DNA of 64,000 nt, taken from a virus (taxonomy: Duplodnaviria > Caudoviricetes). The notes beneath the pieces were generated by a model. That model worked only from the letters and a program-made list of their open reading frames with translations. It did not search any database and had not been told where the DNA came from. Numbering within the stretch: position 1 is the stretch's first letter; each line of letters starts with the position of its first letter. The stretch is taken from IMG/VR virus record IMGVR_UViG_3300028833_000053. One strand, given 5' to 3'. Both the position numbers and the translations under genes were made by a program. This document shows, one piece after another, positions 1 to 64,000 of this stretch.

Positions 1-3000
1 GCGCGTTCAATGTACTTTGGCAGAAGTTCCGAATACTTGTCTTGGTATTGCTCTGGGTTCTGCCTCACCTTGTTCACCATCTGGACAAGGCTTGCGCGTT
101 CGGGGCTTCCCGTTATGTTCGCAAGGAAGAGCTTCGTGAAGTCCTTCATTTCGTCAATCTCTGAGAAGTAGCCGTTGCGTATGTCCTTCCATGACTGGTA
201 GTGTATGCCATAGAGACGTCCGTTCAACTCGAAAGCCACGCCCTCAAGAGAACCATCGTCAGCCGGCATTATGCCGGGGTTCTTGAACTTCTTCTTCATC
301 AAGTCCGTCATGGATGCGTTTATCTAGTCCCTTACGGTCTCCGCCTGGTCTTTCTTCATCTTCTCGGGTGGCGTGTTCTTCAAAGCCTGTATGACTTCAT
401 CCGGGAAGTCCGAAGCAGAAACCTCAACTTCCTGAGCGAACTTGTTTATATCGAAGTAGGAGGCTGAGGAATCCGAAAGTTCGGAGCAGGCGAAGTCAAT
501 CACCTTCTGCTTCTGCTCCGGTTCAAGGTCAAACGTCCTCTCCTTCGTCATACCCTTCGCGTCAATCACAACAAGAGAACCCTTTGAACCCAGCTTGTTC
601 GCGTCATAGGTCGTGCCGACATAGGTTATGGTTCCGTTTTTGTCCTTGAACTCGTCGCCATTCGCAAGAAGCTCGCCAATCAACTTCACGCCCTCAACCC
701 CAACTTCGTGAAGGAAACCAGCCATCTTCTTGTTCTGGTGTTGTTCAACGTAGTCGTAGAAGTTCCTTTCGTGTGGGTGTACGCTCTTGTTGGATTCCAC
801 GCCCTGCTTGTCCATCAACCCGGAATATGAAAGCTCCATGAACACCTTGCCGTCCATCCAGGCAACCCTAAAAGGATAGCCGTCAATCTTTGGCGTGGTC
901 TTTATCATCAACGAGGAATCGTTCACTCCCGAAATGAAGTCCTGAAGAAACTGGCGCAAGTCCTTTCCAGTCAATTGGTGGATTTTCGTCATGGCTTGAC
1001 GTGGCGTGTCAATCTCCGCCATGTCCTTCGTGGAACGTATGGATTCGTCGATTTCTTCCGGTGTTTCGTAGTCGCTCACCTTCAATCCAAGGAAATCCTC
1101 CAGTTCGGGTGGTAGGTAGTCTATGCTTCCCTTCTTCAAGGGTCTTTCAATTCCCGTCTTGAGGGATTTCTTGAACTGCTCCGCCCTTGCTGGGTTCTTC
1201 AATATCCCCTGCTTCTTCACGGCTTTCCAGGCATCTTCCCATGTGAGCATGTTTGCTGAATCCACCCCAAACAGGATTTCGCATATTTCGTCCGGGTCGT
1301 TGGAAACAAGTTCACGTCCAACTTCCTTTTCGCCAGAAACATGGATTCCCTCTTCACCCTTCTTGCCCTTCATCAAGGGACGCTCAAAGATCTTCTTGAA
1401 CAGACCACCTTCCTCATGACTGTACGAGTATCTTTCCCATTTCACGGGCTGCTCTTCGTCATAGCCATTCACCATTCCAGTCTCTTCTACCCTGAATCCA
1501 GACACCCGGGCGGTCGCCGTGATTATCTGGTTGCGCACAAGTCCCTTGACGTACTTCTGCCCCTCGATTTCCTCCGGCCCATATTGTCCCCAAGCCTGGA
1601 ACTTGAGGTTGTCAACGGGAATCAGGTCAAGTTGAACGATTTGCCCTTCTTGCTCCCCATCGTCGTTGCTTATGGGATAGCCAACGGAAGTCCCTTGCCA
1701 TTCCCATCTTGGGAAGTTCTTCACGTCAAGACCGTACTTCTTGCCAAACTCTTCCGCAAGGTCAAACCATTCGCTCACGTCCGTTATTCCCTGTTTCTCT
1801 TCAAGGGCTTTCTTTGAGATTGCTATGTCTATGTCACCACTTGAACCACCGTCAAGTTTCTTTCCCGTTGAGCCTAGAAAGGAGATGTCATCGTCGGACA
1901 ATCCGAAAAACTCCTTCACCTTCTGTTTCGCGGAGTCCATCGTGGATTTCGCGTTGCGCTGGTTCAATCTGACGGCGCCCGGTATTCTATGTCCGCCCTC
2001 GTTCATCAACTTGCTTTCGCTTGTTGGCTTCTCCTTCTTTGGCTTTGGGGGTGGTGGCGTGTAGTCCACAAGGTCAAGTTCCTCCAGCATTTCCTGTGGG
2101 ATGGTCATTCCCGCGTTTATTTTTCCGATTATCTTTTCGCGCAGGGAGTCCAAGAAGATTTTCCACTTGTTCGAGTCTTTCGCCCAGACGGCTTCATGCG
2201 CAGCTTTCCAAGTTCCGTCCCACGTCATCAAGTCCTTGCCCTTCACCTTCGGACCAAACATTTTCTTCGCTATTTGGTCGGGATCGTCCGTGACAAGACT
2301 TCTCTTCGCTTTTTCGCCTGACTTGTACACGGTGTCCGTTGCGCCCTTTGGTTGGTTTGTCATGGGTTCACGATAGCACTTCTTGATGTTGAGTCCCTCT
2401 GGCGTGTAGAAGGAATATTCCTCCCATTCCACCATATCCTCCTTTATCCCGTCCTTGCCTTTGACAAGTCCAGTCTTTATAACTTTCACGTCGTCCATGG
2501 CGTGAGCCGCGGCCTCGAATATCAAGTTGCGTATGCAACCCTTTATGTATTGTTGACCTTCAATTTCCTTGGGTGCGTATTGAGACCACACTTGGAACTT
2601 CATGTTCCTTGAAGTCATCATGTCAAGTTGGACAAACTCACCCTCTTGCTTGCCGTCGAAATTCTGAATTGGACACTTTATGGAATAGAGGTTGCCTTTC
2701 AGCCTTGACTCTATTCCCATCTTGTTGAGTATGGGCGTGGCGTATTCCGCTATGGCTTTCGCTTGTTCATCAGCGGTCATAGCGTCCTTGAGATAATCCA
2801 CCTTCGTTGCGTCTATTCCAAGGTCAATGTCACCGCTTGAACCCCCTGCCAGCTTCTTGCCCGTGCTTCCCAATGGCTGCACGTATTTTCGGCTTATGCC
2901 AATCGCCGGAAGTATGGTTTCGTAGATGTACTTCAACGTTGCCGCCACGTTCTCCTAGTGGATTCGCGTTGCGTCATCAAACATGTTTCCACCTTCAAGC

Positions 3001-3083
3001 ATCAAGTTCTTTTCTTCGCCCACAAGGATGTCACGCAAGTCGTTTGCGTCCATTTTGCTCACAAGTTCTTTTATATTGTCCAT
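1..3083 (-). CDS. Multidomain protein: two tandem polbeta-superfamily nucleotidyltransferase-like domains plus a C-terminal ATP-dependent ligase-like (KxDG) domain; runs off the window; code 15
   Basis: ATG at 3083; in-frame TAGs at 2955-2957 and 324-326, frame then open to the window edge. Two copies of LGSTGKKLxGGSSGDIDxxI...VQLD; third domain TPKIDG...IGELL...SLEGVAF (ligase motif I/III/IV-like, motif IV lies after the second TAG). Confidence 0.75.
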
Positions 3084-3115
3084 ACTGTTGTACCCGTAGA
3101 TTTCTGGTTCTATGC

Positions 3116-3147
3116 TATTTACCATTCTTCTTCAGATATGGTAAATA
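3116..3147. promoter_or_regulatory. Divergent pair of late-type promoters (TATTTAC / GTAAATA)
   Basis: TATTTAC 3116-3122 and GTAAATA 3141-3147 between two divergent genes; variant of the T4 late promoter TATAAATA. Confidence 0.7.
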
Positions 3148-3155
3148 GAAACACC

Positions 3156-5042
3156 ATGAAAACCAAATCCCATTTCAACGAAGGCGGAAACATGTTTCCC
3201 GATTGCGTTCCCATCCACCAGGAGAACGTTGAAGCGACTTTGAAGGACATACAGGAAAGGTATTTGTCCAAGCAGTTGCATCTTGACCCAAAGACCGACA
3301 CATCCACGTTGGGGTCTACCGGAAAGAAACTCAAAGGTCAGACCAGCAACGATATGGACATTGCAATCGACTACAACAAGTTGAAGGAGATTTGGGATTT
3401 GCCAGAATGGACGGGGAAGCGTCTTGAGGAATGGGTGGATTTGGCGAAGGATGCCGCCGACAAATGTGGCGTTCAATTCAATATGGCCGCCACGGTATGT
3501 TCCCTGCGTTGGCCGATAGCAAACGCTGATGGGGAGCAAGAAGGTAAATTCATACAAGTTGACTTGATGCCCACGCCCAACATGAAGATGACAAGTTTCG
3601 GAAGGTTTTCCCAACAGGCGAAGGCTGGCGAGACTTTCTTCAAGGGGACTGTCAGGAACATAATGCTTTCCATAATGGCGCGTTGCTCATACCATAAAGA
3701 CTTGACCGACGAAACCCACGTCAAGGTTCTTGACGATGGCACGGAAAAGGAAGTACACAACGAGTACGAGGGTTGGACGTATGACGGCAACACCGGACTT
3801 CACCTTTGCCACAAGAAGTACGAGCAGTACACCAAGAATGGCAAGGGCTACAAGAAGGGGGATTGGAAACCCCATGCTTCCGTTGTTGAATCTCCTGTCA
3901 TTTCATCTGACCCAGACGAAATCGTGGAAATGATATTTGGCAAGGGCGTGACTCCTGAGGACATTGACACCGTGCAGAAGATGTGGAAAGCATGGAAGAA
4001 CGCCCCAGCGGTGAAAGAGAATCCAGATTTGCTTCAAGAGGTGCGTGAACAAATTGAAAGGTCATCCACAAGAAGTCCGGACATCCAATTCCCGGATTTT
4101 GATGGTGAGGAATTCGTCAATGAAGCGAAGATTAAGAAAGACCCATCCGAGCAGGTTGACGATTACATCAAGTCCCTTTCCAGAGATCAAATCCAAACTC
4201 TCACGTTGAGGTGTTCAGAACTTTTGGACAAGTGGAACGAGCCACAGGGTTCCGACACAATCCTCAGAGTGAGGCATGTGGTGGACAACGATGAGAGGTT
4301 CCTGAAGTTCTTGCGCAAGACCGTTCCATTGACGGAGCCAAAGCCCCGGGACATGGGCGCAAACACTTTTGTTTCGCGTTTCTTCGACCCGCCGTTTGAT
4401 CTTGAGGAGTTCATTGGAAAGATGGCAAAGGAGAAAGGCATACCCTTTGCGCAAGCGGAGGAGGAATGGACAAGAAGCAACATGGACAAGACACACGTTG
4501 GAAGATACGCCCATATGCTTGCAGACGATGCCGTGAACGGACGTCCGCCCTCAAAGGAAGGTACTAATCCAAAGGAGATTGCCATTTACACCGCCATTTA
4601 CGACTACGCCAAGAAGCTGGTTGAGGATGCCACAGACGTTGAAAGCGAGGTTTCCCTTCACGCAAGTTCGGCAACAGTTGGTGGCAAGTTCGACTTGTTG
4701 ATGAAGAAGAATGGCGTTTGGACTTTGGTTGACTGGAAAACCAATGGCGAGGAACTTGATGACATTCCAACAGGCAAGGTTGGACTTGACGAATTGACAA
4801 AGGACATCAACAACAACTCCTACAACAAGTACGCGCTCCAGTTGAACGTCTACGAATGGGCTGCGAAGGACTCCGGCAAGATTCAGAAGGATGCCGTTGT
4901 GAGCAAGGAACTCCACCACTTCCAGTACCTTGAAGACGGCAAGCCGGTGAAGATAAGGGTGGTCAAGGTTCCAGATCTCCAGGAACTTGTCCAGGCGATG
5001 GTGGAACGGGCAGTTGAAATGGGCGTCGTGAAACGGAAATGA
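3156..5042 (+). CDS. Polbeta-like nucleotidyltransferase domain fused to a C-terminal PD-(D/E)xK (RecB/Cas4-like) nuclease
   Basis: ATG 3156 just after GTAAATA; LGSTGKK...SNDMDIAID...QVDLM; C-terminal HVGRYAH...ESEV...GKFDLL...VDWKT...YALQLNVY. Confidence 0.75.
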   Translation: MKTKSHFNEGGNMFPDCVPIHQENVEATLKDIQERYLSKQLHLDPKTDTSTLGSTGKKLKGQTSNDMDIAIDYNKLKEIWDLPEWTGKRLEEWVDLAKDAADKCGVQFNMAATVCSLRWPIANADGEQEGKFIQVDLMPTPNMKMTSFGRFSQQAKAGETFFKGTVRNIMLSIMARCSYHKDLTDETHVKVLDDGTEKEVHNEYEGWTYDGNTGLHLCHKKYEQYTKNGKGYKKGDWKPHASVVESPVISSDPDEIVEMIFGKGVTPEDIDTVQKMWKAWKNAPAVKENPDLLQEVREQIERSSTRSPDIQFPDFDGEEFVNEAKIKKDPSEQVDDYIKSLSRDQIQTLTLRCSELLDKWNEPQGSDTILRVRHVVDNDERFLKFLRKTVPLTEPKPRDMGANTFVSRFFDPPFDLEEFIGKMAKEKGIPFAQAEEEWTRSNMDKTHVGRYAHMLADDAVNGRPPSKEGTNPKEIAIYTAIYDYAKKLVEDATDVESEVSLHASSATVGGKFDLLMKKNGVWTLVDWKTNGEELDDIPTGKVGLDELTKDINNNSYNKYALQLNVYEWAAKDSGKIQKDAVVSKELHHFQYLEDGKPVKIRVVKVPDLQELVQAMVERAVEMGVVKRK

Positions 5043-5086
5043 GTTTTGTAAATATAACTTGAAACAGACATTGAGGAAACAAGCAG

Positions 5087-6367
5087 ATGAAATTCAAGAA
5101 GATTGTTAAAGAGGCATCTGATTTGGATGATAGAGACTATGAGACTGCGCAAAGCATGTAGGATTTTGCGAAAGAGAACATTCCTGAAGTCAAGGCAGTT
5201 GTCTCTGGAAGCGAAAGGGGAAAGCTATATGTGATGATCAAATCAGATGTATACATAATGGCTGACCAGGCAAAGGAAATCGCAAAGGAATTGATACGTG
5301 GAACCGGTGCCCGTGGCTACCGGTATGCTGGGGTGAACAAGGCAGATCCATATATTGTCCTTGTGAACAAAGGTGTCAGAATGAACGAGGCGAGGAAGCC
5401 AATGAAGAAAGCGCAGAAGAAGCAACAGTGGTGGTTTGACATTCCTGGCGCGAAGTACATCTACCACGGAGACTGGTCTGACCCTGAAATCCAGTACAAG
5501 GGTTTCTCAATCAACTATTGGGACGTGGAGGAAGGTTTGCTTTCAGCCTACCGTGACGAGCATCCAGAAGACAAGGATGACAAGGGATTCGACGCGTGGA
5601 TGGCTGAACAGGGTGGACCCGGTGGATACCTTGAAGGTGAACTTGACAATTGCATTTATGCAGCACTTGGCGACGACAACGTTGAGGAAGAGCCTTGGCT
5701 TGGAATACCGGACGCCTACAAGGTGAAGGAGGTCTATGGTCAGGGAGAAGGTGAGTTCATCTTGTACAAGGATTGCCTTGTGAACGTTGCGGACGTTGAC
5801 TACTATGATTCGGAGTATGATGATTGGTATCCCTATTCCGACAATCCAGAGAACTTTGAGGCATACTATAGCGATCCGAAGAACAAGAAGGAACTGGTTG
5901 ACAAGCTCAACGAGCAGGTTTCCTACTACATGAGCGAAAGCACGAAGTTCAACGAGGGTTGGCTTGGTGATAAGGTGAAGGCCGGTTGGAACAAGGTCAA
6001 GGACGGAGCCAAGAAGGTTGGCAAGGCAATTGGAAAGGCTTTGAACGGTCCGTTCAAGAAAGGTGACGTTGTTCAGATGTCTGGCGAGGATGGTGAGAAG
6101 TTCAAGGGAACTATTATGGGCTATGACCGTGGCGAACAAACATACAGTGTGATGCTGGGACGCTAGGTGGCAAATGAGGGTTTGCAAGAGGACGTTCTTG
6201 ACATGGCCGACAGAGAGGACGAGTTGGTGTGGATGATTCAAGAGAAGTTCTGGGATTTGGCCGAGGAAGCCGATCCTGACAGTTTACGCCAACTCATAGA
6301 GAACTGCGTTGAACTTGAGAAAGTCAAACCAGGGAAACTGGATGAGATTATCAACCAAGAGTTCTGA
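5087..6367 (+). CDS. Hypothetical modular (probable head-internal) protein, 426 aa, code 15
   Basis: GTAAATA 5048; ATG 5087 MKFKKIVKEAS; TAGs at 5159 and 6164 join ORFs 5231..6166 and 6167..6367; modules separated by NEA/NEG; TGA stop. Confidence 0.75.
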
Positions 6368-6393
6368 TGAAATCTCTTTGTAGAATAAACAAT

Positions 6394-6424
6394 AATGGCG
6401 TGGAGAAAATCCACGCCATTTTTT
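6394..6424. terminator. Bidirectional intrinsic terminator
   Basis: AATGGCGTGGA-gaaaa-TCCACGCCATT-TTTT between convergent genes. Confidence 0.75.
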
Positions 6425-6446
6425 CTGAATGTGTCTATCATTGATA

Positions 6447-6845
6447 TTAGTGGGTATATCTTTCCGTAAACTACCTAAACAATAGGTTGCCATAAAGAAA
6501 CGCCTCACTTTCAATCTCCTTAAGTTCTGGGTCTTCATTCAACGGCTTGTCAGACACATGTCCTTGAAATCCCTGTGGGTCAACTAGATTTTGGTTGCGA
6601 TGAACCATTTCGTGACAAAACGTCCGAAGAATGTCCTTGATGTGCCTGTTGTCTATGAACAGTACAAGATGGTTGTCGCTTGGATCATAATATCCGGTCT
6701 TTATGAAAAGTTCATCTTCTGGATTTGGGGTCTTGTCAAGGGTGATTCTCGGAAGCGGTTCCACTTCAAATCCAATTTCTCTGAAATACTTTATGATTTC
6801 CTCAATCCAGTAGTTCAGCATGTCTATCTTGGTTTCATTGTCCAT
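6447..6845 (-). CDS. Zincin-like metallopeptidase (HExxH)
   Basis: HEMVH...EIESEA; TAG at 6471 read as Gln, TAA at 6447; late promoter TATTTAC at 6854-6860. Confidence 0.7.
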
Positions 6846-6891
6846 GGTACTGTTATTTACCACAATTTGCGTGGAATGGTAAATAGTTGAT

Positions 6892-9648
6892 ATGAGGAAA
6901 TATGTTCTTAACATAGACCGTCTTTATACGGGAGCCACGTCCAACGCCTTGGTGTTGAATCAAGTTGACGAGGATTTGCCAGTTCTTATTCGTCAGATTT
7001 CTGGAAAGGAACTTGAAACACCAACTATGTGGTTGGAACGCAGGAAGAAACTGCATCCAGGATTTGACCCAGAAACCTATTTGGGGGAGCAAGAAACAAG
7101 ACAGAGTTTTTAGGAAATTTGGCATTGGAACAAACGGCTTCAAAATATAAATTCCTACATAGACCACATAAACCAACTTGCACTGTCAACCAATCCAGCG
7201 GCGAGAACAATACCGCACTTGAATGGGAAAACAGAGACTCGCACGTTCCAAGAATGGGCGAACGCCGCAAACGTCATAAACAGGAATTTTCTTCCGGCTT
7301 CAATATTTGGTTGGTGGAAACCGGATGATGTTCTTGAATTCTTGTCAGAATCCAGATTGTCAAACCAACTTGACCAATTGAATAGATATTTGGATTGGTT
7401 CAAAGTACCCTTGATAACGAAGAGGAAAGACCTTGCAGATGAGAACAAATATTGGCTGGACGGTTTGGTTTTCTTGATGAGGAAAAACCATCCGGAGTTT
7501 TCCGAAAACGTATACAGTGCCAAGTATGACGATCTTCGAGCCTTCGTTCAGATGAACTATGCGCCATCGTTCAATCCAGTTGAGGAATTTGGTTGGTGGA
7601 CTGACGACATCCTCAACATGAGTATGCAGAGCATATTTTATATTATGGAAAAAGACCTTTCCGTGTTGAATGGCTACATACTTGATTTCAACCTTGCCTT
7701 GCAGGAAGAATTCAAGTCAAGGGGACACGATGAACTTTATTTGATGGATGATACCCAACGCATGAAGCCGGACGAAGAGGACAAGAGCGTTTCCTCCGAA
7801 AAGACATATCTTCATTCGTTGAATGGCTGGAAGGACATTCAGAGGAATGAAACAACGCCGGATAAGTATGTCAACTCCTCTCAGTTGAACGTTCTTTTTC
7901 CGTTCAAGAAAACCACAAACAAGTCATTGTATGCATCCCAACTCAAGGTCACGTCGGCAATTGACATCGACGACATTCTTGAACGTTCCAGGAACATAAC
8001 TCTGCAGGGAAAAGTGAGCTATGAGAAGTGCGTCTAGTCAATGGCATAGACTGGAAACAACCTTTACGTCATGTCAACGATGATTGACATTGGAAACGAT
8101 GATTCCGATTCACATATCATTGGAAACCACCTCACGGTTCTCAATGGATATGGCAACCCCTATCACTTTCCCAACAGTATGACGCTGTTCCAGCCAAGTC
8201 AGGAGCATTGTGACGGCCCCAACTTGGCAAAGGTTGACGGAACCACCAATTTCATAACTTGGTGCAAGGCGCATGACAGAAAGTTCCGTGTCAGGCTTTC
8301 GGATATATATGGCGGCAACGTTTCGCCGTTGAAATGCCTCGGTCCGGGATCATATGAAATAGACCTTGCCACATACGGACCAACGGACATTGTTCTTGAC
8401 AATGGATATGAGAGGGAATATGTCTCTTTGACAAGCGAGACGTTCAGGAAGATACGAAACGAGGAATTTGAAACCGACTTGTACGATGACAGAACCTATG
8501 TCATAGACAACAGGCGTTTGGACGCAGGTGATGACATCAGTGACGTTGGGTTGATGTTCAACTTGTATGACACGTTCATCACGGGCAAGGACAGGATATT
8601 GTCGATGAGCGTTCCATCCGACAAGGACTTCAACAGGTTGTTCTTGAACTTTGACTGCATTTCCCACATTGAACCCGACATGGCCGAGACCATGGAAGTT
8701 GCAGTCTATATCAACGAGGCGAACAACTCCTATCTTGTGTTCGAGGGTGAACTTGGAAAGAACCACGATCTTGATTCCAAGAAAACTTGCAGCTATTCCT
8801 TGGAGGATGCCGCCGTTTCCTCCCACAATCTTCAGATAGTTGTGCGTATTCACTACACCGTGGATTTCGGCAAGCGCAACAGCGAAAAGGCGTACAGAGA
8901 GAAGTTGAGGAAGTCCGGCGTCATATTGAACAACATACGCATCGAGAATGGAATCGTGGAAACTCTCAACCGCCTCACGTTCGGCTCCTATGTGAATGAA
9001 TCCGGAATAGGCGAGGAAGAGCGCGACAAGAGGTATGACGAGTTTTGGCAGGTTTCCCAATACAAGAAGGACATTCCATACCAAACGGTGTTGGAGACTT
9101 CATTGAGAAGAACATCAACCGCGGGCATAGAATATCCCAATAACTATTCCAGTGGCGACATCTACGCGGATATGTTCATGACAAAATCCATGCTTGACCC
9201 AAGATACGACATGAACATATTTGTTGATCCAAGCAACAGCAAGATGCTCAGGGCGGAAGGACGTGACTACATAGGTCTTGGACAATGTTCAAATCAATTG
9301 TCCTTGTTCTACAAGCCCATTGACGTTTCAATTGGCTATCAGGAGAACGCCGATCAAGTTACGGCCTATCGTGTGAACCCCGAACCTGACTTAAAATATC
9401 AGATGGTGGAAGTTGTCAAGAACATAAACCGTTTCGAGTCATCCATCAAGCACAAGTCCAACGTGTTTTCAGTTGTTGTTCAGAACTCCAATCTTGCTCC
9501 AAGTAACAAGAAGGACAAGACGGATGACGAGGAAAAATTGGAAGAGTACAAGGAGCGGTTGCGTGATTCCATAACTCAGTTCGTGAGGAACACTTGCGAG
9601 AGCATAGTTCCGGTGCATACGCAATTGTTTGACGTTCAATTTACATAA
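6892..9648 (+). CDS. Large virion structural protein, possibly baseplate wedge component (918 aa, code 15)
   Basis: TAGs at 7111, 8035 and 8047 join three track ORFs in one frame; GTAAATA 6879; C-terminal IVPVHT resembles the PAH/PAG ending of baseplate wedge proteins (weak). Confidence 0.55.
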
Positions 9649-9650
9649 TA

Positions 9651-9686
9651 AAAAAAAGCCCAGGTTTCCCTGGGCTTTCGTTTTTT
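9651..9686. terminator. Bidirectional intrinsic terminator
   Basis: AAAAAAAGCCCAGG-tttc-CCTGGGCTTT followed by a T-rich tract. Confidence 0.75.
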
Positions 9687-9702
9687 CCAACAATCTACAA
9701 TT

Positions 9703-9918
9703 TCAGCGGTGCCTGTAGACAACTCTTCCCTTCGTCAAGTCGTATGCGGAAACCTCCAAGTCCACCGTGTCCCCGATTATGAGCTTGATTGAGTGCATTT
9801 TCATCTTCCCGTTCAACGTGCAGAGAATCTTCATCTTGGTCTCGTTGTCCTCGACCTCGTATGTCCCGCCATGAACCTTCGTGACGGTTCCGACTCTCCT
9901 TATCATGTCATCCTTCAT
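9703..9918 (-). CDS. infA: Translation initiation factor IF-1
   Basis: 71 aa; GTVTKV...YEVE...ILCTLNGKMKMHSIKLIIGDTVDLEVSAYDLTKGRVVYR is the typical IF-1 pattern. Confidence 0.9.
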   Translation of the reverse strand: MKDDMIRRVGTVTKVHGGTYEVEDNETKMKILCTLNGKMKMHSIKLIIGDTVDLEVSAYDLTKGRVVYRHR

Positions 9919-9960
9919 ACTGTTGGTTTCCTTTTAACCCGCTCCGCTTTGTTGTTTTTG

Positions 9961-10326
9961 TCAGGAATTTCTTTGAATGTTGTCGTCAATCATCTGCTTG
10001 ACGATTCCATTGAGGAGTCCCTTGAACGCCACCTGGTCGAAACTTTCGTCCAGCTTGTCATTCACCAGTCTCTCCACACTGAAAGTATACATCTTTTCGT
10101 CGGACTTGTAAAGATTCTGCTTCAAGTCCTGCGTCACGCAGTACTCCAGCACGTTGATGACGTCCGCAAGATTGCGAATAAAGTGCTTCTTCAAGCTGTG
10201 CAGGCAATACTCGTAGTTTCGGTCATTGTAGTGCACCGCATAACGTACATGGGTGCGTTCCTTCTGGTTGGTTGTCACTTTGATTTCCATTTCGTTCACC
10301 TCAATTCTCTTCGGTCTTGATATCAC
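9961..10326 (-). CDS. Hypothetical protein
   Basis: ORF in the leftward early operon downstream of the DUF932-like gene; start uncertain. Confidence 0.55.
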   Translation of the reverse strand: MISRPKRIEVNEMEIKVTTNQKERTHVRYAVHYNDRNYEYCLHSLKKHFIRNLADVINVLEYCVTQDLKQNLYKSDEKMYTFSVERLVNDKLDESFDQVAFKGLLNGIVKQMIDDNIQRNS

Positions 10327-10570
10327 CGGTGTGCAGTCCCTTGAGACGTGCGGGAATCACACGCTTGACGTTGCACTCGTCACAACACACATTCCAGCCT
10401 TCAGTCCCAAATGCCTCCATAACCGGACGGGGATCGTTCCCAAACCCCTCAATTTCCTTTCCACAGAGGCAACAGGTCTTTACCTTCTTTTCCATCGTAT
10501 TCTTCTCCTTCTTGAAAAACTTGAATCGGTCGGTGGAACTGCTAGGAATCAGCTCCACCAACCAACTCAA
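10301..10570 (-). CDS. Small Zn-finger protein (CxxC...CxxC)
   Basis: CCLCGKEIEGFGNDPRP...CCDECN; true start may be internal. Confidence 0.6.
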   Translation of the reverse strand: MSWLVELIPSSSTDRFKFFKKEKNTMEKKVKTCCLCGKEIEGFGNDPRPVMEAFGTEGWNVCCDECNVKRVIPARLKGLHTGDIKTEEN

Positions 10571-10576
10571 AATCCC

Positions 10577-11503
10577 TTATGCAACCTTCTTGCCGGTCAC
10601 GGTCTCCAGCTTCTTGAGGAAGCCACCGAACGTGGACTTGCCAATCGTGGTCTCCATGAACTTGCGCTCGAACTTCGTCTTCGTGTCCTTGCCAATCGTG
10701 TGCGTGGTGAAGTCGGCGTAGGCGCGGATGAGACCCCAGGCGTTGCCATAGTGCGCCTTGTTGCCCGCGTCATTGTAGCAGGACAGGAACATCTGGCGGT
10801 TCTTCTGAACGCTCGCCTTGACGGTCTCGCTCATGCTCTCGCGGATGGGGAAGAGCAGCTCAAGGAACAGCTCAATCTGCTTCTTGTCCATCTTGATGTC
10901 GGCGTAACGCTCCGCGGCCTTGCGGAGACCATCCATGTAGCGGCGGACGCTCACAAGAGCCTCCTGACCCTGCCTCATGCGCGAAGGAAGGTTCACGCTG
11001 TGCTTGACGTTGATGGACGAGGCGATGCCATTGAGACCAATACTCACCTGCGCGTAGTTGGCGGTGGAAAGGGCAACGATGTTCGCCCGAACCTTGTACT
11101 TGCCATTGAAGCTGTTCTGAAGGACGATGCAAGGAACGTAGTCTTCGCCAAGAATCTTGATGGCGGGAAGCTGACCCACAACCCAGCACAGCCCGGAGTA
11201 GGTCATTCCACCACGGGTGAACTTCAGCTTGGAGTCGATGTAGTCGGCGAACGCAAAGGCTGTCGCGTTCTGGCAAATCTCATATCCCTTGCCAACGATG
11301 CCAAGGTAGCCATCCTTGTCCGTGCGGACCGTGGCGAACTTGTCGGCGATCTGCTTCATGTTGGGTCCGAAGAACAGGGGACGCTTCTCAACGTCAAACG
11401 CCAGACCCACTGCCTCAAGTGCGTCCGAAATCTTCTTCGTGTTGGTGGAACGTCCAACGTTCTCCCAGGTTGCCACGCGGTTGGTCTGCTTGACTGATGC
11501 CAT
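10577..11503 (-). CDS. DUF932 / phage-plasmid TIGR03299-like protein
   Basis: GLAFDVEKRPL...ATVRTD...LGIVGKGYEICQN...NSFNG...KHS...GNAWGLIRAYADF; directly downstream of a sigma70-type promoter. Confidence 0.75.
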   Translation of the reverse strand: MASVKQTNRVATWENVGRSTNTKKISDALEAVGLAFDVEKRPLFFGPNMKQIADKFATVRTDKDGYLGIVGKGYEICQNATAFAFADYIDSKLKFTRGGMTYSGLCWVVGQLPAIKILGEDYVPCIVLQNSFNGKYKVRANIVALSTANYAQVSIGLNGIASSINVKHSVNLPSRMRQGQEALVSVRRYMDGLRKAAERYADIKMDKKQIELFLELLFPIRESMSETVKASVQKNRQMFLSCYNDAGNKAHYGNAWGLIRAYADFTTHTIGKDTKTKFERKFMETTIGKSTFGGFLKKLETVTGKKVA

Positions 11504-11604
11504 AACTACTACTCCTTGTCAGGAACTCATGGGCTTCCCGTTCTCCCATCCACAATCGGCGTTTCCTCAACCTTGAAGAACCCTTACCTCTCGTGAACAC
11601 CAAC

Positions 11605-11633
11605 AGTATAGCATATTGGCGTCCGGAAAGCAA
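11605..11633 (-). promoter_or_regulatory. Sigma70-type early promoter
   Basis: TTGCTT-N17-TATACT on the minus strand with an AT-rich upstream tract. Confidence 0.7.
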
Positions 11634-11772
11634 TAGGGTTTGGAAAATAAATTGAAAAATATTTTCTGTGGCTATAATGTTCCAAAAGGGGTCTGAAAAA
11701 CGCCATTTTGGAAAAATATAAAGGATGGACATTTAGCCCATCCCTTATGCCCTTGTTCTGATTCAACAAAAA

Positions 11773-13644
11773 TCAGAGGTCATCGTCCTCAAGTTCGGAG
11801 TCAGGAAGGTCAATTTCCTGGTTTTCATCGTTGGAAGTATCGTAAATGTCCTAGATGCTCAATCCAAAGGTGACATTGTATGTTCCACCACATTGATCGC
11901 AGTAGAAACTTGCGTCAAATGTTCCACCCTCCTTGCAGTCGCCTTTCAATATGTCAAGGTCATCAACGGTGCATCCCGTAAACCCGCATCTGGGGCAGGT
12001 GTGCGCCTTGTCGGCTTTATGACTTTCCCTGAACTTCTTGGTGGATTCATCATATTCATCATCACCTGAAAAGTCTGTGGCGTTGTAGGAGCCGAATTCC
12101 TCAAGGTAGTCCATGAAGGATTTTGGATTTGTCTCAATCCACTCGCGGATTTGTTCATCGGAAGGCTCTTCATATGGTTCAAGACCAAGTTCCTATTCAA
12201 GAAGAGGATATTGCCTGCAGTCCTTCTTGACAATATAGTAAACGTCATCCCAAGACATTTCAACATCAAGTGGTTCAACATACACGGTTGTACCCCAATC
12301 CTGTATTCCAGGCGCAATGTCCTTTATGGATTCCTTGAACATCAGGATTTTCCCCTTGTTTGTTTTATACATGTTTCCACTTTCTGAAACATATTTCAGT
12401 TTTCCGTATTTCTTCGTGAAGTACCTGGACTTCTCAAATCTTTCCTTTGTCACGTTTATCTTCTTCATAGATTCGTTGAATTCGTTCCTGTTTTTGGCAC
12501 GTATGGTTTCCAGGCATTCCGGTTCGCCGTAGATGTCTCCATTTGGCATTTCATATTCGCCACCCATAATGCTTACAGAAACTGGTTTGTCCTCAATGGC
12601 TGAATATTCATCGTATGCTTTTTTGCCATCTTCAACCGCATCGTCAAATGAATAGTAGATCTTTGCGTATTTCATTTCATCAACCACTTCGTATTCCCCG
12701 TATTCGTCCATACGTTCAATTTGCAGCGTGAACACTTCCTTCTTTTCGTTTTTCATTTCTTTATGTCCTCTTGTAGGGCTTTCAATCGTATTTTCGGAAA
12801 CGGGCGTTGCCTTTGGCTTCATGTATTCGCCATCAACCTGGTCGGTCTATGGCATGTCTCCGCGTCCATGTGCGTTTGGCGTTGGCCGAGCCTCGTCCCT
12901 CATCACCAACACGTTGTTCCACAGATAGTTGATGGGTTCTTCCTCAATGTACTTGGCAAAGGTGTTTTGTGCATCTTCACTCATCGTGGACTAGCACCAT
13001 TTCTTGAACGCCCCCTCGTCAATCGTGTAGAGGTTGTATTCTGAATCCACCGTAGCCTGTGGCAACTCTCCACCATCCTTCGCTATGAACAACTGCATCT
13101 GCACCAGCTTCAAAACATCGTCCGCGCTTTTGAACATATCGGACTTTATCACGCGCGCAATCATCTTCGCGTCGGGGTTCAAGCAGTAGATTTGGCTCCA
13201 TCTGTGGTGGCCGTCAATGATGTAGCTTACCCCATCAACTTCAGCGACAACAAGTGGCGTGTCCTTGATTATGACGGGCTTTCCAGAGAACGCCATGTCA
13301 ATCATTTCCGGACGCTTCTCCAATGGGAACGCCAGGGACTTTTCCATGTCAACCTCGAACTGGGTTGGATGGATGTTGCGTATGTCCATTTCCGTTGCGT
13401 TGGAGAATTGCACGGAAACGCCGTCGGGACTGTTGAACTTGTCAATGATTGCATCGCGCAAGTTCGCCACTTTCTAATCCGTAGCCAGTGTGTTCAAGTC
13501 GTCTATGAACGCCTCGTAGTTGTCATCCTGCAACGCCACCATCGCGTTGTGGAAATCGCGTTCCGTGTCGCCGGTTGGCTCTATTTCATTTATGCGCTTT
13601 CCACCAAAATCCGTTTTACGTTTCTCTTTCAATATCACTTTCAT
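11773..13644 (-). CDS. Modular protein (623 aa, code 15): ParB/Srx-like N-terminal domain, repeated KKxNxTKE module, C-terminal Zn ribbon
   Basis: TAGs at 13474, 12991, 12847, 12193 and 11851 join three track ORFs; HPTQ...IIDGHHRW...RGDMP(TAG)TD; CPRCG...CDQCGG; TGA at 11773. Confidence 0.7.
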
Positions 13645-13656
13645 CTTAAAGTATCC

Positions 13657-14673
13657 TTATGCGAAGAACACCTCTTGCCCAAACGAGGTTTCCGCTCTCA
13701 AATTTTCCACTATCTTGTCAAGTTCCTGTTGCCCCTCGTCTCCAATCTTCGCCGAGACGTTTCCTCCACCAGGCAACGTGATTCCTTCGTACTTTCCACG
13801 AATCTGCCCCAACATTATCTTGCAGTATGCCAATGTCAGTTTCTTCACATGCTCGTTGCAGTACAGTTCATCAAGCGGTGGTTCAATTTCAGCCTCAATC
13901 ACCATTGGAACGCCCCATCTTGGGTCCGGTCTACCGTGTAACTCCGGATACGGCCATAGTTCCGAATGGTATGGTGGCGGCAAGTTGCCGCATCCCCTTG
14001 GCTCCGGTATCAACACAAGGCGTTTCGCCACTTTGTTGTATTGCCAATCTGGGTTCGTGGAAAGAACGCGCTGTGCCATCTTCTTGAATTCAACGAAATT
14101 GTGGTACGTTATGAAGGAACCAGCAAGGTTGCCGCTTCCGAAGTTGCCCGTTGAAGTTCTGTTTATCATCCAAGGAAGCACAACGCCCCAACCGGAAAAA
14201 TCCCAACCATACTGCACGTCATACACTTGCACAACGTTTTCCCTTGACAAGTCTATGCCCACGGCGGGAACGTATTCCCTTGAGGACTTCAACAGATACT
14301 TCTTTGGGAACGAGGCGTACTTGGTGTACATGTTCAAGGCGTTTTGTATTGCCGCGTCATAGTGGTTCTCACGAAGTTCAATGGTCACAAGGGGATAGCC
14401 CATCATCGTCATAACGTAGTCAATCAACTCGCGCTTGCTCTTTATAGCTGGATGAAGGAACGTGGAGTCGGGATCAACATGGACTTCCTCGTACTTGGGA
14501 TAGTCTTTCAACGGTGTTTCTTGTTCCGTCTTGAGATACGTTATGTGTTCCGCTTCCCTTGCTTCGTGGATTTCCTTGTGCGTGGCATCACTTACGTCCG
14601 GCTTGATTTGCAATATGCGGTTCAAGCCAGCCACATTCAGTTCGGGAAGTTTGTCTGTTGTCGTTATTTTCAT
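13657..14673 (-). CDS. Neck protein (T4 gp13-like)
   Basis: KRELIDYVMTMMGYPLVTIEL...AIQNAL and VKKLTLAYCKIMLGQIRGKYEGITLPGGG, typical of gp13 homologs. Confidence 0.8.
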   Translation of the reverse strand: MKITTTDKLPELNVAGLNRILQIKPDVSDATHKEIHEAREAEHITYLKTEQETPLKDYPKYEEVHVDPDSTFLHPAIKSKRELIDYVMTMMGYPLVTIELRENHYDAAIQNALNMYTKYASFPKKYLLKSSREYVPAVGIDLSRENVVQVYDVQYGWDFSGWGVVLPWMINRTSTGNFGSGNLAGSFITYHNFVEFKKMAQRVLSTNPDWQYNKVAKRLVLIPEPRGCGNLPPPYHSELWPYPELHGRPDPRWGVPMVIEAEIEPPLDELYCNEHVKKLTLAYCKIMLGQIRGKYEGITLPGGGNVSAKIGDEGQQELDKIVENLRAETSFGQEVFFA

Positions 14674-14674
14674 C

Positions 14675-15106
14675 TTAAATTTCCAGCTTTATGGAGTAGA
14701 TGCCAAGGTCAGCGCATTTGGTGAAATCCAATATCTTCACGGGGACTTCCTTTCCAAACTGGCTTCCAACCAGGGTTGCCGCATCCCCTTTGTGGAACTG
14801 TTGGACGTATTTCTTCTTTGGCTTGCGTTCACCACTTCCTGAATTCAAGGAACCTGCAACTGCGGCAGCAACCGCCGCGACATTCTCAAACATCTTTTCT
14901 TTCAGGTATATGTCGCAAGTTTGGTTCTTCTTGATGTAATCGTGTATGTATCCAACTTCCTCACGTCCATCGTCGCCAACCAACTTCACTTCCGGCAAGT
15001 CGCCGAAAGCGTCCTTTATCTTCTTCCATCCCGATTTGAGTGAGTCCATGAAAGATTCGTTGTGGATTCTGCGCCACTTTATCCTATGTTGAATATGCGT
15101 TGCCAT
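14675..15106 (-). CDS. Hypothetical late protein with two small SH3-like modules
   Basis: Late promoters at 15130 and 15185; leader IKWRRIHNES; resembles the C-terminal module of the 5087 protein. Confidence 0.6.
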   Translation of the reverse strand: MATHIQHRIKWRRIHNESFMDSLKSGWKKIKDAFGDLPEVKLVGDDGREEVGYIHDYIKKNQTCDIYLKEKMFENVAAVAAAVAGSLNSGSGERKPKKKYVQQFHKGDAATLVGSQFGKEVPVKILDFTKCADLGIYSIKLEI

Positions 15107-15337
15107 TTTGGATTTCCTTTACTAACTGGTATTTACAAACAACGCACGTTATTTCCACATCTGAAAAATTCACCAGTTCAAAAGTATTTACCATTGGGGT
15201 ATAAAATTTTTACAGGGTGGTTCGGATTTGGGGTTCTTCCGTGTAAATAATATTGAACCATGGATTTTGGATAGGCTATCCGAAATGAACATGGATAAAA
15301 ACAACACAACAAACAAAACAAAGAGGTTATAACTACA

Positions 15338-18300
15338 ATGGGAAATAGAACAATCAAAGCCCCAGGTGTAGAGATTATCGAGCACGACCTATCTGGTTAC
15401 ACAACCACCAACTTGGGTACGGGCTGCCTTATCACTGGTTTTGCGCAGAAGGGTGAAGACCTGGTTCCGATGAAGATTACGAATCGTTCCAGCTGGCTTC
15501 TCAACTTCGGCGCTCCTACCAACGAGGCCGAGGAATATTTCTACAACGCTGGTATGGAAGTTCTGAATCAGGGCGGATTCCTTTGGGCCGCGAAGATTCC
15601 TTATTCCAATGACATCGCGGGCATTTATGCCGCTGCGAAGTTCAAGGTTTCGGGCAATTATGGCTTGTATCGCAAGAGCAAGGAAAGTGGCAAGTACATT
15701 GAAGATGAATTGGATGCAGATGGAAATGAAATTGCCGCAGGAGGAGAGGATGACACTCTGGTTGCCGCCTACGCCGTTGATGGCTCACTTGGACGTTTCT
15801 GCAGGAACTACCGTTCTCTCAAGGAACTTGGCATCAACCACCTTCAGCTTATTGCTCCAGCTGGAAACGAATTCATTTCCAATGATTTGGTTGAGGAATA
15901 TGAGACTGGCGAATCCGAGCCGGGTTCAAATACAATCTATTTGGTTGACAAGACCAGGGCAATCTACACAAGAACCACGGAAATTTCTGACAAGCAGGAC
16001 AACCGCGACTCACGTTATTGCATTGGCATTGTGCCTGTGTTGACAACTCTTTGCAACACCGCGTATTTCCAAAGCAAGTCCACTGGGGTTGTGGCCGACG
16101 TTCCAGAGTTGTATCAGCCCGTGCGTTCGCTCAAGACCATCACGTTCCCTGCAGGCGCCGCTTCCGATGCTGAATATCAGCCAACGAAGTTCACGAAGGA
16201 CGATCTTCACACGCCTTTGATGAAGGAAGCCAACGTGTTTGAGACTTCCCTTTCCGAAAGGGCGGCTATGATTGGTCAAAGCTGCCTGGTGAACGGCAAC
16301 CTCGTTGATGGCAAGTTCAAGCCTTATGTTTGCAATGACGTTTGCGTTGTTGTGTTCAAGGCTTTTGTCTCCACTGAGGATGGCAAGATTGAGTTTGAGC
16401 CCGTTGAGACGTTCGTTGGTTCTCTTGATCCAAAGGGGCGCAACGAGAAGGGCTTGACGACGTTCATCGACACCATCATCAACAACAACTCCGAGTACAT
16501 CTACTGCTTCTCCAACCTTGAGAATCCAGAGAAGGTGTTGAACCCAGATCACGGTTTTGTGGTTGGTTCCGACAGCGAGTATGGTGAAATCGAGGGGGAT
16601 TTGAAAGATACCGACGAGTATATGGCCGCAACTGAATTTTCAGCATATGCAGCTCAAATGCTCGGCTTCGATCCCGATCAAGAAAGTGAAGAAGGGATTG
16701 CTTCTGCATTGAAAAAATATTACAATCAGGATGCCAAGGCTCAGGTTTGCGTACTAGATGAATTGGTAATGGGAGGTAACAAGAATCCAACTTGGATTGC
16801 AAAGCATTTGTGTCCATATGACACTAATACTACGGACACCCAGGAATACGGTAACTATTCATCAGCAATGAACCTTCTTGATACAAACGATGTAACGAAG
16901 AAGTGTATGACTGGGTATATGCACATTCCAGAAAAGTTCATTGTTCAGGAACCCACGATTTCCTATACAATCACACCGAAGGATGACAAGACCTCTACCG
17001 CAGAGGTGAAGGGAGATATTGGAATTGTTATTACACGCAAGGATGACATTACGGATGATGATAAGAAGTATCTTATCGAGTCCTATAAATATTCCTTGAA
17101 CATAGGTGTGCCAACTGACGACGAGGATAAATATCGCCTTAATTGCATTGAGGGAATGGACTTGGGTTCATTGAATATTTTGAATTCAACTGACTATATA
17201 CGTGCCATTCTTAACTTTGAGGAATTGATTGACTTGAAGGACTTGAGCAAGGAAATTGATCCAAGTGGCACTCCTGCAACCGAAGTTACTACGGTAATGA
17301 AGAAAAAGGCAATCCAAGCTCTCATTCTCAGTTCCATAGAGAAGAGTGGAAGGTTCAAGATTCGTTTGCGCAATCTTAAGAAGTCAAAGATAAACCTTGA
17401 CAAACTTGAGGAAAAGTTTAAGAATTATTGGACGAATTATACTGATAATGATAAACGAGAGGCTAGTGATGAAGCAAAGTACATCAAGGACTTGTACAAT
17501 TCCTACTTCGAGACTGGACTTCTTTCCGGAATCTTCTTCGTGCATGATAACACAAACGAGAAGAAGACGCGCGGTGCGTTCCTTGAGAAGGATGCCTTGG
17601 AGAAGAAGTTGGATGATATTGTGAACGTCACTTCCCGTGATGGTGAAGGGGGAGAAGGTGGAGAAGGTGAAGGCTCCAAGGAGGGTGAACCAACCAAGGA
17701 TGGTGAACTCACCAATGAAACCTGCTACAGGTACTTGAAGCTCAAGGCATATCTCAACTCAGTGTACTACAAGAACGAAGCATCAATGCTTGAGGCACTT
17801 GCCAAGATCCTGGAAGATTGCGCCTATGCCCAGAAGCGTTATGTTGAGTCCCAGAGGAACATCGACGACTCCAACATCATGCTTGGTTTCTATCCTGAAA
17901 TGGCTGAGCCAATCATCACCTACACCACAATCGCGCAGTCCTTGAACAAGATATTCGACACCATGTCGGACATCCACACTTCTGACATTGACGTGGTTTG
18001 CGACGCCGGTATCTCCAATATTGCGCAGTTCGTGAAGCAGGTCTATGACCCAAGCGCGGACGATGGCGAGGATGTTGGTGGTCTCTACAACCCAGTCAAG
18101 TACAGCTCGTACTTCAAGTTCAACAAGAACACGGACTTGGCGTATTGGAAGACCATCATCTACAAGTACGATACCTTCTGCAAGTTCCGCGGCGACTGCA
18201 TGTTCTGCGCCGACGGTCCTCGTGGAATGGTCTTGATTGGAAACAAGCAGGTGGTGCGCAAGACCAAGAAGGACACTTCCGTTGACCTCAACATCTTGCC

Positions 18301-18967
18301 ATACTTGAGCAAGATTGCCGGCATCAACACGTCCTATGGCGCGGGCTACCTCAACTGGTACCGCACGATTTCCGACTACACCGGAGACACGTTGTGGGTG
18401 CCGCCGTCCATCAAGGCTATGGGTACTTACATCCTCACGGACAAGCAGTACAACTGGTGGGATGCTCCCGCAGGTATGCGCCGCGGCGTTATCAACATGG
18501 TGGAAACCTCCTTCAACCCAACAAGGTTGCAGGCTGGTGAAATCTACGATGTGAACTGGAACTACGCCATCCACTACATCAACGATGGTATCATCCAGGA
18601 AGGTCAAAAGACGTTCCAGACGAGGCAGAGTGCGCTTGACCGCGTCAACGTGCGCCGTCTCATCGGACGTATCAAGAGGTATGTGTACTTCGCGTCCCGC
18701 CAGTTCCTCTACGAGGCACATACAAAGGCAATGCGCGAGAAGTACGTCAAGACCCTTGAGCCGTTCTTCCAGGATTTGGTCAACCGAGGTGGTCTTTACG
18801 ACTTCAAGATCATCTGCGATGCGACCAACAACACGCCCGAGGTCATTGACCGCAACGAGCTCCGCGTCAAGATTGGCATCAAGCCCGTCAAGACCATCGA
18901 GTTCATCATCATCGACCTCTGCGTCCTCAACACGGGCGCAAGCTGGACGGAAATGGATGCCGTCTGA
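15338..18967 (+). CDS. Tail sheath protein (T4 gp18-like) with a large central insertion
   Basis: IKAPGVEIIEHDLS N-terminus; C-terminal WVPPS...WWDAPAGMRRG...GQKT...SALDRVNVRRL...CDATNNTPEVIDRNEL...KPVKTIEFI. Confidence 0.93.
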   Translation: MGNRTIKAPGVEIIEHDLSGYTTTNLGTGCLITGFAQKGEDLVPMKITNRSSWLLNFGAPTNEAEEYFYNAGMEVLNQGGFLWAAKIPYSNDIAGIYAAAKFKVSGNYGLYRKSKESGKYIEDELDADGNEIAAGGEDDTLVAAYAVDGSLGRFCRNYRSLKELGINHLQLIAPAGNEFISNDLVEEYETGESEPGSNTIYLVDKTRAIYTRTTEISDKQDNRDSRYCIGIVPVLTTLCNTAYFQSKSTGVVADVPELYQPVRSLKTITFPAGAASDAEYQPTKFTKDDLHTPLMKEANVFETSLSERAAMIGQSCLVNGNLVDGKFKPYVCNDVCVVVFKAFVSTEDGKIEFEPVETFVGSLDPKGRNEKGLTTFIDTIINNNSEYIYCFSNLENPEKVLNPDHGFVVGSDSEYGEIEGDLKDTDEYMAATEFSAYAAQMLGFDPDQESEEGIASALKKYYNQDAKAQVCVLDELVMGGNKNPTWIAKHLCPYDTNTTDTQEYGNYSSAMNLLDTNDVTKKCMTGYMHIPEKFIVQEPTISYTITPKDDKTSTAEVKGDIGIVITRKDDITDDDKKYLIESYKYSLNIGVPTDDEDKYRLNCIEGMDLGSLNILNSTDYIRAILNFEELIDLKDLSKEIDPSGTPATEVTTVMKKKAIQALILSSIEKSGRFKIRLRNLKKSKINLDKLEEKFKNYWTNYTDNDKREASDEAKYIKDLYNSYFETGLLSGIFFVHDNTNEKKTRGAFLEKDALEKKLDDIVNVTSRDGEGGEGGEGEGSKEGEPTKDGELTNETCYRYLKLKAYLNSVYYKNEASMLEALAKILEDCAYAQKRYVESQRNIDDSNIMLGFYPEMAEPIITYTTIAQSLNKIFDTMSDIHTSDIDVVCDAGISNIAQFVKQVYDPSADDGEDVGGLYNPVKYSSYFKFNKNTDLAYWKTIIYKYDTFCKFRGDCMFCADGPRGMVLIGNKQVVRKTKKDTSVDLNILPYLSKIAGINTSYGAGYLNWYRTISDYTGDTLWVPPSIKAMGTYILTDKQYNWWDAPAGMRRGVINMVETSFNPTRLQAGEIYDVNWNYAIHYINDGIIQEGQKTFQTRQSALDRVNVRRLIGRIKRYVYFASRQFLYEAHTKAMREKYVKTLEPFFQDLVNRGGLYDFKIICDATNNTPEVIDRNELRVKIGIKPVKTIEFIIIDLCVLNTGASWTEMDAV

Positions 18968-18990
18968 TAATCATTCGGAAATCCATAATG

Positions 18991-19026
18991 AAACAAGGTC
19001 GTTCCTTCGGGAACGACCTTTGTTTT
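18991..19026. terminator. Intrinsic terminator with UUCG tetraloop
   Basis: AAGGTCGTTCC-TTCG-GGAACGACCTT-TGTTTT. Confidence 0.85.
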
Positions 19027-19044
19027 ACTCTGTGAGAAGGGTTT

Positions 19045-19398
19045 TTACCTCTGAATCACTTTGTTCGTCACGCAGTTGATATAGGTGTCTGTCAATTCAA
19101 TGCCAATCTGAGCAAATTGGATGTCCTGGTTCTGGTCAACAACGAACACCATCTTCCTGTTGAGACATGGACATTTGGGCGAATGCGTCAATCCGCTTCT
19201 ATGTGTTCCCGTCATGATGAGATATTCATGCCCGTCAACTTCAATGTATCTGAAGTACCATTCGCCATTACCATTTCCAAGGCGTATATGGAATTCGTTA
19301 TGGTCGTCTTTTTCAGCCATGAGGTTTCCTTCCGCGTTCCTTGGGGATTCCGAGCATCCAATGAGGAGGCATAGTCCAATTGCAAGCAGTTTCCTCAT
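19045..19398 (-). CDS. Putative lipoprotein
   Basis: MRKLLAIGLCLLIGC lipobox-like leader; GGAGG RBS upstream; VDGHEY...THSPKCPC. Confidence 0.6.
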   Translation of the reverse strand: MRKLLAIGLCLLIGCSESPRNAEGNLMAEKDDHNEFHIRLGNGNGEWYFRYIEVDGHEYLIMTGTHRSGLTHSPKCPCLNRKMVFVVDQNQDIQFAQIGIELTDTYINCVTNKVIQR

Positions 19399-19399
19399 G

Positions 19400-20224
19400 T
19401 CAATCCTCCTTGTATTCAGGTTCAGGCATGTAGAACATGTCCTTGCCAAGGAACTGGTCAGGTCCGCGGCGCTTGAATTCCGTTGCCTCCATGCGATTCT
19501 GGATTTTCTCATAAGTTCCATCATTGGGGAAGTCCGCCTCGCCATTGGGAAGATAGGGGGCGCGGATGCAGCGGTCAAGCCAATCGTAGCTGAACCCAAT
19601 CTTGTCCTCGTCCGTCTTTCCAGTCAAACCATCCGACGGAACCTTCTCCACAAGGTCTTTCGGAATCTCGTCCATCGTCAAGCCAATGGCAACCACCTCG
19701 TTCTTTGTGAGGTTGATGAGTGGCTTCATGTCGCCGCATTCGTCTCCCCAGCGCGTGAAGTAGCCGGTAAGGCATTCCGAGAGGTTGCTGGTGTTGATGA
19801 CACGTCCGCCAACCGTCTGACTGACAGCATAGAGCGTTGTCATGCGCAGACGTGGCGCGATGTTGATTGTGGTCTGTTCCGACAACTGCGTGTAGTTGTA
19901 CCAGCCCTTTAACGCCCAGAGAACGTTGTTGGCAACGCCCTGGTATGCGTCATTGATGTTGACGGTGATGTTCTGGATTCCAAGTGCCTCGCAGACCTTG
20001 AACGAATCGTCAATGTCTTTCTGCTCCCCATTCGGCATGAGAACGCCAAGAACGCGCTCCTTGCCAATTGCCCTTGCGCAAAGCGCGGCAACAATCGTGG
20101 AGTCCTTTCCTCCCGAAATGCCAATCACCGCCCTGCTTGTCGGACCGTTCTTCTCAAACCAGTCCTTAATCCATTGAACCAGATTGTCCCTGGTCTTTTC
20201 TGCATTGAAGTAATTCATGTTCAT
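19400..20224 (-). CDS. nadE: NH3-dependent NAD+ synthetase
   Basis: ISGGKDS, NIAPRLRMTTLY, NTSNLSE, GYFTRWGD, PSDGL...TDED; no glutaminase domain. Confidence 0.93.
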   Translation of the reverse strand: MNMNYFNAEKTRDNLVQWIKDWFEKNGPTSRAVIGISGGKDSTIVAALCARAIGKERVLGVLMPNGEQKDIDDSFKVCEALGIQNITVNINDAYQGVANNVLWALKGWYNYTQLSEQTTINIAPRLRMTTLYAVSQTVGGRVINTSNLSECLTGYFTRWGDECGDMKPLINLTKNEVVAIGLTMDEIPKDLVEKVPSDGLTGKTDEDKIGFSYDWLDRCIRAPYLPNGEADFPNDGTYEKIQNRMEATEFKRRGPDQFLGKDMFYMPEPEYKED

Positions 20225-20225
20225 T

Positions 20226-21263
20226 TTAGTTTGTCTCCTTTGTCCAATTTGTTTTCCACTTTCTGTCCTGGTTTGGAAATGGGCTACTGCCACGTTCAAT
20301 CCAGGTTTCAACTTTCAATTCATATCCTCTTTTAACCATTGACACAACGAAGTCAATTTCATTCATGATTCCGTATGCCAATCCATTTGCCAATTCCTGT
20401 TCAACATCCATTTTTCAGATTTCCTTTGTATGCACGATGAACTGGAACACCTCTCCGATGTGTTTGAAATACTTGTCCCGGTTGTCAGGATTGTCGTTGC
20501 GGTACGTTGTGAAGGGAATTTCCTTGTCCCCAAGGAACACCAACTGGATGTAGTCGGTGTTGGGCTTGAACTCCCAAAGTCCGTCCGTGTCGTACTGGTA
20601 CGCCTCATCCGGGAACTTCTCCCCAACGTGGAAGATTGTGGCGTAGCACAGGAACCCGCTTCTCTGCCCGCGCAATTTGCTGTAGTCATGGTTGAACATC
20701 ACTATGTGGTCGCTATTCATTTCAGTTTCTCCTCGTCTTTTTTGGATTTCATTCCGATTTGCTTTTAGAATTGCATCACATATTATCTCGCCAATATCAA
20801 TGCCATATCTCTCCTCAAAATATTCATCAAGTTCGGTTGACCAAACTGACTCCAATTTGTTTTCCATTTCAGCTTCTCCCTCTTTTTGTCGGTGGTCGTT
20901 CCATTTTCCTTCCACATCCAGGGCAATACCTGTACTTCTCGTGAAAGGTCTTGATTTTCTCCTTCGCCTCGTTGGTGGAATTCCAATCCGTGTACTCGTT
21001 GAATCCGCAATTTGAGCAGGTGGCATACTCGTATTCAATGGACTCCCAATGCGCTATTGGGGTATAGTTGTCGTTGTCCATTTCAGTTTCCTCAGTTATG
21101 GGAGAATTATTGAGTCGCTTGCGTCAGCAATCTCATCTTTGTCCAGCCACAGACCAACACGCACTTTCATATGACCGTCCCCTTCAGGGTCGCACATGAC
21201 GCTGAGACTTGCATGTTGCCTCAGGTATTCCTTGATGGTGTTTTCAAGTTCTTCCTTTTCCAT
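20226..21263 (-). CDS. Run of four to five small hypothetical ORFs (includes a Zn-ribbon ORF at 20869..21081)
   Basis: Closely packed short ORFs between the Nampt-like gene and nadE; CSNCG...CPGCG. Confidence 0.5.
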
Positions 21264-21264
21264 T

Positions 21265-22734
21265 TCACACTCCCTTGTTGATTCTGTCCCGAATTTCGGC
21301 GAAGGTGGTCTTGTTGAGCATCACGCCATCCTTGAACACCGTCTTGAGCGCACTTGCGTTTTCGTTGAGCATCTCCGTGTGTTCGTCCGTCTCAAAGAGG
21401 TTGCCATTGCTGTCGTACTTCACCCAGACGATTCCCTTGTGGCTCTTCTTCAGCTTGCCGGTGTCCGTCTTGGGGTCTTTGTAGATGAAGTGGAACTTGC
21501 CATTCGTCACGCCAGCGCAGGCTTTCTCTGCAACGCCAAAGGTGTCCCGCGTGTTCACAATCAGCTTCTCGTTGTCAAAGATACCCGTGAAGCAGAACGC
21601 GCCAACTCCGAAATAGACGTTGTTCGCCGCGTACTCGTTCTCTTCCATCCACTCCCAAATGCGGCGCACCGTGAAGAGGGTGCATCCATCGCCAAGGATG
21701 ATTCGGATGTGGTTGTCAAGGACGCGGTAGCCCTTCTCGTTCCAGTAGCCCCCAAAGGTATTCCAAAGCGAATCCAGGGTTTTCGTCACAACCTCAAACT
21801 GGTCTCCGGAGTCCGGACGCACAAGCAGTGTTCCATTGTGCTGGAGGATTTCGCTCTTGAGTGAGGGGATGATGTTCTCCACCAGGTTCCAGTAGTCATA
21901 GGTGTCCGAAACCATGCTGAACGAGGTGTTGGGATAGATTTCCGTGAGCATCCTCTTGATGAACGTGACTTCATCCCCATCAATGGCGTAGTTGCTTGCC
22001 ATCACGCTGTGTTCGGTGCTCACCGCTCCCATGCCAATCTTGTTGTTGGTCACGTCGGCGTCATAGTATTTGTCGATGTAGGGAAGGGCGGGAACGGTGC
22101 TTGTCTTGTCAAAGCAGGTCAGCCACGATGCGCTGCAACGGACGCTCTCGTTCACGCAGCTCATTCCACGCATACCAAAGTCTGCCATAGCCTTGCGCGG
22201 GTCTCCGTTGTCAACGGTCTTGTCATAGAACTCCTTTGCAAGGTCAAGGTACATCTTGGAAATTGTGGCATGGTTGCATGTCTTCCAGAGTTCCGCCTGA
22301 AGTATGCACTCCACCCATTGCACAAGCCACGCGAAGTTGTCGTGCGTGTTCGTCACCTCAATGCAGGGGATGCCCATGTTCACCGAAGTCCCCTCAGGGA
22401 TTGCGCGAATCTGCAGGGGCAGATAACCAAGCCTGTGAAGGTCAATGATGTTCGTGGTGGCGTAGCCGCCCTGTGGCAGTTGAACCTTCATGTACTTCTC
22501 GTACTCCGCAATCACATCGTTGATTTCGCGGTCAAAGAAGTTCTTCTTGAAGTAGTCCACAAGGAACTCTTGGATGAACGCCTGAAGTCCGAAGAACACC
22601 ATCTTGTCGCAGGTCTTCAACATGGATTTGCGCGGCGTCCAATACGAATACAGCTTGGTAAGTCCCGGCGCGTACTGGAGCGGGTGGCAGAACTTGTAGG
22701 TGTCGGCCAGAAGCATTGCGTTTGTGTCAATCAT
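21265..22734 (-). CDS. Nampt/NadV-family phosphoribosyltransferase (Namat-like); predicted nicotinate-preferring
   Basis: ADTYK, DFGMRG, TEHSVM, VSDTYD, VRPDSGD, ILGDG, RDTFG, KDPKTD...KKS.KG; FDKTST in place of Nampt FxGTDT. Confidence 0.9.
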   Translation of the reverse strand: MIDTNAMLLADTYKFCHPLQYAPGLTKLYSYWTPRKSMLKTCDKMVFFGLQAFIQEFLVDYFKKNFFDREINDVIAEYEKYMKVQLPQGGYATTNIIDLHRLGYLPLQIRAIPEGTSVNMGIPCIEVTNTHDNFAWLVQWVECILQAELWKTCNHATISKMYLDLAKEFYDKTVDNGDPRKAMADFGMRGMSCVNESVRCSASWLTCFDKTSTVPALPYIDKYYDADVTNNKIGMGAVSTEHSVMASNYAIDGDEVTFIKRMLTEIYPNTSFSMVSDTYDYWNLVENIIPSLKSEILQHNGTLLVRPDSGDQFEVVTKTLDSLWNTFGGYWNEKGYRVLDNHIRIILGDGCTLFTVRRIWEWMEENEYAANNVYFGVGAFCFTGIFDNEKLIVNTRDTFGVAEKACAGVTNGKFHFIYKDPKTDTGKLKKSHKGIVWVKYDSNGNLFETDEHTEMLNENASALKTVFKDGVMLNKTTFAEIRDRINKGV

Positions 22735-22789
22735 TGTCTTTTTCTCTCTTTGCTTTTTTGAATGTATGATTTTTACTCACAACAGGAAC

Positions 22790-22818
22790 AGTATATCAAA
22801 TCCTGTTCCCATTGTCAA
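22790..22818 (-). promoter_or_regulatory. Sigma70-type promoter before the Nampt-like gene
   Basis: TTGACA-N17-TATACT on the minus strand. Confidence 0.8.
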
Positions 22819-22966
22819 GAGGGGGCAATCCAAGTTCTTGCCGTCTCTTGTTCAAGGCATCTCTGAAGTTGTTCTCTACCTTCTGGTATTTCGCAACTTC
22901 CTTGTCCGTTGCATCACAGTCAATGCAACCATAGTTCGTGAGCAGTTCTTCCTTGTAGTCTCTCAT
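22796..22966 (-). CDS. Small hypothetical protein (56 aa)
   Basis: MRDYKEELLTNYGCIDCDATD...; starts immediately after the prs-like stop. Confidence 0.5.
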   Translation of the reverse strand: MRDYKEELLTNYGCIDCDATDKEVAKYQKVENNFRDALNKRRQELGLPPLDNGNRI

Positions 22967-22967
22967 T

Positions 22968-23795
22968 TCAAAACTCCCTCACAATCTTGATCTTGTGGCT
23001 TGCCACGCCCCGGAAAATCGAGTTGGTGGCGTAGATGGTCTTGATGAGGTCGCCCTGAATCAGCTTGCCCTTCTCCTTGTCCATCACCGAGTTTTCAAGG
23101 TGGGTGACATAGCAGGAGATTTCGTTCGCTCCCAAGTCCTTCAACTTGCAGGCCGAGTAGTAGAAGGTTCCGCCATAGGCGCAGATGTCATCCACCATCA
23201 GAATGTTCTTGCCCTTCACTTCGTCATAGCCCGCAAGTTCAATCCCCTCAATCTTGCCAGTTTTCCAATCGCGCTTCTTGATGCCAAACGCAACTGGAAG
23301 CCCAAGGTCTTTGAGAATTTCGCTATACCGCTTGCAGGCTCCCTCGTCCGGGAAGAAGAGAACGTCAATCTTGCTCAGCGAGGTCTGGAGGATGCGCTTG
23401 ACATCTCCATATACGCATTCAAAGTCCACATACACCCGGTCAAACAACGCCTCGCTGACCGTGCTATGGGGATTGGAAATGCGAACCTCCTCAAACCCAA
23501 GCCAGTTGATTGTGTCGGCAAACGCCTTGAGAGTGAACACCTCGTCAGAGTTCTTCACCCTGTCCATCCGTGCGTTGGGGACATAGGGAAGGTTCAGCCA
23601 GACCTTGCATCCCTTGTTCTTGAGATGCTTCGTGAGCGCAATCAATTGGAACAGCTCTTCGTCATTGTCATAGAGCCAGGTGATGGTGTACTCTTCGCGC
23701 CTCGGGTCAAACTTCAGAAGTTTCGTCCCATCGGGGAACGCCGTGGGCTTCAGAATCTCCTCTTCAGGAGCAATGTTGCTGTCAATTCTAATCAT
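22968..23795 (-). CDS. Ribose-phosphate pyrophosphokinase family protein (Adps-like)
   Basis: FPDG, PYVPNARMDR, NPHS, FPDEGA, KKRDWKTG, VDDICAYGGTF; phage-type Prs next to a Nampt-like gene. Confidence 0.88.
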   Translation of the reverse strand: MIRIDSNIAPEEEILKPTAFPDGTKLLKFDPRREEYTITWLYDNDEELFQLIALTKHLKNKGCKVWLNLPYVPNARMDRVKNSDEVFTLKAFADTINWLGFEEVRISNPHSTVSEALFDRVYVDFECVYGDVKRILQTSLSKIDVLFFPDEGACKRYSEILKDLGLPVAFGIKKRDWKTGKIEGIELAGYDEVKGKNILMVDDICAYGGTFYYSACKLKDLGANEISCYVTHLENSVMDKEKGKLIQGDLIKTIYATNSIFRGVASHKIKIVREF

Positions 23796-23827
23796 AGGGT
23801 TTTTGCCTTTCTTGGGTTGATGGCAAC

Positions 23828-23856
23828 AGTATATCATATCAGATTCCCGTTGTCAA
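23828..23856 (-). promoter_or_regulatory. Sigma70-type promoter before the prs-like gene
   Basis: TTGACA-N17-TATACT on the minus strand. Confidence 0.8.
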
Positions 23857-23874
23857 TAGCCCTTGATAACATAG

Positions 23875-24429
23875 TCAAATTACATCAATCTGGCACATTT
23901 TCATGGTCAGAAGGGCGGCTTTGTTGCTTTCGGGGGTCACTCCTGCCACGCAGTCCTTGCGTACCGTGATTTTGCTGTTGGGAAAGTTGGCGCGTAGCAT
24001 AAGGGCGTTTGAGACAACGCAGATGTCTGTGCAGAATCCAACGATTGTGAATTCATAGTCGGTCTCAAAGGTGGTGATGCCATTCCACTGGCAGTTTGCT
24101 TTTATGTGGTCGATGAGCCAGGTTGAGCCAAATGTAGGCTTCTCGAAGATTTCGGCCTTTGCCTTGCGGAGAAGTGTTTCAACCTCTTCGGGTATTTTCC
24201 ATCCATGGGTGCAGTAAATGCAATGTTCAACTGGAAGTTTCTGCCCCTCAAGGGTTTTCAGATAGTCCTTGCCGTGGGTGTCCATCGTAACATAGGTTTC
24301 ATTGTACTTCTCAGTCTTGAGCAGTTTGACGATGTTGGGCAATGCCTTGATTGCCTCTTCGTTGCGCAATGCGCCTGTGATGAAGTCGTTTTGGACATCT
24401 ATCACAATCAGTATCTTCTTCGTAGCCAT
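23875..24429 (-). CDS. pncA: Nicotinamidase (isochorismatase family)
   Basis: IDVQNDF, DTH, HC...GW, KPTFGS, GFCTDICV catalytic motifs; NAD-salvage context. Confidence 0.85.
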   Translation of the reverse strand: MATKKILIVIDVQNDFITGALRNEEAIKALPNIVKLLKTEKYNETYVTMDTHGKDYLKTLEGQKLPVEHCIYCTHGWKIPEEVETLLRKAKAEIFEKPTFGSTWLIDHIKANCQWNGITTFETDYEFTIVGFCTDICVVSNALMLRANFPNSKITVRKDCVAGVTPESNKAALLTMKMCQIDVI

Positions 24430-24498
24430 TCTGGAAATTCCTCCATTGTTCTGGTTTTAGGTTTGCCCACGCAATCCCGCATGGGTTGTTCACCATCA

Positions 24499-24527
24499 AT
24501 TATACCAAATCTCCGGGAAAATGTAAA
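24499..24527 (-). promoter_or_regulatory. Sigma70-type promoter before pncA
   Basis: TTTACA-N17-TATAAT on the minus strand. Confidence 0.7.
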
Positions 24528-24542
24528 GGGGGTCTGACAGAC

Positions 24543-24574
24543 AAAAAACCACACCCTTTCGGATGTGGTTTCTT
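24543..24574 (-). terminator. Intrinsic terminator separating late fibre genes from the NAD cluster
   Basis: AAAAAACCACAcc-tttc-ggaTGTGGTTT hairpin. Confidence 0.65.
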
Positions 24575-24608
24575 GCTTCTCTCTCTCCTCACAAAGTGAA
24601 TTGCTGTT

Positions 24609-27600
24609 TCAATTCCTTGGAGTGAACGAGTTTGGACCGGCCTTGGCGTTCCTCTCCAACTGCTCATAACTCAATGCACCATTCCAGATGCGCACCTCGT
24701 CGTAGGTGGCTTTCGCGTCCGAATATCTGGAATTCTGACCATTGTAAGCGTTTTCCTTCGGCTTGAACTGCGGCTCCTTGGAGATGTTGAGGCTGAACGA
24801 AGGGGTCTGGCTTTCAAGATGGGATAGCGTCCAATCCGGCACCGTATGCGTTCCCGAAGCCTCCACTTCGCCTGTCGTCGCGTTGCGCCGCGCGAAATTC
24901 ACCACGGTGCCGCCGTTGCCGTCCGCCTTAAAGGTGAAGGAGAAGTGGTACATCGTACCGACGGCGGCTGGCATGATGTCGCTCTTGCTACTGTAGGACG
25001 TAAGATCACCCTTCTTCACGATGAAGATGTCGTTTCCTTGAGCGTTTTCGTCGCTCCAATAATAGGCAAAGCACTGCTTGCTTTGGCTATAGCCGACATA
25101 GTAGTTATTGGGCGCGCCATACTCGAACATGATCTCCGCAGCAGACAGGGCATTGTTCTTCGCCCAGATTTCAATCGTCGTGTCGCCGCCGTCCGTGAGG
25201 TTCTTGCCTAGATCGACCGATCCCCAGCCCCAAGCTCCCCCCGAGAAATTGACCTGCCCATTTGCAAAAGTGGTTCTATTTCCTCCCCAAACACTCCCGT
25301 TTTCACTCCCGCCGACAGTATCGGTGTAGTCGCCGTTGTTGAAGCTCCAGCGGTGTGCCACTGTAAACCAAGTTGCAGTGCTTGTGACTCCTGCGGAAAT
25401 CAGTTTCTGCTTCACCTATTCAGAATCTCCTCCGTTTGGAAAGATGATGACCGAATTGACGTTGGTGCATCCCAAGAATGCGCTTTCCCCAATGCTTTCC
25501 ACAGAATCAGGTATTCTAATGTCCTTGATCTAAGTGCATCCATTGAAAGCGTATACCCCAATGGTATTCACGCCAGATGGAAGCGCAATTTCTTCAATTT
25601 TGCCGCATCCATCAAATGCGTGGCCTCCAATTGTCGTGAGGTTTCCGGGCATAGTGATTGATGCAAGGTTGGTGCATTCACTGAACACGTTAGTTCCAAT
25701 GTTGGACACCGTGTTTGGAAGGAGGATTTCATTGAGTGTCGGGCACTTGTAGAAAGCCCCATTGTCAAGTCCGGTGACGGCCTCGCCCAATGACACCCTC
25801 GTTATGCCAGGTTCGTTCCATTCACCATCAGTTGATTTCTGAAGTCCCGCATTTTTGGTGTTCTGCTTTGTCACCACGCCACCGAACTCATAGTCTTTCG
25901 TCGTTCCGTCCTGGAACGTTATCTTCGCCTGTGCAGACCAATTTGGTGTTTCGTATGTTATGTCATCTCTTGTGATGAGTACATACGGGATTACATTCAA
26001 GTTGGCAGAAGCCATACCTGATTGTCCACCAGACATAGTGCTAATATAGGCATATGTATCGCCTGTTGTTTGATATTTGAACTTGACGGTCGCTGGGCCG
26101 TTTATGGAAAGTGGATTGTTGCCGTTGATGCTGACAAGGAAGAAGTCGGATTTGCCCAAGCCGTTCCTTATTGCTTTCAAAGTTGTCACTCCCGGTCTGT
26201 TTACTATTACAGTGGTCTCCCCGGATACCTTATTGACCTTTATGTTGTCAATGCTACTGGTATCGCCAGATGGCAATTTGCTTACATCATTGAGTTCAAT
26301 CGTGAACACTGGATTACTGCAATCTTCTCTCACAGTGAAAGTCCTGCTTTCTTTCATGGAGAACACAAGGTTGGTGGTTGTTCCCATGTCAACAACCTAT
26401 GGCGAAAACTCGCGCATTCTCGCTGGCTGGTAGTTGCTCCACGAATAGATGTTCACGTTTTGAGCTGTCCATTGCTGGTTGGTTCTCCATTCGCCATATA
26501 GGGCGTCTGGGACGATGACGTTCACTCTGTGGGAAATCCCGTCAAATGGGTCAAGTGGCATGCCGCCGCCGGTCACAAGTTTCACGATGTTGGTGACACC
26601 ATACCCGTATCCATCGCAGAAGAACAGCTCCTCAAGGTTGACGCAGTTGTGGAAACACCACCTCCATACCTCCTCGCACGATGGAGCGACGACCTTCTTT
26701 AGATGGTTGCAGCTGCTAAACGTGATGCTTCCGAGAATCTTGGCATTTGGCAGTCTAATCTCCTCCATTGAATTGCAGTACGCAAAACCGTCGTTTCTGT
26801 TCTGCGGAAGACCAGCCTGTGCCTTTGTATGATCCACTGAATCCAGATTCACGCGGGAAAGGGCATGACATGAGAAAAACGTCTCGAACCCTATGCTATC
26901 TGCGCTAAATAGGTCAGCATACCCAAGTTGGTTGCATTGCTTGAACGCCCTCTCTCCAATTGTGTTGGCAAGTGGGAAACGCGCCTCCCTGAGCTTCCGA
27001 CAGTACATGAACGCCTCGTTTCCAATTTTCTGTAGGTTCTTCGCGTCAAACTCCTGAAGATTGTGGCAGTTGTACATGGACTGGTACCCGATTGACACAA
27101 GGTTTGGAGCGTAGACCTTCTTGAGGTTTTCGCTTCCATAGAACGCATAGTCTGCGATGTTGGTTGCAGATGGAAGATGGATTTCGGTCAACTGACACAT
27201 TCTAAACATGTTTTTGTCCACATTGAGCATGGACGGAAGTGAAAGCGATGTTACCGAACTGTTATTGAATGGACTGAACCAAAATGTGAATTCGTAGTTC
27301 TTGGCCTCCTCTGGATGTATTTCCACCCAGTCTTCAATACTCGCATCATATCCCCAGGACTAGTTCTGCAAATTTGTCGCAGAGCTGAAATCCACTTTCT
27401 TTACCTTGTAGTCCTGCTCAAGGAGCGCAAATGGCACCGTCTCAAGTTTTGGCAGGAAAATTGAACGAAGATTTTCACACTCATAGAACGCCTATGCGCC
27501 ATCTATGCTGACGAGATTTGGAAAATCCACCACTTCCAGCGAAGTGCAGTCCATAAAATGGTTCCCCTGTGGCGTAACCTCTCCATCGAATAGAACACCT

Positions 27601-28433
27601 CCCATTCTGGTCAGATTTGGCATGTTCACGTATTTCAGAGACCCGTCGTATATGAACGCATTTATGTCAATGTTCTCGACAATTGGGAAATTCGCAATCA
27701 AGAGGTTCGGACACACTCCTAGACCTTGCTACTGGATGTTCGTGACAGTCGGCCCGTCAACTTGAACAAGATTGTCAAACCTAGTAAGTCCACCCACGCC
27801 TATCTGGGTTATGTTGGTTCCAGCGTAGAAACCAACAAGACGCTGGCGGAGGTTTGTCATTGCATATGTCTGTCCATCATGCTCGAACTGGGTGGCCAAG
27901 TTCAGCGCGCCATCTTCCCCAACTGGCATGTCAACCTCCATTCTCGTCCCGTCAGACATGACAAGCACGGACTTCTCAAGCGGCGCCCCTGCCCTAATGT
28001 GTCCAGACGCAAGAATGGCCTTCTTCAACGTCTCCTCGGTGACAGCAGACTTCTTCAGATCGGCTATCGCAGCGAATCCAAACTAGTCGTCGTCAGAAAA
28101 CACTGGCTTCGTCAGGTCGGCATTCATCAGCGTATTGGTTGGAGTGGTAGCACGGACGCGCACTGGCTGCCCAACTGCTCTTGGTTTCAGAAGGTTCCTG
28201 GCTGGATTTTCCTTCTGTATGGAAGTGTCGTCCAAAAGCCTCAACCGATGGGCAGAAACAGTATTCTTGAGTTTTTCAAGGATGCTTTCTGGAATCTCAC
28301 GATGTGGGATATAGCCATCATCAGGCAGTGTTGAATTTTCCACATACTGACTCTGACCCAGTAGTGTAGACGACACTGTGGCCAGCAAAATCCATGCGGC
28401 CAACATGTTTTTCATCATTCTTCTTTTTTTCAT
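24609..28433 (-). CDS. Signal-peptide-bearing BspA-type leucine-rich-repeat protein with C-terminal LamG-like domain (1274 aa, code 15); probable adhesin/receptor-binding protein
   Basis: Seven in-frame TAGs (28083, 27729, 27492, 27360, 26397, 25530, 25416) join six track ORFs; LRR consensus (IGxxAFxxCxxLxxIxxP) continues across TAGs; C-terminal HRWSF...YDEVRIWNGALS. Confidence 0.8.
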
Positions 28434-28502
28434 GGTATTTTGACATATTATTATCGTTTTTTAGAAAATTTTGCAAAAGTTGCGTGTGTCATTTAGTTGC
28501 AA

Positions 28503-30089
28503 TCATGAACCACGCTTGAACGCGGAAAGAAACTCTATCATCGCGTCCTTGATTTCCGGGATACTGGACGCGGCTTCAATCTTCTTCGTGGCATTGGTCG
28601 CAGCAGCCTCCGCTCCAGGTATTTCCCACAAGTTGTGGGTGTGTCCTTCCAACGAAACCTGCTTGCCGTTGACGGTCAAGTTGGTCACTTCCATCGTGTT
28701 GAACTGTATGCCCTCTTGAAGGTCAGCCATTCTGACGAATTCGTTTGTGATTGTGGAATACAACGAGTTTGTCGCTGAACTTACGTCTGATTTCACTGCC
28801 ACCCGCTCTCCGTTCACCGTGAGGTTCGTTGCTTCCATGTTGTCAAACGTGATTCCAGCTTGCAAGTCCTCCATCTTGACAAATTCGTTTGTCATTGTCT
28901 GGTAGAGCTTGTTGGTTGCGGAATCCACGTCCTTCAACCTTGCAACGCCGTTGGTGGAATCGTTGAACTCATACGTCTCATCACCCAAAACTATCTTGTC
29001 CTGTTTATATTCGGTGATTGGTTCGGGTCCGGGTGTGAGGAATTTTATAGCGTCATGGGTGACTTCAACTTTTCCAAGACCAAACACCCATGATGGATCG
29101 TTGGTGTCGGGTTGTACTTTTATGGAACCGGTTGCGATTCCATTTGTTGCATCCAACTTCGCGGAGATTGCAACGTCAAGCAAGTTGGAAGTTGTGTTCA
29201 AGTCAGTTTTCACGTTGTTAACCTTGTTTGAGACGTATTCCAAATCCTCTTCAACGGTCACAACCCTGTTGGAAAGGCTTTCAATGTTGTCGGTGTTCTC
29301 CGCGTCCTTTGCCTCAAGCCTTGCAATGGTGTTGGTGGTTTCAGTCTCAAACTCTTCAAGTTCCGCGTTTGTGTTGTCAATCCTTGCACCCAACGCGATG
29401 TCCGCGTCATTGAGGCGTTCAAAGTTGTTCGTGACGTAGATTTGGAAGTCGCGCAACGTCATCTTGAAGAACAAAAGGTCTGCCCTGAAACCAGCAACGT
29501 CACGGTTCATTTCATCAATGGTGCTGTTAAAGGCATTGAGGTCTCCACCAAGACGTTCAATTTCCCGGACAGAAGCATCATATCTGGTGCTGAGGTTGTG
29601 TAGGTTTTCCGTGAGAACGTCTATTTTCCCATTCGTGGAAATCTTGAACGTGTTTAGGTCGGTTTGAGTTGGAAGAACGGCCTGTTCAAGCCACCACGCC
29701 AAGGTATGACCCTCAATGTAGATGCTTGATGTTCCATTTTGGAATCTGACAATTTGGTTGCTGAATGTAATGTCTGGACTGCCAATCCATGAAGAGAAGA
29801 ATGGGTCTGTTTCATGGTATGACCCAATGGCATCGTCGAGCCAATACTGCAATGATTTTCCACCAATGAGGAAATAGTCTTTTGTGGTTGTGAAGTCCAG
29901 GGTTTCGTTCGTGAACGTCAAACGTGGCTTCTAAACCCATGCGGTGAACACGTTGTCGCATTCCTGCGTCACCACGTAATCAGTTGTTTTTACCTTGCCC
30001 AAGAGCCTTTGACCGGGTTCAGCCGCGAAGCACATACCCATCAAGGTCATGGCAAGTACAACAATTGTTTTCTTGAATATGCTTTTCAT
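28503..30089 (-). CDS. Fibre-like coiled-coil protein with N-terminal signal peptide (528 aa, code 15)
   Basis: ATG 30089 MKSIFKKTIVVLAMTLMGMCFA-AE; TAG at 29931; heptad region; VNGKQVSLEGHTH motif. Confidence 0.7.
28648..28935 (-). repeat. Tandem 48-aa (144-bp) degenerate repeat
   Basis: DVxSATNxLYxTxTNEFVxMxDLQxGIxFxxMExTNLTVNG occurs twice; boundaries approximate. Confidence 0.75.
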
Positions 30090-30110
30090 TTCATTTCCTC
30101 TTTACTTAAA

Positions 30111-30848
30111 TTAGCCATTGAGCGAGGTCTTTATTGCTCGCAGAAGTTCGTTCACTTTTTCGGCAACCTCTTCCAGGGTTACTCCCGATGGAACATCCAA
30201 CGTATTGACTCCAGCCGCCTGTGCCAACGTTATTTCCTTTATCAGGTCGCGTATGGGCTTGTTGTCAACATAGAGTTCGTTTACACGCGCATTGTTGAGG
30301 CTCAAGTCATCAACTTTCAGGTTGGCGTTTCCGTTTGAGTCAATCGTTCCTTGAATCACGTTGTTTTCGTGATCGGTCAAGGAAACAGACATCATTGAGG
30401 AAAGTTGGACGGGAACAACCTGTACGCCGTTGTAGCTGACGTATACATAGGGTGTGCATTTTGTCCAACCGTTTCCACTGGTTTCCTTCACAACGAGGAA
30501 ATCACCAGGTTTCGGCACTGGAGCCACCGGTCCAGGTGGCAATGGTTCAAGGGGTCTTACTTGACCGTCCACGCTGCTTGACACCCACACCCTTGCCCCT
30601 GCATAGGGAAAGCGGATGTTCACGACTTTCTTTCCATACTCATCCAGTGTTGTCTTCTATATAACGTCATTTACCTTTACGTCCTGTACGAAAATGTTTC
30701 TGACATCTTCCGCTTTGTCAGTTGCATTGTTCACGGACATAAGCTTTCCGGTGAATTCGTTTTTCTGGTTCGTGAACTTGACCTGTTCATCTGATTCACG
30801 CTCAAGATCCACCGAAATGTAGTTTCTTGGTTGTTTTTGCTCTGCCAT
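30111..30848 (-). CDS. Hypothetical late (fibre-associated) protein, 245 aa, code 15
   Basis: Late promoter at 30898; ATG 30848; TAG at 30657 joins two track ORFs. Confidence 0.65.
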
Positions 30849-30990
30849 GTTGTTTTCCTCAATCTTGTAATGCTTGGAACATGTATTGACTTGTATGTAT
30901 TTACAAAAGATGGGGCTAAATACAACATAACTAATGGGTGTGCCATAGTGACACACCCACATAAACTTACGTAAATTTGCGTTACGTCAA

Positions 30991-31122
30991 TTAGCGAAAG
31001 TCGCTGACGTGGATTCTGGGACGGTCGGACTTCTCTTCAGGAGTTCCACTTGACAAAAACCACATTGAAACCAATGCGAGTATTCCAAGAATGGCTATTG
31101 CGGCGATGATGACGTTCTTCAT
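30991..31122 (-). CDS. Small membrane protein
   Basis: MKNVIIAAIAILGILALVSMWFL; sigma70-like TTTACA...TATAAT upstream near 31163-31191. Confidence 0.5.
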   Translation of the reverse strand: MKNVIIAAIAILGILALVSMWFLSSGTPEEKSDRPRIHVSDFR

Positions 31123-31163
31123 TTCAATTTGCTTTCTTTGGTGTGTTTGTGTGTGATAGTTCA

Positions 31164-32180
31164 TTATACCCCTTCTTTGGGGTTTTGTAAAGTTGGCTTT
31201 CTGAACACCATCAGTTTTTCGTTGCTTGCCGACATTCCCTATGTCTTGGTGGAATTCGCCCCCGTTCTTCTTGTGACGTGCAAATCCTCTTCGCAAAGGA
31301 ATTCAAGTCCCGTTTCCTTGCAAAGTCTCATGGCATCGTCATACATCTTCAACCGGCCCATGTTCTTTATGTTCAAGATGAACTTGCCACCTGGAATCAG
31401 GTATTCCTTGCAGTTCATTATTGTTGGCCGCATATACCCTTCAAGCCAAGCGTTGTATTCTGGGTACTTTGTTGTGGAAGTGTTGTCACCGTTGTATATC
31501 TCAACGTCAAAGTATGGGGGTGAGGACATGCAAAGCCCGAACTGGTTTTTCCATTCCTCCTGTAGAATCTCGCTGGGTTGGGCGCGGACATCCACTTTCA
31601 AGTCAAATCCCATGGTGGAATTGAAATCCCTTCCACATTCATTCAGTTTTTCCACAAGCCTGGGGTTTGTGTCAACGCCTGTGTAGTCAAGTTTGTTGCA
31701 AAGCGCGGCCAACAATCTGTTTCCCCATCCACAGGCATAGTCAAAGACCTTTCCATTCACGTTGTGGCGTTCGTACAGATGATAAGCCTCCCCAAAGGCG
31801 AACTGGCTTGGAATCCCGAAGTTCTTGAACAACCTTCCAATGTCCCATCCCCATTTCGCAAGGCGTTTGTTCAAGTCGGGGCCGGGTTCAAGGTGCTTGC
31901 CGAAATATCGGAACGTCATTCTCATCAATATGTCATAGGCTTCCTTGCTTTCAACTATGTCATAAAAGGGTCTTCCAGTTTTTACCCTTGCCTTTGTGCG
32001 TTCCTCGAAGAAGTAGTATTTGGAAACAGCCTGCATGGCAACCTTCCCTTCGCGTTTACGTTTTCCGGTAAACAAGTTGCGCATCTCTTCTTGAACTTTC
32101 TCATAGGGTGGCTTCTGGAAAATGCGCTATGTCACGTCTTTCCATTCTTCTTCGCTTCTCTATTCAATTGTTTCAGCCAT
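31164..32180 (-). CDS. Amino-DNA methyltransferase (motif I before SPPY; probably N4-cytosine), code 15
   Basis: DYACGWGNRL, GVDTN, SSPPYFDVEIY; two TAGs near the 5' end and one at 31239, after which NEKLMVFRK completes the typical C-terminal strand. Confidence 0.8.
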
Positions 32181-32238
32181 ATCATATCAATTATACCACA
32201 ATGTTTCATATTTGGAGAATAATGGTAAATAGCAGCGT

Positions 32239-33747
32239 ATGGACAATGAACAGGACATATACTACAACGAGTTTTTTGAGGGAATCCCACAAAATCTTTC
32301 CGGACAGGAACTTCAAGCCTGGTTGGAGGAGAATCGGGACAAGACCTTCAAAGACCTTCCGTTGTTGAAGAAACTCACGAAGCGTGACATTTGGGAGGAC
32401 AAGGCGAAATTCTACTTCTTGCCGTTTCTCATCAACTGCTATAACTTCACGCGACAGCACAAGCTCCCTTATTTTACGTTGATGTGTTCCCCAACGTTCA
32501 TATTCTACCGTGACAGGTTGCATTTGAGAAATTGGATGGACACCATTCACAAGACGTTCTTCAAGTGCCTTGATATGGTCATTCCAAAGGGCGAGAAAAT
32601 AATGCTTCTTGTGGAGAAGAGGTTTCACATAGAGAATCCAATTGCGGGTGGAACGCAACAACTATACAACATGCTTTGGGATTGCGATTTGACGCCCGAT
32701 CCAAAGAAGGTTAGGATACTGGCAGAACAAATACCCACGTTTAATCCAGATATGCCTGTTGAAGGGGGTTTGGACTTGTGTAGAAAGACCCTTTGGCTTG
32801 AGGACGATCTTCTTTTCCTTGGAAAGAAATACACGTTCATTGACCAATATGAGTCCGAGTATGAATATGATTGTGATGAGATTCTTGACCTTTCCAATTT
32901 GCATGAAGATAGGCAACCGATATGGGAGAAAACGGCAAGGCACTTCTATTTCAAGGTGTTTGAACCGAAGGACGCAGGTGAACAGGAAATAATACCACCC
33001 ACACCGGATGAAGAAGATGATCCCGAATATGATGATTTTGACGTTGATTCCAGCCAGTCTGGAATGTTGGACTCCACATTGGACTTTGAGGAGGATGAAA
33101 GTGAAATGAACAAGATAGTAGCATTCTTTGCAAAAATGCCCAAAGTCACAGGACTTGTTCAGGGCATGTTGGATATGATGGCGGCGCTGGCCCGTATATT
33201 GCCGCTTGTTGCCGTGAAGTTGGAGGAAGACCCCAAACTTAAAGACGCTTTGGGAAAAACCGTGAACATCATAAACCTTGGCATTGGCAAGGTTCTCAAG
33301 ATTTGCGCATACCTCGGAATAAAGGTTGAACGCAAGGAGGGGGACGCCGTGAAGCAAATCGTGAAGAACCGATTCAAGAAGGACAAGAAGGAGTTCTTGG
33401 ACTACGAGATTGACGAGTTGAACAAGTCGCTTGACGCATTGGAGAAGGTTGACGATGAACCGGAAAATCCCAAGCCGCCAAAGGGTCAAATACCTTTGGA
33501 CGTGAAGCCAAACCACCTTTATCCGCAGAAGATGCCACTTGGTCCGCATCCACCACATCCAATAGTGGTGCCGCCTGAACCACCACCGGTTCAGGTACCG
33601 CCACCACCTCCACCAAAGCCACCCAAACCGGAGGATGACCCGCCATAGTCAAGCGAGTCTGAATTAAACCCGGAACCCCCACCAATTCCACCCGTGACGC
33701 CGGAACCACCAAACCATCCACCCAAGGACGAAAATGGAATATAGTAA
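32239..33747 (+). CDS. Hypothetical late protein with acidic linker and Pro-rich C-terminus, code 15
   Basis: GTAAATA 32225; Pro-rich tract continues past TAG 33646; ends TAG-TAA. Confidence 0.7.
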
Positions 33748-33780
33748 TGTAAACACATCTAACCAACGAGGAAAATTGAA

Positions 33781-33951
33781 ATGAAGAAACTAAACATAAC
33801 GAAGGAGCAGTTCAACCGTATCAGCTACTTCCAGAGGAAATACGGCAAACTGGAGTGTGTGTCCGAATCAGGAAGACTGATCAAGACGAACAAAGGCAAG
33901 GTTCTGATGTTCAAGGAATCCACCAGAAAGTTCAGAAGGAAATTTGCCTGA
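33781..33951 (+). CDS. Stand-alone copy of the repeated KKLNITKE module (56 aa)
   Basis: MKKLNITKEQFNRISYFQRKYGKLECVSESGRLIKTNKGKVLMFKES; GAGG RBS; paralogs near 12330-12470 and at 63391. Confidence 0.7.
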   Translation: MKKLNITKEQFNRISYFQRKYGKLECVSESGRLIKTNKGKVLMFKESTRKFRRKFA

Positions 33952-33989
33952 TAGAATCATATGATTCCATTATTGTTGGATAAACAATC

Positions 33990-34019
33990 AAATGGACTGG
34001 ATTTCTCCAGTCCATTTTT
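33990..34019. terminator. Bidirectional intrinsic terminator
   Basis: AAATGGACTGGA-tttc-TCCAGTCCATTTT. Confidence 0.8.
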
Positions 34020-34022
34020 GCT

Positions 34023-34916
34023 TTATGCAGGAACTTTCAACACCTGCCCTTGCTTGATGGTGTCGGACTTCAATCCGTTAAGTTCCTTTATCTTGGCAAC
34101 TTTTTTCATGTCCTTTCCAGAAATGCTCCAAAGAGTGTCCCCGTCTTTTACCGTATAAGTTTGGGTTTTTCCTTTCAATCTATTTGCCGTGCGTGTGACA
34201 TCCTTGAGTTCACCTACCTTGTGCCTACCAACCATTTCGGCATTCAACAATTGGCTTGCCCAATCCGGATTTGCCTTATTGGGGTTGTAGTATGCGTTCC
34301 AATGCGAGTCCACTGGCTTGAACGTTCCATCTATTGCTGACTTTGCAAGGTTCACGCAAACGTCCCATGAACTTGCCTCCTTGCCTGAGCCATTCACAGC
34401 CCCCTTTGGAAATTGAATTGAATATGTGGAAGGTGTCTTTCCGGTTATTTTGTTCCAGCAAGAGAATTGAAGTGGCTTAAGGCAAACGTCTGCCAAGTTC
34501 TCAGCTTTACCACCAGCGCGGTTCCATATCACGGTCAAAACCATGTTCAACCCCACGTCCCCTTCGCCACGAGCCTCCATGTACAACGTCCTTGCAAGGA
34601 TGTTCAACGCGAAATCCTTACGCCACTTCCCCAACATTTCGGGTTTCTTCTTTGACTGTTCTATGACATCCTTCAATTCGCTTTGCGTGATGTTGATCTT
34701 TCCGTTTTCAACTTTCTTGTCTTGCACAAGATGCAGGATTCCTTTCTTGAATTCCGCGCCCTCCACTATGCTTGAAGAACCGAGAAGGAACGCCAGAACG
34801 CCAAATGCTATGGCTTTGCCAGCTCCTTCTTCTACAAGTTCATCGTCAACTATGTTCAATACAAGGTTGTCTAGGTCAATGGTATTTTCTTCCAACATTA
34901 TCCGTTTCCACTTCAT
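34023..34916 (-). CDS. SleB/Hydrolase_2 cell-wall hydrolase with C-terminal LysM
   Basis: LARTLYMEARGEG...VIWNR...QFSCWN...YYNP...PDWA...VGRH; LysM YTVKDGDTLWSI...IKELNGLKSDTIKQGQVLKVP. Confidence 0.9.
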   Translation of the reverse strand: MKWKRIMLEENTIDLDNLVLNIVDDELVEEGAGKAIAFGVLAFLLGSSSIVEGAEFKKGILHLVQDKKVENGKINITQSELKDVIEQSKKKPEMLGKWRKDFALNILARTLYMEARGEGDVGLNMVLTVIWNRAGGKAENLADVCLKPLQFSCWNKITGKTPSTYSIQFPKGAVNGSGKEASSWDVCVNLAKSAIDGTFKPVDSHWNAYYNPNKANPDWASQLLNAEMVGRHKVGELKDVTRTANRLKGKTQTYTVKDGDTLWSISGKDMKKVAKIKELNGLKSDTIKQGQVLKVPA

Positions 34917-35001
34917 ATGAACTATTTACCATCTTAATTTGAAGTCCCTTTTTTGTAAATACAATGTGAGATTGAAAACACCAAACAGAAGGTGAAACAA
35001 C

Positions 35002-36369
35002 ATGGCAGTTAACAACGATAAGCACAAAAGACCACCACCAAGACCTTATGGTCTTCCACCTCCGCCACCCCCGATGTATGGATACCCTCCGATACCGGGA
35101 ACCTATGGCGTGTATCCCTATCCCGGTGGATATGGAATTCCGCCCCCGCCTGCTCCAGAGCCACCACCTCATGTGCAGGAACCCCAGGAACAAGAGGATT
35201 TGACCCCACCCGATCCAACTCCAACATATGACAACAACGTGGTTGCAACGCAATCTTGGGTGAAGTCCATGTTGAACAAGTTCAGGGATTGGACGAAGTT
35301 CTTTGCCACCGAGCAGCTTGAGGTTGGTGGAACGATAAACGCAGGAAGGTTGAAGACGGTTGACCTTCAGACAAACGACATCTATGCTTCAAGGCTCACG
35401 TTGCTTGACCCCAACGGACGTCCGGCGCAAGTATACATTGACGAAAAGGGCAACCTTCAAATCAACTACGACTTCCAGGACGTGTTCATCTATCCCGGAC
35501 TTGGCGACGTGGAAATCAAGAGGTATGTGTACAGATATGGTTTCTTGCCTGAGCAGATTGCGTCCAACTTTGTTGGACTTACGCCATATCAGACACTTGC
35601 AAACTTCGTTCCCTATGACGCGACCGAGGCGAAGAAGTTCAACGACAAGATTTGCTTCAAGTTTTGCGAGGCGGATGGACGTGACGTTCTCATTGACAAG
35701 ACGATGCTCTTTATGTGCAACCAGACAAAGAGGATTGTTGGAATTGACGTTTGGGACGAGTACGGGGAGCTTATCCCACAGAAGTGCATTGTCCTGCCAA
35801 CCGACAAGGTTTACAGGAAGGTGACGTTGAACATGCCCAGCTTCATAAACGACATTCCTTTCCCATGTCCGCATAACCACGAGCATTGCCCCGAGCATGA
35901 CAAGACGCATGAGCAGGAACACGAGGCTGTTGCGCATAGTGAAGATGGAACTTGTGGCGAGACGCAAGATGGAAACTTGCATCCTGGACATGTCACAACC
36001 GGACACATCCATCATGGAATTGCCCGCGTGATTCTTCCTGGCGACTATCCAATGTCGGCAAGTGGCGATGAATGGGAGGCGTTCCAGCCGCCATACTTGA
36101 ATCCTTGCAGGCCGTCCTATTTGTGGCATCCTTCCCCGTTTGTACCACCGATGCCACCTCATCCATATCCTCACTTGACACATGACATCTACGAGGATTA
36201 CGGTGGGTTGACTTGCGAGGCGTTCAACAAGCCCTTGAACATAGAACCTGGCTACAAGGTTGTGTATGAGGACTATGAGACGAACACCTATTACAACATC
36301 TGCTTGAAGAGAAGCTATTTCCTTTAGAACAAAAAACAGTTCATTGCAATCAAGACGGCAGATGCCTAA
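35002..36369 (+). CDS. Pro-rich/His-rich late protein, possibly fibre- or baseplate-associated, code 15
   Basis: GTAAATA 34955; TAG at 36325 read through to TAA 36367-36369. Confidence 0.65.
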
Positions 36370-36396
36370 TGGGTTTGTGTAGATTGAAAAACAAAA

Positions 36397-36428
36397 GAAG
36401 GTCCGACATTTGTCGGACCTTTTGCTTT
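36397..36428. terminator. Bidirectional intrinsic terminator
   Basis: AAGGTCCGACA-tt-TGTCGGACCTTTT. Confidence 0.7.
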
Positions 36429-36443
36429 TATATGGAAAAGCAA

Positions 36444-38531
36444 TCAATAGTTGTTTCTTGACAAGATGTTGATGTTCTTGTTCACCACCCTTATTCTCTT
36501 GCGCAATTCGTATTCCGTGTTGGTGTAGAGAACCGGGAACATGAAAGGTTCAAGGCTGATGTTTCCACTGTGAATCTTCAAGTCGTCGCCAAGGTTTATG
36601 AGCGAGGTGTTTGTGGTGAAAGATGCCATTGAAATGCCATGCGTGTATGTTGGGTTCTCGTTCAATCCAGATTGATACACAGTGTATATGTCGGAAATGG
36701 CCGGCACTTTCTCCATTATGAGGTTCACGATGTCGTTTGTGTTGAAGGAGCCGAAACCAACTTGCCTGTTCTTCACGTTGAAGAAGTACGTGAACAATGA
36801 GCAAACGCGCTCAATCACTTCATATGACGATATGGAATAGTCGTCGTTCACGCGGATTTCCAACCATGAAGCATCGTAAGTTGTATCGTCCTCCTTGCGT
36901 ATTTGCGGAACAGTTGTGGAACGGTTTGATTGAAGATATTGCTTTGCCATTTCCTCCGGAACGCTGGAAATTTCACAACGTATTGGCAAGGCTGGCAAAA
37001 ACACGGGTTCGTGGCACAAGTCCTTTATGTCAACCATCATGGACTTGCAACGTTGAACCATCTGGTCGTAGTTGATGTCAGAAACGTCTCCGAAGTTGGT
37101 TATGTACCAAACATATACGTTGTTGGAGTCAACGGCGTCGGACAATGACGCGCCGCCATACTTCGTGAACCTTGCGGGGTTGAGGTAGAACCTTGGGTTG
37201 TTGTGCTTTGTCACGCCAAGTTGGTTCAACCATCGGTAGAACGTTGCGGCGTATTCCCAGTTGTTCATCACCTTCACGGAGTTGAACATGCCGTTGATGG
37301 AAGGTTCGTTCATTATGAAGAACTCGTAGTCCTCTTTTGTCACAAGGCGGTTGTTCAACTTGAACCAATGCGGAGCACGTTCCCGTATGTTCTCCACAGT
37401 TTCCTCTTGCATTGCGGACGTTGAACCGGTAAGAACCTTGCAAGAGATTTCCGTTACGTTGTATGCGTCCTCTCCGAATATGGCTCTGTAAAGTTCTTCG
37501 CTTATGTTGAACAAGGCGGGACCGTGCTGGAACTCCAATTCCGATGCACTCGGTTGAACTCCCCCATCCATGCCCTGCGTTTCCAGATAAAACACGTAGA
37601 GTTCAGAATTTGGCGTGAGTTTCTTGGTTGTGATGCCATCACCGAATTTCAATACCAGTTGTTTTATCTCGTTCAGTTCAACGTTGAACACGTTGCAGTC
37701 GTCGCCTCCCAAGCCATTGTACAAGAAATTGTGCAATTGGTCGGTGTCGTTCATGTTGGGAAGCCCCTTGAACAATCCCGCGTTTGTTGGGTGGAAGATG
37801 TTTATGGTGGTTTGCGTCCAATCAACTTCGTTGGGGTTGTCTGGCATCATTTTCTTTATGACTTCCACGGCGAAGATGTGTGAGGTTGTGGCGTATTTTT
37901 GCTCCGCCAGTTCGCTTCTCACCATTGGCATCACGAACGTCTCGAAGTCGGAGCCGTTCGGTGTGAAGATGGTTTGGTATCTTTTCCACATACCATTGTG
38001 CAGAACAATGTCATAGGGTTCATCTTCATCCAAGTTCCGAGGGATTATGCAGCTTTGCCACCTGTAGGGCGAATAGGAATAGTATTTTCCGCCGCTTGTT
38101 GTCACAAGCGAAAATGGTGGTATGCTAACTTCCTTGTCAAGGTTTGCCTTTACAAGTTCTCCTGCGTTTTCAATTCGGAACATCGCCGTTGATGGCGTTA
38201 TGCCCTGGGCGTTGTAGCCCAGCAACTTCGCTATGCGAACGATGTTCTCGTAGTATTGCGATTGGCTGAACATGGATTCGGACGCCGCGTGGTTCAACTG
38301 GTATGTCAAGGTTTGGTACATCGTGGCAACCAGGTCAACCAATATCGCTATGTTGGAACCTGGATATACCTAGTCCCTTGTAGCCGGGTCTTCAATCAAC
38401 TTCCTTATAATCAAGTCGCGCATTTGGTATGCGTTGAAGGTGGCGTACTTTACCGGAAAATCCTTTGAAAGCGAGACGTTCTCCTTGGAAAACCTCTTTT
38501 CGTCGTCGTAGTTTGTCTTTGAAACACTCAT
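36444..38531 (-). CDS. Baseplate wedge subunit (T4 gp6-like), code 15
   Basis: ATG 38531; D(TAG)VYPGSNIAILVDL, ESMFSQSQYYENIVRIAKLLGY, LKFGDG, ETVENIRERAP...NRLVTKEDY. Confidence 0.88.
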
Positions 38532-38670
38532 GTCTGGTGATACCTTTCAGATTTCTCAAACGTTATTTACCATTCAGAGGATTTTTACGAGATTTTTGTA
38601 AAACGCATACAAGTTTTTGAACATATTTGCGTAAATATAGATAGTATCTAAAAAGAAAGTTGGTTATTCA

Positions 38671-39717
38671 ATGAAAGTCTCTGAAACAACGCAAAAGATA
38701 TATGATGGGATTTCAACCATTCTCAAGGAGAATGGGCAACCCTTGACAAAGGCTCAGGCGTATGCCATTGAAAGCCTTGTTGAGACGGTTGAGGAATCCA
38801 CGGAGAAGAGGTGCTGCGAAGTGACCGAGCAGATTTTGGCGAAGAAGGATCAATTGGTGAAGGAAGCCGAGAGCAAGGTTACGGACAATGTTGTTTCCGA
38901 GGCTACGATTGAAAAAGTCAACGCGATGGTGGAAAGCAGGATTGAGCAGTTGAAGAAGGAAATCCCCCAGGTGCTGGACTATGCGAGGATGAAGAAGCTG
39001 GAGGGCTGCGTGGAAACCATCAAGGAATGCGTTGGATACAGGGCTGACGAGCAGGTTGAAAAGGTGGCGAACGAAAGCGCGAAAATGCTGAAGTCCACCA
39101 AGACCCTGATTGAGACGCAGGCAAAGCAGATTTCTGAGAAGGTTGCATCGTTGAACGAGAGTACAAAGAAGATTGACGAACTGGAGAAGAAGGTCAAGCA
39201 GATGCAAATGACGATAGATGCGAAGGAAAAACAGATAGTTGAAAGCACGAAGAAGAACCTGGAGTTGGTAAAGGACGTTCAGGGGCTTCAGAAGAAAGTT
39301 GAAGAGAGCAAGAAGGTAAACGAGACGATTGAGGAAAAGAGGAAAAACGAAGCGTTGAAGTTCTATTTGGAACAGAAGATAGCAAGTTATCCGAAGTACG
39401 AGGCAACTCTTCTCAGAAAACATTTTCAAAACGCAAGGTCGCGGGCCGAGATAGATGAGAACTTCCAAAAGGTGCTGTCCATGGTACAGGAGAAAAGGGA
39501 CGCAATGAGGACGGTCCAGGCGATTCCGGTGGCGAAAGTCAACGTGAATGAAACGACCAAGAAAGAACAGATTTCAGGTGAAACTATTGTCGGAGAAAGT
39601 GGTGGTTCCGAACAGGAAGTGTCTGGCTCAATGCTGGATGATTCGTTCGTGGACATTGATATGGACAATGACGTAATCAGCAACGAACAGATGCAGAACT
39701 GGATGGACCGTCTCTGA
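38671..39717 (+). CDS. Prohead core scaffolding protein (T4 gp22-like)
   Basis: Coiled-coil, Glu/Lys-rich, many xxE-S/A/T sites, immediately upstream of the major capsid gene; GTAAATA 38631. Confidence 0.75.
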   Translation: MKVSETTQKIYDGISTILKENGQPLTKAQAYAIESLVETVEESTEKRCCEVTEQILAKKDQLVKEAESKVTDNVVSEATIEKVNAMVESRIEQLKKEIPQVLDYARMKKLEGCVETIKECVGYRADEQVEKVANESAKMLKSTKTLIETQAKQISEKVASLNESTKKIDELEKKVKQMQMTIDAKEKQIVESTKKNLELVKDVQGLQKKVEESKKVNETIEEKRKNEALKFYLEQKIASYPKYEATLLRKHFQNARSRAEIDENFQKVLSMVQEKRDAMRTVQAIPVAKVNVNETTKKEQISGETIVGESGGSEQEVSGSMLDDSFVDIDMDNDVISNEQMQNWMDRL

Positions 39718-39758
39718 CATACTTCACACCAAAGCAAATAACAAACAGGTAAACTAAC

Positions 39759-41366
39759 ATGTTTAAGACAAACTCAGATTATCAGAAGAAGCTGCTCAAG
39801 CGTTGGGCGCCGATTCTTGAAAAGGGTGCGCCAATTGAGAGCGTCGAGAAGAAGCTCGTGGTTGCGCAGTGCCTTGAGAACACCCGCAAGGAGTTCTGCA
39901 AGAAGGGTCTCTTCACGGAGGCCGCTCCTTCCAACACGAACAACCTCGATGCACGTCATCCTACCTACAATGCTCCTATTTCTGGTCAGGGCGTGTTGAC
40001 GGCGAACGACTACATCCTTCCTAACGTTGTGATGCCTATGCTCCGCCGTATTTTCCCAACCCTCATGGCTCACGAACTCGTCGGAGTCCAGGCGATGACC
40101 GGTCCTACGGGACTTGTCATGGCTCTTCGTGCAGTTGCTGCTAACCCAGAGCGCGTTGGTCTTCCTCAGGGATATGAATTCGGCTACGGCAACAAGGGTC
40201 GTGCCAACCAGAGCATCTTCACGGGCGACGTCGCATCCAAGACCGCAGTGAAGGGTTATGGCAATAACGATGAGGAGAAGGAAGCCAACCTCATGAACAA
40301 GCTCTACAGAGAGAATGGTCCGCTTGATGAAATCGGCGCGTTCTTGAATGGTCAGTATGGTTCTCAGTCTGGCCGTGGCGTTGCTACGGGCAATGGCGAG
40401 GGCTTTGCAAGGGGAACCGATGGCACTTACACTGGCATTGATGGTAAAGATTATCCTTATGGAAATGGAGCTGGTGGTTATGCCAAGGGTTATGCCGGCG
40501 CTTCTGGCGACATTGACCCAACCTTCGGTCACTGGAGGAACAACACGTATCCTCAGGCTACCATCAAGTTCGAGAAGCGTCTGGTCGCCGCCGAGACCCG
40601 TAAGCTGGGTTCCGAGTGGACACCAGAGGACGCCGAGGACTTGGAGGCAATGCAGGGTATTGACCTTGAGACGGAGATGACCAACCTCATTTCCTATCAG
40701 ATTGGCGCTGAAATCGACCAGCAGATCAAGGAGTCCATGATTCTCGCCGCTTGGAAGGACAGCAAGGTTCTTGACGTTTCCAAGCTCGATGGTCTTGACC
40801 AGATGGGCCGTATCGCCGCGATGTTGACCTTCGTGACCCGTGAGGCTAACGAGATCTCCATCAAGACCCGCCGTGGCGCAGGTAACTTCGTTCTTGCTTC
40901 CACAACGGTCTGCTCTTGCTTGCAGCAGCTTGGCACATCCAAGCTCGTCAGCGATGGCAAGACGATGCCTTCTGTTCCTGCTTCCGCAATCGGAGCAATG
41001 ACGAAGGAAGGTCTCATCAACGATGGCCGTCAGTTGCTCGTCCGCGACACCAACACGTTCGGTTCCTACGCCCTCGTTGGCTACAAGGGAACTCACGCCG
41101 GTGACAGTGGTATCATCTACTGCCCATACATCCCTGTGACCCTCTACAAGGCTATCAAGCCTGAGAACGGCCTCAGCGTGATTGGCGCACGTACCCGCTA
41201 TGGCTTGGTTGACAACCCATACGATGCTGAGAACTTCTATTCTCTCATCAAGTTCACGGGCTTCGACCAGGGTTACAGCCTTGGAAACTCCAACCGCACC
41301 TTCTTCGGTGACGCGACGGATTCTTCCGACTCTAACTTCAGCCACCGTAGTGGTCTCATTGGCTAA
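39759..41366 (+). CDS. Major capsid protein (T4 gp23-like)
   Basis: KRWAPIL...LEN, LVGVQAMTGPTGLV, AETRKLGSEWTPEDAEDLEAMQGID, TRRGAGNF, GYKG...IYCPYIP, TRYGLVDNPY. Confidence 0.96.
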   Translation: MFKTNSDYQKKLLKRWAPILEKGAPIESVEKKLVVAQCLENTRKEFCKKGLFTEAAPSNTNNLDARHPTYNAPISGQGVLTANDYILPNVVMPMLRRIFPTLMAHELVGVQAMTGPTGLVMALRAVAANPERVGLPQGYEFGYGNKGRANQSIFTGDVASKTAVKGYGNNDEEKEANLMNKLYRENGPLDEIGAFLNGQYGSQSGRGVATGNGEGFARGTDGTYTGIDGKDYPYGNGAGGYAKGYAGASGDIDPTFGHWRNNTYPQATIKFEKRLVAAETRKLGSEWTPEDAEDLEAMQGIDLETEMTNLISYQIGAEIDQQIKESMILAAWKDSKVLDVSKLDGLDQMGRIAAMLTFVTREANEISIKTRRGAGNFVLASTTVCSCLQQLGTSKLVSDGKTMPSVPASAIGAMTKEGLINDGRQLLVRDTNTFGSYALVGYKGTHAGDSGIIYCPYIPVTLYKAIKPENGLSVIGARTRYGLVDNPYDAENFYSLIKFTGFDQGYSLGNSNRTFFGDATDSSDSNFSHRSGLIG

Positions 41367-41390
41367 TCCAACGTTTGATTGGTCAAATGC

Positions 41391-41430
41391 AAAAAGATGG
41401 TTGGATGAAAAATCCAGCCATCTTTTGTTT
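41391..41430. terminator. Bidirectional intrinsic terminator after the capsid gene
   Basis: AAAAGATGGtTGGAT-gaaaa-ATCCAgCCATCTTTT. Confidence 0.8.
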
Positions 41431-42620
41431 TATGGTCTTTCCACGTTGAACTTTACGTGGTGTTTCTCGCACCATTCCTTCAATGCATCGTATTCCACTA
41501 TCTCAATAGTTCCCTTGAACCAAAGACTTGAAAACCTGCCTGTCATACGTCTGTGCGTGAAATGGCGTATCTTCTTGTCCTTTTTGTCAAGCCACATCAC
41601 ATGGAAGCCGCGTGGTCCGCTTATGACAATGAAATCAACGTTCTCTGGGTTTTTCCAATAGTGCTTAATTGCCTGTATGAGGCAATTTGACCAGAATGGC
41701 TTGTGGTTGTTTTCAGTTTCATATTCTTGAAAATCAGGATAGTATGCTGACATTCTTTTCTCCTATCAATAAAGTCCAAAGTCGTAATCGTTCTTGATGC
41801 AAAACCTTTTCGCCTGTTCAATGCTGTCAAATCCCTCTATGGTTTCATCCGTTGAAGCATCCACTACATACCACTTGAAGTGTTCAAGCTTCATTCTCTT
41901 TCCGGGATTTTTCTTGGTCTTTCTGTACTTTGCCAACCTGTCTTGGTATTTCTTGTAGTATTTCTCCCCAAATGCAAAGTCCTTGCCCATTTCATTTGCC
42001 ACGATGTTGCAAAGTTTCTTTTCATATTCGGAATGCGTCCAGTTGTTGAATGGTGAGTTTTCGTTGTACTCAACCTTGTCCGTTTTCCTCACTATGCGGA
42101 CTTTTCTGAATGGCAGGTTTTTCAAGGTCATGCCTTTCTCTCAACATAGTAGTCGCCCAAAGTGTCCTTCTTGACGTTACAGACAACCCCACATTGTTTC
42201 TTCATTATGCCACGGAGACATTTGAGCAAGCCCCATTGCTTTTGGGTGTCAAGCCCCTCGAATTCCTTCATCTGTATCAGGGAGATAATGTCCGCCACTA
42301 TCTCCATGTAGGTGGAATACTCGATGTCAATTGTCATTGGGATTCCTTGAAGGGTTTGTTAAGCGAAGTTCAACGCGGTGCTTGTCCATACTGTACTGCC
42401 TGTCGATGAAGTTGGTCTCCACGTTACTCACTTCAAGCAACTGGCGGAACAGTTTGCGCTCGTATTCCTTGCCAGGGCAGTGGTATTTGATTACGAGTTT
42501 CTCCGCATAGCCGGAATTCTCGTAGTTGCTTATCATCACAGATGATATAATCCAAATCAATCCTACGAGAAACGCGCCCATAAGAAAGCCAAAAAACAGG
42601 GATTTTGTGTCTTCTTCCAT
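41430..42620 (-). CDS. Four small hypothetical ORFs (41430..41753, 41766..42131, 42128..42337, 42327..42620; the last has an N-terminal TM segment)
   Basis: Overlapping or abutting starts and stops; TTTACA-N17-TATAAT upstream near 42643-42671. Confidence 0.6.
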
Positions 42621-42679
42621 TTGAAGTGATTTCCTTTCACTTCATTATACATCTTTTTTGCAATGATGTAAAGTGTGGA

Positions 42680-44431
42680 TTATATTTCAATGTCCACAAT
42701 CTTGTCAAACTTCCCCTTGTCGTAGAATTCCTTGTAAAGGCGTTTTCTTTCGGTTCCGTGCCGCTTGGAGTATTTCATGGAATAGACGGAATCTATGACC
42801 TCGCACTGCTTGCCCTCCTTCAAGCGCAGAATTCTTCCAATTGACTGTATGGTTCTCGCCATGGACTTGCCGCCGACGAACAGAACCAGTTTTGACAGGG
42901 ACTTGATGTTGATTCCTGTTGAAAGGATTGCGGATTGTCCCACAAGGAGGCAACCCGAATTGTCCTCAACGTACTTTCTCACACGTTCGCGTTCCGCGAC
43001 TGGAATTGAGCCGTCAATGAACAACGGCGTTCTGTCAATCAACTTGCGCTCTTTCAACAAGTCAAGGTAGTTGAAGAGCCTTTCGCCCATTTCCGTTCTG
43101 TCAAACAAGATGATGGCGTTGTCTTCCGGCGTTGTTTCGTTGATGATGTAGTTCAACACAGGTTGGAACAACTTTTCGCAGTTGTCAACCATGTACTTCT
43201 GCTCCGCCCTGAATGGGTCTCCGCTTCCAACCAAGGACATTCCAGTTTCGTCAACGGAATTCACCTTGTAGATGGAATTGGGGTGGAAGAGCAGTTCCCT
43301 GTTTGACATGACATCCTTCACCTCTATGTTCAATCTTGTGATGTCGCAATGGGAAATGAAGCCCTGGTCTTGAAGTTCTGTAACTGACGTGTCAAACACC
43401 TTCGGTCCCGTCAACCCCACCATCTGGTAGAACTTGAACCCCTTTGGCAATGTACCGGACAACCCAACGCGCAACTTGGTTTCAATCAAGAAGTTCTCCA
43501 ATACGGAGAAACCCGCCGTTCCGTGGTTGAAGGTCTTGTGAGCCTCGTCCCCAATCACCATGTCAATCTTCCCAATCTCCGCTATGTGCTGGAGGCAGTA
43601 GGTTGAGTTTGCAATCACGATGTTTGCGGTCAGAAGGTTTGCCTTGTCCTTCTTCTTTGTCGCGCCCGAAAACCTGCACACCTCGCTGTCCTTGAAGCCG
43701 TACTCCAGCAAGTCCTTGTAGAACTGCTCCACCAACTGGATGTTGGGGACGTAAATCAACGTGCGGAAGGTTTCACCCTTGAAGAATTGCTGTTGCAGAG
43801 TGTATATGAGATTCGCTATGATGAAGGACTTGCCTGAACCCGTCGGGGATTGAATCAAGCACCTTCCATTCCCCTTGAGTATTATGGCGCGTATGGCATC
43901 TTCCTGGTATGGGCGCATGACGCGCACGTTGGGATCTTCGGGATCTTCCGCGCGGTCAAGGGAAATGTTGTCAACCTCGAAGTTGTCCTTGTCAATGTTC
44001 AACTCTGTCATCTTCTTGGCAAGTGGAACAAGGTACTCGTAGATGTAGGACTTCGCCCTTGGTCCGATTAGAACCATTTGGCTTGAAGCCATCTTCATGG
44101 GGTTCAACTCGAAGTCGTTCACGATGAAGTTCAATACCTCAAAGAGAAGCCCAGTGGGGAAATAGCCAAACGGTGATACCGCATATAGATACAACGGCTC
44201 CCTTCTTCCAGTGAAGAAACTGGACTGGTCAATCTCCCTGAAATGGCGAACAATCTTGTCAAGGTGTATGGCGTTGCGCACGTACATCCGGAACATCATC
44301 TGCTGGTTGTCAAATCCAACGTAGAACTTGAAGTTCGGGTTTGTGTACATCAAGTCGTCCATATCGTCCACGTATGGAAGATACTTGCGCTGGATTGTCT
44401 GAGATATGTTGTTATGTCCTGTTGTTGCCAT
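42680..44431 (-). CDS. uvsW: SF2 DNA helicase (T4 UvsW-like)
   Basis: SPTGSGKS, GDEAH, GLSGT, LSTGINI, QSIGRILR. Confidence 0.88.
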   Translation of the reverse strand: MATTGHNNISQTIQRKYLPYVDDMDDLMYTNPNFKFYVGFDNQQMMFRMYVRNAIHLDKIVRHFREIDQSSFFTGRREPLYLYAVSPFGYFPTGLLFEVLNFIVNDFELNPMKMASSQMVLIGPRAKSYIYEYLVPLAKKMTELNIDKDNFEVDNISLDRAEDPEDPNVRVMRPYQEDAIRAIILKGNGRCLIQSPTGSGKSFIIANLIYTLQQQFFKGETFRTLIYVPNIQLVEQFYKDLLEYGFKDSEVCRFSGATKKKDKANLLTANIVIANSTYCLQHIAEIGKIDMVIGDEAHKTFNHGTAGFSVLENFLIETKLRVGLSGTLPKGFKFYQMVGLTGPKVFDTSVTELQDQGFISHCDITRLNIEVKDVMSNRELLFHPNSIYKVNSVDETGMSLVGSGDPFRAEQKYMVDNCEKLFQPVLNYIINETTPEDNAIILFDRTEMGERLFNYLDLLKERKLIDRTPLFIDGSIPVAERERVRKYVEDNSGCLLVGQSAILSTGINIKSLSKLVLFVGGKSMARTIQSIGRILRLKEGKQCEVIDSVYSMKYSKRHGTERKRLYKEFYDKGKFDKIVDIEI

Positions 44432-44472
44432 TTATATTATTATACCACAAATGGGATATTTCATAAAGGATG

Positions 44473-45759
44473 TCATTTGTTCTTCTTTGCCTTGTCAACC
44501 AAGAAGAATATCTTGAACGTTATTTCACTTTTCCCTGAAATTGTATGGAATCCAACCGAAATGTTCTTGTCCGCCAAAAGTTTCAAGGTTTTGCATCCAA
44601 TGTCATACCAATTCCCCGAATAGGAAGATGGGCCCGGAATTTTGAGAAGTGGCGTTGTGAACAAGTCTCTGCTGTTTTTAGAAGTGTTCAATCCTATGAT
44701 AAGGTTGTATTGCTGTGGATAGTTGCAAAACGCCCAAGAGAACAAAACCCGGAACTTAAGAACGCGCTTCCACATACTGTCTTTTCCAGTGTCATCCATT
44801 CCAGAAATGTTCTTCAATATTTCATCCACATCGTCAATGCTCTTTGGCATTTTCGTTGGAATCCATTTCTTGAGGTCTTTTGGCGGAATTGGAATGTCAG
44901 TGAAGTTCGCTACGTCTTTTGTGTTCAGTCCGTTGAACATACCTTGGGGAAATTTGCCTGTTGGAAGACGGGCTGTTATTGAACCACTGTCACCCTTTAT
45001 TTCATATTTTCCACCCGACATGTCTATGTCACCTTCATCGGACGCAAGTTTGCAATCCTTGAAGAACAATGCCACCGCGATTTCACCTTTTCCTATGTCT
45101 GTTCCGTTTTTCTTGAAGTTGGACATTCCAGTTATTGCATCAAAGCAACGTATGATGGCTTCTGCAGTTGGTTTCTTCAACTTGTTGTAAAATGCCTGTC
45201 CCAATGTGCCTTCTGCTTCTTGCAGGATTTCATTGAGGGTAAGTTGGCTTTTTGGATTGCATATGTAATTGAAAAACGCCATGTAATCGTTGTTGTTTTC
45301 CGGGTTCTCGCTTATTTTGTCAAAAATTGCCTACACTTCAAGTTTTGGCTTAAGCCCTTCCGTTTTTTGATCAACTATCTAAATGAATTGGTTGAATTTT
45401 TTGTATCCGTTTTCTGCCTCACCGCCTATTTGCTGAAATACATTTTCCATACGTACAAGTTTTTCGTCAAGAAACTCCTCTTTTATTCCGAGCATTCTTC
45501 CAGTGCTTTTGGCATTTTTCTTGAATTGCTCCCAAGATTGAGACAATATATTGGAATTTCCAGTTGGGGCAGTTCCTTCACATATCAATCCCTGACCACG
45601 AAGGGCGTTGTCCCAGAACACACCTTCTTTTTCCAGATTTCTTGGTTTATCGTCCTTGTTTGGTTCAGGATGCGAACTTTCCGAATTCAAGTTCTTGAAA
45701 GTGTATTCCTTCTTTACAGGTGCATTGATGTCAACCCAGTGGTATTTGTCGAATCTCAT
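44473..45759 (-). CDS. Putative PD-(D/E)xK nuclease-like late protein (428 aa, code 15)
   Basis: TAGs at 45379 and 45331 join two track ORFs; GKGEIA...GDIDM...YEIKG; tandem TATTTAC at 45790-45803. Confidence 0.6.
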
Positions 45760-45839
45760 TGTATATTTCCTCTATACGTGTTCTTGAAGTATTTACTATT
45801 TACCAACTTGTCATAAAGGGGTATAATTCAGATAAGAAC

Positions 45840-46853
45840 ATGAAAGACTATTATAAGATATTGGGCGTTGAGAAGACTGCCACGGAAGATGAAATCAAGT
45901 CAGCTTACCGCAAGTTGGCTATGAAGTGGCATCCGGACCGCAATCCCGACAACGTTGAGGAGGCGAAGAACAAGTTTGCCGAAATCAACGAGGCTTATGA
46001 AACCCTTTCCAACCCCGAAAAGCGTCAACAATACGACAATCCCAGTCCGTTTGGGGGTGGTTTTGGCGATATGGGCGATGGCGAGATGCATCAATGGACT
46101 GACGAGAACGGAAACATGCACTTTGAGTTCCGTGGTTCTCCTGGGGGAATGGGTGGCTTTGGAAGTCCCTTCATGGGCGGTTTCGGTCCGATGGGGGGAA
46201 TGGGTGGCTTTGGTCCGTTTGGAAGAAGGATGCATAGAATGGACCCGAACGCCCCAAGACCTGGCGAGTCCATGATATTCAATTTGTCAGTTGGTTTCAT
46301 GGAAGCCATAAATGGCTGCTCAAAGAAAGTGAAGTTGAACATAGAGGACAACTGCACTTGCTTGAATGGCTGCGACAAATGCAATCACACGAAGAGAATC
46401 CAAAAGACCGTCACGTTGGAAGTGAAGATTCCAAGGGGTTGCCCAGATGGTCAGCGTTTGCGCATACCCGGCCAGGGCAATCGTGGATACAATGGCGGTC
46501 CCAACGGGGACATCTACTTTCAGATAGACATTGGCGAAGATCCAAATGGAGTTTTCATCCGCGATGGCTTTGACGTTATTCAGAAGGTTGACCTTCCCTT
46601 TGAGTTGTTTGTGCTGGGTGGTGACATAACGTACCATACTTTGACCGGGATAGAGACCTATCACGTTTCCCCAATGACAAACCCCGGCAAGGTTTTGGTT
46701 TTACGGGGCAAGGGTTCTCCGATAATGAATTCAATAAACTCCTATGGGGACTTGAAGGTATTGCTGAACCTTGTCATGCCAACTTCATTGACCGACAAGG
46801 AACGTGAGAAGTTGGAAGCGTACCGCGACGAACGCAAGAGAAATGGTAAATAA
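45840..46853 (+). CDS. dnaJ: DnaJ-family chaperone
   Basis: MKDYYKILGV...WHPDRN J-domain, G/F-rich region, reduced Zn finger, C-terminal GQGNRG...GDIY domain. Confidence 0.92.
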   Translation: MKDYYKILGVEKTATEDEIKSAYRKLAMKWHPDRNPDNVEEAKNKFAEINEAYETLSNPEKRQQYDNPSPFGGGFGDMGDGEMHQWTDENGNMHFEFRGSPGGMGGFGSPFMGGFGPMGGMGGFGPFGRRMHRMDPNAPRPGESMIFNLSVGFMEAINGCSKKVKLNIEDNCTCLNGCDKCNHTKRIQKTVTLEVKIPRGCPDGQRLRIPGQGNRGYNGGPNGDIYFQIDIGEDPNGVFIRDGFDVIQKVDLPFELFVLGGDITYHTLTGIETYHVSPMTNPGKVLVLRGKGSPIMNSINSYGDLKVLLNLVMPTSLTDKEREKLEAYRDERKRNGK

Positions 46854-46874
46854 TTCTATACGAGGTAATTTACT

Positions 46875-47579
46875 ATGATGAAGTGGAAGAAACTGATAAA
46901 CGAGTCTGTTGACGAAAAGGCGTTCAAGAAACTGCTCAGGTAGAATGGCATCACAAAACTTCCATCTGGGATGAGTTCCCGTAGGGATGGCATGATGGAA
47001 TGGCGCAAGGAACGTGGCTATGCTGGGGAAAAGATCATTGACGCGATGCGCAAGCAGGCCGAAGATGCAGGATGGAAACGCCAGAAGGAAATGGATGATG
47101 CCCATCCAGATGGTTCGTGGGTGGCAAGGGGTGATGGATATATTTCACCTGATGGTCAGATTGAGATGACCTATTATTCGCATTATGGCGCAACTTCCTA
47201 TGAGAACAGTTTCTCCATCACGTTCAAGTTGGTTGGTAGCGTGAACGAATCCAGTAGGTTTGGATTTGACGTTGGCGATCAAGTTGAATTGACGAAGGAC
47301 AAGGTGAATTCATTGAGTGGGGACACCGTGAAGGCCGGCACGCAGGGCGAGATTGTGGCAATCAACAAGCCCATGCCCGGTGTCATCAAGGTGAAGATTG
47401 ATGGTGGCAAGGTGATTTCTGTTCCCGAACGTCAGTTGAAGAAGGCTGGCGAGGATGAAGAGCCTTGGAAGAAATTGAAGAAGCCTGAAGAGCCAAAACG
47501 CCATATTAGACCCGAACGCCCAGAGGACTACTACATGCGTCCAACGTCCTATGGTTCTCCAAGGTTTACGGGCGATTAA
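46875..47579 (+). CDS. Hypothetical modular late protein, code 15
   Basis: GTAAATA 46846; MMKWKKLINES; TAG at 46941; C-terminal SH3-like FDVGDQVEL...GTQGEIV. Confidence 0.7.
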
Positions 47580-47588
47580 GGAGCGTGA

Positions 47589-48290
47589 ATGTTGAACATA
47601 GACAATTTGATTGAAGCCGGCGTCCAAACAACGTAGGACATGGAAAAAGCGAAGAAGGGGAAGAACAGAAACGCAAAGGAAATCCCCTTTGAGATTGACG
47701 GTCACACCTACCTTTTGGACTCACAGGAGGAATGGTGCATGTTCAACTGGATTAAGGAAATGAAGGAACGTGGACTGATCTTGGATTATGTCTACCAGCC
47801 GGAGCACTGGGAATTGACCCCAAGGTTCGAGTACACGCCATATCCAACGGTTGTGGATAAGAAGAAACGCCCCGTTGACGAGAAGTACGCGAATGTCCCA
47901 AAGCCATTCAAGACGAAGTTCTTGATGCATCCCCATATCTACACAGCTGACTTCACGTTGAAGTTTGACGCGAACAACCTGAAGTTGATGGAGTATTTGT
48001 CCCAAGCGTTCAAGTTGAGGTTGGACGATGTTTACGATGGGGTTCTGACTTTGGTGGTGGATGTGAAGGGAACGTTCATGAGCAATGACGGTGGACGTTC
48101 CTTCTCCATAAACCAGAAGTTGATGATGGCGGTTCACAACGTGTATGTCAACAAGTTTGTTCCGAAGGAGGCTTTCAAGAAGTTGGGCGTTCCAAAACGC
48201 TGCACAACCACCATGAAGTCCGGCAAGGCAAGCAAGGTGTTCAAGGGGATGAACTTCCTGGAGACCGTGTTGAAAGGATATGGACTATGA
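47589..48290 (+). CDS. PD-(D/E)xK endonuclease (DUF1064 / T7 endo I-like)
   Basis: DSQEE...YQPEHWEL...YTADF...VDVKG; start 47589 (AAGGAG RBS) requires one TAG read as Gln, otherwise the start is 47640. Confidence 0.65.
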
Positions 48291-49195
48291 TTCAATTGGG
48301 TAGTCATGCTATCCATTTGGGGGATTGCATTGAAGTTCTCCCAAAATATGATGTTCCCGTTGCTGACCTTGTTATAGCGGACCCGCCGTATTTCAAGGTG
48401 GTAGGGGAGAAATGGGATTATCAATGGCGCACGGAGGAAGATTACCTTGAATGGTCTAGGAAATGGTTGACAGAGATTTTCAACAAATTGCGCATTGGGG
48501 GTTCTTTCTATTTGTTCGGGTATTTCCGCATGTTGGCGTTGCTTCTTTCCATGTTGAAGGAAATTGGATTCACTTTGCGCCAGCAAATAGTCATTGACAA
48601 GGGAATGAAGGCCGTTGCTGGAAGGGCAACAAAAAACTATCGCATGTTTCCTTGCGTCACGGAGTCCGTGTTGTTCTTGACGAAAGACAACATAGCGTTT
48701 TCACGTCAGTTGTTGAAGGGCAGGCAAAAGGAACTTGGATTGTCCGCCAAGGAGATAAACGAGCGTTTGGGTGTGAAGTCCAATGGTGGTGGAATGTGGT
48801 CTATCTACACTGGCAAGAACGTTTGCGAACAATTCCCAACGAGGGAACTCTGGGAGAAGTTGCAGGAAATACTTGAATTCGATTATCCATACGAGGACAT
48901 ATCGCAAACTTTTCATCCACAAATGGGATTGACAGACGTTTGGACGGACATTGACTTCTATTCGGAGAAAAGGTGGCATCCAACTCAAAAACCCTTGAAG
49001 TTGGTTGAACGTATAATGTCGGCTTCATCAAATCCAGGTGACGTTGTGATTGATCCCTTTGGTGGTTCGGGCTCAACTTTGATTGCTGCGGAATGTCTCG
49101 GAAGGAAATCCGTTATCGTGGAAATGGACGAGAAATATGTCAATGCCATGACCGATAGGTTTACAAAAGGGAAAGAAACTGGTATAATAAGTTGA
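48287..49195 (+). CDS. Beta-class DNA methyltransferase with inserted HTH-like segment
   Basis: ADPPY...HPTQKP...DPFGGSGST; insert RQKELGLSAKEINERLG. Confidence 0.88.
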   Translation: MIQLGSHAIHLGDCIEVLPKYDVPVADLVIADPPYFKVVGEKWDYQWRTEEDYLEWSRKWLTEIFNKLRIGGSFYLFGYFRMLALLLSMLKEIGFTLRQQIVIDKGMKAVAGRATKNYRMFPCVTESVLFLTKDNIAFSRQLLKGRQKELGLSAKEINERLGVKSNGGGMWSIYTGKNVCEQFPTRELWEKLQEILEFDYPYEDISQTFHPQMGLTDVWTDIDFYSEKRWHPTQKPLKLVERIMSASSNPGDVVIDPFGGSGSTLIAAECLGRKSVIVEMDEKYVNAMTDRFTKGKETGIIS

Positions 49196-49209
49196 AAGGA
49201 CACATCAAA

Positions 49210-49425
49210 ATGGCAAAGGAAAAATTACTGAAGGAAAAGGCCGTGAAAGCTTTCAAACGCGATGAAGGAACGCTTGAAAAGACCATTCTTATAAAGAGTG
49301 GTGAAGTGTTGAACATCCTTGACGAGGATTCCCAAACAAAGAAGATTATCGTTTCATTTGAGGATGGCGTAATCAAGGTTGTGCGCCAGCACAAGGAATT
49401 GCAGTATGCGTGGGTCAATGACTAA
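49210..49425 (+). CDS. Hypothetical protein, paralogous to the C-terminus of the next ORF
   Basis: GEVLNIL...IVSFED...VRQHKE...WVND. Confidence 0.6.
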   Translation: MAKEKLLKEKAVKAFKRDEGTLEKTILIKSGEVLNILDEDSQTKKIIVSFEDGVIKVVRQHKELQYAWVND

Positions 49426-49445
49426 ATTTCAAAGTGGAATTCATT

Positions 49446-49757
49446 ATGGCAACTGACAAATCGTATTCTGAATTGAAGGATGATGCAAAGAAGATTCTCA
49501 CCAAATGGGCGCCGATTTTTGACAAGTGCGGGCACCTTGAGGAACTTGACGAGAAACTGTTTCTTGCAAATACCTTGGAGAATCTGAGGGTAAAGGCTAT
49601 GGGCGCAAATGGGGGTTCAACGGAATCCTATACCCTTCAGCCCAATGAGGTGTTGAACATCGTCAATACCACGGGAACTAACCGGCTTGTGCTTTCCTAT
49701 GACGAAAAGGGGTACTTCAATATCGTACATCAGCATAAGGATTGGATAAACGATTAA
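49446..49757 (+). CDS. Small protein with a gp23-like N-terminal segment
   Basis: KKILTKWAPIFDK...EKLFLANTLENLR vs capsid KKLLKRWAPILEK...KKLVVAQCLENTR. Confidence 0.65.
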   Translation: MATDKSYSELKDDAKKILTKWAPIFDKCGHLEELDEKLFLANTLENLRVKAMGANGGSTESYTLQPNEVLNIVNTTGTNRLVLSYDEKGYFNIVHQHKDWIND

Positions 49758-49807
49758 ATCAATCGTTTTTGGCACTTTTGGTTGATAAAATATTCGGGCC
49801 AGGGGTA

Positions 49808-49836
49808 TTGACTTCCGGGCCCGTTTTTGGTATACT
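49808..49836 (+). promoter_or_regulatory. Sigma70-type early promoter
   Basis: TTGACT-N17-TATACT, followed by GTAGGTGTTC, similar to the sequence after the 11605 promoter. Confidence 0.8.
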
Positions 49837-49869
49837 GTAGGTGTTCTGAGGAAAACAAGGAGTAAAGCC

Positions 49870-50022
49870 ATGATGAACTACAACTACATTGAAGCCAGCG
49901 ATGCCTATGACGCGGAGCGCGAGTACGCCGATTGGCTGCGCTACGTTGAGGATGAGGCTTACAACAAGGTCATCATCCCCGCTTACATGGCGGACCTTGA
50001 CGCCGAGGCCGAGACACTTTAA
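49870..50022 (+). CDS. Small acidic early protein (50 aa)
   Basis: AAGGAG RBS; MMNYNYIEASDAYDAEREYADWLRYVEDEAYNKVIIPAYMADLDAEAETL; not in the ORF track. Confidence 0.65.
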   Translation: MMNYNYIEASDAYDAEREYADWLRYVEDEAYNKVIIPAYMADLDAEAETL

Positions 50023-50033
50023 GGAGGTTCAAG

Positions 50034-50614
50034 ATGAACGAGAAGGTTGCAAAGTACGAAGAGGCTCTCCGTGCAGCGGAGAGAAACATTGAGCAGGCTT
50101 GCCAAGCCATCTGCTCTCTGCGCGGTCCATTCCCCCACAGGGAATTGAACGACACCCTTGTAGTAATTTCGGAGTTGATTCGTGGTGCGTGGCGTTTCTA
50201 TGACAATCCCGAAGTTGAGGAGGCTTGAATATGAAGATGGATATTGGAGAACTTCTGCTGAAGTTGGCAGACCCTTCCATTCCCCTTCGAGAGAAGAAGG
50301 ATGCCTTTCATGATTGGCGTTGCCTGGGGTACAATCCCGACGCCGTTCATGAGTTTTTCTCCGATTCCCTTTTCAGCCCTGAGAACACCAACTACCTTGA
50401 CGTGATGTTGAAAACGGACTATCGCAATTTCTATGAAATGGTGATGTCCCTTGACCTTGCGAACATCGACCCACGCGCATACTACATCTACTGGGTTTTG
50501 ACCTATGGCAACGATTCAATCAGTGAGAACTTCCTTAAGGAAGCCCTGGAGTATGACCCCGACACGATTTGTGCCATATTCCCCGACATCAAGGAAATCC
50601 TATTTACGGAGTGA
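50034..50614 (+). CDS. Two hypothetical early ORFs (50034..50228, 50225..50614)
   Basis: AGGAGG RBS; overlapping stop/start. Confidence 0.6.
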
Positions 50615-50619
50615 AAGCA

Positions 50620-51108
50620 ATGAATGGTTTTATAACAGTGGCAATCGCACATGACGCAACTTGCGAACCTGGCGAGGAATGGCTATTTCATGGAATGGCA
50701 AAGCCCTTTGATGTTCATGGCAGTCTGGAATCCCCCATTGACCCGAAGGACAAGGAGATTTTGGACAGGGACATGGAGGAATTGCGCTTGAGGGAAGCAA
50801 AGGAACAAGCCGATGCTGATTTCAACGCCTTTGGCTGCATAATGGCATTCGTGTTCGGGGCGTTCTTGGTTGGGGTTGCAATCTGGGCATTGACGTAAGG
50901 AGAATGACAAATGAATGATTTTATAACTATTGCAATTGCGCATGATGCCACCTGCGAACCTGGCGAGGAATGGATTTTTCCCGGAATGTCGGGCTCAAAA
51001 GATGGTGGCTCCGGCTGGGAGCCTTCCAATGTTGGGTGTGGATGCTTGATGGCGTTCGTGGCAATTGTCATTTGCTTTGTAATTTGGGCTATATGGAGAC
51101 TGATATGA
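50620..51108 (+). CDS. Tandem paralogous small membrane proteins (50620..50898, 50911..51108)
   Basis: Shared MNxFITxAIAHDATCEPGEEWxFxGM N-terminus and a C-terminal GCxMAFV TM helix. Confidence 0.7.
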
Positions 51109-51642
51109 TAAAGCGGTTCAACAACTACATTCTGAACAGCATGAAGGTTGCCATTGTTGGCTTTATATGGTATGGACTTTTCAAGTTTCCATGGAAATCA
51201 TTGGTGAACGCCCCGGTTGGTGGAAAGATTTTCGTTGGGGTTATGATGTGGGCAATCTGGAGTTTCATGGTGATGATTGTGTCAGGGGAGCTGGACAAGA
51301 ACAAGTAAATACAATTAAACGAGGAAATTGAAAATGGACAGAGAATACACTATGCCCCGTGCAATTCAAAAGAAACTCCACGACATCTACGATGCCGAGA
51401 AGCATGGGGATTTGGCGGAGATTGCCTTGCTTGACGCAGCTTCGGAACTTGGGTATGAGGTGGAGGACGAGAACGATACTCCTTCCAAGGAGGAGAAGGG
51501 AACGGTCCTTCACAACGTGAAGTTGGTGAAGCGCGAACCTGGGAAGTATGGCGATGTCTGCCATGTTGGTTGGGCGCATTTCAACCACCCGGGACCCGAT
51601 TATGAGGACCGCCGGGGCGAGTGGTACATGTATTTCCTGTAA
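51105..51642 (+). CDS. Small membrane protein (51105..51308) and hypothetical protein (about 51334..51642)
   Basis: Hydrophobic ORF; second ORF follows GTAAATA 51305. Confidence 0.55.
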
Positions 51643-51649
51643 ATTGGAT

Positions 51650-52111
51650 TTACAATTTGTGGATGAACGCCCTTGTTTGGCTCTTGCCGAACAGGCGTTC
51701 AATTTTTTCTGACATTACGTTCCAATCCCCTCCAGCAAGTCCACATCCAATCATGTATGGGAAGTGGATGTCAAGGGAGAAGTAAGTACCCAAGTCCTGC
51801 ACCTTGTTCAACATGATGTCCCAAGCCTCGTAGTCTGTTTGTTTTCCTATATGTGATGGAAATACTTGTCCAAAGCAGTTCGCCACAATAAGGTCGGGTT
51901 CAACCATAACGTCAAGCACATGTCCAAGCATCTTGTCTGGATGCGTCATGAACTGCTTGCAATCATCTTGATATTTCTTGTAGACCACCGGCCACTTGTT
52001 GCGTATTTGAAGTGCCAACCCTGCACCCATTGCGCCAATGCAGTTCACTTGATGGCATATTATCCCAGACTTCACGTCAAGAAGGTTGGAATGTTCTACA
52101 ATCTCTACCAT
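51650..52111 (-). CDS. Macro domain (ADP-ribose processing, TARG1/DarG-like) protein
   Basis: NLLD...ICHQVNCIGAMGAGLALQIRNKWP...ANCFGQ...FPYMIGCGLAGGDW. Confidence 0.9.
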   Translation of the reverse strand: MVEIVEHSNLLDVKSGIICHQVNCIGAMGAGLALQIRNKWPVVYKKYQDDCKQFMTHPDKMLGHVLDVMVEPDLIVANCFGQVFPSHIGKQTDYEAWDIMLNKVQDLGTYFSLDIHFPYMIGCGLAGGDWNVMSEKIERLFGKSQTRAFIHKL

Positions 52112-52114
52112 AAC

Positions 52115-52513
52115 TCAACGGCTGATTTCGTTCATTAGGATTGGGGCAAGTTCACCCATATAAGGAAGTGATCGTGCAGTGTTATATGAAGTCCAGTCTT
52201 CAGCTTCTTCATGTGTCATACCTTCCCTCATCAAGCATTCCTGGAATCTCTCAACGGAATAGATTATGTGGTTTCCGTCATAGGTGACGCCGATGATGGC
52301 ATCGGCGTACTGTTCCGGCGTGTCGCCAATGAATATCAAGTCCTCGTTGATGCTCTTCAATTCCTCCACGCATCTGGTTTTTTCCATTTGCTCCTGCTGT
52401 TGCAGAAGGGTTTTCGTTTCTTCCACAACGTCAATTCCCATTTCCTTCAATCCTTCTGGGTTTTCAACAACGGCGTGAATCTTTCCGTTGTCTGAGGTAA
52501 ATTCCATTTTCAT
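52115..52513 (-). CDS. Conserved phage hypothetical protein
   Basis: YADAIIGV...IYS...GMTHEEAEDWTSYN...YMGELAPI. Confidence 0.6.
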   Translation of the reverse strand: MKMEFTSDNGKIHAVVENPEGLKEMGIDVVEETKTLLQQQEQMEKTRCVEELKSINEDLIFIGDTPEQYADAIIGVTYDGNHIIYSVERFQECLMREGMTHEEAEDWTSYNTARSLPYMGELAPILMNEISR

Positions 52514-52824
52514 CAGATTTGTTCTCCTTTCAAGTCCACCTTTGACACGATATGGTCCGTGTCGAAAATCTTGTACTTCTTCCCTTCAAGGGTGATGTCA
52601 ATTCCAACAGCTTCCGTTATGACAACATCCCCAACCTTCAGGGTTATCTTGGGATAGGCGAATTCCTCTCCTCCGCCATATACCCATTTCACCCTGTAGA
52701 ATTTCAGGTTCTCCTTGCAAAGCCTGTCGTCAAGTTTGGTTGAAGTGATGAAGAAACTGCCCTAGTCGGTGTTTCCGCATTCTTCGCAAATGACGCGCTT
52801 CTCTCTGGTTATCGTCAAGTCCAT
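52513..52824 (-). CDS. GroES-like co-chaperonin (103 aa), visible only in code 15
   Basis: ATG 52824, TAG 52762, TGA 52513; LKVGDVVITEAVGIDITLEGKKYKIFDTDHIVSKV matches the GroES C-terminal half. Confidence 0.65.
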
Positions 52825-52826
52825 TT

Positions 52827-53447
52827 TTAACCCTCGTTGATTTTGCAGATGATGCAGTCGGTCTTGTAGATGTAGATTGGCTTTGTCGGGTCAAGGTCCG
52901 CGTCACCGCGAAAACCATGAAGAACGTCACATTCCTCCTTTGTCATGAGAACCTTGTCCCCAACCTTGAATGGAATGGCATTTGCGGTCATCGTGTATGG
53001 AGGCGTTATTGACTTTATCACCCCAATCTTCATTTCGTCAGACGTTGGCACTACAAACCCGGAGGTTTCCTTTTCCTCGTCAACCGCCTGAACGATGCAA
53101 CGTCCACCCAATGCGCGGTACTTCGTCTTTTCCAGATTGGATTCCATTATAAGGGCGTTGTATCTCATCAAGGCTATGGGTTCTGTGTGGTAGAAAGCAG
53201 CCAGCTTGTCGGCGAAAACGTATGAGCCAACGTCAAGTCCAGTCATTTCCTTTGCTTCAGAACCAATTTTCAGTATCTGGTAGAAGCCCACGCGCAGGTT
53301 GCGCAATGAATCGTCTCCGATGGTGAAACCCGTGTTTTTGGACGACAACGTGTCGTTGTCAACTATCTTAAGAACCACAACGTCGTTTGCGGGTTCGCAG
53401 TCTTTGTCAAAATATGCCATGTGATTATTCTTATCCTTCCAGTTCAA
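52827..53447 (-). CDS. Tandem two-domain GroES-like (Cpn20-like) protein
   Basis: EPANDVVVL...GFTIG...ILKIG...LDVGSYV and RALGGRCIVQ...SGFVVP...GVI...FKVGDKVL...IICKI. Confidence 0.65.
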   Translation of the reverse strand: MNWKDKNNHMAYFDKDCEPANDVVVLKIVDNDTLSSKNTGFTIGDDSLRNLRVGFYQILKIGSEAKEMTGLDVGSYVFADKLAAFYHTEPIALMRYNALIMESNLEKTKYRALGGRCIVQAVDEEKETSGFVVPTSDEMKIGVIKSITPPYTMTANAIPFKVGDKVLMTKEECDVLHGFRGDADLDPTKPIYIYKTDCIICKINEG

Positions 53448-53509
53448 TTATACCAAAAGACGCACCCCGGTGGATGCGTCTCTATTATGAATTGAATTTG
53501 ATACTGGCA

Positions 53510-55438
53510 TTACAAGCCAAACTTCTTCAATTTGTCGTTCAATTTACGAGCGGTGTTTGTTGTGCGCTCTACAATTACAACGTCTTCTTCGGGATCAAGT
53601 TGGCTACCTGAGCTTTCCTTGTCTCCGTCATCGTTGTGTACCTGCTTGTAAGTCATTACAACGCCAGAACCCTCGGATTCATGTGCGTCACGGAATCCAA
53701 TCTTGTACTTCTTTCCTGTTGTGGAATCCACGAATGTAAGGCGGTTGATGTCAAGTTCAACGTCACCGTTCATCTTCATGGTTGTACTGGAGCCAAGGTC
53801 AAGATTTGCTCCGTTCTTCAACACAAGCGATGCTCCGTTCTGGAACGTGACTTCGGCGCCATTTGCCACATGTACCTTGCTGTTCTATCCAACGAAAACC
53901 TCGGCGTTGGAATTGACAACGCCATTGAGTTCGGTTATTCCATCGGACTTCAAAAGGTTGTCCGTGTAGACAACGCTGGATTTCACACCGGTTGTAACAA
54001 GTTTGTCAACGTGGAAATGGTTTGCATTGAACTTGTAGGCTTCAAGCGCGGAGAATTTGCCTTTTTCCGCAACAACGTTCTTCATCAAGATGTTTCCAGA
54101 GTGATCTATTCTGTATTTCCCTTGGTTGATGGAGAACCTCTTTGGCGCATTTGGATCGTTTTGTTCGCGCAAATATGTGATTGGGTTGATGAGGGTCTTT
54201 ATGGTCTTTTGAATGGACTCGTAGTTGACTTCGTTCTTCTGCATTGCTTCGTCAACCATTGCCACGGGGTCAAAGTTCTCTTCTTCGTATGTCTCATCTT
54301 CCTCGTCGCTTGGCCCGGCTGGAATTACATTGACCATTTCATCTTCATACAAGTCCCAGTCAGTGTCAGATGTGAAACTTATGCCAGAAGATGGGTTGTC
54401 ATCCATCAATTCCTTGTCGCTTGTCAAAAGGAAGTTGCTGGTTATCAACTTGGATTCATCAAGGAACAGTTTTGAACCATGTATCGTCACGTCACCTTCA
54501 ATGAGAGACTTTATGTCGCGGTCAATCAAAAAGCCGATGTTTCCGGTGCTTGTTCCATGAATTTGCAAGGTGCTTACTCTGGACAGACCGTTCACCTCCA
54601 TTCCATCATCAAAGGAAACCTTGCCCTTGTTCACCTTGAGAGATATGCCATTGTGCAGCAACGCTCCCTTGATTGTGAGGTCGTTTTCAATTTCCACCTT
54701 GTTCTTGATTGAAAGGTAGGAGATGGTTGCAGTGTTGGTTACTTCCGCATTGATGGTGGAAAAGCCATTGGTTTTCAATTGGGTGTTTATGGTGGCTTTT
54801 TGGGCGGTCAAGCTATTTATTTCGGCCTCCTTCAACACCTCAAATTTTTCATTCGCGGTGAACTTCCGGGAAACCTCAACTTCCATTGGATAAAGTTTGT
54901 TGGTGTACAAAGTGGATAGTTTCATGGTCATTGGTTCTGCACCAATCCACCTTGTACCAATGTCTATCATGAACAGATTGGAACCGACAACCAAACGTTG
55001 TGAGGCATTTAACACGGGTGCAGTCAATGAATCTGCATTATAGAGTGAATCAAATCCAATCTTTATCTGCCCATCACCAAAGCTGATTCCACCCCTGAAG
55101 TTGCAGTTCTTGTAGAAGTTTATGGAATTGCCTGCGGATGACATGACAACACTGATGTTGTTGTTCTAGTTCTTTTCCCTTATTTCAAGGGTGTTTCCCG
55201 TAATTTGCCCGGCTGCTTCCAAGTTACCGTCCACATAGGTGTTTCCATGCACCGTGACCAAGCCCTTGTCGTCAATGGTTATTGGGCCGTCCTCTTCACT
55301 TTCGCCAGATTCCACCTGAACGGTTGTTCCCTCCGTAGTGGTTGTGCTTGTTTCACCAGTGGTGTCACCCTCGTCCTTGGAGCTGGAAGTGGGTTCATCA
55401 ATGTATACAATGCCATTCTCGTCTATTCTTTCTGCCAT
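53510..55438 (-). CDS. Beta-strand-rich late structural protein (tail/baseplate spike-like), 642 aa, code 15
   Basis: TAGs at 55166 and 53885 join three track ORFs; late promoter at 55475. Confidence 0.65.
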
Positions 55439-55561
55439 GGTATTTCTCACATGTTAGGATGCGTTTTCATCTAGTATTTACAAAAATGGAGCATTTTACC
55501 CTATGATGGTAAATAGATACATTGAAGGTTCAATCCGAATAGAGAGACAAGGTAAACCACC

Positions 55562-57121
55562 ATGGCACAGCAAATTCAATTTATATATTTGACTCAAAGT
55601 GATTTTGACAATCTGACAAGTAAAGGAAACAAGATTTACTTCACGTCTGACACAAAGAGAATATACAGAGGATCGGATTTATACGCTGCAACTTCATTTG
55701 ACCAATTGAATTTCAGCTCAATAGAGGCTTCTGACATAAAGGTGAATGGAAACGCGGTGTCGCTTGAAGGACATACCCATTCCGCTTCGGAAATAGATGG
55801 ACTTGAAGCGTTTGTTTCTGCGGCAACGCAGAATTTTTCATAGAACGGACACAAACATGCCATAGCGGATGTCACAAACTTGTCGGGGATAGTTGCTGGC
55901 ATAACAAACACCACTGTGTCAAAATCGTCAGGTTCGTTCAACACATTGACCGTTGGGGGTTCAAACGTCTCGGTTGAAGGACATACGCATTCCATTGACG
56001 ACATTGAGGACTATGAGGACAACACATTTTGGATTACAGGAAGTGTCAATACATAGACATTGGAAATTCAAGTTGATTAGGATTTCGAGGATGCAGTTGA
56101 AGCTGCTGATGCAGGAAAGCACATTAGGGCAAAGCTGGACTATACAGGAAATGGTAATTATGTATGTCCTTGGGCAAATGTAATATACAACACAAATGGA
56201 ACAGTGGATTAGTTTGACTTTCACATAATGCTTGACACGGTTATGTTGAATCCTGACGCAAATTGGCATCCATATTTGATTGGTTTCACTTGGAATTCAA
56301 ATGGATTTGATGTGCGTCCATATGAACTTTCTGAAACCAACCATGAACATGACATAGAGGACATAACCAACCTGTCAACCATACTCACTGGAGTCAGTGA
56401 ATCATCCCTGACAAAGGATACCATTACGGGGGACATCGGAAACTTCAGATTGCTCTCGGTAAGTGGTTCTGCCAATTTCGCTGTGAATAACGTGTCAGCA
56501 AATGCCGTTTCTGTGAATGGAACACCAGTTTCACTTGAAGGTCACACGCATGGCGTTTCTGAGGTTACAGGACTTGCCGCTGCCATATCCGCCGCGACTT
56601 CTGGATTCGCCTCAAGTCAGCACTCGCACAGTCATGTTGACATAACGGACTTCAACAGTGCTGTTGTGACAGCCGGTTCTTCAAGTTTCGCTCCAATCAG
56701 CCATTCACACGCCATTTCCAGCATCACAGGTCTGACAGCATCCCTATCTGAACTAAGTTCGTCAATCCAAAGCCTCCAATCCCAGATTGTGCCAGTCCAA
56801 TGCATCACATTGGCGCAATACGAGGCACTTCAGCCGGCTGACGCAAGCACAATCTACTTCATTTCCGATGGAAACAGAATCTACAGAGGTTCTGTGCTAT
56901 ACGCAGCAACAACGTTCGACCAGTTGAACTTCAGCTCAATAGAGGCAAGCGGCATAACGGTGAATGGGAACGCCGTGGCACTATCTGGACACACTCACGC
57001 GATGTCTGAGATTGGAGCGTCCACTGCTGCATAGACTGCAATAAGCGCAATAACCAATGCCTCAACTATATAGTAGATGAAGTCTGCCTTGACTGCATTC
57101 CTTCAGAACTTCGTATCATGA
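55562..57121 (+). CDS. Tail-fibre-like protein with HxH repeats (519 aa, code 15)
   Basis: Seven TAGs (55841, 56054, 56078, 56210, 57032, 57071, 57074); repeated SLEGHTH / HxHxIxDIT motifs; about 50-aa internal duplication IYFxSDxxRIYRGSxLYAATxFDQLNFSSIEAS. Confidence 0.75.
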
Positions 57122-57518
57122 TGCCACATAATTGGAGATCACTTGAAACATGGAAACCAAGGAAATTTAGAATGCGTTTAGAGATGGCGAATAGACCGTG
57201 ACGATGGCTGACACACCATTTGACACGGTTCTTGCGTCTAAGGAATATGTCAATCAGTAGATTGGCGCAGCCATTGGATAGGCATTGTCAACCCAGTACT
57301 GAACACTGGCAAACGTGTCGTTTGAGCAGTGAAATGCCGCCTGATTCCTTGTTGCTGCTCTCTTCCTTCTTGCCATTGTCAATTACCTTTCCATTAAAAT
57401 GTCACTGTGTCGTATGTCGTGCATGGTACTTAAAACAATATTCCTTTGTTTGTTATTTACCATTCCATTTCAAGTTACATTATGGTAAATAGATGTACAT
57501 TATAAAGGTAACAAACAA

Positions 57519-58781
57519 ATGGCAATACATATAGGAAACATTGGGGGTGGAAGCATAGTGGTTGATGGCAAAAAACCACTGTTTTCCTTTTCTGCAATTT
57601 CGGACATACATCTTCACGACAACAATGATGATAGTGGATACGACGATTTGGTGAATCTGTTCCGAGTTCTAGGAAACAGAATTCAAGACAAGGAATTGGA
57701 TTTGCGCTACATCTGCGCCGCCGGCGACATTGGAATGGGTGGAGCGAACAAGGAGCTGTTGACATTTTCCAAAATAGTGGACGCAAAATGCCCTATTTCC
57801 AACAAGAATGTTTTTTCTTGCACCGGAAACCATGACCAACAGCATACGTGGCAGGAATGGACGGATTACATGTTTCCCGAGTCATTGCACAGTCAAATCA
57901 CTTCTGACTTGAATTTTGTCAAGGAGGATGGAAACTTTGTGTTTGCTTTTATGTCTATGGCGCATCAGAATGACAGAAGTACAACAGTAAATGGTAGGAT
58001 ATGTTTTTTGGATGATAGTAATTCAGTTTCTGGTTCAGGAACAAGACAATGGCTTCGTAATGTTGTAGAGTAGGCAAGAAACAAAACATTGATTTTGTTT
58101 ATGCACTATCCTTTCCAGAACAGGCGTTGTTATGACAAATCCACTACATCAATCAACATATATGATTGGGCTACGGGAAATTACATACCAAAAACGGTGA
58201 ACGTGGCCGAAACAGCGGAACAATGGGCAGGTCTTCTTGATTTGGGTGGTTCTGCAGGTAGCAATGAGAGTTGTGCCAACTATGGTTTCTATTGCAAGGC
58301 TGCCGCTTCAATTGATTATTCAACACCCAGTGAGTGTGAACAAATAATGGCGATTCTGAATCAACATGTTGGGGGAAAAACCATCGTGTTTTCCGGACAC
58401 ACACATCTTGTATTTGAAACTGAGCGTTTTGATTATGTCATTGGAAAAGGCTATCCAAATGTCAATGTGGCATATGTGAGGAACTATGACCCTGACAAGA
58501 ATGAATACACACCAACCAACATCGTCACAGTTCATATTCCATCCTTGAATCATCCAAGGAAGCTCAAGGTTTCAAGCATAGGCAGTGTGAGTGGGTGGGA
58601 AACTATTTCTGGCGCAAATCCATATCGTCAACCATGTCAATCCTGGCTTGTGGATGTATATGACAACAAACTTGTGTTGAATGGTTTTGAAACTCAGGTT
58701 TCACATGACAAACGTTATGGCGATATTTTGAACGATTATATCTACACTATAGACTTGACAGATATAGTTCCGGTTGCGTAA
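57519..58781 (+). CDS. Calcineurin-like metallophosphoesterase (420 aa, code 15)
   Basis: SDIH, AGD and GNHD lie before TAG 58071; MHYP and SGHTH lie after it. Confidence 0.85.
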
Positions 58782-58792
58782 AGGAGACCAAC

Positions 58793-59086
58793 ATGGCAAG
58801 CAAGAACAACATACCAAAGAATCCTTATGACAAGAAGATGAAGAACTCCAAGGTTGCGGTTGACAACTTTATCTACACTCAACTTCAATCCAACAAGAAG
58901 AGTTTTTACGTCTATTGTGGGAAGTCAAAGAAGAGAATATATCAAGGCTCTTGTTCCAAGGAAATTCAAAACATTTACTTTGACGGAACTTGCGTTGTGT
59001 GCATTTGCCAGAACAAGACTTATGTGTTTGGACCGAACGATTTGCGCTATCCATTGAAGAATTGGAGAAAGATTAGGGAGTTTTAA
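58793..59086 (+). CDS. Hypothetical Cys/Lys-rich protein
   Basis: AAGGAG RBS; open frame. Confidence 0.6.
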   Translation: MASKNNIPKNPYDKKMKNSKVAVDNFIYTQLQSNKKSFYVYCGKSKKRIYQGSCSKEIQNIYFDGTCVVCICQNKTYVFGPNDLRYPLKNWRKIREF

Positions 59087-59087
59087 G

Positions 59088-59693
59088 ATGAAACGTATTA
59101 TACAAGTGAATGAGAGTTGGGATCCTGAATACGATGACAAGCCAGTGAACCAGTTTGGGGAGAAGTGGGAGAAGATTTCGGGAACATGGCTGAACCAGGT
59201 GATAACGAACATCATGAAGGATGTCCAGATAGACCCCTTCGAGGACGGACCAAAGATGGAAAGTTTGAGTTTGGGCAGCTTGCATCTTTGTGAAGATGGG
59301 CATCTCATAGCCACTGTGTATGGCGGTGCCAACGGTGGTGGCATACGGGGCAGGGAATCCAATTGGACGTTTTACATGTCCTTGGTTAGGAAGTTTCTTG
59401 GCAAGATTCTTGACTACGACAACGGCCAGTGCTTCAAGGACGTTTGGATGATAGATTGGGACAACGATTGCTGCGATGACGTTTGGACTTTGAGACTTGG
59501 GCTTGAACTATCCGACGAAGAGAAACTCCAGTTGACCCAATGTGGATTCAAGGTGATTGATCCAACCTAGTTGAATATTGGACTTGACGCTGCAATGGAT
59601 ATGTTCACGCCATATCCCATGGCGCAGAATGTGGATTGCTCAAACCCCTACAATGAATCCAAGATAAATTGGCGCAAAATAAGTGCCAAGTGA
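59088..59693 (+). CDS. Hypothetical protein, code 15
   Basis: MKRIIQVNES leader; TAG 59568 read through to TGA 59691-59693. Confidence 0.6.
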
Positions 59694-59812
59694 GTTCGGT
59701 TTTTGCCCTCGGATTGTGTAAATACTTTATGACGAGGCGAAGGATAGGAAGTATCCATCTGGAGCCAAGTCAAGGATTGATTGACAATAACAACAATCGG
59801 AGGTAAAATAAA

Positions 59813-60310
59813 ATGTTTGACATGATTAGACCGTCATCCATTTGGGATGACATGTTCAGAATGGCTGACGCGCTTACGCTATATCCAGCCAAGGAAAGGA
59901 GCCTGGAAAACAACGGATTGAAGAGGCTCATATCAAGACCCCACAACATCGTGAACGTCACGAACAAGGAGGGTGAACCCATTGCCCAACGCCTTGAAGT
60001 TGTGACCACGCCGTTCAAGAAGAACGAAGTCAAGGTGTCTGTTGATAAAAACAACATGTTGACAGTGGAATGTGGGACCGAAAAGGAAATCAAAGATCCA
60101 CTAGAGGGAATCCCAATGGACGAAGAGAACGATAACTATGTCTACAAGGGCATTTCCACCCAGACATATTCCTTCTCCATCAAGTTGGGGGATAATGTTG
60201 ACAAGGACGCAATCAAGGCGAAGAACGAGGACGGTGTTCTCGTTGTGACGCTTCCGTTCAAGAAGAAAGAGGAAGAACCAAAGCAAATCACCAAAATAGA
60301 GGTTGAGTGA
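59813..60310 (+). CDS. Small heat-shock protein (Hsp20/alpha-crystallin)
   Basis: PHNIV...FKKNEVKVSV...YVYKGISTQTYSFSIKL...IKAKNEDGVLVVTLP. Confidence 0.88.
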   Translation: MFDMIRPSSIWDDMFRMADALTLYPAKERSLENNGLKRLISRPHNIVNVTNKEGEPIAQRLEVVTTPFKKNEVKVSVDKNNMLTVECGTEKEIKDPLEGIPMDEENDNYVYKGISTQTYSFSIKLGDNVDKDAIKAKNEDGVLVVTLPFKKKEEEPKQITKIEVE

Positions 60311-60339
60311 CAAACAACAGGTTCAATCTTTCCTTGTGT

Positions 60340-60365
60340 GGCTGGGTTTACGAACCCAGCCTTTT
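60340..60365 (+). terminator. Intrinsic terminator
   Basis: GGCTGGGTT-tacg-AACCCAGCC-TTTT. Confidence 0.8.
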
Positions 60366-60403
60366 GTCGTATAATATACTGGGAACATAATGAGGAACGA
60401 ATA

Positions 60404-63337
60404 ATGGTTGAACCTGACTATAGATTGGATTTTGACGTAGAGAAGATACGTGATGTGATTGAACCGAACGATGGCTACACATGGGTTTACTATGACCCAA
60501 TGGGCATGGACAGGAAATTGGGGGAGAATGGGAAGATTTGGTTCAAGTGCTACGAGAAGGACACCCACAAGCCCATAGTTGTTGAAGTGAAGAACTTTCC
60601 CTCTACCCTGTGGCACCGTGTTGACAAGTCCGACGAAATGGCTAAAACCGGAATGGTGGATGCCTATGGTATGCCTGTTGTACAGGAGGTTTTCGACAAC
60701 GTGGCACTTCGCCGCCAATGGGTGAACACATGGAAGAAACGCTCCGACTATTGCGAAAAGCAGATTGTGCAGAACCAAGACCCTTGCGACGAGTTCATGC
60801 AGAAGGTGTTTTGGAGGGAGGCTCAGGAGGAAAGTTTCAACAAGGGCTTCCAGCGCGTGTTCTACATTGATATTGAGACCGAGGTTTCGTCAACGTCTCT
60901 TATGCCGTTCAAGGCTGTTGACAAGATGTTGATGATAACCATATACGACAACAAGACGGACAAGTTCTACACATGGTCTTTGAATCCCGCGGAAGTGGAG
61001 TTTCATGACAGTGTTGATGAAGAGGGGAACGTGACATGGCACAATCCCTTGAAGGACTATCCAAAGGACAAGTTTGTTCTGTATGACAACTTCAACGGGA
61101 ATGAAGCCGAACTGCTCAAGCACTTCCTCTACTTCTGGGCAACAAACTATCCAGACGTTGTGTGCGGGTGGAACAGCCGTTGGTACGATATTCCCTATAT
61201 CGTGAGGCGTATCGAGAACGTTCTTGGCAAGGCAAAGGCGCGTTTCCTCTCTCCGCTCGAAGACTACAAAATCATCCATGAGAAGTCTGACAAGAAAGAC
61301 GAAAACGGCAAGTGGATTGAGAAGGAAGAAATTGAGTGGGTGGACATCAAGGGCATATTCCAGGCGGATGAACTAATCCTCTATTCCAAGAAGTTTGGCG
61401 TGAAGCAGGCTCTTGATGGCGGCTATGGTCTTTCCAACGTAGGACAGGCGGAGGGCTTTGGTGGCAAGGTTGCGTATGAGACAACGCTTCTTGACCTGTA
61501 CAACTCCGACTGGCAGAAGTTCTATGAGTACAACGTCCGAGACGTTGAGCTGCTATGGTCTATCGAGAAGAAGTGCAAGTTGATTCCATTGGCGAGAACC
61601 GTGGCGGGGTTTGGACTCGTGAACTATGACTTCATCTATCAATCTGCCCCGTATCTTGTTCCGACCATCACCATATTCTGCATGAAGCACCGCGAGAACA
61701 TGATATTCAATTCCTACGCCAACAACTTCCGCGAGAAGGTCAAGTTTGAGGGTGCGTGGGTCATTGACCCGGTTGTTGGGCGGTATTCCTATGGCACGGC
61801 AACGGTGGACTTCAATTCACTTTATCCTTCCTGCATGAGAATGTTGAACCTCTCAATCGAGACCTATGTTGGGCGGATTGACGATGGCTATTCCGGTGTT
61901 GGCGGACTTGACAACGATTGGATGCAGCGTGGTGGAATAGACGGCTATCCAGACGACTATCTGTTCAAGTTGATTATTGACAGGGTTGACATTCAAACCC
62001 CGATTGAGAAGGAGATTGACGCGAAGACCCTACGTCATTTGCTTGACACCAAGTTGATTATCTGTCCAACGAACATGACGTTGTTCTTGAAGCATGAAAT
62101 CAAGAGGGGCGTGATTGCGGACTGGGCGGAGGTTTTCTTCAACCGACGCAAGGCAACCAAGGACGAGAGGTTCAAGTGCGACAAGGCAGCCGACAGGACT
62201 TCTGACCCAGATGAGAAGGAGAGGTTGATGACGAGAGTGGAGAATCTGGGCAACCTTCAGCAGGCGTTGAAGATTTGCCTTAACTCCATCTACGGTGCGT
62301 TGTCCACCACGGGTTGTCCGTTCCTGCATTCAATCGGATTGGCACAATCCGTGACAAGGGCTGGACGTTTCTCAAACTACAATGGAAGGTTGTTCTACCA
62401 GAAGTGGCTGCAGGAGAACTACAACATACCTGACGATTACGTTGTCACGGCGTCCGGCGACACCGATTCCTACTTCATGAACCTTGAAGCGGTCACAAAG
62501 GATTTCATGGCGAAGAATGGTTGGGACAACGACTTGAACAATTGGACTGACGAGCAGAAGTTGACCCTCTGGAACCACATGCAGAAATTCACGGACGAAT
62601 ACCTTGTCCCCCATGTCCAGGAACTCGTCACGAAGGAATTTCACACGTCAAACGCTGCCCCGATGAAGTATGGCTTGGAGTACATGACTTCCGGTGGCAT
62701 ATTTGAGTCTCCGAAGCACTACATTGTACACAAGATTGTTGACGAGGGTCCGAAGATTGTGGATAAGTTCAAGTACACTGGAATCGAGTTGAAGAAAGCC
62801 ACCGTGCCACCGGAAATCAAGAAGTTCATGAAGGACATCTACTTCACCGCCGTGCTTGACCCCAAGTTTGACCTTGAAGCCGCGAAGAAGAAGATGGACG
62901 AGGTTTACCAGGAACTTTTGAAGATGTCACCGAACGAGTTGGCGAAGTGGCAGGGCTATGGCACGGAATCCCAGATGGACGGCTTCTTGGTTGAGGCAAA
63001 GGGCGCGACCGGAATCGGCAAGTGCGCAAACTACTACAACCAGATAATGCACAAGTTGGGGTTGGACAAGAAGTACGCCCTGATAAACGTCAAGGACAAG
63101 ATTCAGACCATCTACATCAAGCCCACGAACAAGTATGGCATTTCACAGATAGGGTTTCCGCCCCGCCAATGGCCGAAGGAGTTTGACGACGTTTTTGAGA
63201 TTGACTATCCGAAGATGATGGAGAAGGTTGTCATTTCCCCGTTGAAGGGTATGCTCAAGGCTCTGCACATGGACAGTCTCATTAAGTACAACCCCAGCGT
63301 GTCAGCTTCATTGGAGTATTCGGTTGACGATATTTGA
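60404..63337 (+). CDS. Family B DNA polymerase (T4 gp43-like)
   Basis: DIET, GWNSRWYDIPY, YNVRD, DFNSLYPS, KICLNSIYG, GDTDS, KHY, GIELKK. Confidence 0.96.
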   Translation: MVEPDYRLDFDVEKIRDVIEPNDGYTWVYYDPMGMDRKLGENGKIWFKCYEKDTHKPIVVEVKNFPSTLWHRVDKSDEMAKTGMVDAYGMPVVQEVFDNVALRRQWVNTWKKRSDYCEKQIVQNQDPCDEFMQKVFWREAQEESFNKGFQRVFYIDIETEVSSTSLMPFKAVDKMLMITIYDNKTDKFYTWSLNPAEVEFHDSVDEEGNVTWHNPLKDYPKDKFVLYDNFNGNEAELLKHFLYFWATNYPDVVCGWNSRWYDIPYIVRRIENVLGKAKARFLSPLEDYKIIHEKSDKKDENGKWIEKEEIEWVDIKGIFQADELILYSKKFGVKQALDGGYGLSNVGQAEGFGGKVAYETTLLDLYNSDWQKFYEYNVRDVELLWSIEKKCKLIPLARTVAGFGLVNYDFIYQSAPYLVPTITIFCMKHRENMIFNSYANNFREKVKFEGAWVIDPVVGRYSYGTATVDFNSLYPSCMRMLNLSIETYVGRIDDGYSGVGGLDNDWMQRGGIDGYPDDYLFKLIIDRVDIQTPIEKEIDAKTLRHLLDTKLIICPTNMTLFLKHEIKRGVIADWAEVFFNRRKATKDERFKCDKAADRTSDPDEKERLMTRVENLGNLQQALKICLNSIYGALSTTGCPFLHSIGLAQSVTRAGRFSNYNGRLFYQKWLQENYNIPDDYVVTASGDTDSYFMNLEAVTKDFMAKNGWDNDLNNWTDEQKLTLWNHMQKFTDEYLVPHVQELVTKEFHTSNAAPMKYGLEYMTSGGIFESPKHYIVHKIVDEGPKIVDKFKYTGIELKKATVPPEIKKFMKDIYFTAVLDPKFDLEAAKKKMDEVYQELLKMSPNELAKWQGYGTESQMDGFLVEAKGATGIGKCANYYNQIMHKLGLDKKYALINVKDKIQTIYIKPTNKYGISQIGFPPRQWPKEFDDVFEIDYPKMMEKVVISPLKGMLKALHMDSLIKYNPSVSASLEYSVDDI

Positions 63338-63390
63338 TTCATCTTTGTAAATACATTCATAGGCAACCAATTTACGAAGGTGAAACAACT

Positions 63391-63882
63391 ATGAAGAAAC
63401 TGAATATCACGAAGGAGCGTTTCGAGAAGTCGCGCTATTTTTAGAGGAAGTATGGGAATCTTGAATATGTTTCCGAAAGTGGAAAGCTGTTCAAGACAAA
63501 CAAGGGCAAGGTCTTGAAGTTCAATGAGGCCGTCCATCCACATGAGACCGACGTTGATGTTCCTGTGACAGACCAGGAGAAAACTCTGTGTCAGTACATT
63601 GGAGATGAAATTGAAGGGGAATTTAACGATACAACGGGTTTGGAATTGACATGTGGTTGCAACTGGCACAATCCTGGAGAAGAGCAGCATATTGAAATTT
63701 TTGTTGGCATTCCTGAAGAGGATGATTCATCCGATCCAAAATATGACAACATCGAGACGTTCTTGGAGCAGTTTGTCAATGGAATCGGAGACGCCGAGAA
63801 CGAGGGCGAGAAGTGGGGAGATGCCAGTTTCCAGTGGATAAGCGACAATGAACTGTTTGGCGAATTGTGGCCGATTAAGTAA
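63391..63882 (+). CDS. Late protein: KKLNITKE module plus acidic domain, code 15
   Basis: GTAAATA 63347; MKKLNITKERFEKSRYF(TAG)RKYG, TAG at 63442. Confidence 0.75.
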
Positions 63883-63896
63883 GGTGAGGAATGAGC

Positions 63897-64000
63897 ATGA
63901 AAACCATAAAGGAATCATATGAGGTTTCGGATGATCTCGCCAAGAGATTGAATTCAATCCTTGCCGACGAGTTCCTGGCTGCGGAAGCCTATCGTCTTGC
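63897..64000 (+). CDS. Partial ORF, possibly ferritin-like (Dps-like/bacterioferritin)
   Basis: MKTIKES...LNSILADEFLAAEAY resembles ferritin-like helix A; truncated by the window end. Confidence 0.4.
   Translation, partial: MKTIKESYEVSDDLAKRLNSILADEFLAAEAYRL

Follow-up and report, generated by a model that had tools for sequence, protein, structure and literature searches.

The window and its TAG-containing genes

The window, the whole 64,000-nucleotide stretch of DNA analysed here, comes from the complete IMG/VR genome of a rumen phage, which is 433,895 bp long, carries terminal repeats and has a GC content of 47%. The phage encodes a T4-like set of a gp23-type capsid protein, a contractile sheath, a gp6 baseplate wedge and a gp55 late sigma factor (the last matches PHROG 234), and its best capsid matches are T4-like phages (~30% identity to the capsid proteins of T4-like cyanophages). 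By these features it is a T4-like (gp23-type) myophage and probably not a member of the Lak or crAss-like groups that the original prediction had mentioned. For comparison we used two relatives, G001 and G002, whose genomes are likewise complete and have sizes of 414 and 418 kb. Those window genes that contain TAG in frame are listed in Table 1, together with two genes that have no TAG but align with TAG-containing segments elsewhere in the window.

Table 1. Window genes that contain TAG in frame and two TAG-free counterparts
Coordinates	Strand	Feature	In-frame TAGs	Relatives and remarks
1..3125	-	~1,600-aa gene, 5' part (runs off window start)	2955 (codon 57), 324	2955 is CAG in both relatives
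3150..5042	+	Divergent paralogue, carries PIHQENVEATLK	none	77-80% identical to G001, G002
5087..6367	+	Gene	5159, 6164	
6447..6914	-	Gene	6471	CAA in both relatives
6892..9648	+	918-aa gene	7111, 8035, 8047	G001 and G002 homologues also have in-frame TAGs; 8047 is CAG in G002
11773..13644	-	ParB-like nuclease match, weak (23.0 bits, just below Pfam cut-off 23.6)	13474, 12991, 12847, 12193, 11851	12991 aligns to CAG; 12847 stays TAG in G002
24609..28433	-	BspA-type LRR protein, 1,274 aa	seven, including 25530 (codon 968)	
28503..30089	-	Coiled-coil, fibre-like gene	29931	
30111..30962	-	Gene	30657	
31164..32180	-	Gene	32160, 32127, 31239	32160 is CAG in G002
32122..33747	+	Gene	32230, 33646, 33742	
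33781..33951	+	Small ORF, module ISYFQRKYG	none	Q counterpart of TAG 63442
35002..36369	+	Gene	36325	
36444..38531	-	gp6-type baseplate wedge	38370 (codon 54)	CAG in both relatives
44473..45759	-	Gene	45379, 45331	
46875..47579	+	Gene	46941	
47589..48290	+	Holliday-junction-resolvase-like match	47634	CAG and CAA in relatives
52513..52824	-	Gene	52762	
53510..55450	-	Fibre-like gene	55166, 53885	
55562..57121	+	Phage tail-repeat protein	55841, 56054, 56078, 56210, 57032, 57071, 57074	single tblastn match to G002 crosses four TAGs
57519..58781	+	Metallophosphoesterase	58071 (codon 185)	
59088..59693	+	Gene	59568	
63334..63882	+	Gene, module SRYF(TAG)RKYG	63442 (codon 37)	

Our gene model holds 40 TAGs in 20 window genes, and the seven in 55562-57121, which the greedy finder omitted, bring the total to 47 in 21 genes, very close to the earlier hand count of about 46 in 21. 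The five TAGs named individually in the original prediction (2955, 25530, 38370, 58071 and 63442) are all present, each in a frame that continues as coding, and what had been said of their surroundings held up as follows: the PHROG 219 baseplate wedge match (residues 32-191) spans the TAG codon of the gp6-type gene; an LRR_5 match at residues 889-997 runs across TAG 25530 of the BspA-type protein; in the metallophosphoesterase the TAG separates motifs I-III from motifs IV-V and the Pfam Metallophos match (26-204) spans it; RIH(TAG)ENVAATLK aligns with PIHQENVEATLK of the opposite-strand paralogue, which has Q at that position; and SRYF(TAG)RKYG aligns with ISYFQRKYG of the small ORF. A third copy of the SRYF/ISYF module, at 12423 on the complementary strand, has T in the TAG position. 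A few TAGs, those at 5159, 46941 and 32127 among them, lie at the extreme 5' ends of their ORFs, possibly upstream of the true start, and TAG 33742, which is immediately 5' of a TAA, is perhaps not read as sense.

TAG is read through and TAA and TGA are not

Genome-wide, the in-frame extensions that follow confident TAG-ended ORFs (n=93) have a median length of 96 codons and 67% of them have a coding score above 5, whereas the corresponding values are 12 codons and 9% after TAA and 9 codons and 10% after TGA. A mirror test of the segments upstream of stops had the same outcome as the downstream extensions, and G001 and G002 show the same TAG read-through signature. This pattern is far beyond chance. 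Recoding of TGA or TAA was rejected, as their extensions are short and about 10% coding. Under code 15 the genes end in TGA (272) or TAA (155). TAGs are scattered across the whole genome and their distribution along gene length is flat except for end effects, with at most a small 3'-end excess (16 in the last ten codons, where 9.6 are expected). TAG thus rarely if ever serves as a terminator.

A standard-code phage with pseudogenes, or with mistakes in its assembly or sequencing, would also show frames interrupted by in-frame stops, and the presence of such stops is all that speaks for this explanation. We consider it almost certainly wrong, since the read-through is limited to TAG and never involves TAA or TGA, the pattern is common to three independently assembled complete genomes, and both coding statistics and domain matches persist across the TAGs.

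Identity of the amino acid at TAG

There are 145 distinct TAG sites inside alignments to the two relatives. Among the 130 alignments with well-conserved context, TAG lies opposite CAG 43 times, CAA 14 times, TAG 17 times and AAG 14 times; Tyr and Leu codons are missing among the listed codons (TAT, TAC and TTG are essentially absent), and Ser is represented by TCG alone, twice. With substitution frequencies taken from the same alignments, Gln leads the runner-up by 102-168 nats whatever the stringency, and the reverse comparison, in which the relatives' TAGs are set against this genome, favors Gln by 130 nats. Many TAG sites face Lys, Glu or Asp codons in the relatives, which is consistent with the usual variation at Gln sites but makes single TAG sites not decisive.

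The gp55-like late sigma factor, which contains three in-frame TAGs, gives a second line of evidence: among 42 database homologues Q occupies the three TAG columns in 6/7, 38/42 and 24/42 cases, and one of these columns belongs to the conserved motif NPFAYFTQ. In internal paralogues Q stands opposite TAG about 10% of the time (background 2.2%); they were rejected as a proof of the residue by themselves, being too divergent, with G, K and R as common as Q. Together, the codons of the relatives and the gp55 homologues bear out the predicted reading of TAG as Gln (code 15): the comparisons support TAG as a sense codon, with glutamine by far its best-supported meaning.

The suppressor tRNA and the decoding machinery

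A search of the rest of the genome, as had been proposed, located, outside the window, a 90-nt tRNA with a CUA anticodon (complementary strand, genome positions 410487-410576; ARAGORN and Rfam). It lies about 54 nt downstream of a sigma70-like promoter (TGGATA-16-TATAAT). Its variable arm is long and class-II-like, and among Rfam families the tRNA matches tRNA-Sec best, with 33.6 bits, below the gathering threshold of 47. Because of this arm and the sub-threshold score, Gln identity cannot be read from the structure of the tRNA. In G002 a CUA tRNA with a short variable region occupies the equivalent slot. G001 is recoded, yet ARAGORN, Rfam and motif scans detected no tRNA-CUA in it: at low threshold ARAGORN returned noise inside coding regions and no suppressor, the Rfam scan of a stretch with a short flank match to the tRNA-CUA of G002 was empty, and the motif scan found none.

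Could TAG then encode a residue other than Gln? The long tRNA arm would suit Ser, Leu or Tyr, the best Rfam match to tRNA-Sec also counts for such a reading, and Lys codons are the second commonest partners of TAG; Lys, or pyrrolysine, might also be considered. The codon data run the other way: the lead of Gln over Lys exceeds 100 nats and is larger still over Ser, Leu and Tyr, whose codons are as scarce opposite TAG as given above. The long arm is a quirk of this phage's tRNAs, seen also in those for Thr, Asn and Arg, and it is not matched in the CUA tRNA of G002. A class-II (Ser, Leu or Tyr) origin of the suppressor was rejected on the substitution data and on this sharing of the arm by class-I tRNAs, and pyrrolysine decoding was rejected because the PylRS-type class-II synthetase core PF01409 was not found, the tRNA-CUA is not Pyl-shaped and the substitution profile favors Gln. 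We judge any meaning other than Gln to be very improbable.

GlnRS and RF2, which the original prediction had proposed to look for in the rest of the genome, are both absent: PF00472, PF03462 and PF00749 have no match in the complete genome, so RF1/RF2 and GlnRS were not found and the phage lacks a code-change module of RF2 and/or GlnRS. No RF1 inhibitor was found in the genome either. In E. coli, amber suppressors include supE and the tRNA-Trp su7, which with a CUA anticodon gets charged with Gln, and GlnRS tends to be attracted by the CUA anticodon (textbook background and Borges et al.); such attraction would account for the insertion of Gln although the phage has no synthetase of its own. 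The CUA anticodon is common to these suppressors and the phage tRNA, but the body of the phage tRNA is not Gln-like.

The explanation that very probably accounts for these observations is that this complete T4-like phage has reassigned TAG from stop to glutamine (NCBI table 15), with TAA and TGA as its terminators. As to mechanism, host RNA polymerase would transcribe the phage tRNA-CUA early, host GlnRS would charge it, and the charged tRNA would outcompete host RF1 at UAG.

Distribution of TAG and a possible developmental gate

About 7% of Gln codons are TAG (2.2 per 1,000 codons), and its rarity is accompanied by strong TpA depletion (rho 0.51). None is present in the window's capsid, sheath, DNA polymerase or helicase genes or in its NAD-salvage cluster, which are the window genes with the strongest conservation or expression. 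Late-class genes are modestly enriched in TAG (odds ratio 1.4-1.7, p = 0.03-0.06). A strict early/late partition of TAG was rejected, the late bias being weak.

This distribution can also be accommodated by leaky, regulated read-through, in which most ribosomes stop at TAG and the full-length fraction rises with the suppressor tRNA, so that TAG would act mainly as a brake on dose or timing. The low share of TAG among Gln codons, its avoidance of the capsid, sheath, polymerase and helicase genes, the late-class enrichment, the three TAGs of the gp55-like factor and the failure to find RF2 or other release-factor-related genes all fit such a brake. On the other hand, full-length product from the two genes with seven TAGs each (24609-28433 and 55562-57121) would be next to nil unless suppression were efficient, TAG has been nearly purged as a terminator, and from one relative to another it is freely swapped for CAG or CAA as if synonymous. 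On balance we think leaky read-through improbable.

The gp55-like gene with its three TAGs is downstream of a sigma70-like promoter motif, and as a result of these TAGs the suppressor should be needed for late transcription. A tentative idea, which we consider rather unlikely as it stands, is that recoding acts as a developmental gate: the separately promoted tRNA-CUA would have to accumulate for three suppressions in the gp55-like factor, and late transcription would be licensed only after this build-up. The tRNA-CUA would belong to a group of class-I tRNAs of this phage into which long variable arms have been inserted, and such long-arm tRNAs might perhaps resist or bypass host tRNA-targeting factors.

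Comparison with other recoded and T4-like phages

Phage recoding of TAG to Gln is already well documented, rumen jumbo phages included, and the present phage adds a T4-like case. Code-15 gut phages are known from the Lak, crAss-like, Garnet and Amethyst clades (Borges et al., bioRxiv 10.1101/2021.08.26.457843; Peters et al. 2022, PMC9523058). The present phage is like them in having in-frame TAGs that align to Gln, a phage tRNA-CUA, TAA and TGA stops, and an animal gut habitat with a host that presumably uses the standard code. It is unlike them in its T4-like gene set (gp23 capsid, gp6, gp55) and GC content, in having no RF2 or GlnRS, and in that its recoding is genome-wide and weakly late-biased. 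The proposed recoding route begins at low GC, whereas here TAG rarity goes with TpA depletion. Recoding of TAG to Gln is thus not confined to low-GC lineages or strictly to late genes, and its occurrence here with neither RF2 nor GlnRS and a weak early/late partition bears on how recoding arises.

According to a survey of rumen jumbo phages, alternative codes are used by 8.75% of them, a T4-type Portal_GP20 gene is restored under code 15, and CUA suppressor tRNAs are frequent (Anim Microbiome 2026, PMC13037316). The Jug phages (360-402 kb; gut Bacteroides or Phocaeicola hosts) are T4-like and are reported to give no sign of alternative genetic codes (Sci Adv 2026, PMC12880540). Both they and the present phage are huge, T4-like, from animal guts and similar in size range.

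Effect of the code on gene calls

That standard annotation would shred this genome proved correct: the code-11 calls are fragmented, with 73 genes in the window against 56 under code 15 and 526 against 427 genome-wide. Coding density, also proposed as a check, rises in the expected direction but weakly; with a crude ORF finder it goes from 0.796 (code 11) to 0.827 (code 15) genome-wide, about 3 points, and in the window the two values are 0.869 and 0.880. The gain is small because TAG codons are infrequent and the pieces of broken genes still pass as ORFs, so that coding density discriminates weakly for this genome and, as the gain is small even under recoding, lack of a gain would be a poor refutation. 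Sparse recoding can therefore escape coding-density thresholds; the rumen jumbo phage survey calls recoding at a 10% rise in coding density (PMC13037316), and with the ~3-point gain estimated crudely here such a test could miss this genome.

The standard code splits or truncates about one quarter of the genes of this megaphage, among them those for the late sigma factor, the baseplate wedge, the tail fibres and giant virion proteins, so table 15 is required for any functional interpretation of this genome and of its relatives from the rumen. Public gene calls of gp55 homologues are often N-terminally truncated.

Read-through of TAG codons

Confident ORFs called with the standard code (code 11) over the whole genome (G000) were each extended beyond their stop codon. 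Those that stop at TAG (n=93) have a median extension of 96 codons and 67% of their extensions score as coding, compared to 12 codons and 9% for TAA stops (n=114) and 9 codons and 10% for TGA stops (n=188). A mirror test on upstream segments gave the same contrast between TAG and TAA/TGA, and the same read-through signature is present in two complete IMG/VR relatives, G001 (414,060 bp) and G002 (418,068 bp), whose capsid proteins are ~80% identical to that of G000.

The original prediction held that TAG is read as Gln (code 15) from the positions of TAGs inside genes and from internal paralogues, and both this observation and its interpretation are correct. The TAGs that it named, at window positions 2955, 25530, 38370, 58071 and 63442, are all present and each is in frame within a long ORF, both quoted paralogue alignments are right, and Pfam/PHROG matches cross the respective TAGs of the BspA-type LRR protein (25530), the baseplate wedge (38370) and the metallophosphoesterase (58071). 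Its hand count of about 46 TAGs in 21 genes agrees well with our 47 in 21: a codon-usage gene finder places 40 in-frame TAGs in 20 window genes, and 7 further TAGs lie in a tail-repeat gene that this finder drops. The same finder calls fewer genes with code 15 than with code 11, 56 against 73 in the window and 427 against 526 genome-wide. Coding density rises under code 15, but the gain is small (genome-wide 0.796 to 0.827, window 0.869 to 0.880); fragments still get called as ORFs, which makes coding density a weak indicator on its own.

Of the Gln codons, 7.0% are TAG (269, against 1,454 CAA and 2,147 CAG). Along genes TAG is evenly distributed except for an excess in the first tenth, which probably reflects start codons placed upstream of the true ones, and a small excess in the final tenth. 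The last ten codons contain 16 TAGs where 9.6 are expected, which leaves few genes, if any, with a genuine TAG terminator; the terminators are TGA (272) and TAA (155). Window and genome alike show strong TpA depletion (rho 0.51); TAA and TAG reach ~0.35 of their expected frequency in each of the six frames and TGA reaches 1.34, and the TpA depletion and rarity of TAA and TAG give rise to many long spurious antisense ORFs, an example of which is listed in the table.

Amino acid specified by TAG

The residue inserted was estimated as follows: code-15 genes were translated with X at TAG and compared with G001 and G002 by tblastn, and the codon facing each TAG was read. In 130 alignments with conserved context these were CAG (43), TAG (17), CAA (14) and AAG (14), followed by scattered Glu, Asp and Asn codons; no Tyr or Leu codon is among those listed for these alignments, and the only Ser codon is TCG, seen twice. 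This profile resembles the variation of genuine CAG/CAA codons between the three genomes. When substitution frequencies are drawn from these alignments, maximum likelihood assigns TAG to Gln at every stringency, by 102-168 nats over the next best amino acid, and the reverse test (relatives' TAGs against G000 codons) gives Gln by 130 nats. As an independent check, 42 database homologues of the gp55-like protein (below) were compared: Q occupies the three TAG columns in 6/7, 38/42 and 24/42 cases, and one of these columns falls in a conserved NPFAYFTQ motif. Internal paralogues have Q opposite TAG in ~10% of cases (2.2% background), and are too divergent to serve as sole evidence for the residue.

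Suppressor tRNA and other phage tRNAs

A search for a tRNA-CUA in the rest of the genome had been suggested, and one of the 36 genome tRNAs has this anticodon; no tRNA was found in the window. The GlnRS and RF2 genes proposed alongside it were not found, and the 433,895-bp genome has no RF-1 domain, PCRF domain or PylRS-type core either. That GlnRS can accept CUA anticodons is established (Borges et al., bioRxiv 10.1101/2021.08.26.457843). With neither a GlnRS nor a PylRS-type core of the phage's own, we infer that a host synthetase would charge the phage tRNA-CUA, which would compete with host RF1.

In Rfam the tRNA-CUA is a tRNA-clan member that matches tRNA-Sec (33.6 bits) because of its long variable arm. 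A sigma70-like promoter, TGGATA-16-TATAAT (10/12 matches), lies ~54 nt upstream; ahead of it a hairpin and then a T-run were seen by eye. The tRNA-CUA of G002 has the same 25-nt upstream element and a different body (77 vs 90 nt), and G002 carries ~1.35 kb extra before the common downstream gene (267.1-268.8 kb, vs 410.4-410.7 kb in G000). No tRNA-CUA is detectable in G001, though it is recoded; suppressors were detected in just 40% of TAG-recoded genomes (Borges et al.).

Eight G000 tRNAs whose anticodon is class-I or unassigned measure 81-97 nt (three Thr, Asn, Arg-UCU, Ala-UGC, one unassigned and the CUA suppressor), and inspection of ARAGORN drawings showed stem-forming long variable arms in most of them. 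Such arms are normally confined to Ser, Leu and Tyr tRNAs; several Leu tRNAs here are short, at 77-79 nt. In the relatives there are only one or two such long tRNAs, and the arm insertions are therefore specific to the G000 lineage.

Promoter classes and TAG use

Gene upstream regions throughout the genome, window included, show more than 10-fold enrichment of two motif classes: GTAAATA (62 genes), which resembles the T4 late promoter, and GTATAAT/GGTATAA (~48 genes), which resembles a sigma70 -10 box, often TG-extended. In genes with the late-type motif TAG accounts for 7.7-7.9% of Gln codons, and in those with the sigma70-type motif for 4.7-5.6% (odds ratio 1.4-1.7, p 0.03-0.06); a bias toward late genes is real at best, and weak. 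The gene for a gp55-type late sigma factor (PHROG 234, E = 2e-21) lies outside the window behind a sigma70-type motif and has three in-frame TAGs. The three suppressions needed to make this factor would render late transcription dependent on the suppressor tRNA. Many ENA and Logan assemblies contain homologues of it, several of these under STEW18 and STEW19 record names, which we take to be the Stewart cattle-rumen datasets; many of their public gene calls are N-terminally truncated.

Genome features and relation to known phages

The window is the reverse strand of 23,500-87,499 in one contig, classed as virus in IMG/VR, with direct terminal repeats, 100% CheckV completeness and 47% GC.

Features of the window and of the whole genome
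Feature	Sequence	Position (strand)	Remark
Head-to-head paralogues	window	1-5042	
RKYG module	window	~12300-12440 (-)	
Tail sheath gene	window	15338-18967	
TAG-free gene run	window	19400-24429 (-)	includes next entry
Nampt-like protein	window	21265-22734	489 aa; read from sequence only
RKYG module	window	33781-33951 (+)	
gp6-type baseplate wedge gene	window	36444-38531	
Capsid protein	window	39759-41366	~30% identity to gp23 of T4-like cyanophages
Spurious antisense ORF	window	39774-41345 (-)	opposite capsid gene
Tail-repeat gene	window	55562-57121	
Family-B-polymerase-like gene	window	60338-63337	assigned by sequence alone
RKYG module	window	63334-63480 (+)	
Head-tail adaptor and helicase genes	window		
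gp55-type late sigma factor	genome	174288-174932 (+)	
Long-tRNA loci	genome	245657-245745, 310623-311078, 316584-316680, 322299-322386	
tRNA-CUA (also a long-tRNA locus)	genome	410487-410576 (complementary)	

Reading of TAG as Gln with phage suppressor tRNAs is already known in Lak, crAss-like and other gut phages (Borges et al.; Peters et al. 2022, PMC9523058), and the conceptual novelty is modest; for annotation of G000 the practical value is high. Recoding has also been surveyed in rumen jumbo phages, with a T4-type portal among the examples (PMC13037316), and the standard code is reported for the T4-like Jug phages (360-402 kb; PMC12880540). The G000 clade differs in its 47% GC, its TpA rho of 0.51 with both TAA and TAG rare, its lack of RF2 or GlnRS, and recoding that is sparse yet genome-wide.

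Two repeated modules were also seen. The head-to-head paralogues have GGNMF...IHQENV...LGSTGKK...GDID in common, and the minus-strand paralogue has at least two copies within one ~1,600-aa frame that leaves the window. The ~45-aa RKYG module, MKKLNITKE.F..S.YF.RKYG.LE.VSESG...KTNKGK.L.F.E, is present in at least six genes (the three listed and at least three elsewhere in the genome), as a free small ORF, at a gene N-terminus or inside a ParB-like gene.

Follow-up and report, generated by a model that had tools for sequence, protein, structure and literature searches.

A conserved set of four enzyme genes in the 434-kb genome of a phage from the gut or rumen most likely restores NAD+ from the products of its breakdown by way of nicotinic acid and not nicotinamide, as judged by sequence and genome comparison. 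This route would be a variant of the phage counter-defence system NARP1, and it implies an enzyme reaction that is new to the literature searched, in which no description of a route from nicotinate and ADPR-PP to nicotinate adenine dinucleotide (NaAD) was found. The genes, located in a window of 64,000 nucleotides (the whole stretch of DNA that was analysed, to which all positions refer), encode a PncA-like nicotinamidase, an Adps-like homologue of Prs, a Namat-like transferase and an NAD+ synthetase of the NH3-dependent type, NadE. Sequence comparison identifies all four enzymes, with intact catalytic residues, and detects a switch in the pyridine pocket of the transferase; it also traces the descent of both central enzymes to those of NARP1 and shows that the switch is closely tied to the presence of PncA and NadE.

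Organization of the gene cluster

The co-orientation of the four genes noted in the initial annotation is confirmed, all of them being on the minus strand. The set is not contiguous: four small ORFs (55, 70, 150 and 61 aa) separate the transferase gene from nadE. The features are as follows.

24499..24527, minus strand: sigma70-like promoter, 5' of the nicotinamidase gene (hexamers TTTACA and TATAAT 17 bases apart, TG extended -10; 11/12 consensus positions)
23875..24429, minus strand: PncA-like nicotinamidase, 184 aa, isochorismatase fold (Pfam Isochorismatase PF00857, E 6.6e-19)
23828..23856, minus strand: sigma70-like promoter, 5' of the Adps-like gene (hexamers TTGACA and TATACT 17 bases apart, TG; 11/12)
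22968..23795, minus strand: Adps-like homologue of Prs, 275 aa when started at Met15 (the longest ORF begins at 23837; phrog_619, 218 bits)
22790..22818, minus strand: sigma70-like promoter, 5' of the transferase gene (hexamers TTGACA and TATACT 17 bases apart, TG; 11/12)
21265..22734, minus strand: Namat-like transferase, 489 aa (best solved relative, SPbetaL1 Namat 9w5x/9w5w)
21096..21263, minus strand: small ORF, 55 aa (phrog_6906, unknown function, E 1.8e-5)
20869..21081, minus strand: small ORF, 70 aa, zinc-ribbon-like in that two CxxC pairs can be read from its sequence
20415..20867, minus strand: ORF, 150 aa (207 aa in the longest frame, which begins at TTG 21038)
20226..20411, minus strand: small ORF, 61 aa, overlapping an improbable N-terminal extension of NadE
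19400..20224, minus strand: NadE, NH3-dependent NAD+ synthetase, short single-domain form, 274 aa from Met30 (TIGR00552, Pfam)

The 70-aa ORF has no match in a PHROG search, and the 150-aa ORF has none in Pfam, NCBIfam or PHROG; the latter is kept in the closest relatives only, with homologues at the same position in L005-L008. The claim that each of the first three genes has a near-consensus promoter of its own is borne out by the three sites listed above; for nadE, the best promoter-like site matches only 9/12 consensus positions. The second promoter extends over the first ATG in the longest Adps-like ORF, and because its -10 hexamer ends at 23828, within this longer ORF, the gene probably starts at Met15 (23795). 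The likely start of nadE, whose longest ORF runs from TTG 20311 to the gene end at 19400, is Met30 at 20224. All four enzyme genes lack in-frame TAG, as first described, and end with TGA, and the neighbouring LRR gene (24609-28433) contains 7 TAGs; freedom from TAG is not confined to early genes, given that the gene for the 1209-aa tail sheath is TAG-free too.

Nicotinamidase, NAD+ synthetase and Adps-like protein

The best solved relatives of the PncA-like protein are the pyrazinamidase/nicotinamidase of P. horikoshii (1ILW) and the entry 5ZN8. The catalytic residues (Asp11, Lys97, Cys137) and the ligands of the metal (Asp50, His52, His69) are all present; conservation of Lys97 extends through the cassette homologues, and the other residues are invariant across these homologues and E. 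coli PncA. The score against the NCBIfam PncA model is far below the cut-off. NadE is readily recognized (TIGR00552 score 169.6, cut-off 63.65; Pfam NAD_synthase, E 1.2e-51) and contains a visible SGGKDS ATP-pyrophosphatase motif. Its best solved relative is 2E18 from P. horikoshii, annotated as an ordinary NAD+ synthetase, and the second is 3FIU, which we take to be the Francisella NMN synthetase that prefers NaMN.

The Adps-like protein is 29-34% identical to the Adps proteins of ICP1, Tsamsa and Felixounavirus and 23% identical to E. coli Prs; its TIGR01251 score, 108.6, is under the cut-off of 113. The catalytic residues are conserved, and the C-terminal module is missing, an absence common to the Adps family. 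In a tree with a single canonical Prs as the outgroup and with moderate support, this protein nests among Adps proteins and not beside E. coli Prs, in agreement with the initial assignment. The Prs-like partners of transferases that share the pocket switch mirror the transferase tree and likewise nest among Adps.

The transferase: pocket, clamp and descent

The window transferase matches SPbetaL1 Namat with E 1.5e-100 and TM 0.90 and retains its catalytic residues; the PncB models give only 22-25 bits (cut-offs 330-503). In the alignment, its Ser212 pairs with Asp215 of SPbetaL1 Namat (Asp219 of human NAMPT), and Ser239 replaces Ala242 of the published nicotinamide pocket. Among 124 representatives, 84 of the Asp type and 40 of the non-Asp type, position 212 is always Asp in the former (84/84) and always Ala, Ser or Val in the latter (40/40), and position 239 is Ala in 84/84 vs Ser in 39/40; the counterpart of human His191 is lost in the non-Asp transferases. 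The D219S mutant accepts nicotinic acid. Asp219 sets the substrate specificity of NAMPT according to Khan et al., as cited in PMC7096376, and the D215A substitution in SPbetaL1 Namat causes an approximately 8-fold drop in NAD+ synthesis (PMC12774641).

Early-branching non-Asp lineages retain the aromatic form of the adenine-clamp motif described for Namat in PMC12774641 (e.g., GSYTYQYNTRD). In the window subclade, the clamp is remodelled: Met38 takes the place of the stacking loop residue Arg40, and a 9-residue beta-hairpin (384-393 in the predicted model, pLDDT 95.6) is inserted in the clamp helix motif, replacing the aromatic residue at motif position 7. Therefore, binding of the ADPR-PP adenine is less certain here than in the early-branching lineages.

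The window transferase falls within the Namat radiation, with SPbetaL1-type Namats as the sister group. The non-Asp transferases (40 representatives at 50% identity) form one clade (support 97) that lies inside a 97-99-supported clade whose remaining members are SPbetaL1/Tsamsa-type Namats; the ICP1 and Felixounavirus Namats branch outside the clade that joins the two. The replacement of Asp is thus found in a single clade nested among assayed Namats, consistent with the original description of the enzyme as a Namat variant. When only loci with at least 3 kb of flank on both sides are counted, PncA-like, Prs-like and NadE genes occur together at 78 of the 82 non-Asp loci; among 10 Asp-type loci, PncA or NadE is present at none and the Prs-like gene at nine. 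The same linkage is seen in 7 more lineages at <50% identity and in phage phAss-1. Because the switch from Asp to Ser or Ala arose once, the linkage represents one retained evolutionary event, not many independent ones. In one bacterial copy, the cassette is preceded by the gene for a relative of NrtR, a repressor that responds to ADP-ribose; the match is below the cut-off of that model.

The proposed route and its alternatives

On a modest balance of probability, the cassette would be a nicotinate-type variant of NARP1. A host defence NADase would cleave NAD+ to ADP-ribose and nicotinamide; the PncA-like enzyme would deamidate nicotinamide to nicotinate; and the Adps-like enzyme would pyrophosphorylate ADP-ribose with ATP to yield ADPR-PP. 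The Namat-like transferase, with a pyridine pocket that has lost the amide-binding Asp (Ser212) and gained Ser239, would then form NaAD directly from nicotinate and ADPR-PP, and NadE would amidate NaAD to NAD+, making an adenylyltransferase dispensable. We infer the substrates of the Adps-like and Namat-like steps, NaAD as the product and a role in counter-defence. All comparative tests run (pocket switch, clade, PncA/NadE linkage, Adps nesting, few NMNATs) support the closed deamidated route proposed in the initial annotation. That NaAD might be spared by defence NADases is pure speculation.

The accompanying statement that no adenylyltransferase is present holds for the cluster and for the window as given, where no NMNAT/NadD-type domain was found, but needs qualifying for the genome as a whole. 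The genome encodes two PF01467 domains. One is a distant TagD-like cytidylyltransferase; the other, an HxGH...ISxxxxR nucleotidyltransferase domain of the PPAT/NMNAT fold that may or may not be an NMNAT, belongs to a protein of 1613 aa. The gene for this protein begins at window position 3125 and crosses the window edge, and the domain lies ~185-630 bases outside. A PF01467 match is absent in 7/10 cassette-bearing virus records, five of these seven being 94-100% complete, but a NadM-type NMNAT directly follows NadE in one phage lineage (L062) and another sits right before the Prs-like gene in L114, the non-Asp lineage that branches off first.

The NadM-type neighbours and the PPAT/NMNAT-fold domain speak for the main alternative, Preiss-Handler salvage, which we regard as possible and distinctly less probable: PncA would make nicotinate, the Prs-like enzyme would provide PRPP, and the transferase would work as a nicotinate phosphoribosyltransferase that yields NaMN. 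NaAD would then come from NadD of the host, or from an NMNAT of the phage if it has one, and NadE would complete NAD+. Bacterial NadD is, to our knowledge, near-universal, so the phage could rely on that of the host. The altered clamp of the window transferase also favours such salvage, and Namat retains PRPP-dependent activity in vitro (PMC12774641), so the PRPP route is chemically open. The aromatic adenine clamp of the early non-Asp lineages, however, would be needless for a PRPP enzyme, and both the descent of the transferase from within assayed Namats that use ADPR-PP and the nesting of the Prs-like gene among Adps, without the C-terminal module as in that family, argue for ADPR-PP. Moreover, a KVP40-type NadV locus has no adjoining Prs gene; a gene for PRPP supply is therefore no usual companion of PRPP-using phage enzymes. 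The seven records without an NMNAT-fold protein also differ from NARP2 phages, which bring their own according to the abstract of PMC13464706.

An ordinary NARP1, converting nicotinamide and ADPR-PP to NAD+, with PncA and NadE as co-located accessories that boost host pathways, would account for the adjacent Adps-like and Namat-like pair of NARP1 descent and for the occurrence of NadE in phage genomes without the cassette. This reading is very unlikely given that D215A cripples SPbetaL1 Namat (PMC12774641) and that the nicotinamide-binding Asp is missing in every non-Asp representative, with Ala242 switching too. In addition, PncA would consume the nicotinamide substrate, and it accompanies, with NadE, the non-Asp form only. 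Least probable of all is a Francisella-like order, in which the transferase would yield NaMN, NadE, in the role of an NMN synthetase, would turn NaMN into NMN, and NAD+ would be completed by an NMNAT: the short NadE with its similarity to 3FIU and the NadM-type NMNAT of two lineages would fit, but most cassette-bearing genomes have no NMNAT, host NadD enzymes generally favour NaMN over NMN, and 2E18 is the closer relative of NadE.

The remodelled clamp, the PRPP activity of Namat, the NadM-type neighbours, the PPAT/NMNAT-fold domain and the likeness to 3FIU weigh against the nicotinate-type NARP1 reading.

Comparison with known systems

NARP1 consists of Adps and Namat and is known from phages SPbetaL1, Bas63 and ICP1 and from Paenibacillus foliorum (bioRxiv 10.1101/2024.02.11.579819; PMC12774641; PMC13586617). 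Like NARP1, the nicotinate-type cassette has an adjacent phage pair of Prs-like and Nampt-like proteins, both nesting among NARP1 enzymes, with intact catalytic cores and without the Adps-type C-terminal module, and its presumed job is to rebuild NAD+ from NADase products. Unlike NARP1, it has Ser or Ala for Asp215 and Ser for Ala242, in the window subclade a clamp with the hairpin and without the stacking Arg, and an accompanying nicotinamidase and NadE; the product would be NaAD instead of NAD+, so that a fourth enzyme would be needed.

In NARP2 (Nampt and bifunctional Nmnat, KVP40 type), a Nampt-family transferase similarly recycles the pyridine base during NAD+ depletion. That system runs via NMN and requires a phage NMNAT, whereas the present cluster has no NMNAT, includes a Prs-like gene and encodes a transferase that does not belong to the nicotinamide type. 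NARP3, a PnuC-like transporter with a NadR-like enzyme, is also a phage module that restores NAD+; as described in PMC13464706, it imports nicotinamide riboside, and its enzymes and substrate are unrelated, with no counterpart in the cluster. The bacterial Preiss-Handler pathway (PncA, PncB, NadD, NadE) shares the nicotinamidase as the first step, NadE as the last and deamidated intermediates in between; in contrast, the cassette encodes no NadD, and has a transferase of the Nampt/Namat family in place of PncB and a dedicated Adps-like kinase.

Gene content and genomic setting

The window is taken from the reverse strand (bases 23500-87499) of an IMG/VR virus record of 433,895 bases that contains direct terminal repeats and is rated complete. 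A Megablast search of the region against GenBank phages yields no match. Many broken frames in the window are joined when TAG is read as a sense codon; for example, three ORFs merge into one BspA-type leucine-rich-repeat protein of 1274 aa with 7 in-frame TAGs (window 24609-28433, minus strand), and several other long genes are joined likewise. Because sense reading of TAG repairs these fragmented frames, we conclude that the phage uses a TAG-recoded code; a tRNA gene was not found in the window. The cassette genes and one of the small ORFs between them are as follows:

24429..23875, minus strand: PncA-like protein (isochorismatase fold)
23795..22968, minus strand (longest frame from 23837): Prs-like protein
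22734..21265, minus strand: Nampt/Namat-like transferase
20869-21081, minus strand: 70-aa ORF with two CxxC pairs, zinc-ribbon-like, without a family match
20224 (probable start, Met30) to 19400, minus strand: NadE, domain and curated profile matches

As described in the initial annotation, the four genes are co-oriented and the first three each directly follow a near-consensus sigma70 promoter-like site. At these sites, 11 of the 12 consensus positions are matched and the -10 element is TG-extended. The Prs-like frame shares its first ATG with the second promoter, which places the probable start of this gene at Met15 (23795); NadE probably starts at Met30 given that a 61-aa ORF overlaps its upstream extension. 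Four small ORFs separate the transferase gene from NadE. A 207-aa ORF in this interval was considered as a hidden adenylyltransferase and rejected: Pfam, NCBIfam and PHROG gave no match, and in the DNA the frame resolves into the zinc-ribbon-like ORF and a 150-aa ORF. None of the four cassette genes contains an in-frame TAG, in agreement with the initial annotation, but the feature is not confined to early genes, since the tail sheath gene (1209 aa), located just upstream on the opposite strand, is also TAG-free.

The Prs-like enzyme

The Prs-like and Nampt-like genes are adjacent and on the same strand in the phage genome, and this pairing recurs in 91 related loci. The first half of phrog_12872 (547 positions) matches the Prs-like protein (22968-23795) and the second half matches the transferase (21265-22734), so fused Prs-Nampt proteins exist in phages.

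Adps, the enzyme that converts ADP-ribose (ADPR) to ADPR-PP in the NARP1 system, lacks the C-terminal alpha11-alpha12 module found in canonical PRPS, and this loss is described as a defining signature (PMC13586617). Aligned with E. coli Prs, the window protein lacks the last ~25 residues, the same C-terminal loss that is seen in the Adps of ICP1, Tsamsa and Felixounavirus. Since archaeal class III PRPS are short as well, the missing module does not by itself separate the protein from that class. The six catalytic and acceptor residues of Adps (Arg87, His121, Asp161, Lys185, Asp212 and Asp213, ICP1 numbering) are all retained, both here and in every Prs-like partner of the non-Asp transferases (those with Ser, Ala or Val in place of Asp215 of the SPbetaL1 Namat). 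The PP loop, which binds the donor ATP, reads DDICAYGGTF, close to the Bacillus-phage DDLSSYGGTF and different from the canonical DDMIDTGGT; in ICP1 Adps this loop is CDGAAS, and the Asp216 of that enzyme is absent from the window protein. In a tree rooted with E. coli Prs alone, the Prs-like cassette partners nest among Adps proteins, beside the Tsamsa type, and the ICP1 and Felixounavirus Adps branch outside them. The comparison with solved structures covered canonical PRPS. Being bracketed in the tree by assayed Adps, the window enzyme is predicted to pyrophosphorylate ADP-ribose to ADPR-PP.

The transferase

The nearest solved relative of the transferase is the SPbetaL1 Namat (9w5x/9w5w, E-value 1.5e-100), followed by Haemophilus ducreyi NadV (7e-85; PDB 9ke8, by its title, is this protein) and human NAMPT (~1e-50); the protein is closer to Namat than to Nampt only in the sense of the SPbetaL1 Namat versus eukaryotic NAMPT. 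A fold search started with the predicted model retrieves all three with nearly equal scores (TM 0.86-0.92), so the fold match cannot discriminate between donor substrates. The protein exceeds the cut-off of the NadV-type model PRK09198 (441.6 vs 405) and falls outside the PncB family (PRK12484, 25.1 vs 330; PRK09243, 21.9 vs 503). The catalytic core, Phe186, Arg189, His242, Arg306 and Asp308 (Phe189, Arg192, the catalytic His, Arg306 and Asp308 in SPbetaL1 Namat numbering), is present and invariant in an alignment of 53 sequences.

The pyridine pocket is distinct. In Namat, Asp215 hydrogen-bonds the nicotinamide amide, and the D215A substitution causes an ~8-fold loss of activity (PMC12774641); the equivalent NAMPT residue, Asp219, is the specificity determinant (Khan et al., cited in PMC7096376). 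In the window protein, Ser212 aligns with this aspartate, and in the related loci the position is occupied by Ser (80/81) or Ala (1/81). Among 124 representatives, it is Asp in 84/84 Asp-type sequences vs Ala, Ser or Val in 40/40 non-Asp sequences, and the Ala242 column is Ala in 84/84 vs Ser in 39/40, that is, the group-specific columns segregate perfectly at two published nicotinamide-pocket residues. The histidine equivalent to human His191 and the neighboring positions show near-perfect segregation in the same set. The two-residue switch together with the near-by changes implies remodeling of the part of the pocket around the pyridine substituent, with changes of the kind that a carboxylate would call for.

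The clamp is modified as well. In the window protein, it consists of G-A-F-C-F-T, a 9-residue insertion and V-N-T-R-D, with aromatics at positions 3 and 5 only. The published Namat adenine-clamp motif with its aromatics is absent from this transferase and present in early-branching non-Asp lineages. The insertion is shared by a derived subclade of 31 representatives, the window protein included, and folds as a beta-hairpin in the predicted model (pLDDT 95.6). The stacking Arg/Lys/Tyr at the third residue of the NARP1 Namat clamp loop was not found in the window transferase, where Met38 aligns with Arg40 of the SPbetaL1 Namat.

Two trees with KVP40-type NadV as the outgroup (FastTree, 126 sequences; IQ-TREE with a mixture model and quick search, 57 sequences) are concordant. 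The non-Asp transferases form a single clade (support 97) inside a group supported at 97-99 whose other members are SPbetaL1/Tsamsa-type Namats; the Namats of ICP1 and of Felixounavirus (Bas63-like) lie outside that group. This nested position indicates that the non-Asp clade arose within ADPR-PP-using enzymes. The kinship with Adps and Namat proposed initially is thus borne out by the trees for both the transferase and its Prs-like partners. The transferase family is large, with more than 7,900 protein clusters (90% identity) at E < 1e-10, of which the 120 listed share 59-92% identity with the window protein; gut and rumen metagenomes are the source of its sequences. The non-Asp clade includes 40 representatives at 50% identity.

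Linkage to PncA and NadE

The gene order PncA-like, Prs-like, transferase, NadE is found in all 80 IMG/VR loci retrieved with the window protein and is identical in the GenBank record MT835544.1. With the count covering all fetched loci whose flanks both reach at least 3 kb, all three partners are present in 78 of the 82 non-Asp loci, many of which are close kin; among the Asp-type loci, PncA or NadE occurs in 0/10 and the Prs-like gene in 9/10. The linkage is kept in lineages with less than 50% identity (representative proteins P0127, P0135, P0139, P0142, P0158, P0164 and P0181), and single-protein searches of viral contigs gave only 5 loci with P0127 and 10 with P0163; the contexts of P0136 and P0265 end at contig edges and carry little information on PncA or NadE. 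Given the one-time origin of the switch, the linkage to PncA and NadE represents retention across a deep, diverse clade, not repeated gain.

The same cassette is encoded by phAss-1, a TAG-recoded human-gut phage (L116, OQ749652.1, 96860-101298). In this record the genes carry separate, unconnected labels and NadE stands as a hypothetical protein; the phAss-1 paper names a nicotinamidase but neither comments on it nor discusses the pathway. A bacterial contig (L107:128-4614) carries genes for an NrtR-like protein, a Prs-like protein, an isochorismatase, an Ala-type Namat-like protein whose clamp motif is intact, and NadE, followed by a chemotaxis receptor gene. Here the cassette is chromosomal; its NrtR-like protein matches the model of the ADP-ribose-responsive repressor NrtR below the cut-off. 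In two non-Asp lineages that are unrelated to each other, genes for YAcAr-domain proteins (PF10686) are located close to the cassette (L108:14066-14479 and L109:7569-7919).

The PncA-like protein contains a catalytic triad of Asp11, Lys97 and Cys137 together with the metal ligands Asp50, His52 and His69, which align with the corresponding residues of 1ILW, 5ZN8 and E. coli PncA. All these residues are invariant in the cassette homologs and E. coli PncA except for Lys97, which is conserved among the cassette homologs only. The Asp-His-His metal site distinguishes nicotinamidases from other isochorismatase-fold hydrolases. Among solved structures, the P. horikoshii pyrazinamidase/nicotinamidase is the best match; the score with the NCBIfam PncA model NF008623 is below the cut-off (18.3 bits vs 174). 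Judged by sequence, this protein is a divergent putative nicotinamidase, named by its fold, residues and best solved relative. NadE is a clear member of its family (TIGR00552, 169.6 vs a cut-off of 63.65), with the SGGKDS motif, 274 aa in a single domain and no glutaminase domain (NH3-dependent type); of the solved structures, the short enzymes 2E18 and 3FIU match it best.

Adenylyltransferases

The initial annotation reported no NadD, NadM or NMNAT in the cluster or window. This is correct, in that no PF01467 (NMNAT fold) domain is detected there, with the qualification that a PPAT/NMNAT-fold domain lies just off the window. The cluster differs in this respect from NARP2, where the transferase has a phage NMNAT partner. 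The genome holds two PF01467 domains, one in a TagD-like enzyme and one in a 1613-aa protein. The former is a 135-aa glycerol-3-phosphate cytidylyltransferase-like protein (G000:C1:262702-263070; L001:1483-1890, minus strand) with one in-frame TAG, which matches TIGR01518 below the cut-off (140.8 bits). The gene of the latter starts at window position 3125 (minus strand) and runs past the window start (L003:76-4917), with 2 in-frame TAGs. Residues 1102-1251 of this protein, just past the window edge, comprise an HxGH...ISxxxxR nucleotidyltransferase domain that belongs to the PPAT/NMNAT superfamily by sequence and fold; a fold search retrieves PPAT, NadR, NadM and archaeal NMNAT with similarly low scores (TM 0.4-0.5) and so does not discriminate between their substrates. 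Conservation extends to the phage's two nearest relatives (90% and 68% identity).

PF01467 has no match in 7 of 10 cassette-bearing virus records, 5 of these 7 being 94-100% complete, but a NadM-type NMNAT accompanies the cassette in two lineages. In locus L062, a 191-aa NadM-type NMNAT (GRFQxFHKGH...ISGTMLR; 12042-12614) is encoded directly after NadE. The same placement is seen in L064, L067, L069, L076, L079 and L082-L084, all from one closely related phage lineage; no other cassette-bearing lineage among the 80 viral loci has an adenylyltransferase next to the cassette. A further NadM-type NMNAT gene precedes the Prs-like gene in the earliest-branching non-Asp lineage.

Proposed pathway and comparison with known systems

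It is on balance probable, by a modest degree, that phages of gut and rumen bacteria, as well as certain bacteria in which the genes are controlled by an ADP-ribose-responsive repressor, catalyze an undescribed reaction, nicotinate + ADPR-PP to NaAD. The catalyst would be a Namat descendant whose pyridine pocket has come to recognize a carboxylate instead of an amide, and the four enzymes, free of an adenylyltransferase, would return both NADase products to NAD+ via deamidated intermediates.

The choice of ADPR-PP as the ribosyl donor also appears somewhat likely: both central enzymes descend from NARP1, the early branches keep the clamp, the Adps-like gene is constantly present, and an NMNAT is usually absent. 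These same features argue against a salvage of the Preiss-Handler type, in which PRPP would be the donor and the resulting NaMN would be completed by NadD or NMNAT. This route appears less likely but is favored by the PRPP activity that Namat retains, the remodeled clamp of the window subclade and the occasional presence of an NMNAT; if correct, the cassette would be a more ordinary phage salvage pathway assembled from NARP1 parts. An enzyme that uses nicotinamide is unlikely in view of the pocket switch, the exclusive company of PncA and NadE, and the crippling effect of D215A on Namat; the remaining explanations take smaller shares.

In the searchable literature, the phage NAD+-restoring systems are NARP1, NARP2 and NARP3; this part of the literature contains no description of a NARP4 and nothing relevant on NARP1 or Namat in combination with PncA, nicotinamidase, NadE, NaAD or nicotinic acid. 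The direct formation of NaAD from nicotinate and ADPR-PP, if true, would be a new reaction of NAD biochemistry, and the size of the family and its gut and rumen sources would then suggest that NAD+-depleting immunity is widespread in anaerobic commensals, which are hard to culture. The cassette would then represent a fourth phage NAD+-restoring strategy, distinguishable in annotation from ordinary NARP1 by Ser or Ala at the Asp215 position, Ser at Ala242, and neighboring PncA and NadE genes.

Follow-up and report, generated by a model that had tools for sequence, protein, structure and literature searches.

The analysis of a gene cluster of a giant gut phage suggested that it could encode a deamidated form of the NARP1 pathway, in which P0001, a predicted nicotinate-specific transferase of the Namat lineage, would work within a four-gene PncA/Adps/transferase/NadE module to make nicotinic acid adenine dinucleotide (NaAD). 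The probability of this reading is estimated at about 0.5. In the proposed pathway, the PncA enzyme would convert nicotinamide to nicotinate, and the Adps-like enzyme would pyrophosphorylate ADP-ribose to ADPR-PP. P0001 would join nicotinate with ADPR-PP to give NaAD and PPi, and NadE would amidate NaAD to NAD+. The module would in this way rebuild NAD+ from both products of the NADase defense, with no adenylyltransferase needed.

The window, which is the whole 64,000-nucleotide stretch of DNA analyzed here, comes from a virus record that is complete, spans 433,895 bp, carries direct terminal repeats, and represents a giant gut phage, or megaphage. The cluster consists of five co-oriented genes on the minus strand, which are a pncA-like gene, a Prs-like gene, the gene of P0001, a short open reading frame (ORF), and nadE. 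The first of them (23875-24429) encodes a PncA-like nicotinamidase of 184 aa, which matched the Pfam family Isochorismatase with an E-value of 6.6e-19. The Prs-like gene, a 289-aa ORF (22968-23837) with a likely start at Met15 (position 23795), encodes an Adps-like Prs homolog that matched phrog_619, and it is located 233 bases upstream of the gene of the 489-aa P0001 (21265-22734). The last gene (19400-20311; likely start Met30 at 20224) encodes an NH3-type NAD synthetase, NadE, matching Pfam NAD_synthase with an E-value of 1.2e-51. Between the transferase gene and nadE there is a conserved 101-aa ORF (20415-20720), of which copies with 61-65% identity occupy the equivalent position in four loci of related megaphages. 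This ORF had no matches in Pfam, PHROG, or Atlas, and its AlphaFold2 model was of low confidence (pLDDT 64). The comparison of the cluster with phage records by megablast gave no match.

To determine the family of P0001, its sequence and predicted structure were compared with profiles and solved structures. P0001 matched the Pfam families NAPRTase (PF04095) and NAMPT_N (PF18127) with 74.5 bits and 39.6 bits, respectively, both exceeding the Pfam cut-offs, and it matched phrog_448 with an E-value of 2.5e-153. The best sequence match in the PDB, found with HMMER, was the Namat structure 9w5x (1.5e-100), while the E-value for human NAMPT was about 1e-50. The AlphaFold2 model of P0001 had a pLDDT of 95.5, and in the Foldseek search it was most similar to Namat (TM 0.90), followed by Haemophilus ducreyi NadV and then human NAMPT (TM 0.86-0.87). 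The assignment of P0001 as a PncB ortholog was ruled out by its low scores against the PncB models NF009131 (25.1 bits; cut-off 330) and NF006696 (21.9 bits; cut-off 503), by the presence of the NAMPT N-terminal domain, and by the nesting of P0001 within the Namat lineage. Hence, as judged from the sequence matches and the modeled fold, P0001 is a member of the Namat (NARP1) lineage and not a classical Nampt. The catalytic and pocket residues retained in P0001 include D11 and Y13 in the DTYK motif, F186 and R189 in the DFGMRG motif, H242, R306, and D308. The presence of Tyr13 and Phe186 agrees with the preliminary description of this DNA, according to which the stacking Tyr and Phe were kept. 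When the seven residues of the nicotinamide pocket of Namat (Phe189, Arg192, Asp215, Ala242, Arg306, Asp13′, and Tyr15′) were compared with P0001, five of them were conserved, and the two exceptions were at Ser212 and Ser239.

The first of these exceptions is the position at which the preliminary description had proposed that Ser replaces the specificity-determining Asp of Nampt. The AGC codon of Ser212 was indeed read on the minus strand at 22099-22101, within WLTCFDKTSTVPAL (residues 204-217, 22084-22125). In the HMMER alignment the P0001 sequence cfdktstvpal was placed without gaps opposite sftgtdtipai of SPbetaL1 Namat in the natively numbered chain 9w5x, with S212 corresponding to D215, and the same stretch also aligned to nflgtdtlsal of Xanthomonas Nampt (7yqo), with Ser212 opposite the Asp of the GTDT motif. 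No other residue was placed at the Asp site by these alignments. The offset between P0001 and Namat numbering was constant at +3 from F186/F189 through H242/H245 with no insertion or deletion in between, and therefore the equivalence of S212 and D215 does not depend on gap placement. In the nearest 120 protein clusters, with identities of 59% or more, the Lys-Thr-Ser sequence was present at positions 210-212 in all, with Ser212 invariant, which indicates that this residue does not occur in P0001 by chance. The correspondence of Ser212 to Asp219 of human NAMPT is indicated by the common GTDT motif and by the published papers.

The proposal that this Asp selects the amide substrate, and that nicotinate phosphoribosyltransferases have Ser in its place, agrees with the literature. 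The specificity of human NAMPT was reported to be defined by Asp219, and the corresponding position in human NAPRT is occupied by Ser214. In Namat, Asp215 is hydrogen-bonded to nicotinamide, and the D215A mutation lowered the formation of NAD+ from nicotinamide 8.1-fold. On the other hand, the titles of the PDB entries 6ta0 and 6ta2 describe human NAMPT with nicotinic acid and with NaMN, so the Asp is no absolute block to the binding of the acid.

To analyze how the loss of the acidic residue is distributed, trees of 119, and later of 144, representatives were built with the trait columns taken out. In the 144-representative tree the acidic and the non-acidic types were separated on one branch with an SH-aLRT support of 97. 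The acid site contained Asp or Glu in all 91 sister-clade sequences, while it contained Ala, Ser, or Val in all 53 sequences of the clade of P0001. Within the non-acidic clade, Ser and Ala were exchanged at least four times. Because Ala is at least as common as Ser at this site and is present in the earliest branches, the relevant feature is the loss of the acid rather than Ser itself. The non-acidic clade accounts for 51 of the 150 nearest protein clusters defined at 50% identity, and some of its members are as low as 36-44% identical to P0001. In the collection of cultured phages, the top one of the 60 best-matching records was an unverified faecal contig, which was confirmed as non-acidic.

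A scan for clade-specific columns pointed to a second change in the pocket. The position of Ala242, which was listed as a nicotinamide-pocket residue of Namat (PMC12774641), contained Ser in 52/53 non-acidic sequences and Ala in 91/91 acidic ones. In P0001 this residue is Ser239 (codon 22018-22020), and the comparison of the sequences indicates that the change from Ala242 to Ser239 is a second pocket switch, coupled to the loss of Asp. The replacement of Asp215/219 by Ser212 and of Ala242 by Ser239 would adapt the pyridine pocket from an amide to a carboxylate. Other clade-specific shifts relative to Namat were from His207 to Trp or Phe, from Ser239 to Gly236, from Gln185 to Ala, and from Arg299 to His.

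To compare the gene neighborhoods, 220 loci, nearly all of them on viral contigs, were gathered and scored with profiles for NadE, PncA, and Prs/Adps, which gave 194 unique genes. The data showed that none of the 99 genes of the Asp/Glu type had nadE or pncA nearby, while 96 of them had a Prs-like gene. Among the 74 Ser-type genes, nadE was found next to 69 and pncA next to 72, and the corresponding numbers for the 21 Ala-type genes were 20 and 21. The five Ser-type loci in which nadE was missing stop short of the spot that it occupies in their relatives, and in one locus pncA is reduced to a 36-residue remnant. An Adps-like Prs homolog was located near the transferase in nearly all relatives. 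Both nadE and pncA were also missing from 12 bacterial loci of the Asp type and from Lak-C1 and a Kolpuevirus, two gut phages with Glu at the site. All loci that a single-protein scan of the genome collection brought up were bacterial NARP1 loci of the Asp type. Six divergent non-acidic clusters were inspected individually. Four of them (P0134, P0163, P0141, and P0180) contained pncA (isochorismatase), a Prs-like gene, and nadE (NAD synthase), while P0189, on a short contig, contained nadE and the Prs-like gene without pncA. The exception among the six was P0264, the earliest-branching member, located on a bacterial-looking contig, where a NadM-type NMNAT-like gene adjoins and precedes the Prs-like gene. 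The gene order was also variable, with pncA downstream of nadE in three loci (L001, L116, and L121) and the Prs-like gene downstream in another (L015), and thus the linkage has outlasted rearrangements. Hence, the expectation that Ser at this site would covary with neighboring pncA and nadE was borne out in the form that a non-acidic residue goes together with both genes, with essentially no exceptions. Since the switch occurred on a single branch, this covariation counts as one ancient event that was long retained and not as many independent events, and it is statistically inseparable from shared ancestry; with a single change of the trait on the tree, an independent-contrast test is impossible.

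These data can be set against the possibility that P0001 is an ordinary nicotinamide-using Namat, in which Ser or Ala is tolerated, while pncA and nadE serve a separate salvage branch through host PncB and NadD. The D215A mutant of Namat retained about one-eighth of the activity, and the remaining catalytic residues of P0001 are all intact, which could be consistent with such an explanation. However, it does not account for the presence of nadE and pncA near about 95% of the 95 non-acidic genes as compared to 0/99 of the Asp/Glu genes, or for the joint switch of two pocket residues that are fixed across a clade with members only 36-44% identical to P0001. Additionally, a co-expressed nicotinamidase would consume the substrate of such an enzyme. 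Overall, this explanation appears improbable. Even less credit is given to the idea that the remodeled pocket accepts another base, such as another pyridine or an analogue, to make a non-NAD dinucleotide. The further clade-specific changes in or near the pocket sequence, at the positions of His207, Ser239, Gln185, and Arg299 of Namat, could be viewed in this way, but nicotinate and NaAD fully explain the obligate linkage to NadE and to a nicotinamidase whose active site is intact. As judged from sequence comparisons, it is quite probable that P0001 is specific for nicotinate. The original proposal of a Nampt-fold enzyme converted to nicotinate use is thus supported by the alignment, the literature, and the covariation, while its lineage is refined to Namat and the importance ascribed to Ser as such is transferred to the loss of the acid.

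The flanking genes encode enzymes with well-conserved active sites. The best solved relative of the PncA-like protein was the Pyrococcus horikoshii pyrazinamidase/nicotinamidase 1ilw, and the Asp-Lys-Cys triad and the Asp-His-His metal site were invariant in 75/75 homologs from the clusters, while no equivalog model matched this protein. NadE matched TIGR00552 with 169.6 bits, as compared to the cut-off of 63.65, and its PP-loop motif SGGxDS was invariant across the cluster homologs. The Prs-like protein was 37% identical to the validated Adps of SPbetaL1 (E-value 5e-41, 130 bits), while its matches to the solved canonical PRPP synthetases had E-values of 8.7e-18 or weaker and scores of at most 68 bits. 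The motifs ARMDR, KKRDWKTGKI, DDICxYGGTF, and THxENS were common to the Prs-like protein and the Adps proteins of SPbetaL1 and ICP1, and were absent from Escherichia coli Prs. These similarities place the Prs-like protein with the phage Adps clade rather than with canonical Prs. It was previously observed that SPbetaL1 Adps gave no product in an assay meant to test Prs activity, and that in phages Adps is paired with Namat, while the PRPP-using Nampt is paired with Nmnat. Because P0001 belongs to the Namat lineage and has an Adps-like partner, it may form NaAD instead of NaMN. If P0001 is indeed specific for nicotinate, then ADPR-PP is, on the basis of these sequence relationships, somewhat favored as its donor.

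The main rival explanation is the Preiss–Handler route, in which the Prs-like enzyme would make PRPP, P0001 would convert nicotinate and PRPP to NaMN, NaMN would be converted to NaAD by the NadD of the host or, in phages that have one, by a NadM-like enzyme, and NadE would finish the synthesis. The pocket switches and the linkage to pncA and nadE fit this route equally well. Namat itself also uses PRPP in vitro, and the NCBIfam model PRK09198, which has the name "nicotinate phosphoribosyltransferase", matches P0001 with a score over its cut-off. On the other hand, PRPP synthetases are far more distant from the Prs-like protein than the validated Adps is, and the SPbetaL1 Adps gave no product in the assay for Prs activity, which argues against this route.

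The region of P0001 that matched the selectivity-clamp helix of Namat bears on both donors. In the HMMER alignment this region corresponds to residues 376-397 (21544-21609), and it is interrupted relative to Namat by a nine-residue insertion at residues 384-392 (21559-21585), which was modeled by AlphaFold2 as a beta-hairpin. The segment GSFTYQYNTRD of Namat is represented in P0001 by GAFCFT, the insertion GIFDNEKLI, and VNTRD. The clamp motif GSX-phi-X-phi-X-phi-TRD of Namat has aromatics at positions 3 and 7 and is accompanied by a stacking Arg, Lys, or Tyr in the clamp loop. When compared with this motif, P0001 has kept the aromatic residue in position 3 (Phe380, corresponding to Phe392 of Namat), while that in position 7 is lost (Tyr396 to Val393). 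The clamp is remodeled in the Ser sub-clade of P0001, in which Arg40 is replaced by Met38 and Ser391 by Ala379, and the nine-residue hairpin is located at the site of Tyr396; this remodeling would agree with the use of PRPP. The early-branching non-acidic members have a complete clamp motif, for example GSYTYQYNTRD. In the non-acidic clade as a whole, Phe392, the Namat-specific aromatic residue that stacks with adenine, was retained in 52/53 sequences, and Arg40 in 42/53. In H. ducreyi NadV the position of Phe392 is occupied by Gln, and in human NAMPT presumably by Gly. Both Phe392 and Arg40 were reported to be dispensable for the PRPP chemistry of Namat, and the conservation of a Phe that is unneeded for this chemistry argues against the Preiss–Handler route.

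The distribution of adenylyltransferases is also relevant to this question. No NMNAT gene was found in the cluster of the window. The one clear cytidylyltransferase match in the 434-kb genome was rejected as an NMNAT, because it was TagD-like (glycerol-3-phosphate cytidylyltransferase), and a HIGH-motif nucleotidyltransferase domain located just outside of the window had only weak, sub-threshold similarity to CoaD, NMNAT, and NadD. More than 80 clusters are without an adenylyltransferase, which is not what would be expected of the Preiss–Handler route. However, in one Ser-type sub-lineage, comprising 12 loci, a NadM-type NMNAT-like gene is located next to or after nadE, and these genes, together with that of the earliest-branching member P0264, fit a mononucleotide intermediate.

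The content of accessory genes points instead to ADP-ribose as the substrate, which is also against the Preiss–Handler route. Genes for proteins that handle ADP-ribose are embedded in many of the clusters, with macro-domain genes in 62 loci, NADAR genes in 35, and Tpt1 genes in 13. A 153-aa accessory protein had no Pfam match, and it was assigned as a macro protein from its sequence matches in the PDB, which were BT1257, Appr-1-p processing proteins, and OARD1. The genome to which the window belongs, 434 kb in length, had no match to Macro (PF01661). Among the recurrent accessory gene groups inside the clusters, no Nudix enzyme was identified that could convert ADPR to ribose 5-phosphate. Overall, the conversion of nicotinate and PRPP to NaMN appears less probable than the direct formation of NaAD.

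The depletion of NAD+ is a major anti-phage strategy of bacteria, and the phage pathways NARP1, NARP2, and NARP3 are known to counteract it; of these, NARP3 has been published as a PnuC/NadR system. In full-text searches, no paper of the searched library was found to connect nicotinate, NaAD, NadE, or PncA to NARP1, Namat, or ADPR-PP. It may well be that the conversion of nicotinate and ADPR-PP to NaAD is an undescribed reaction, and that a further phage pathway of NAD+ reconstitution, common in uncultured phages and hardly represented in collections of cultured ones, is based on it. With similar odds, the phages that have the deamidated NARP1 pathway would include many from human gut samples, among them 400-kb megaphages. 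If this is true, it would be a fourth phage route to NAD+, proceeding through deamidated intermediates, and possibly a new enzyme activity, which forms NaAD in one step. The two-residue change in the pocket would also provide a clear-cut case of naturally switched specificity in a Nampt-fold enzyme, the human relative of which is a drug target.

The closest known system is the Namat of NARP1 from SPbetaL1 (9w5x, 9w5w; PMC12774641), which is the best match of P0001 in both sequence and fold, also has an adjoining Adps-like gene, and shares with it the core of Asp13′, Tyr15′, Phe189, Arg192, His245, Arg306, and Asp308, as well as Phe392. P0001 differs from it by Ser in place of Asp215 and of Ala242, Met in place of Arg40, Ala in place of Ser391, and the nine-residue insertion in the clamp helix, and its operon differs from that of NARP1 by carrying pncA and nadE as well. 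The Nampt/NadV enzymes, including human NAMPT, H. ducreyi NadV (9ke8), and that of NARP2 from phage KVP40, have a similar fold (TM 0.86-0.89), the stacking Tyr and Phe, and the phospho-His, but unlike P0001 they have Asp at the specificity site and lack the clamp aromatic residue, and in phages their partner is Nmnat instead of a Prs-like protein. The NAPRT/PncB enzymes are also type II phosphoribosyltransferases with Ser at the position of NAMPT Asp219, and they act between PncA and NadE; however, they are non-orthologous to P0001, which differs from them by its NAMPT N-terminal domain and by its place within the Namat lineage. NARP1-AP, which consists of Adps, a macro-domain Adpp, and Namat, is similarly an extended NARP1 operon, and its third gene encodes a macro-domain ADPR-1″-phosphate phosphatase (bioRxiv 10.64898/2026.01.28.702374). 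The clusters of the P0001 clade often have a macro gene between the transferase gene and nadE, while in the window this place is occupied by the 101-aa ORF, and pncA and nadE, which are not present in NARP1-AP, distinguish the cluster described here from it.

NMNAT-like genes bear on the question of the donor used by the Namat-like transferases, that is, on the NaMN route (PRPP) versus the NaAD route (ADPR-PP). In one sub-lineage with Ser at the site of Namat Asp215 (L065, L067, L070, L072, L079, L082, L085, L086, L087, L126, L129 and L130), a NadM-type NMNAT-like gene is located immediately 3′ of nadE (for example, L070:13505-14092). Its product is 196 aa long, and the matches to archaeal NMNAT models were sub-threshold. 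The clusters of this sub-lineage span about 10 kb and also contain Tpt1 and a HAD-like gene. In L085 (5444-6544) and in 11 related loci, pncA and the Prs-like gene are separated by a 367-aa ORF starting with MKDIKIVIGANFGDEGKGK; judged by eye, its sequence looks like that of an adenylosuccinate synthetase (PurA/PurZ).

The earliest-branching non-acidic transferase, P0264, is preceded by a NadM-like NMNAT gene (L240:3236-3787) and a Prs-like gene. This contig, which carries PadR, FtsW and an EngB-like GTPase, is bacterial-looking; it stops about 400 bases past the P0264 gene, and any downstream nadE or pncA would be beyond its reach. An operon that also looks bacterial (L139:128-4614) encodes an NrtR-type winged-helix protein, a Prs-like protein, an isochorismatase, an Ala-type Namat-like transferase and NAD synthase, and it adjoins a chemoreceptor gene.

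Other nucleotidyltransferase-type genes are present in the genome to which the window belongs. The sequence encoding a TagD-like glycerol-3-phosphate cytidylyltransferase, with one in-frame TAG that was read as Gln, is back to back with that of a 408-aa protein in which an AAA_28/dNK-like kinase is fused to a NADAR domain (L142:1483-3185; G000:C1, ~262.7-264.4 kb). A HIGH-motif nucleotidyltransferase domain (L143:1441-2007; G000:C1:87684-88130), located about 185 bases outside the first base of the window, is part of a 679-aa open frame, and its similarity to CoaD, NMNAT and NadD models was sub-threshold only.

Between the transferase and nadE, the window contains a conserved 101-aa ORF on the minus strand (20415-20720), in a slot that is held by macro or NADAR genes in relatives. 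The search of Pfam, PHROG and Atlas families with this ORF gave no match, and its fold prediction was poor. In a 258-kb phage contig (L005) this slot is occupied by a NADAR gene, and pncA is absent apart from a 36-residue remnant directly 5′ of the Prs-like gene (7050-7157).

The tail-sheath protein of the window (15338-18967, plus strand; 1209 aa) has a long N-terminal extension, with the profile match confined to the C-terminal ~250 residues. Among the Namat-like genes, many encode 570-1100 aa, with the match broken into two to four stretches (representatives P0123-P0271; Bacillus and Listeria phage matches H2-H60). Genes of this kind are carried, for example, by Tsamsa-like Bacillus phages and Listeria phage P100. 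This multi-stretch pattern suggests that they contain inteins or other inserted elements.
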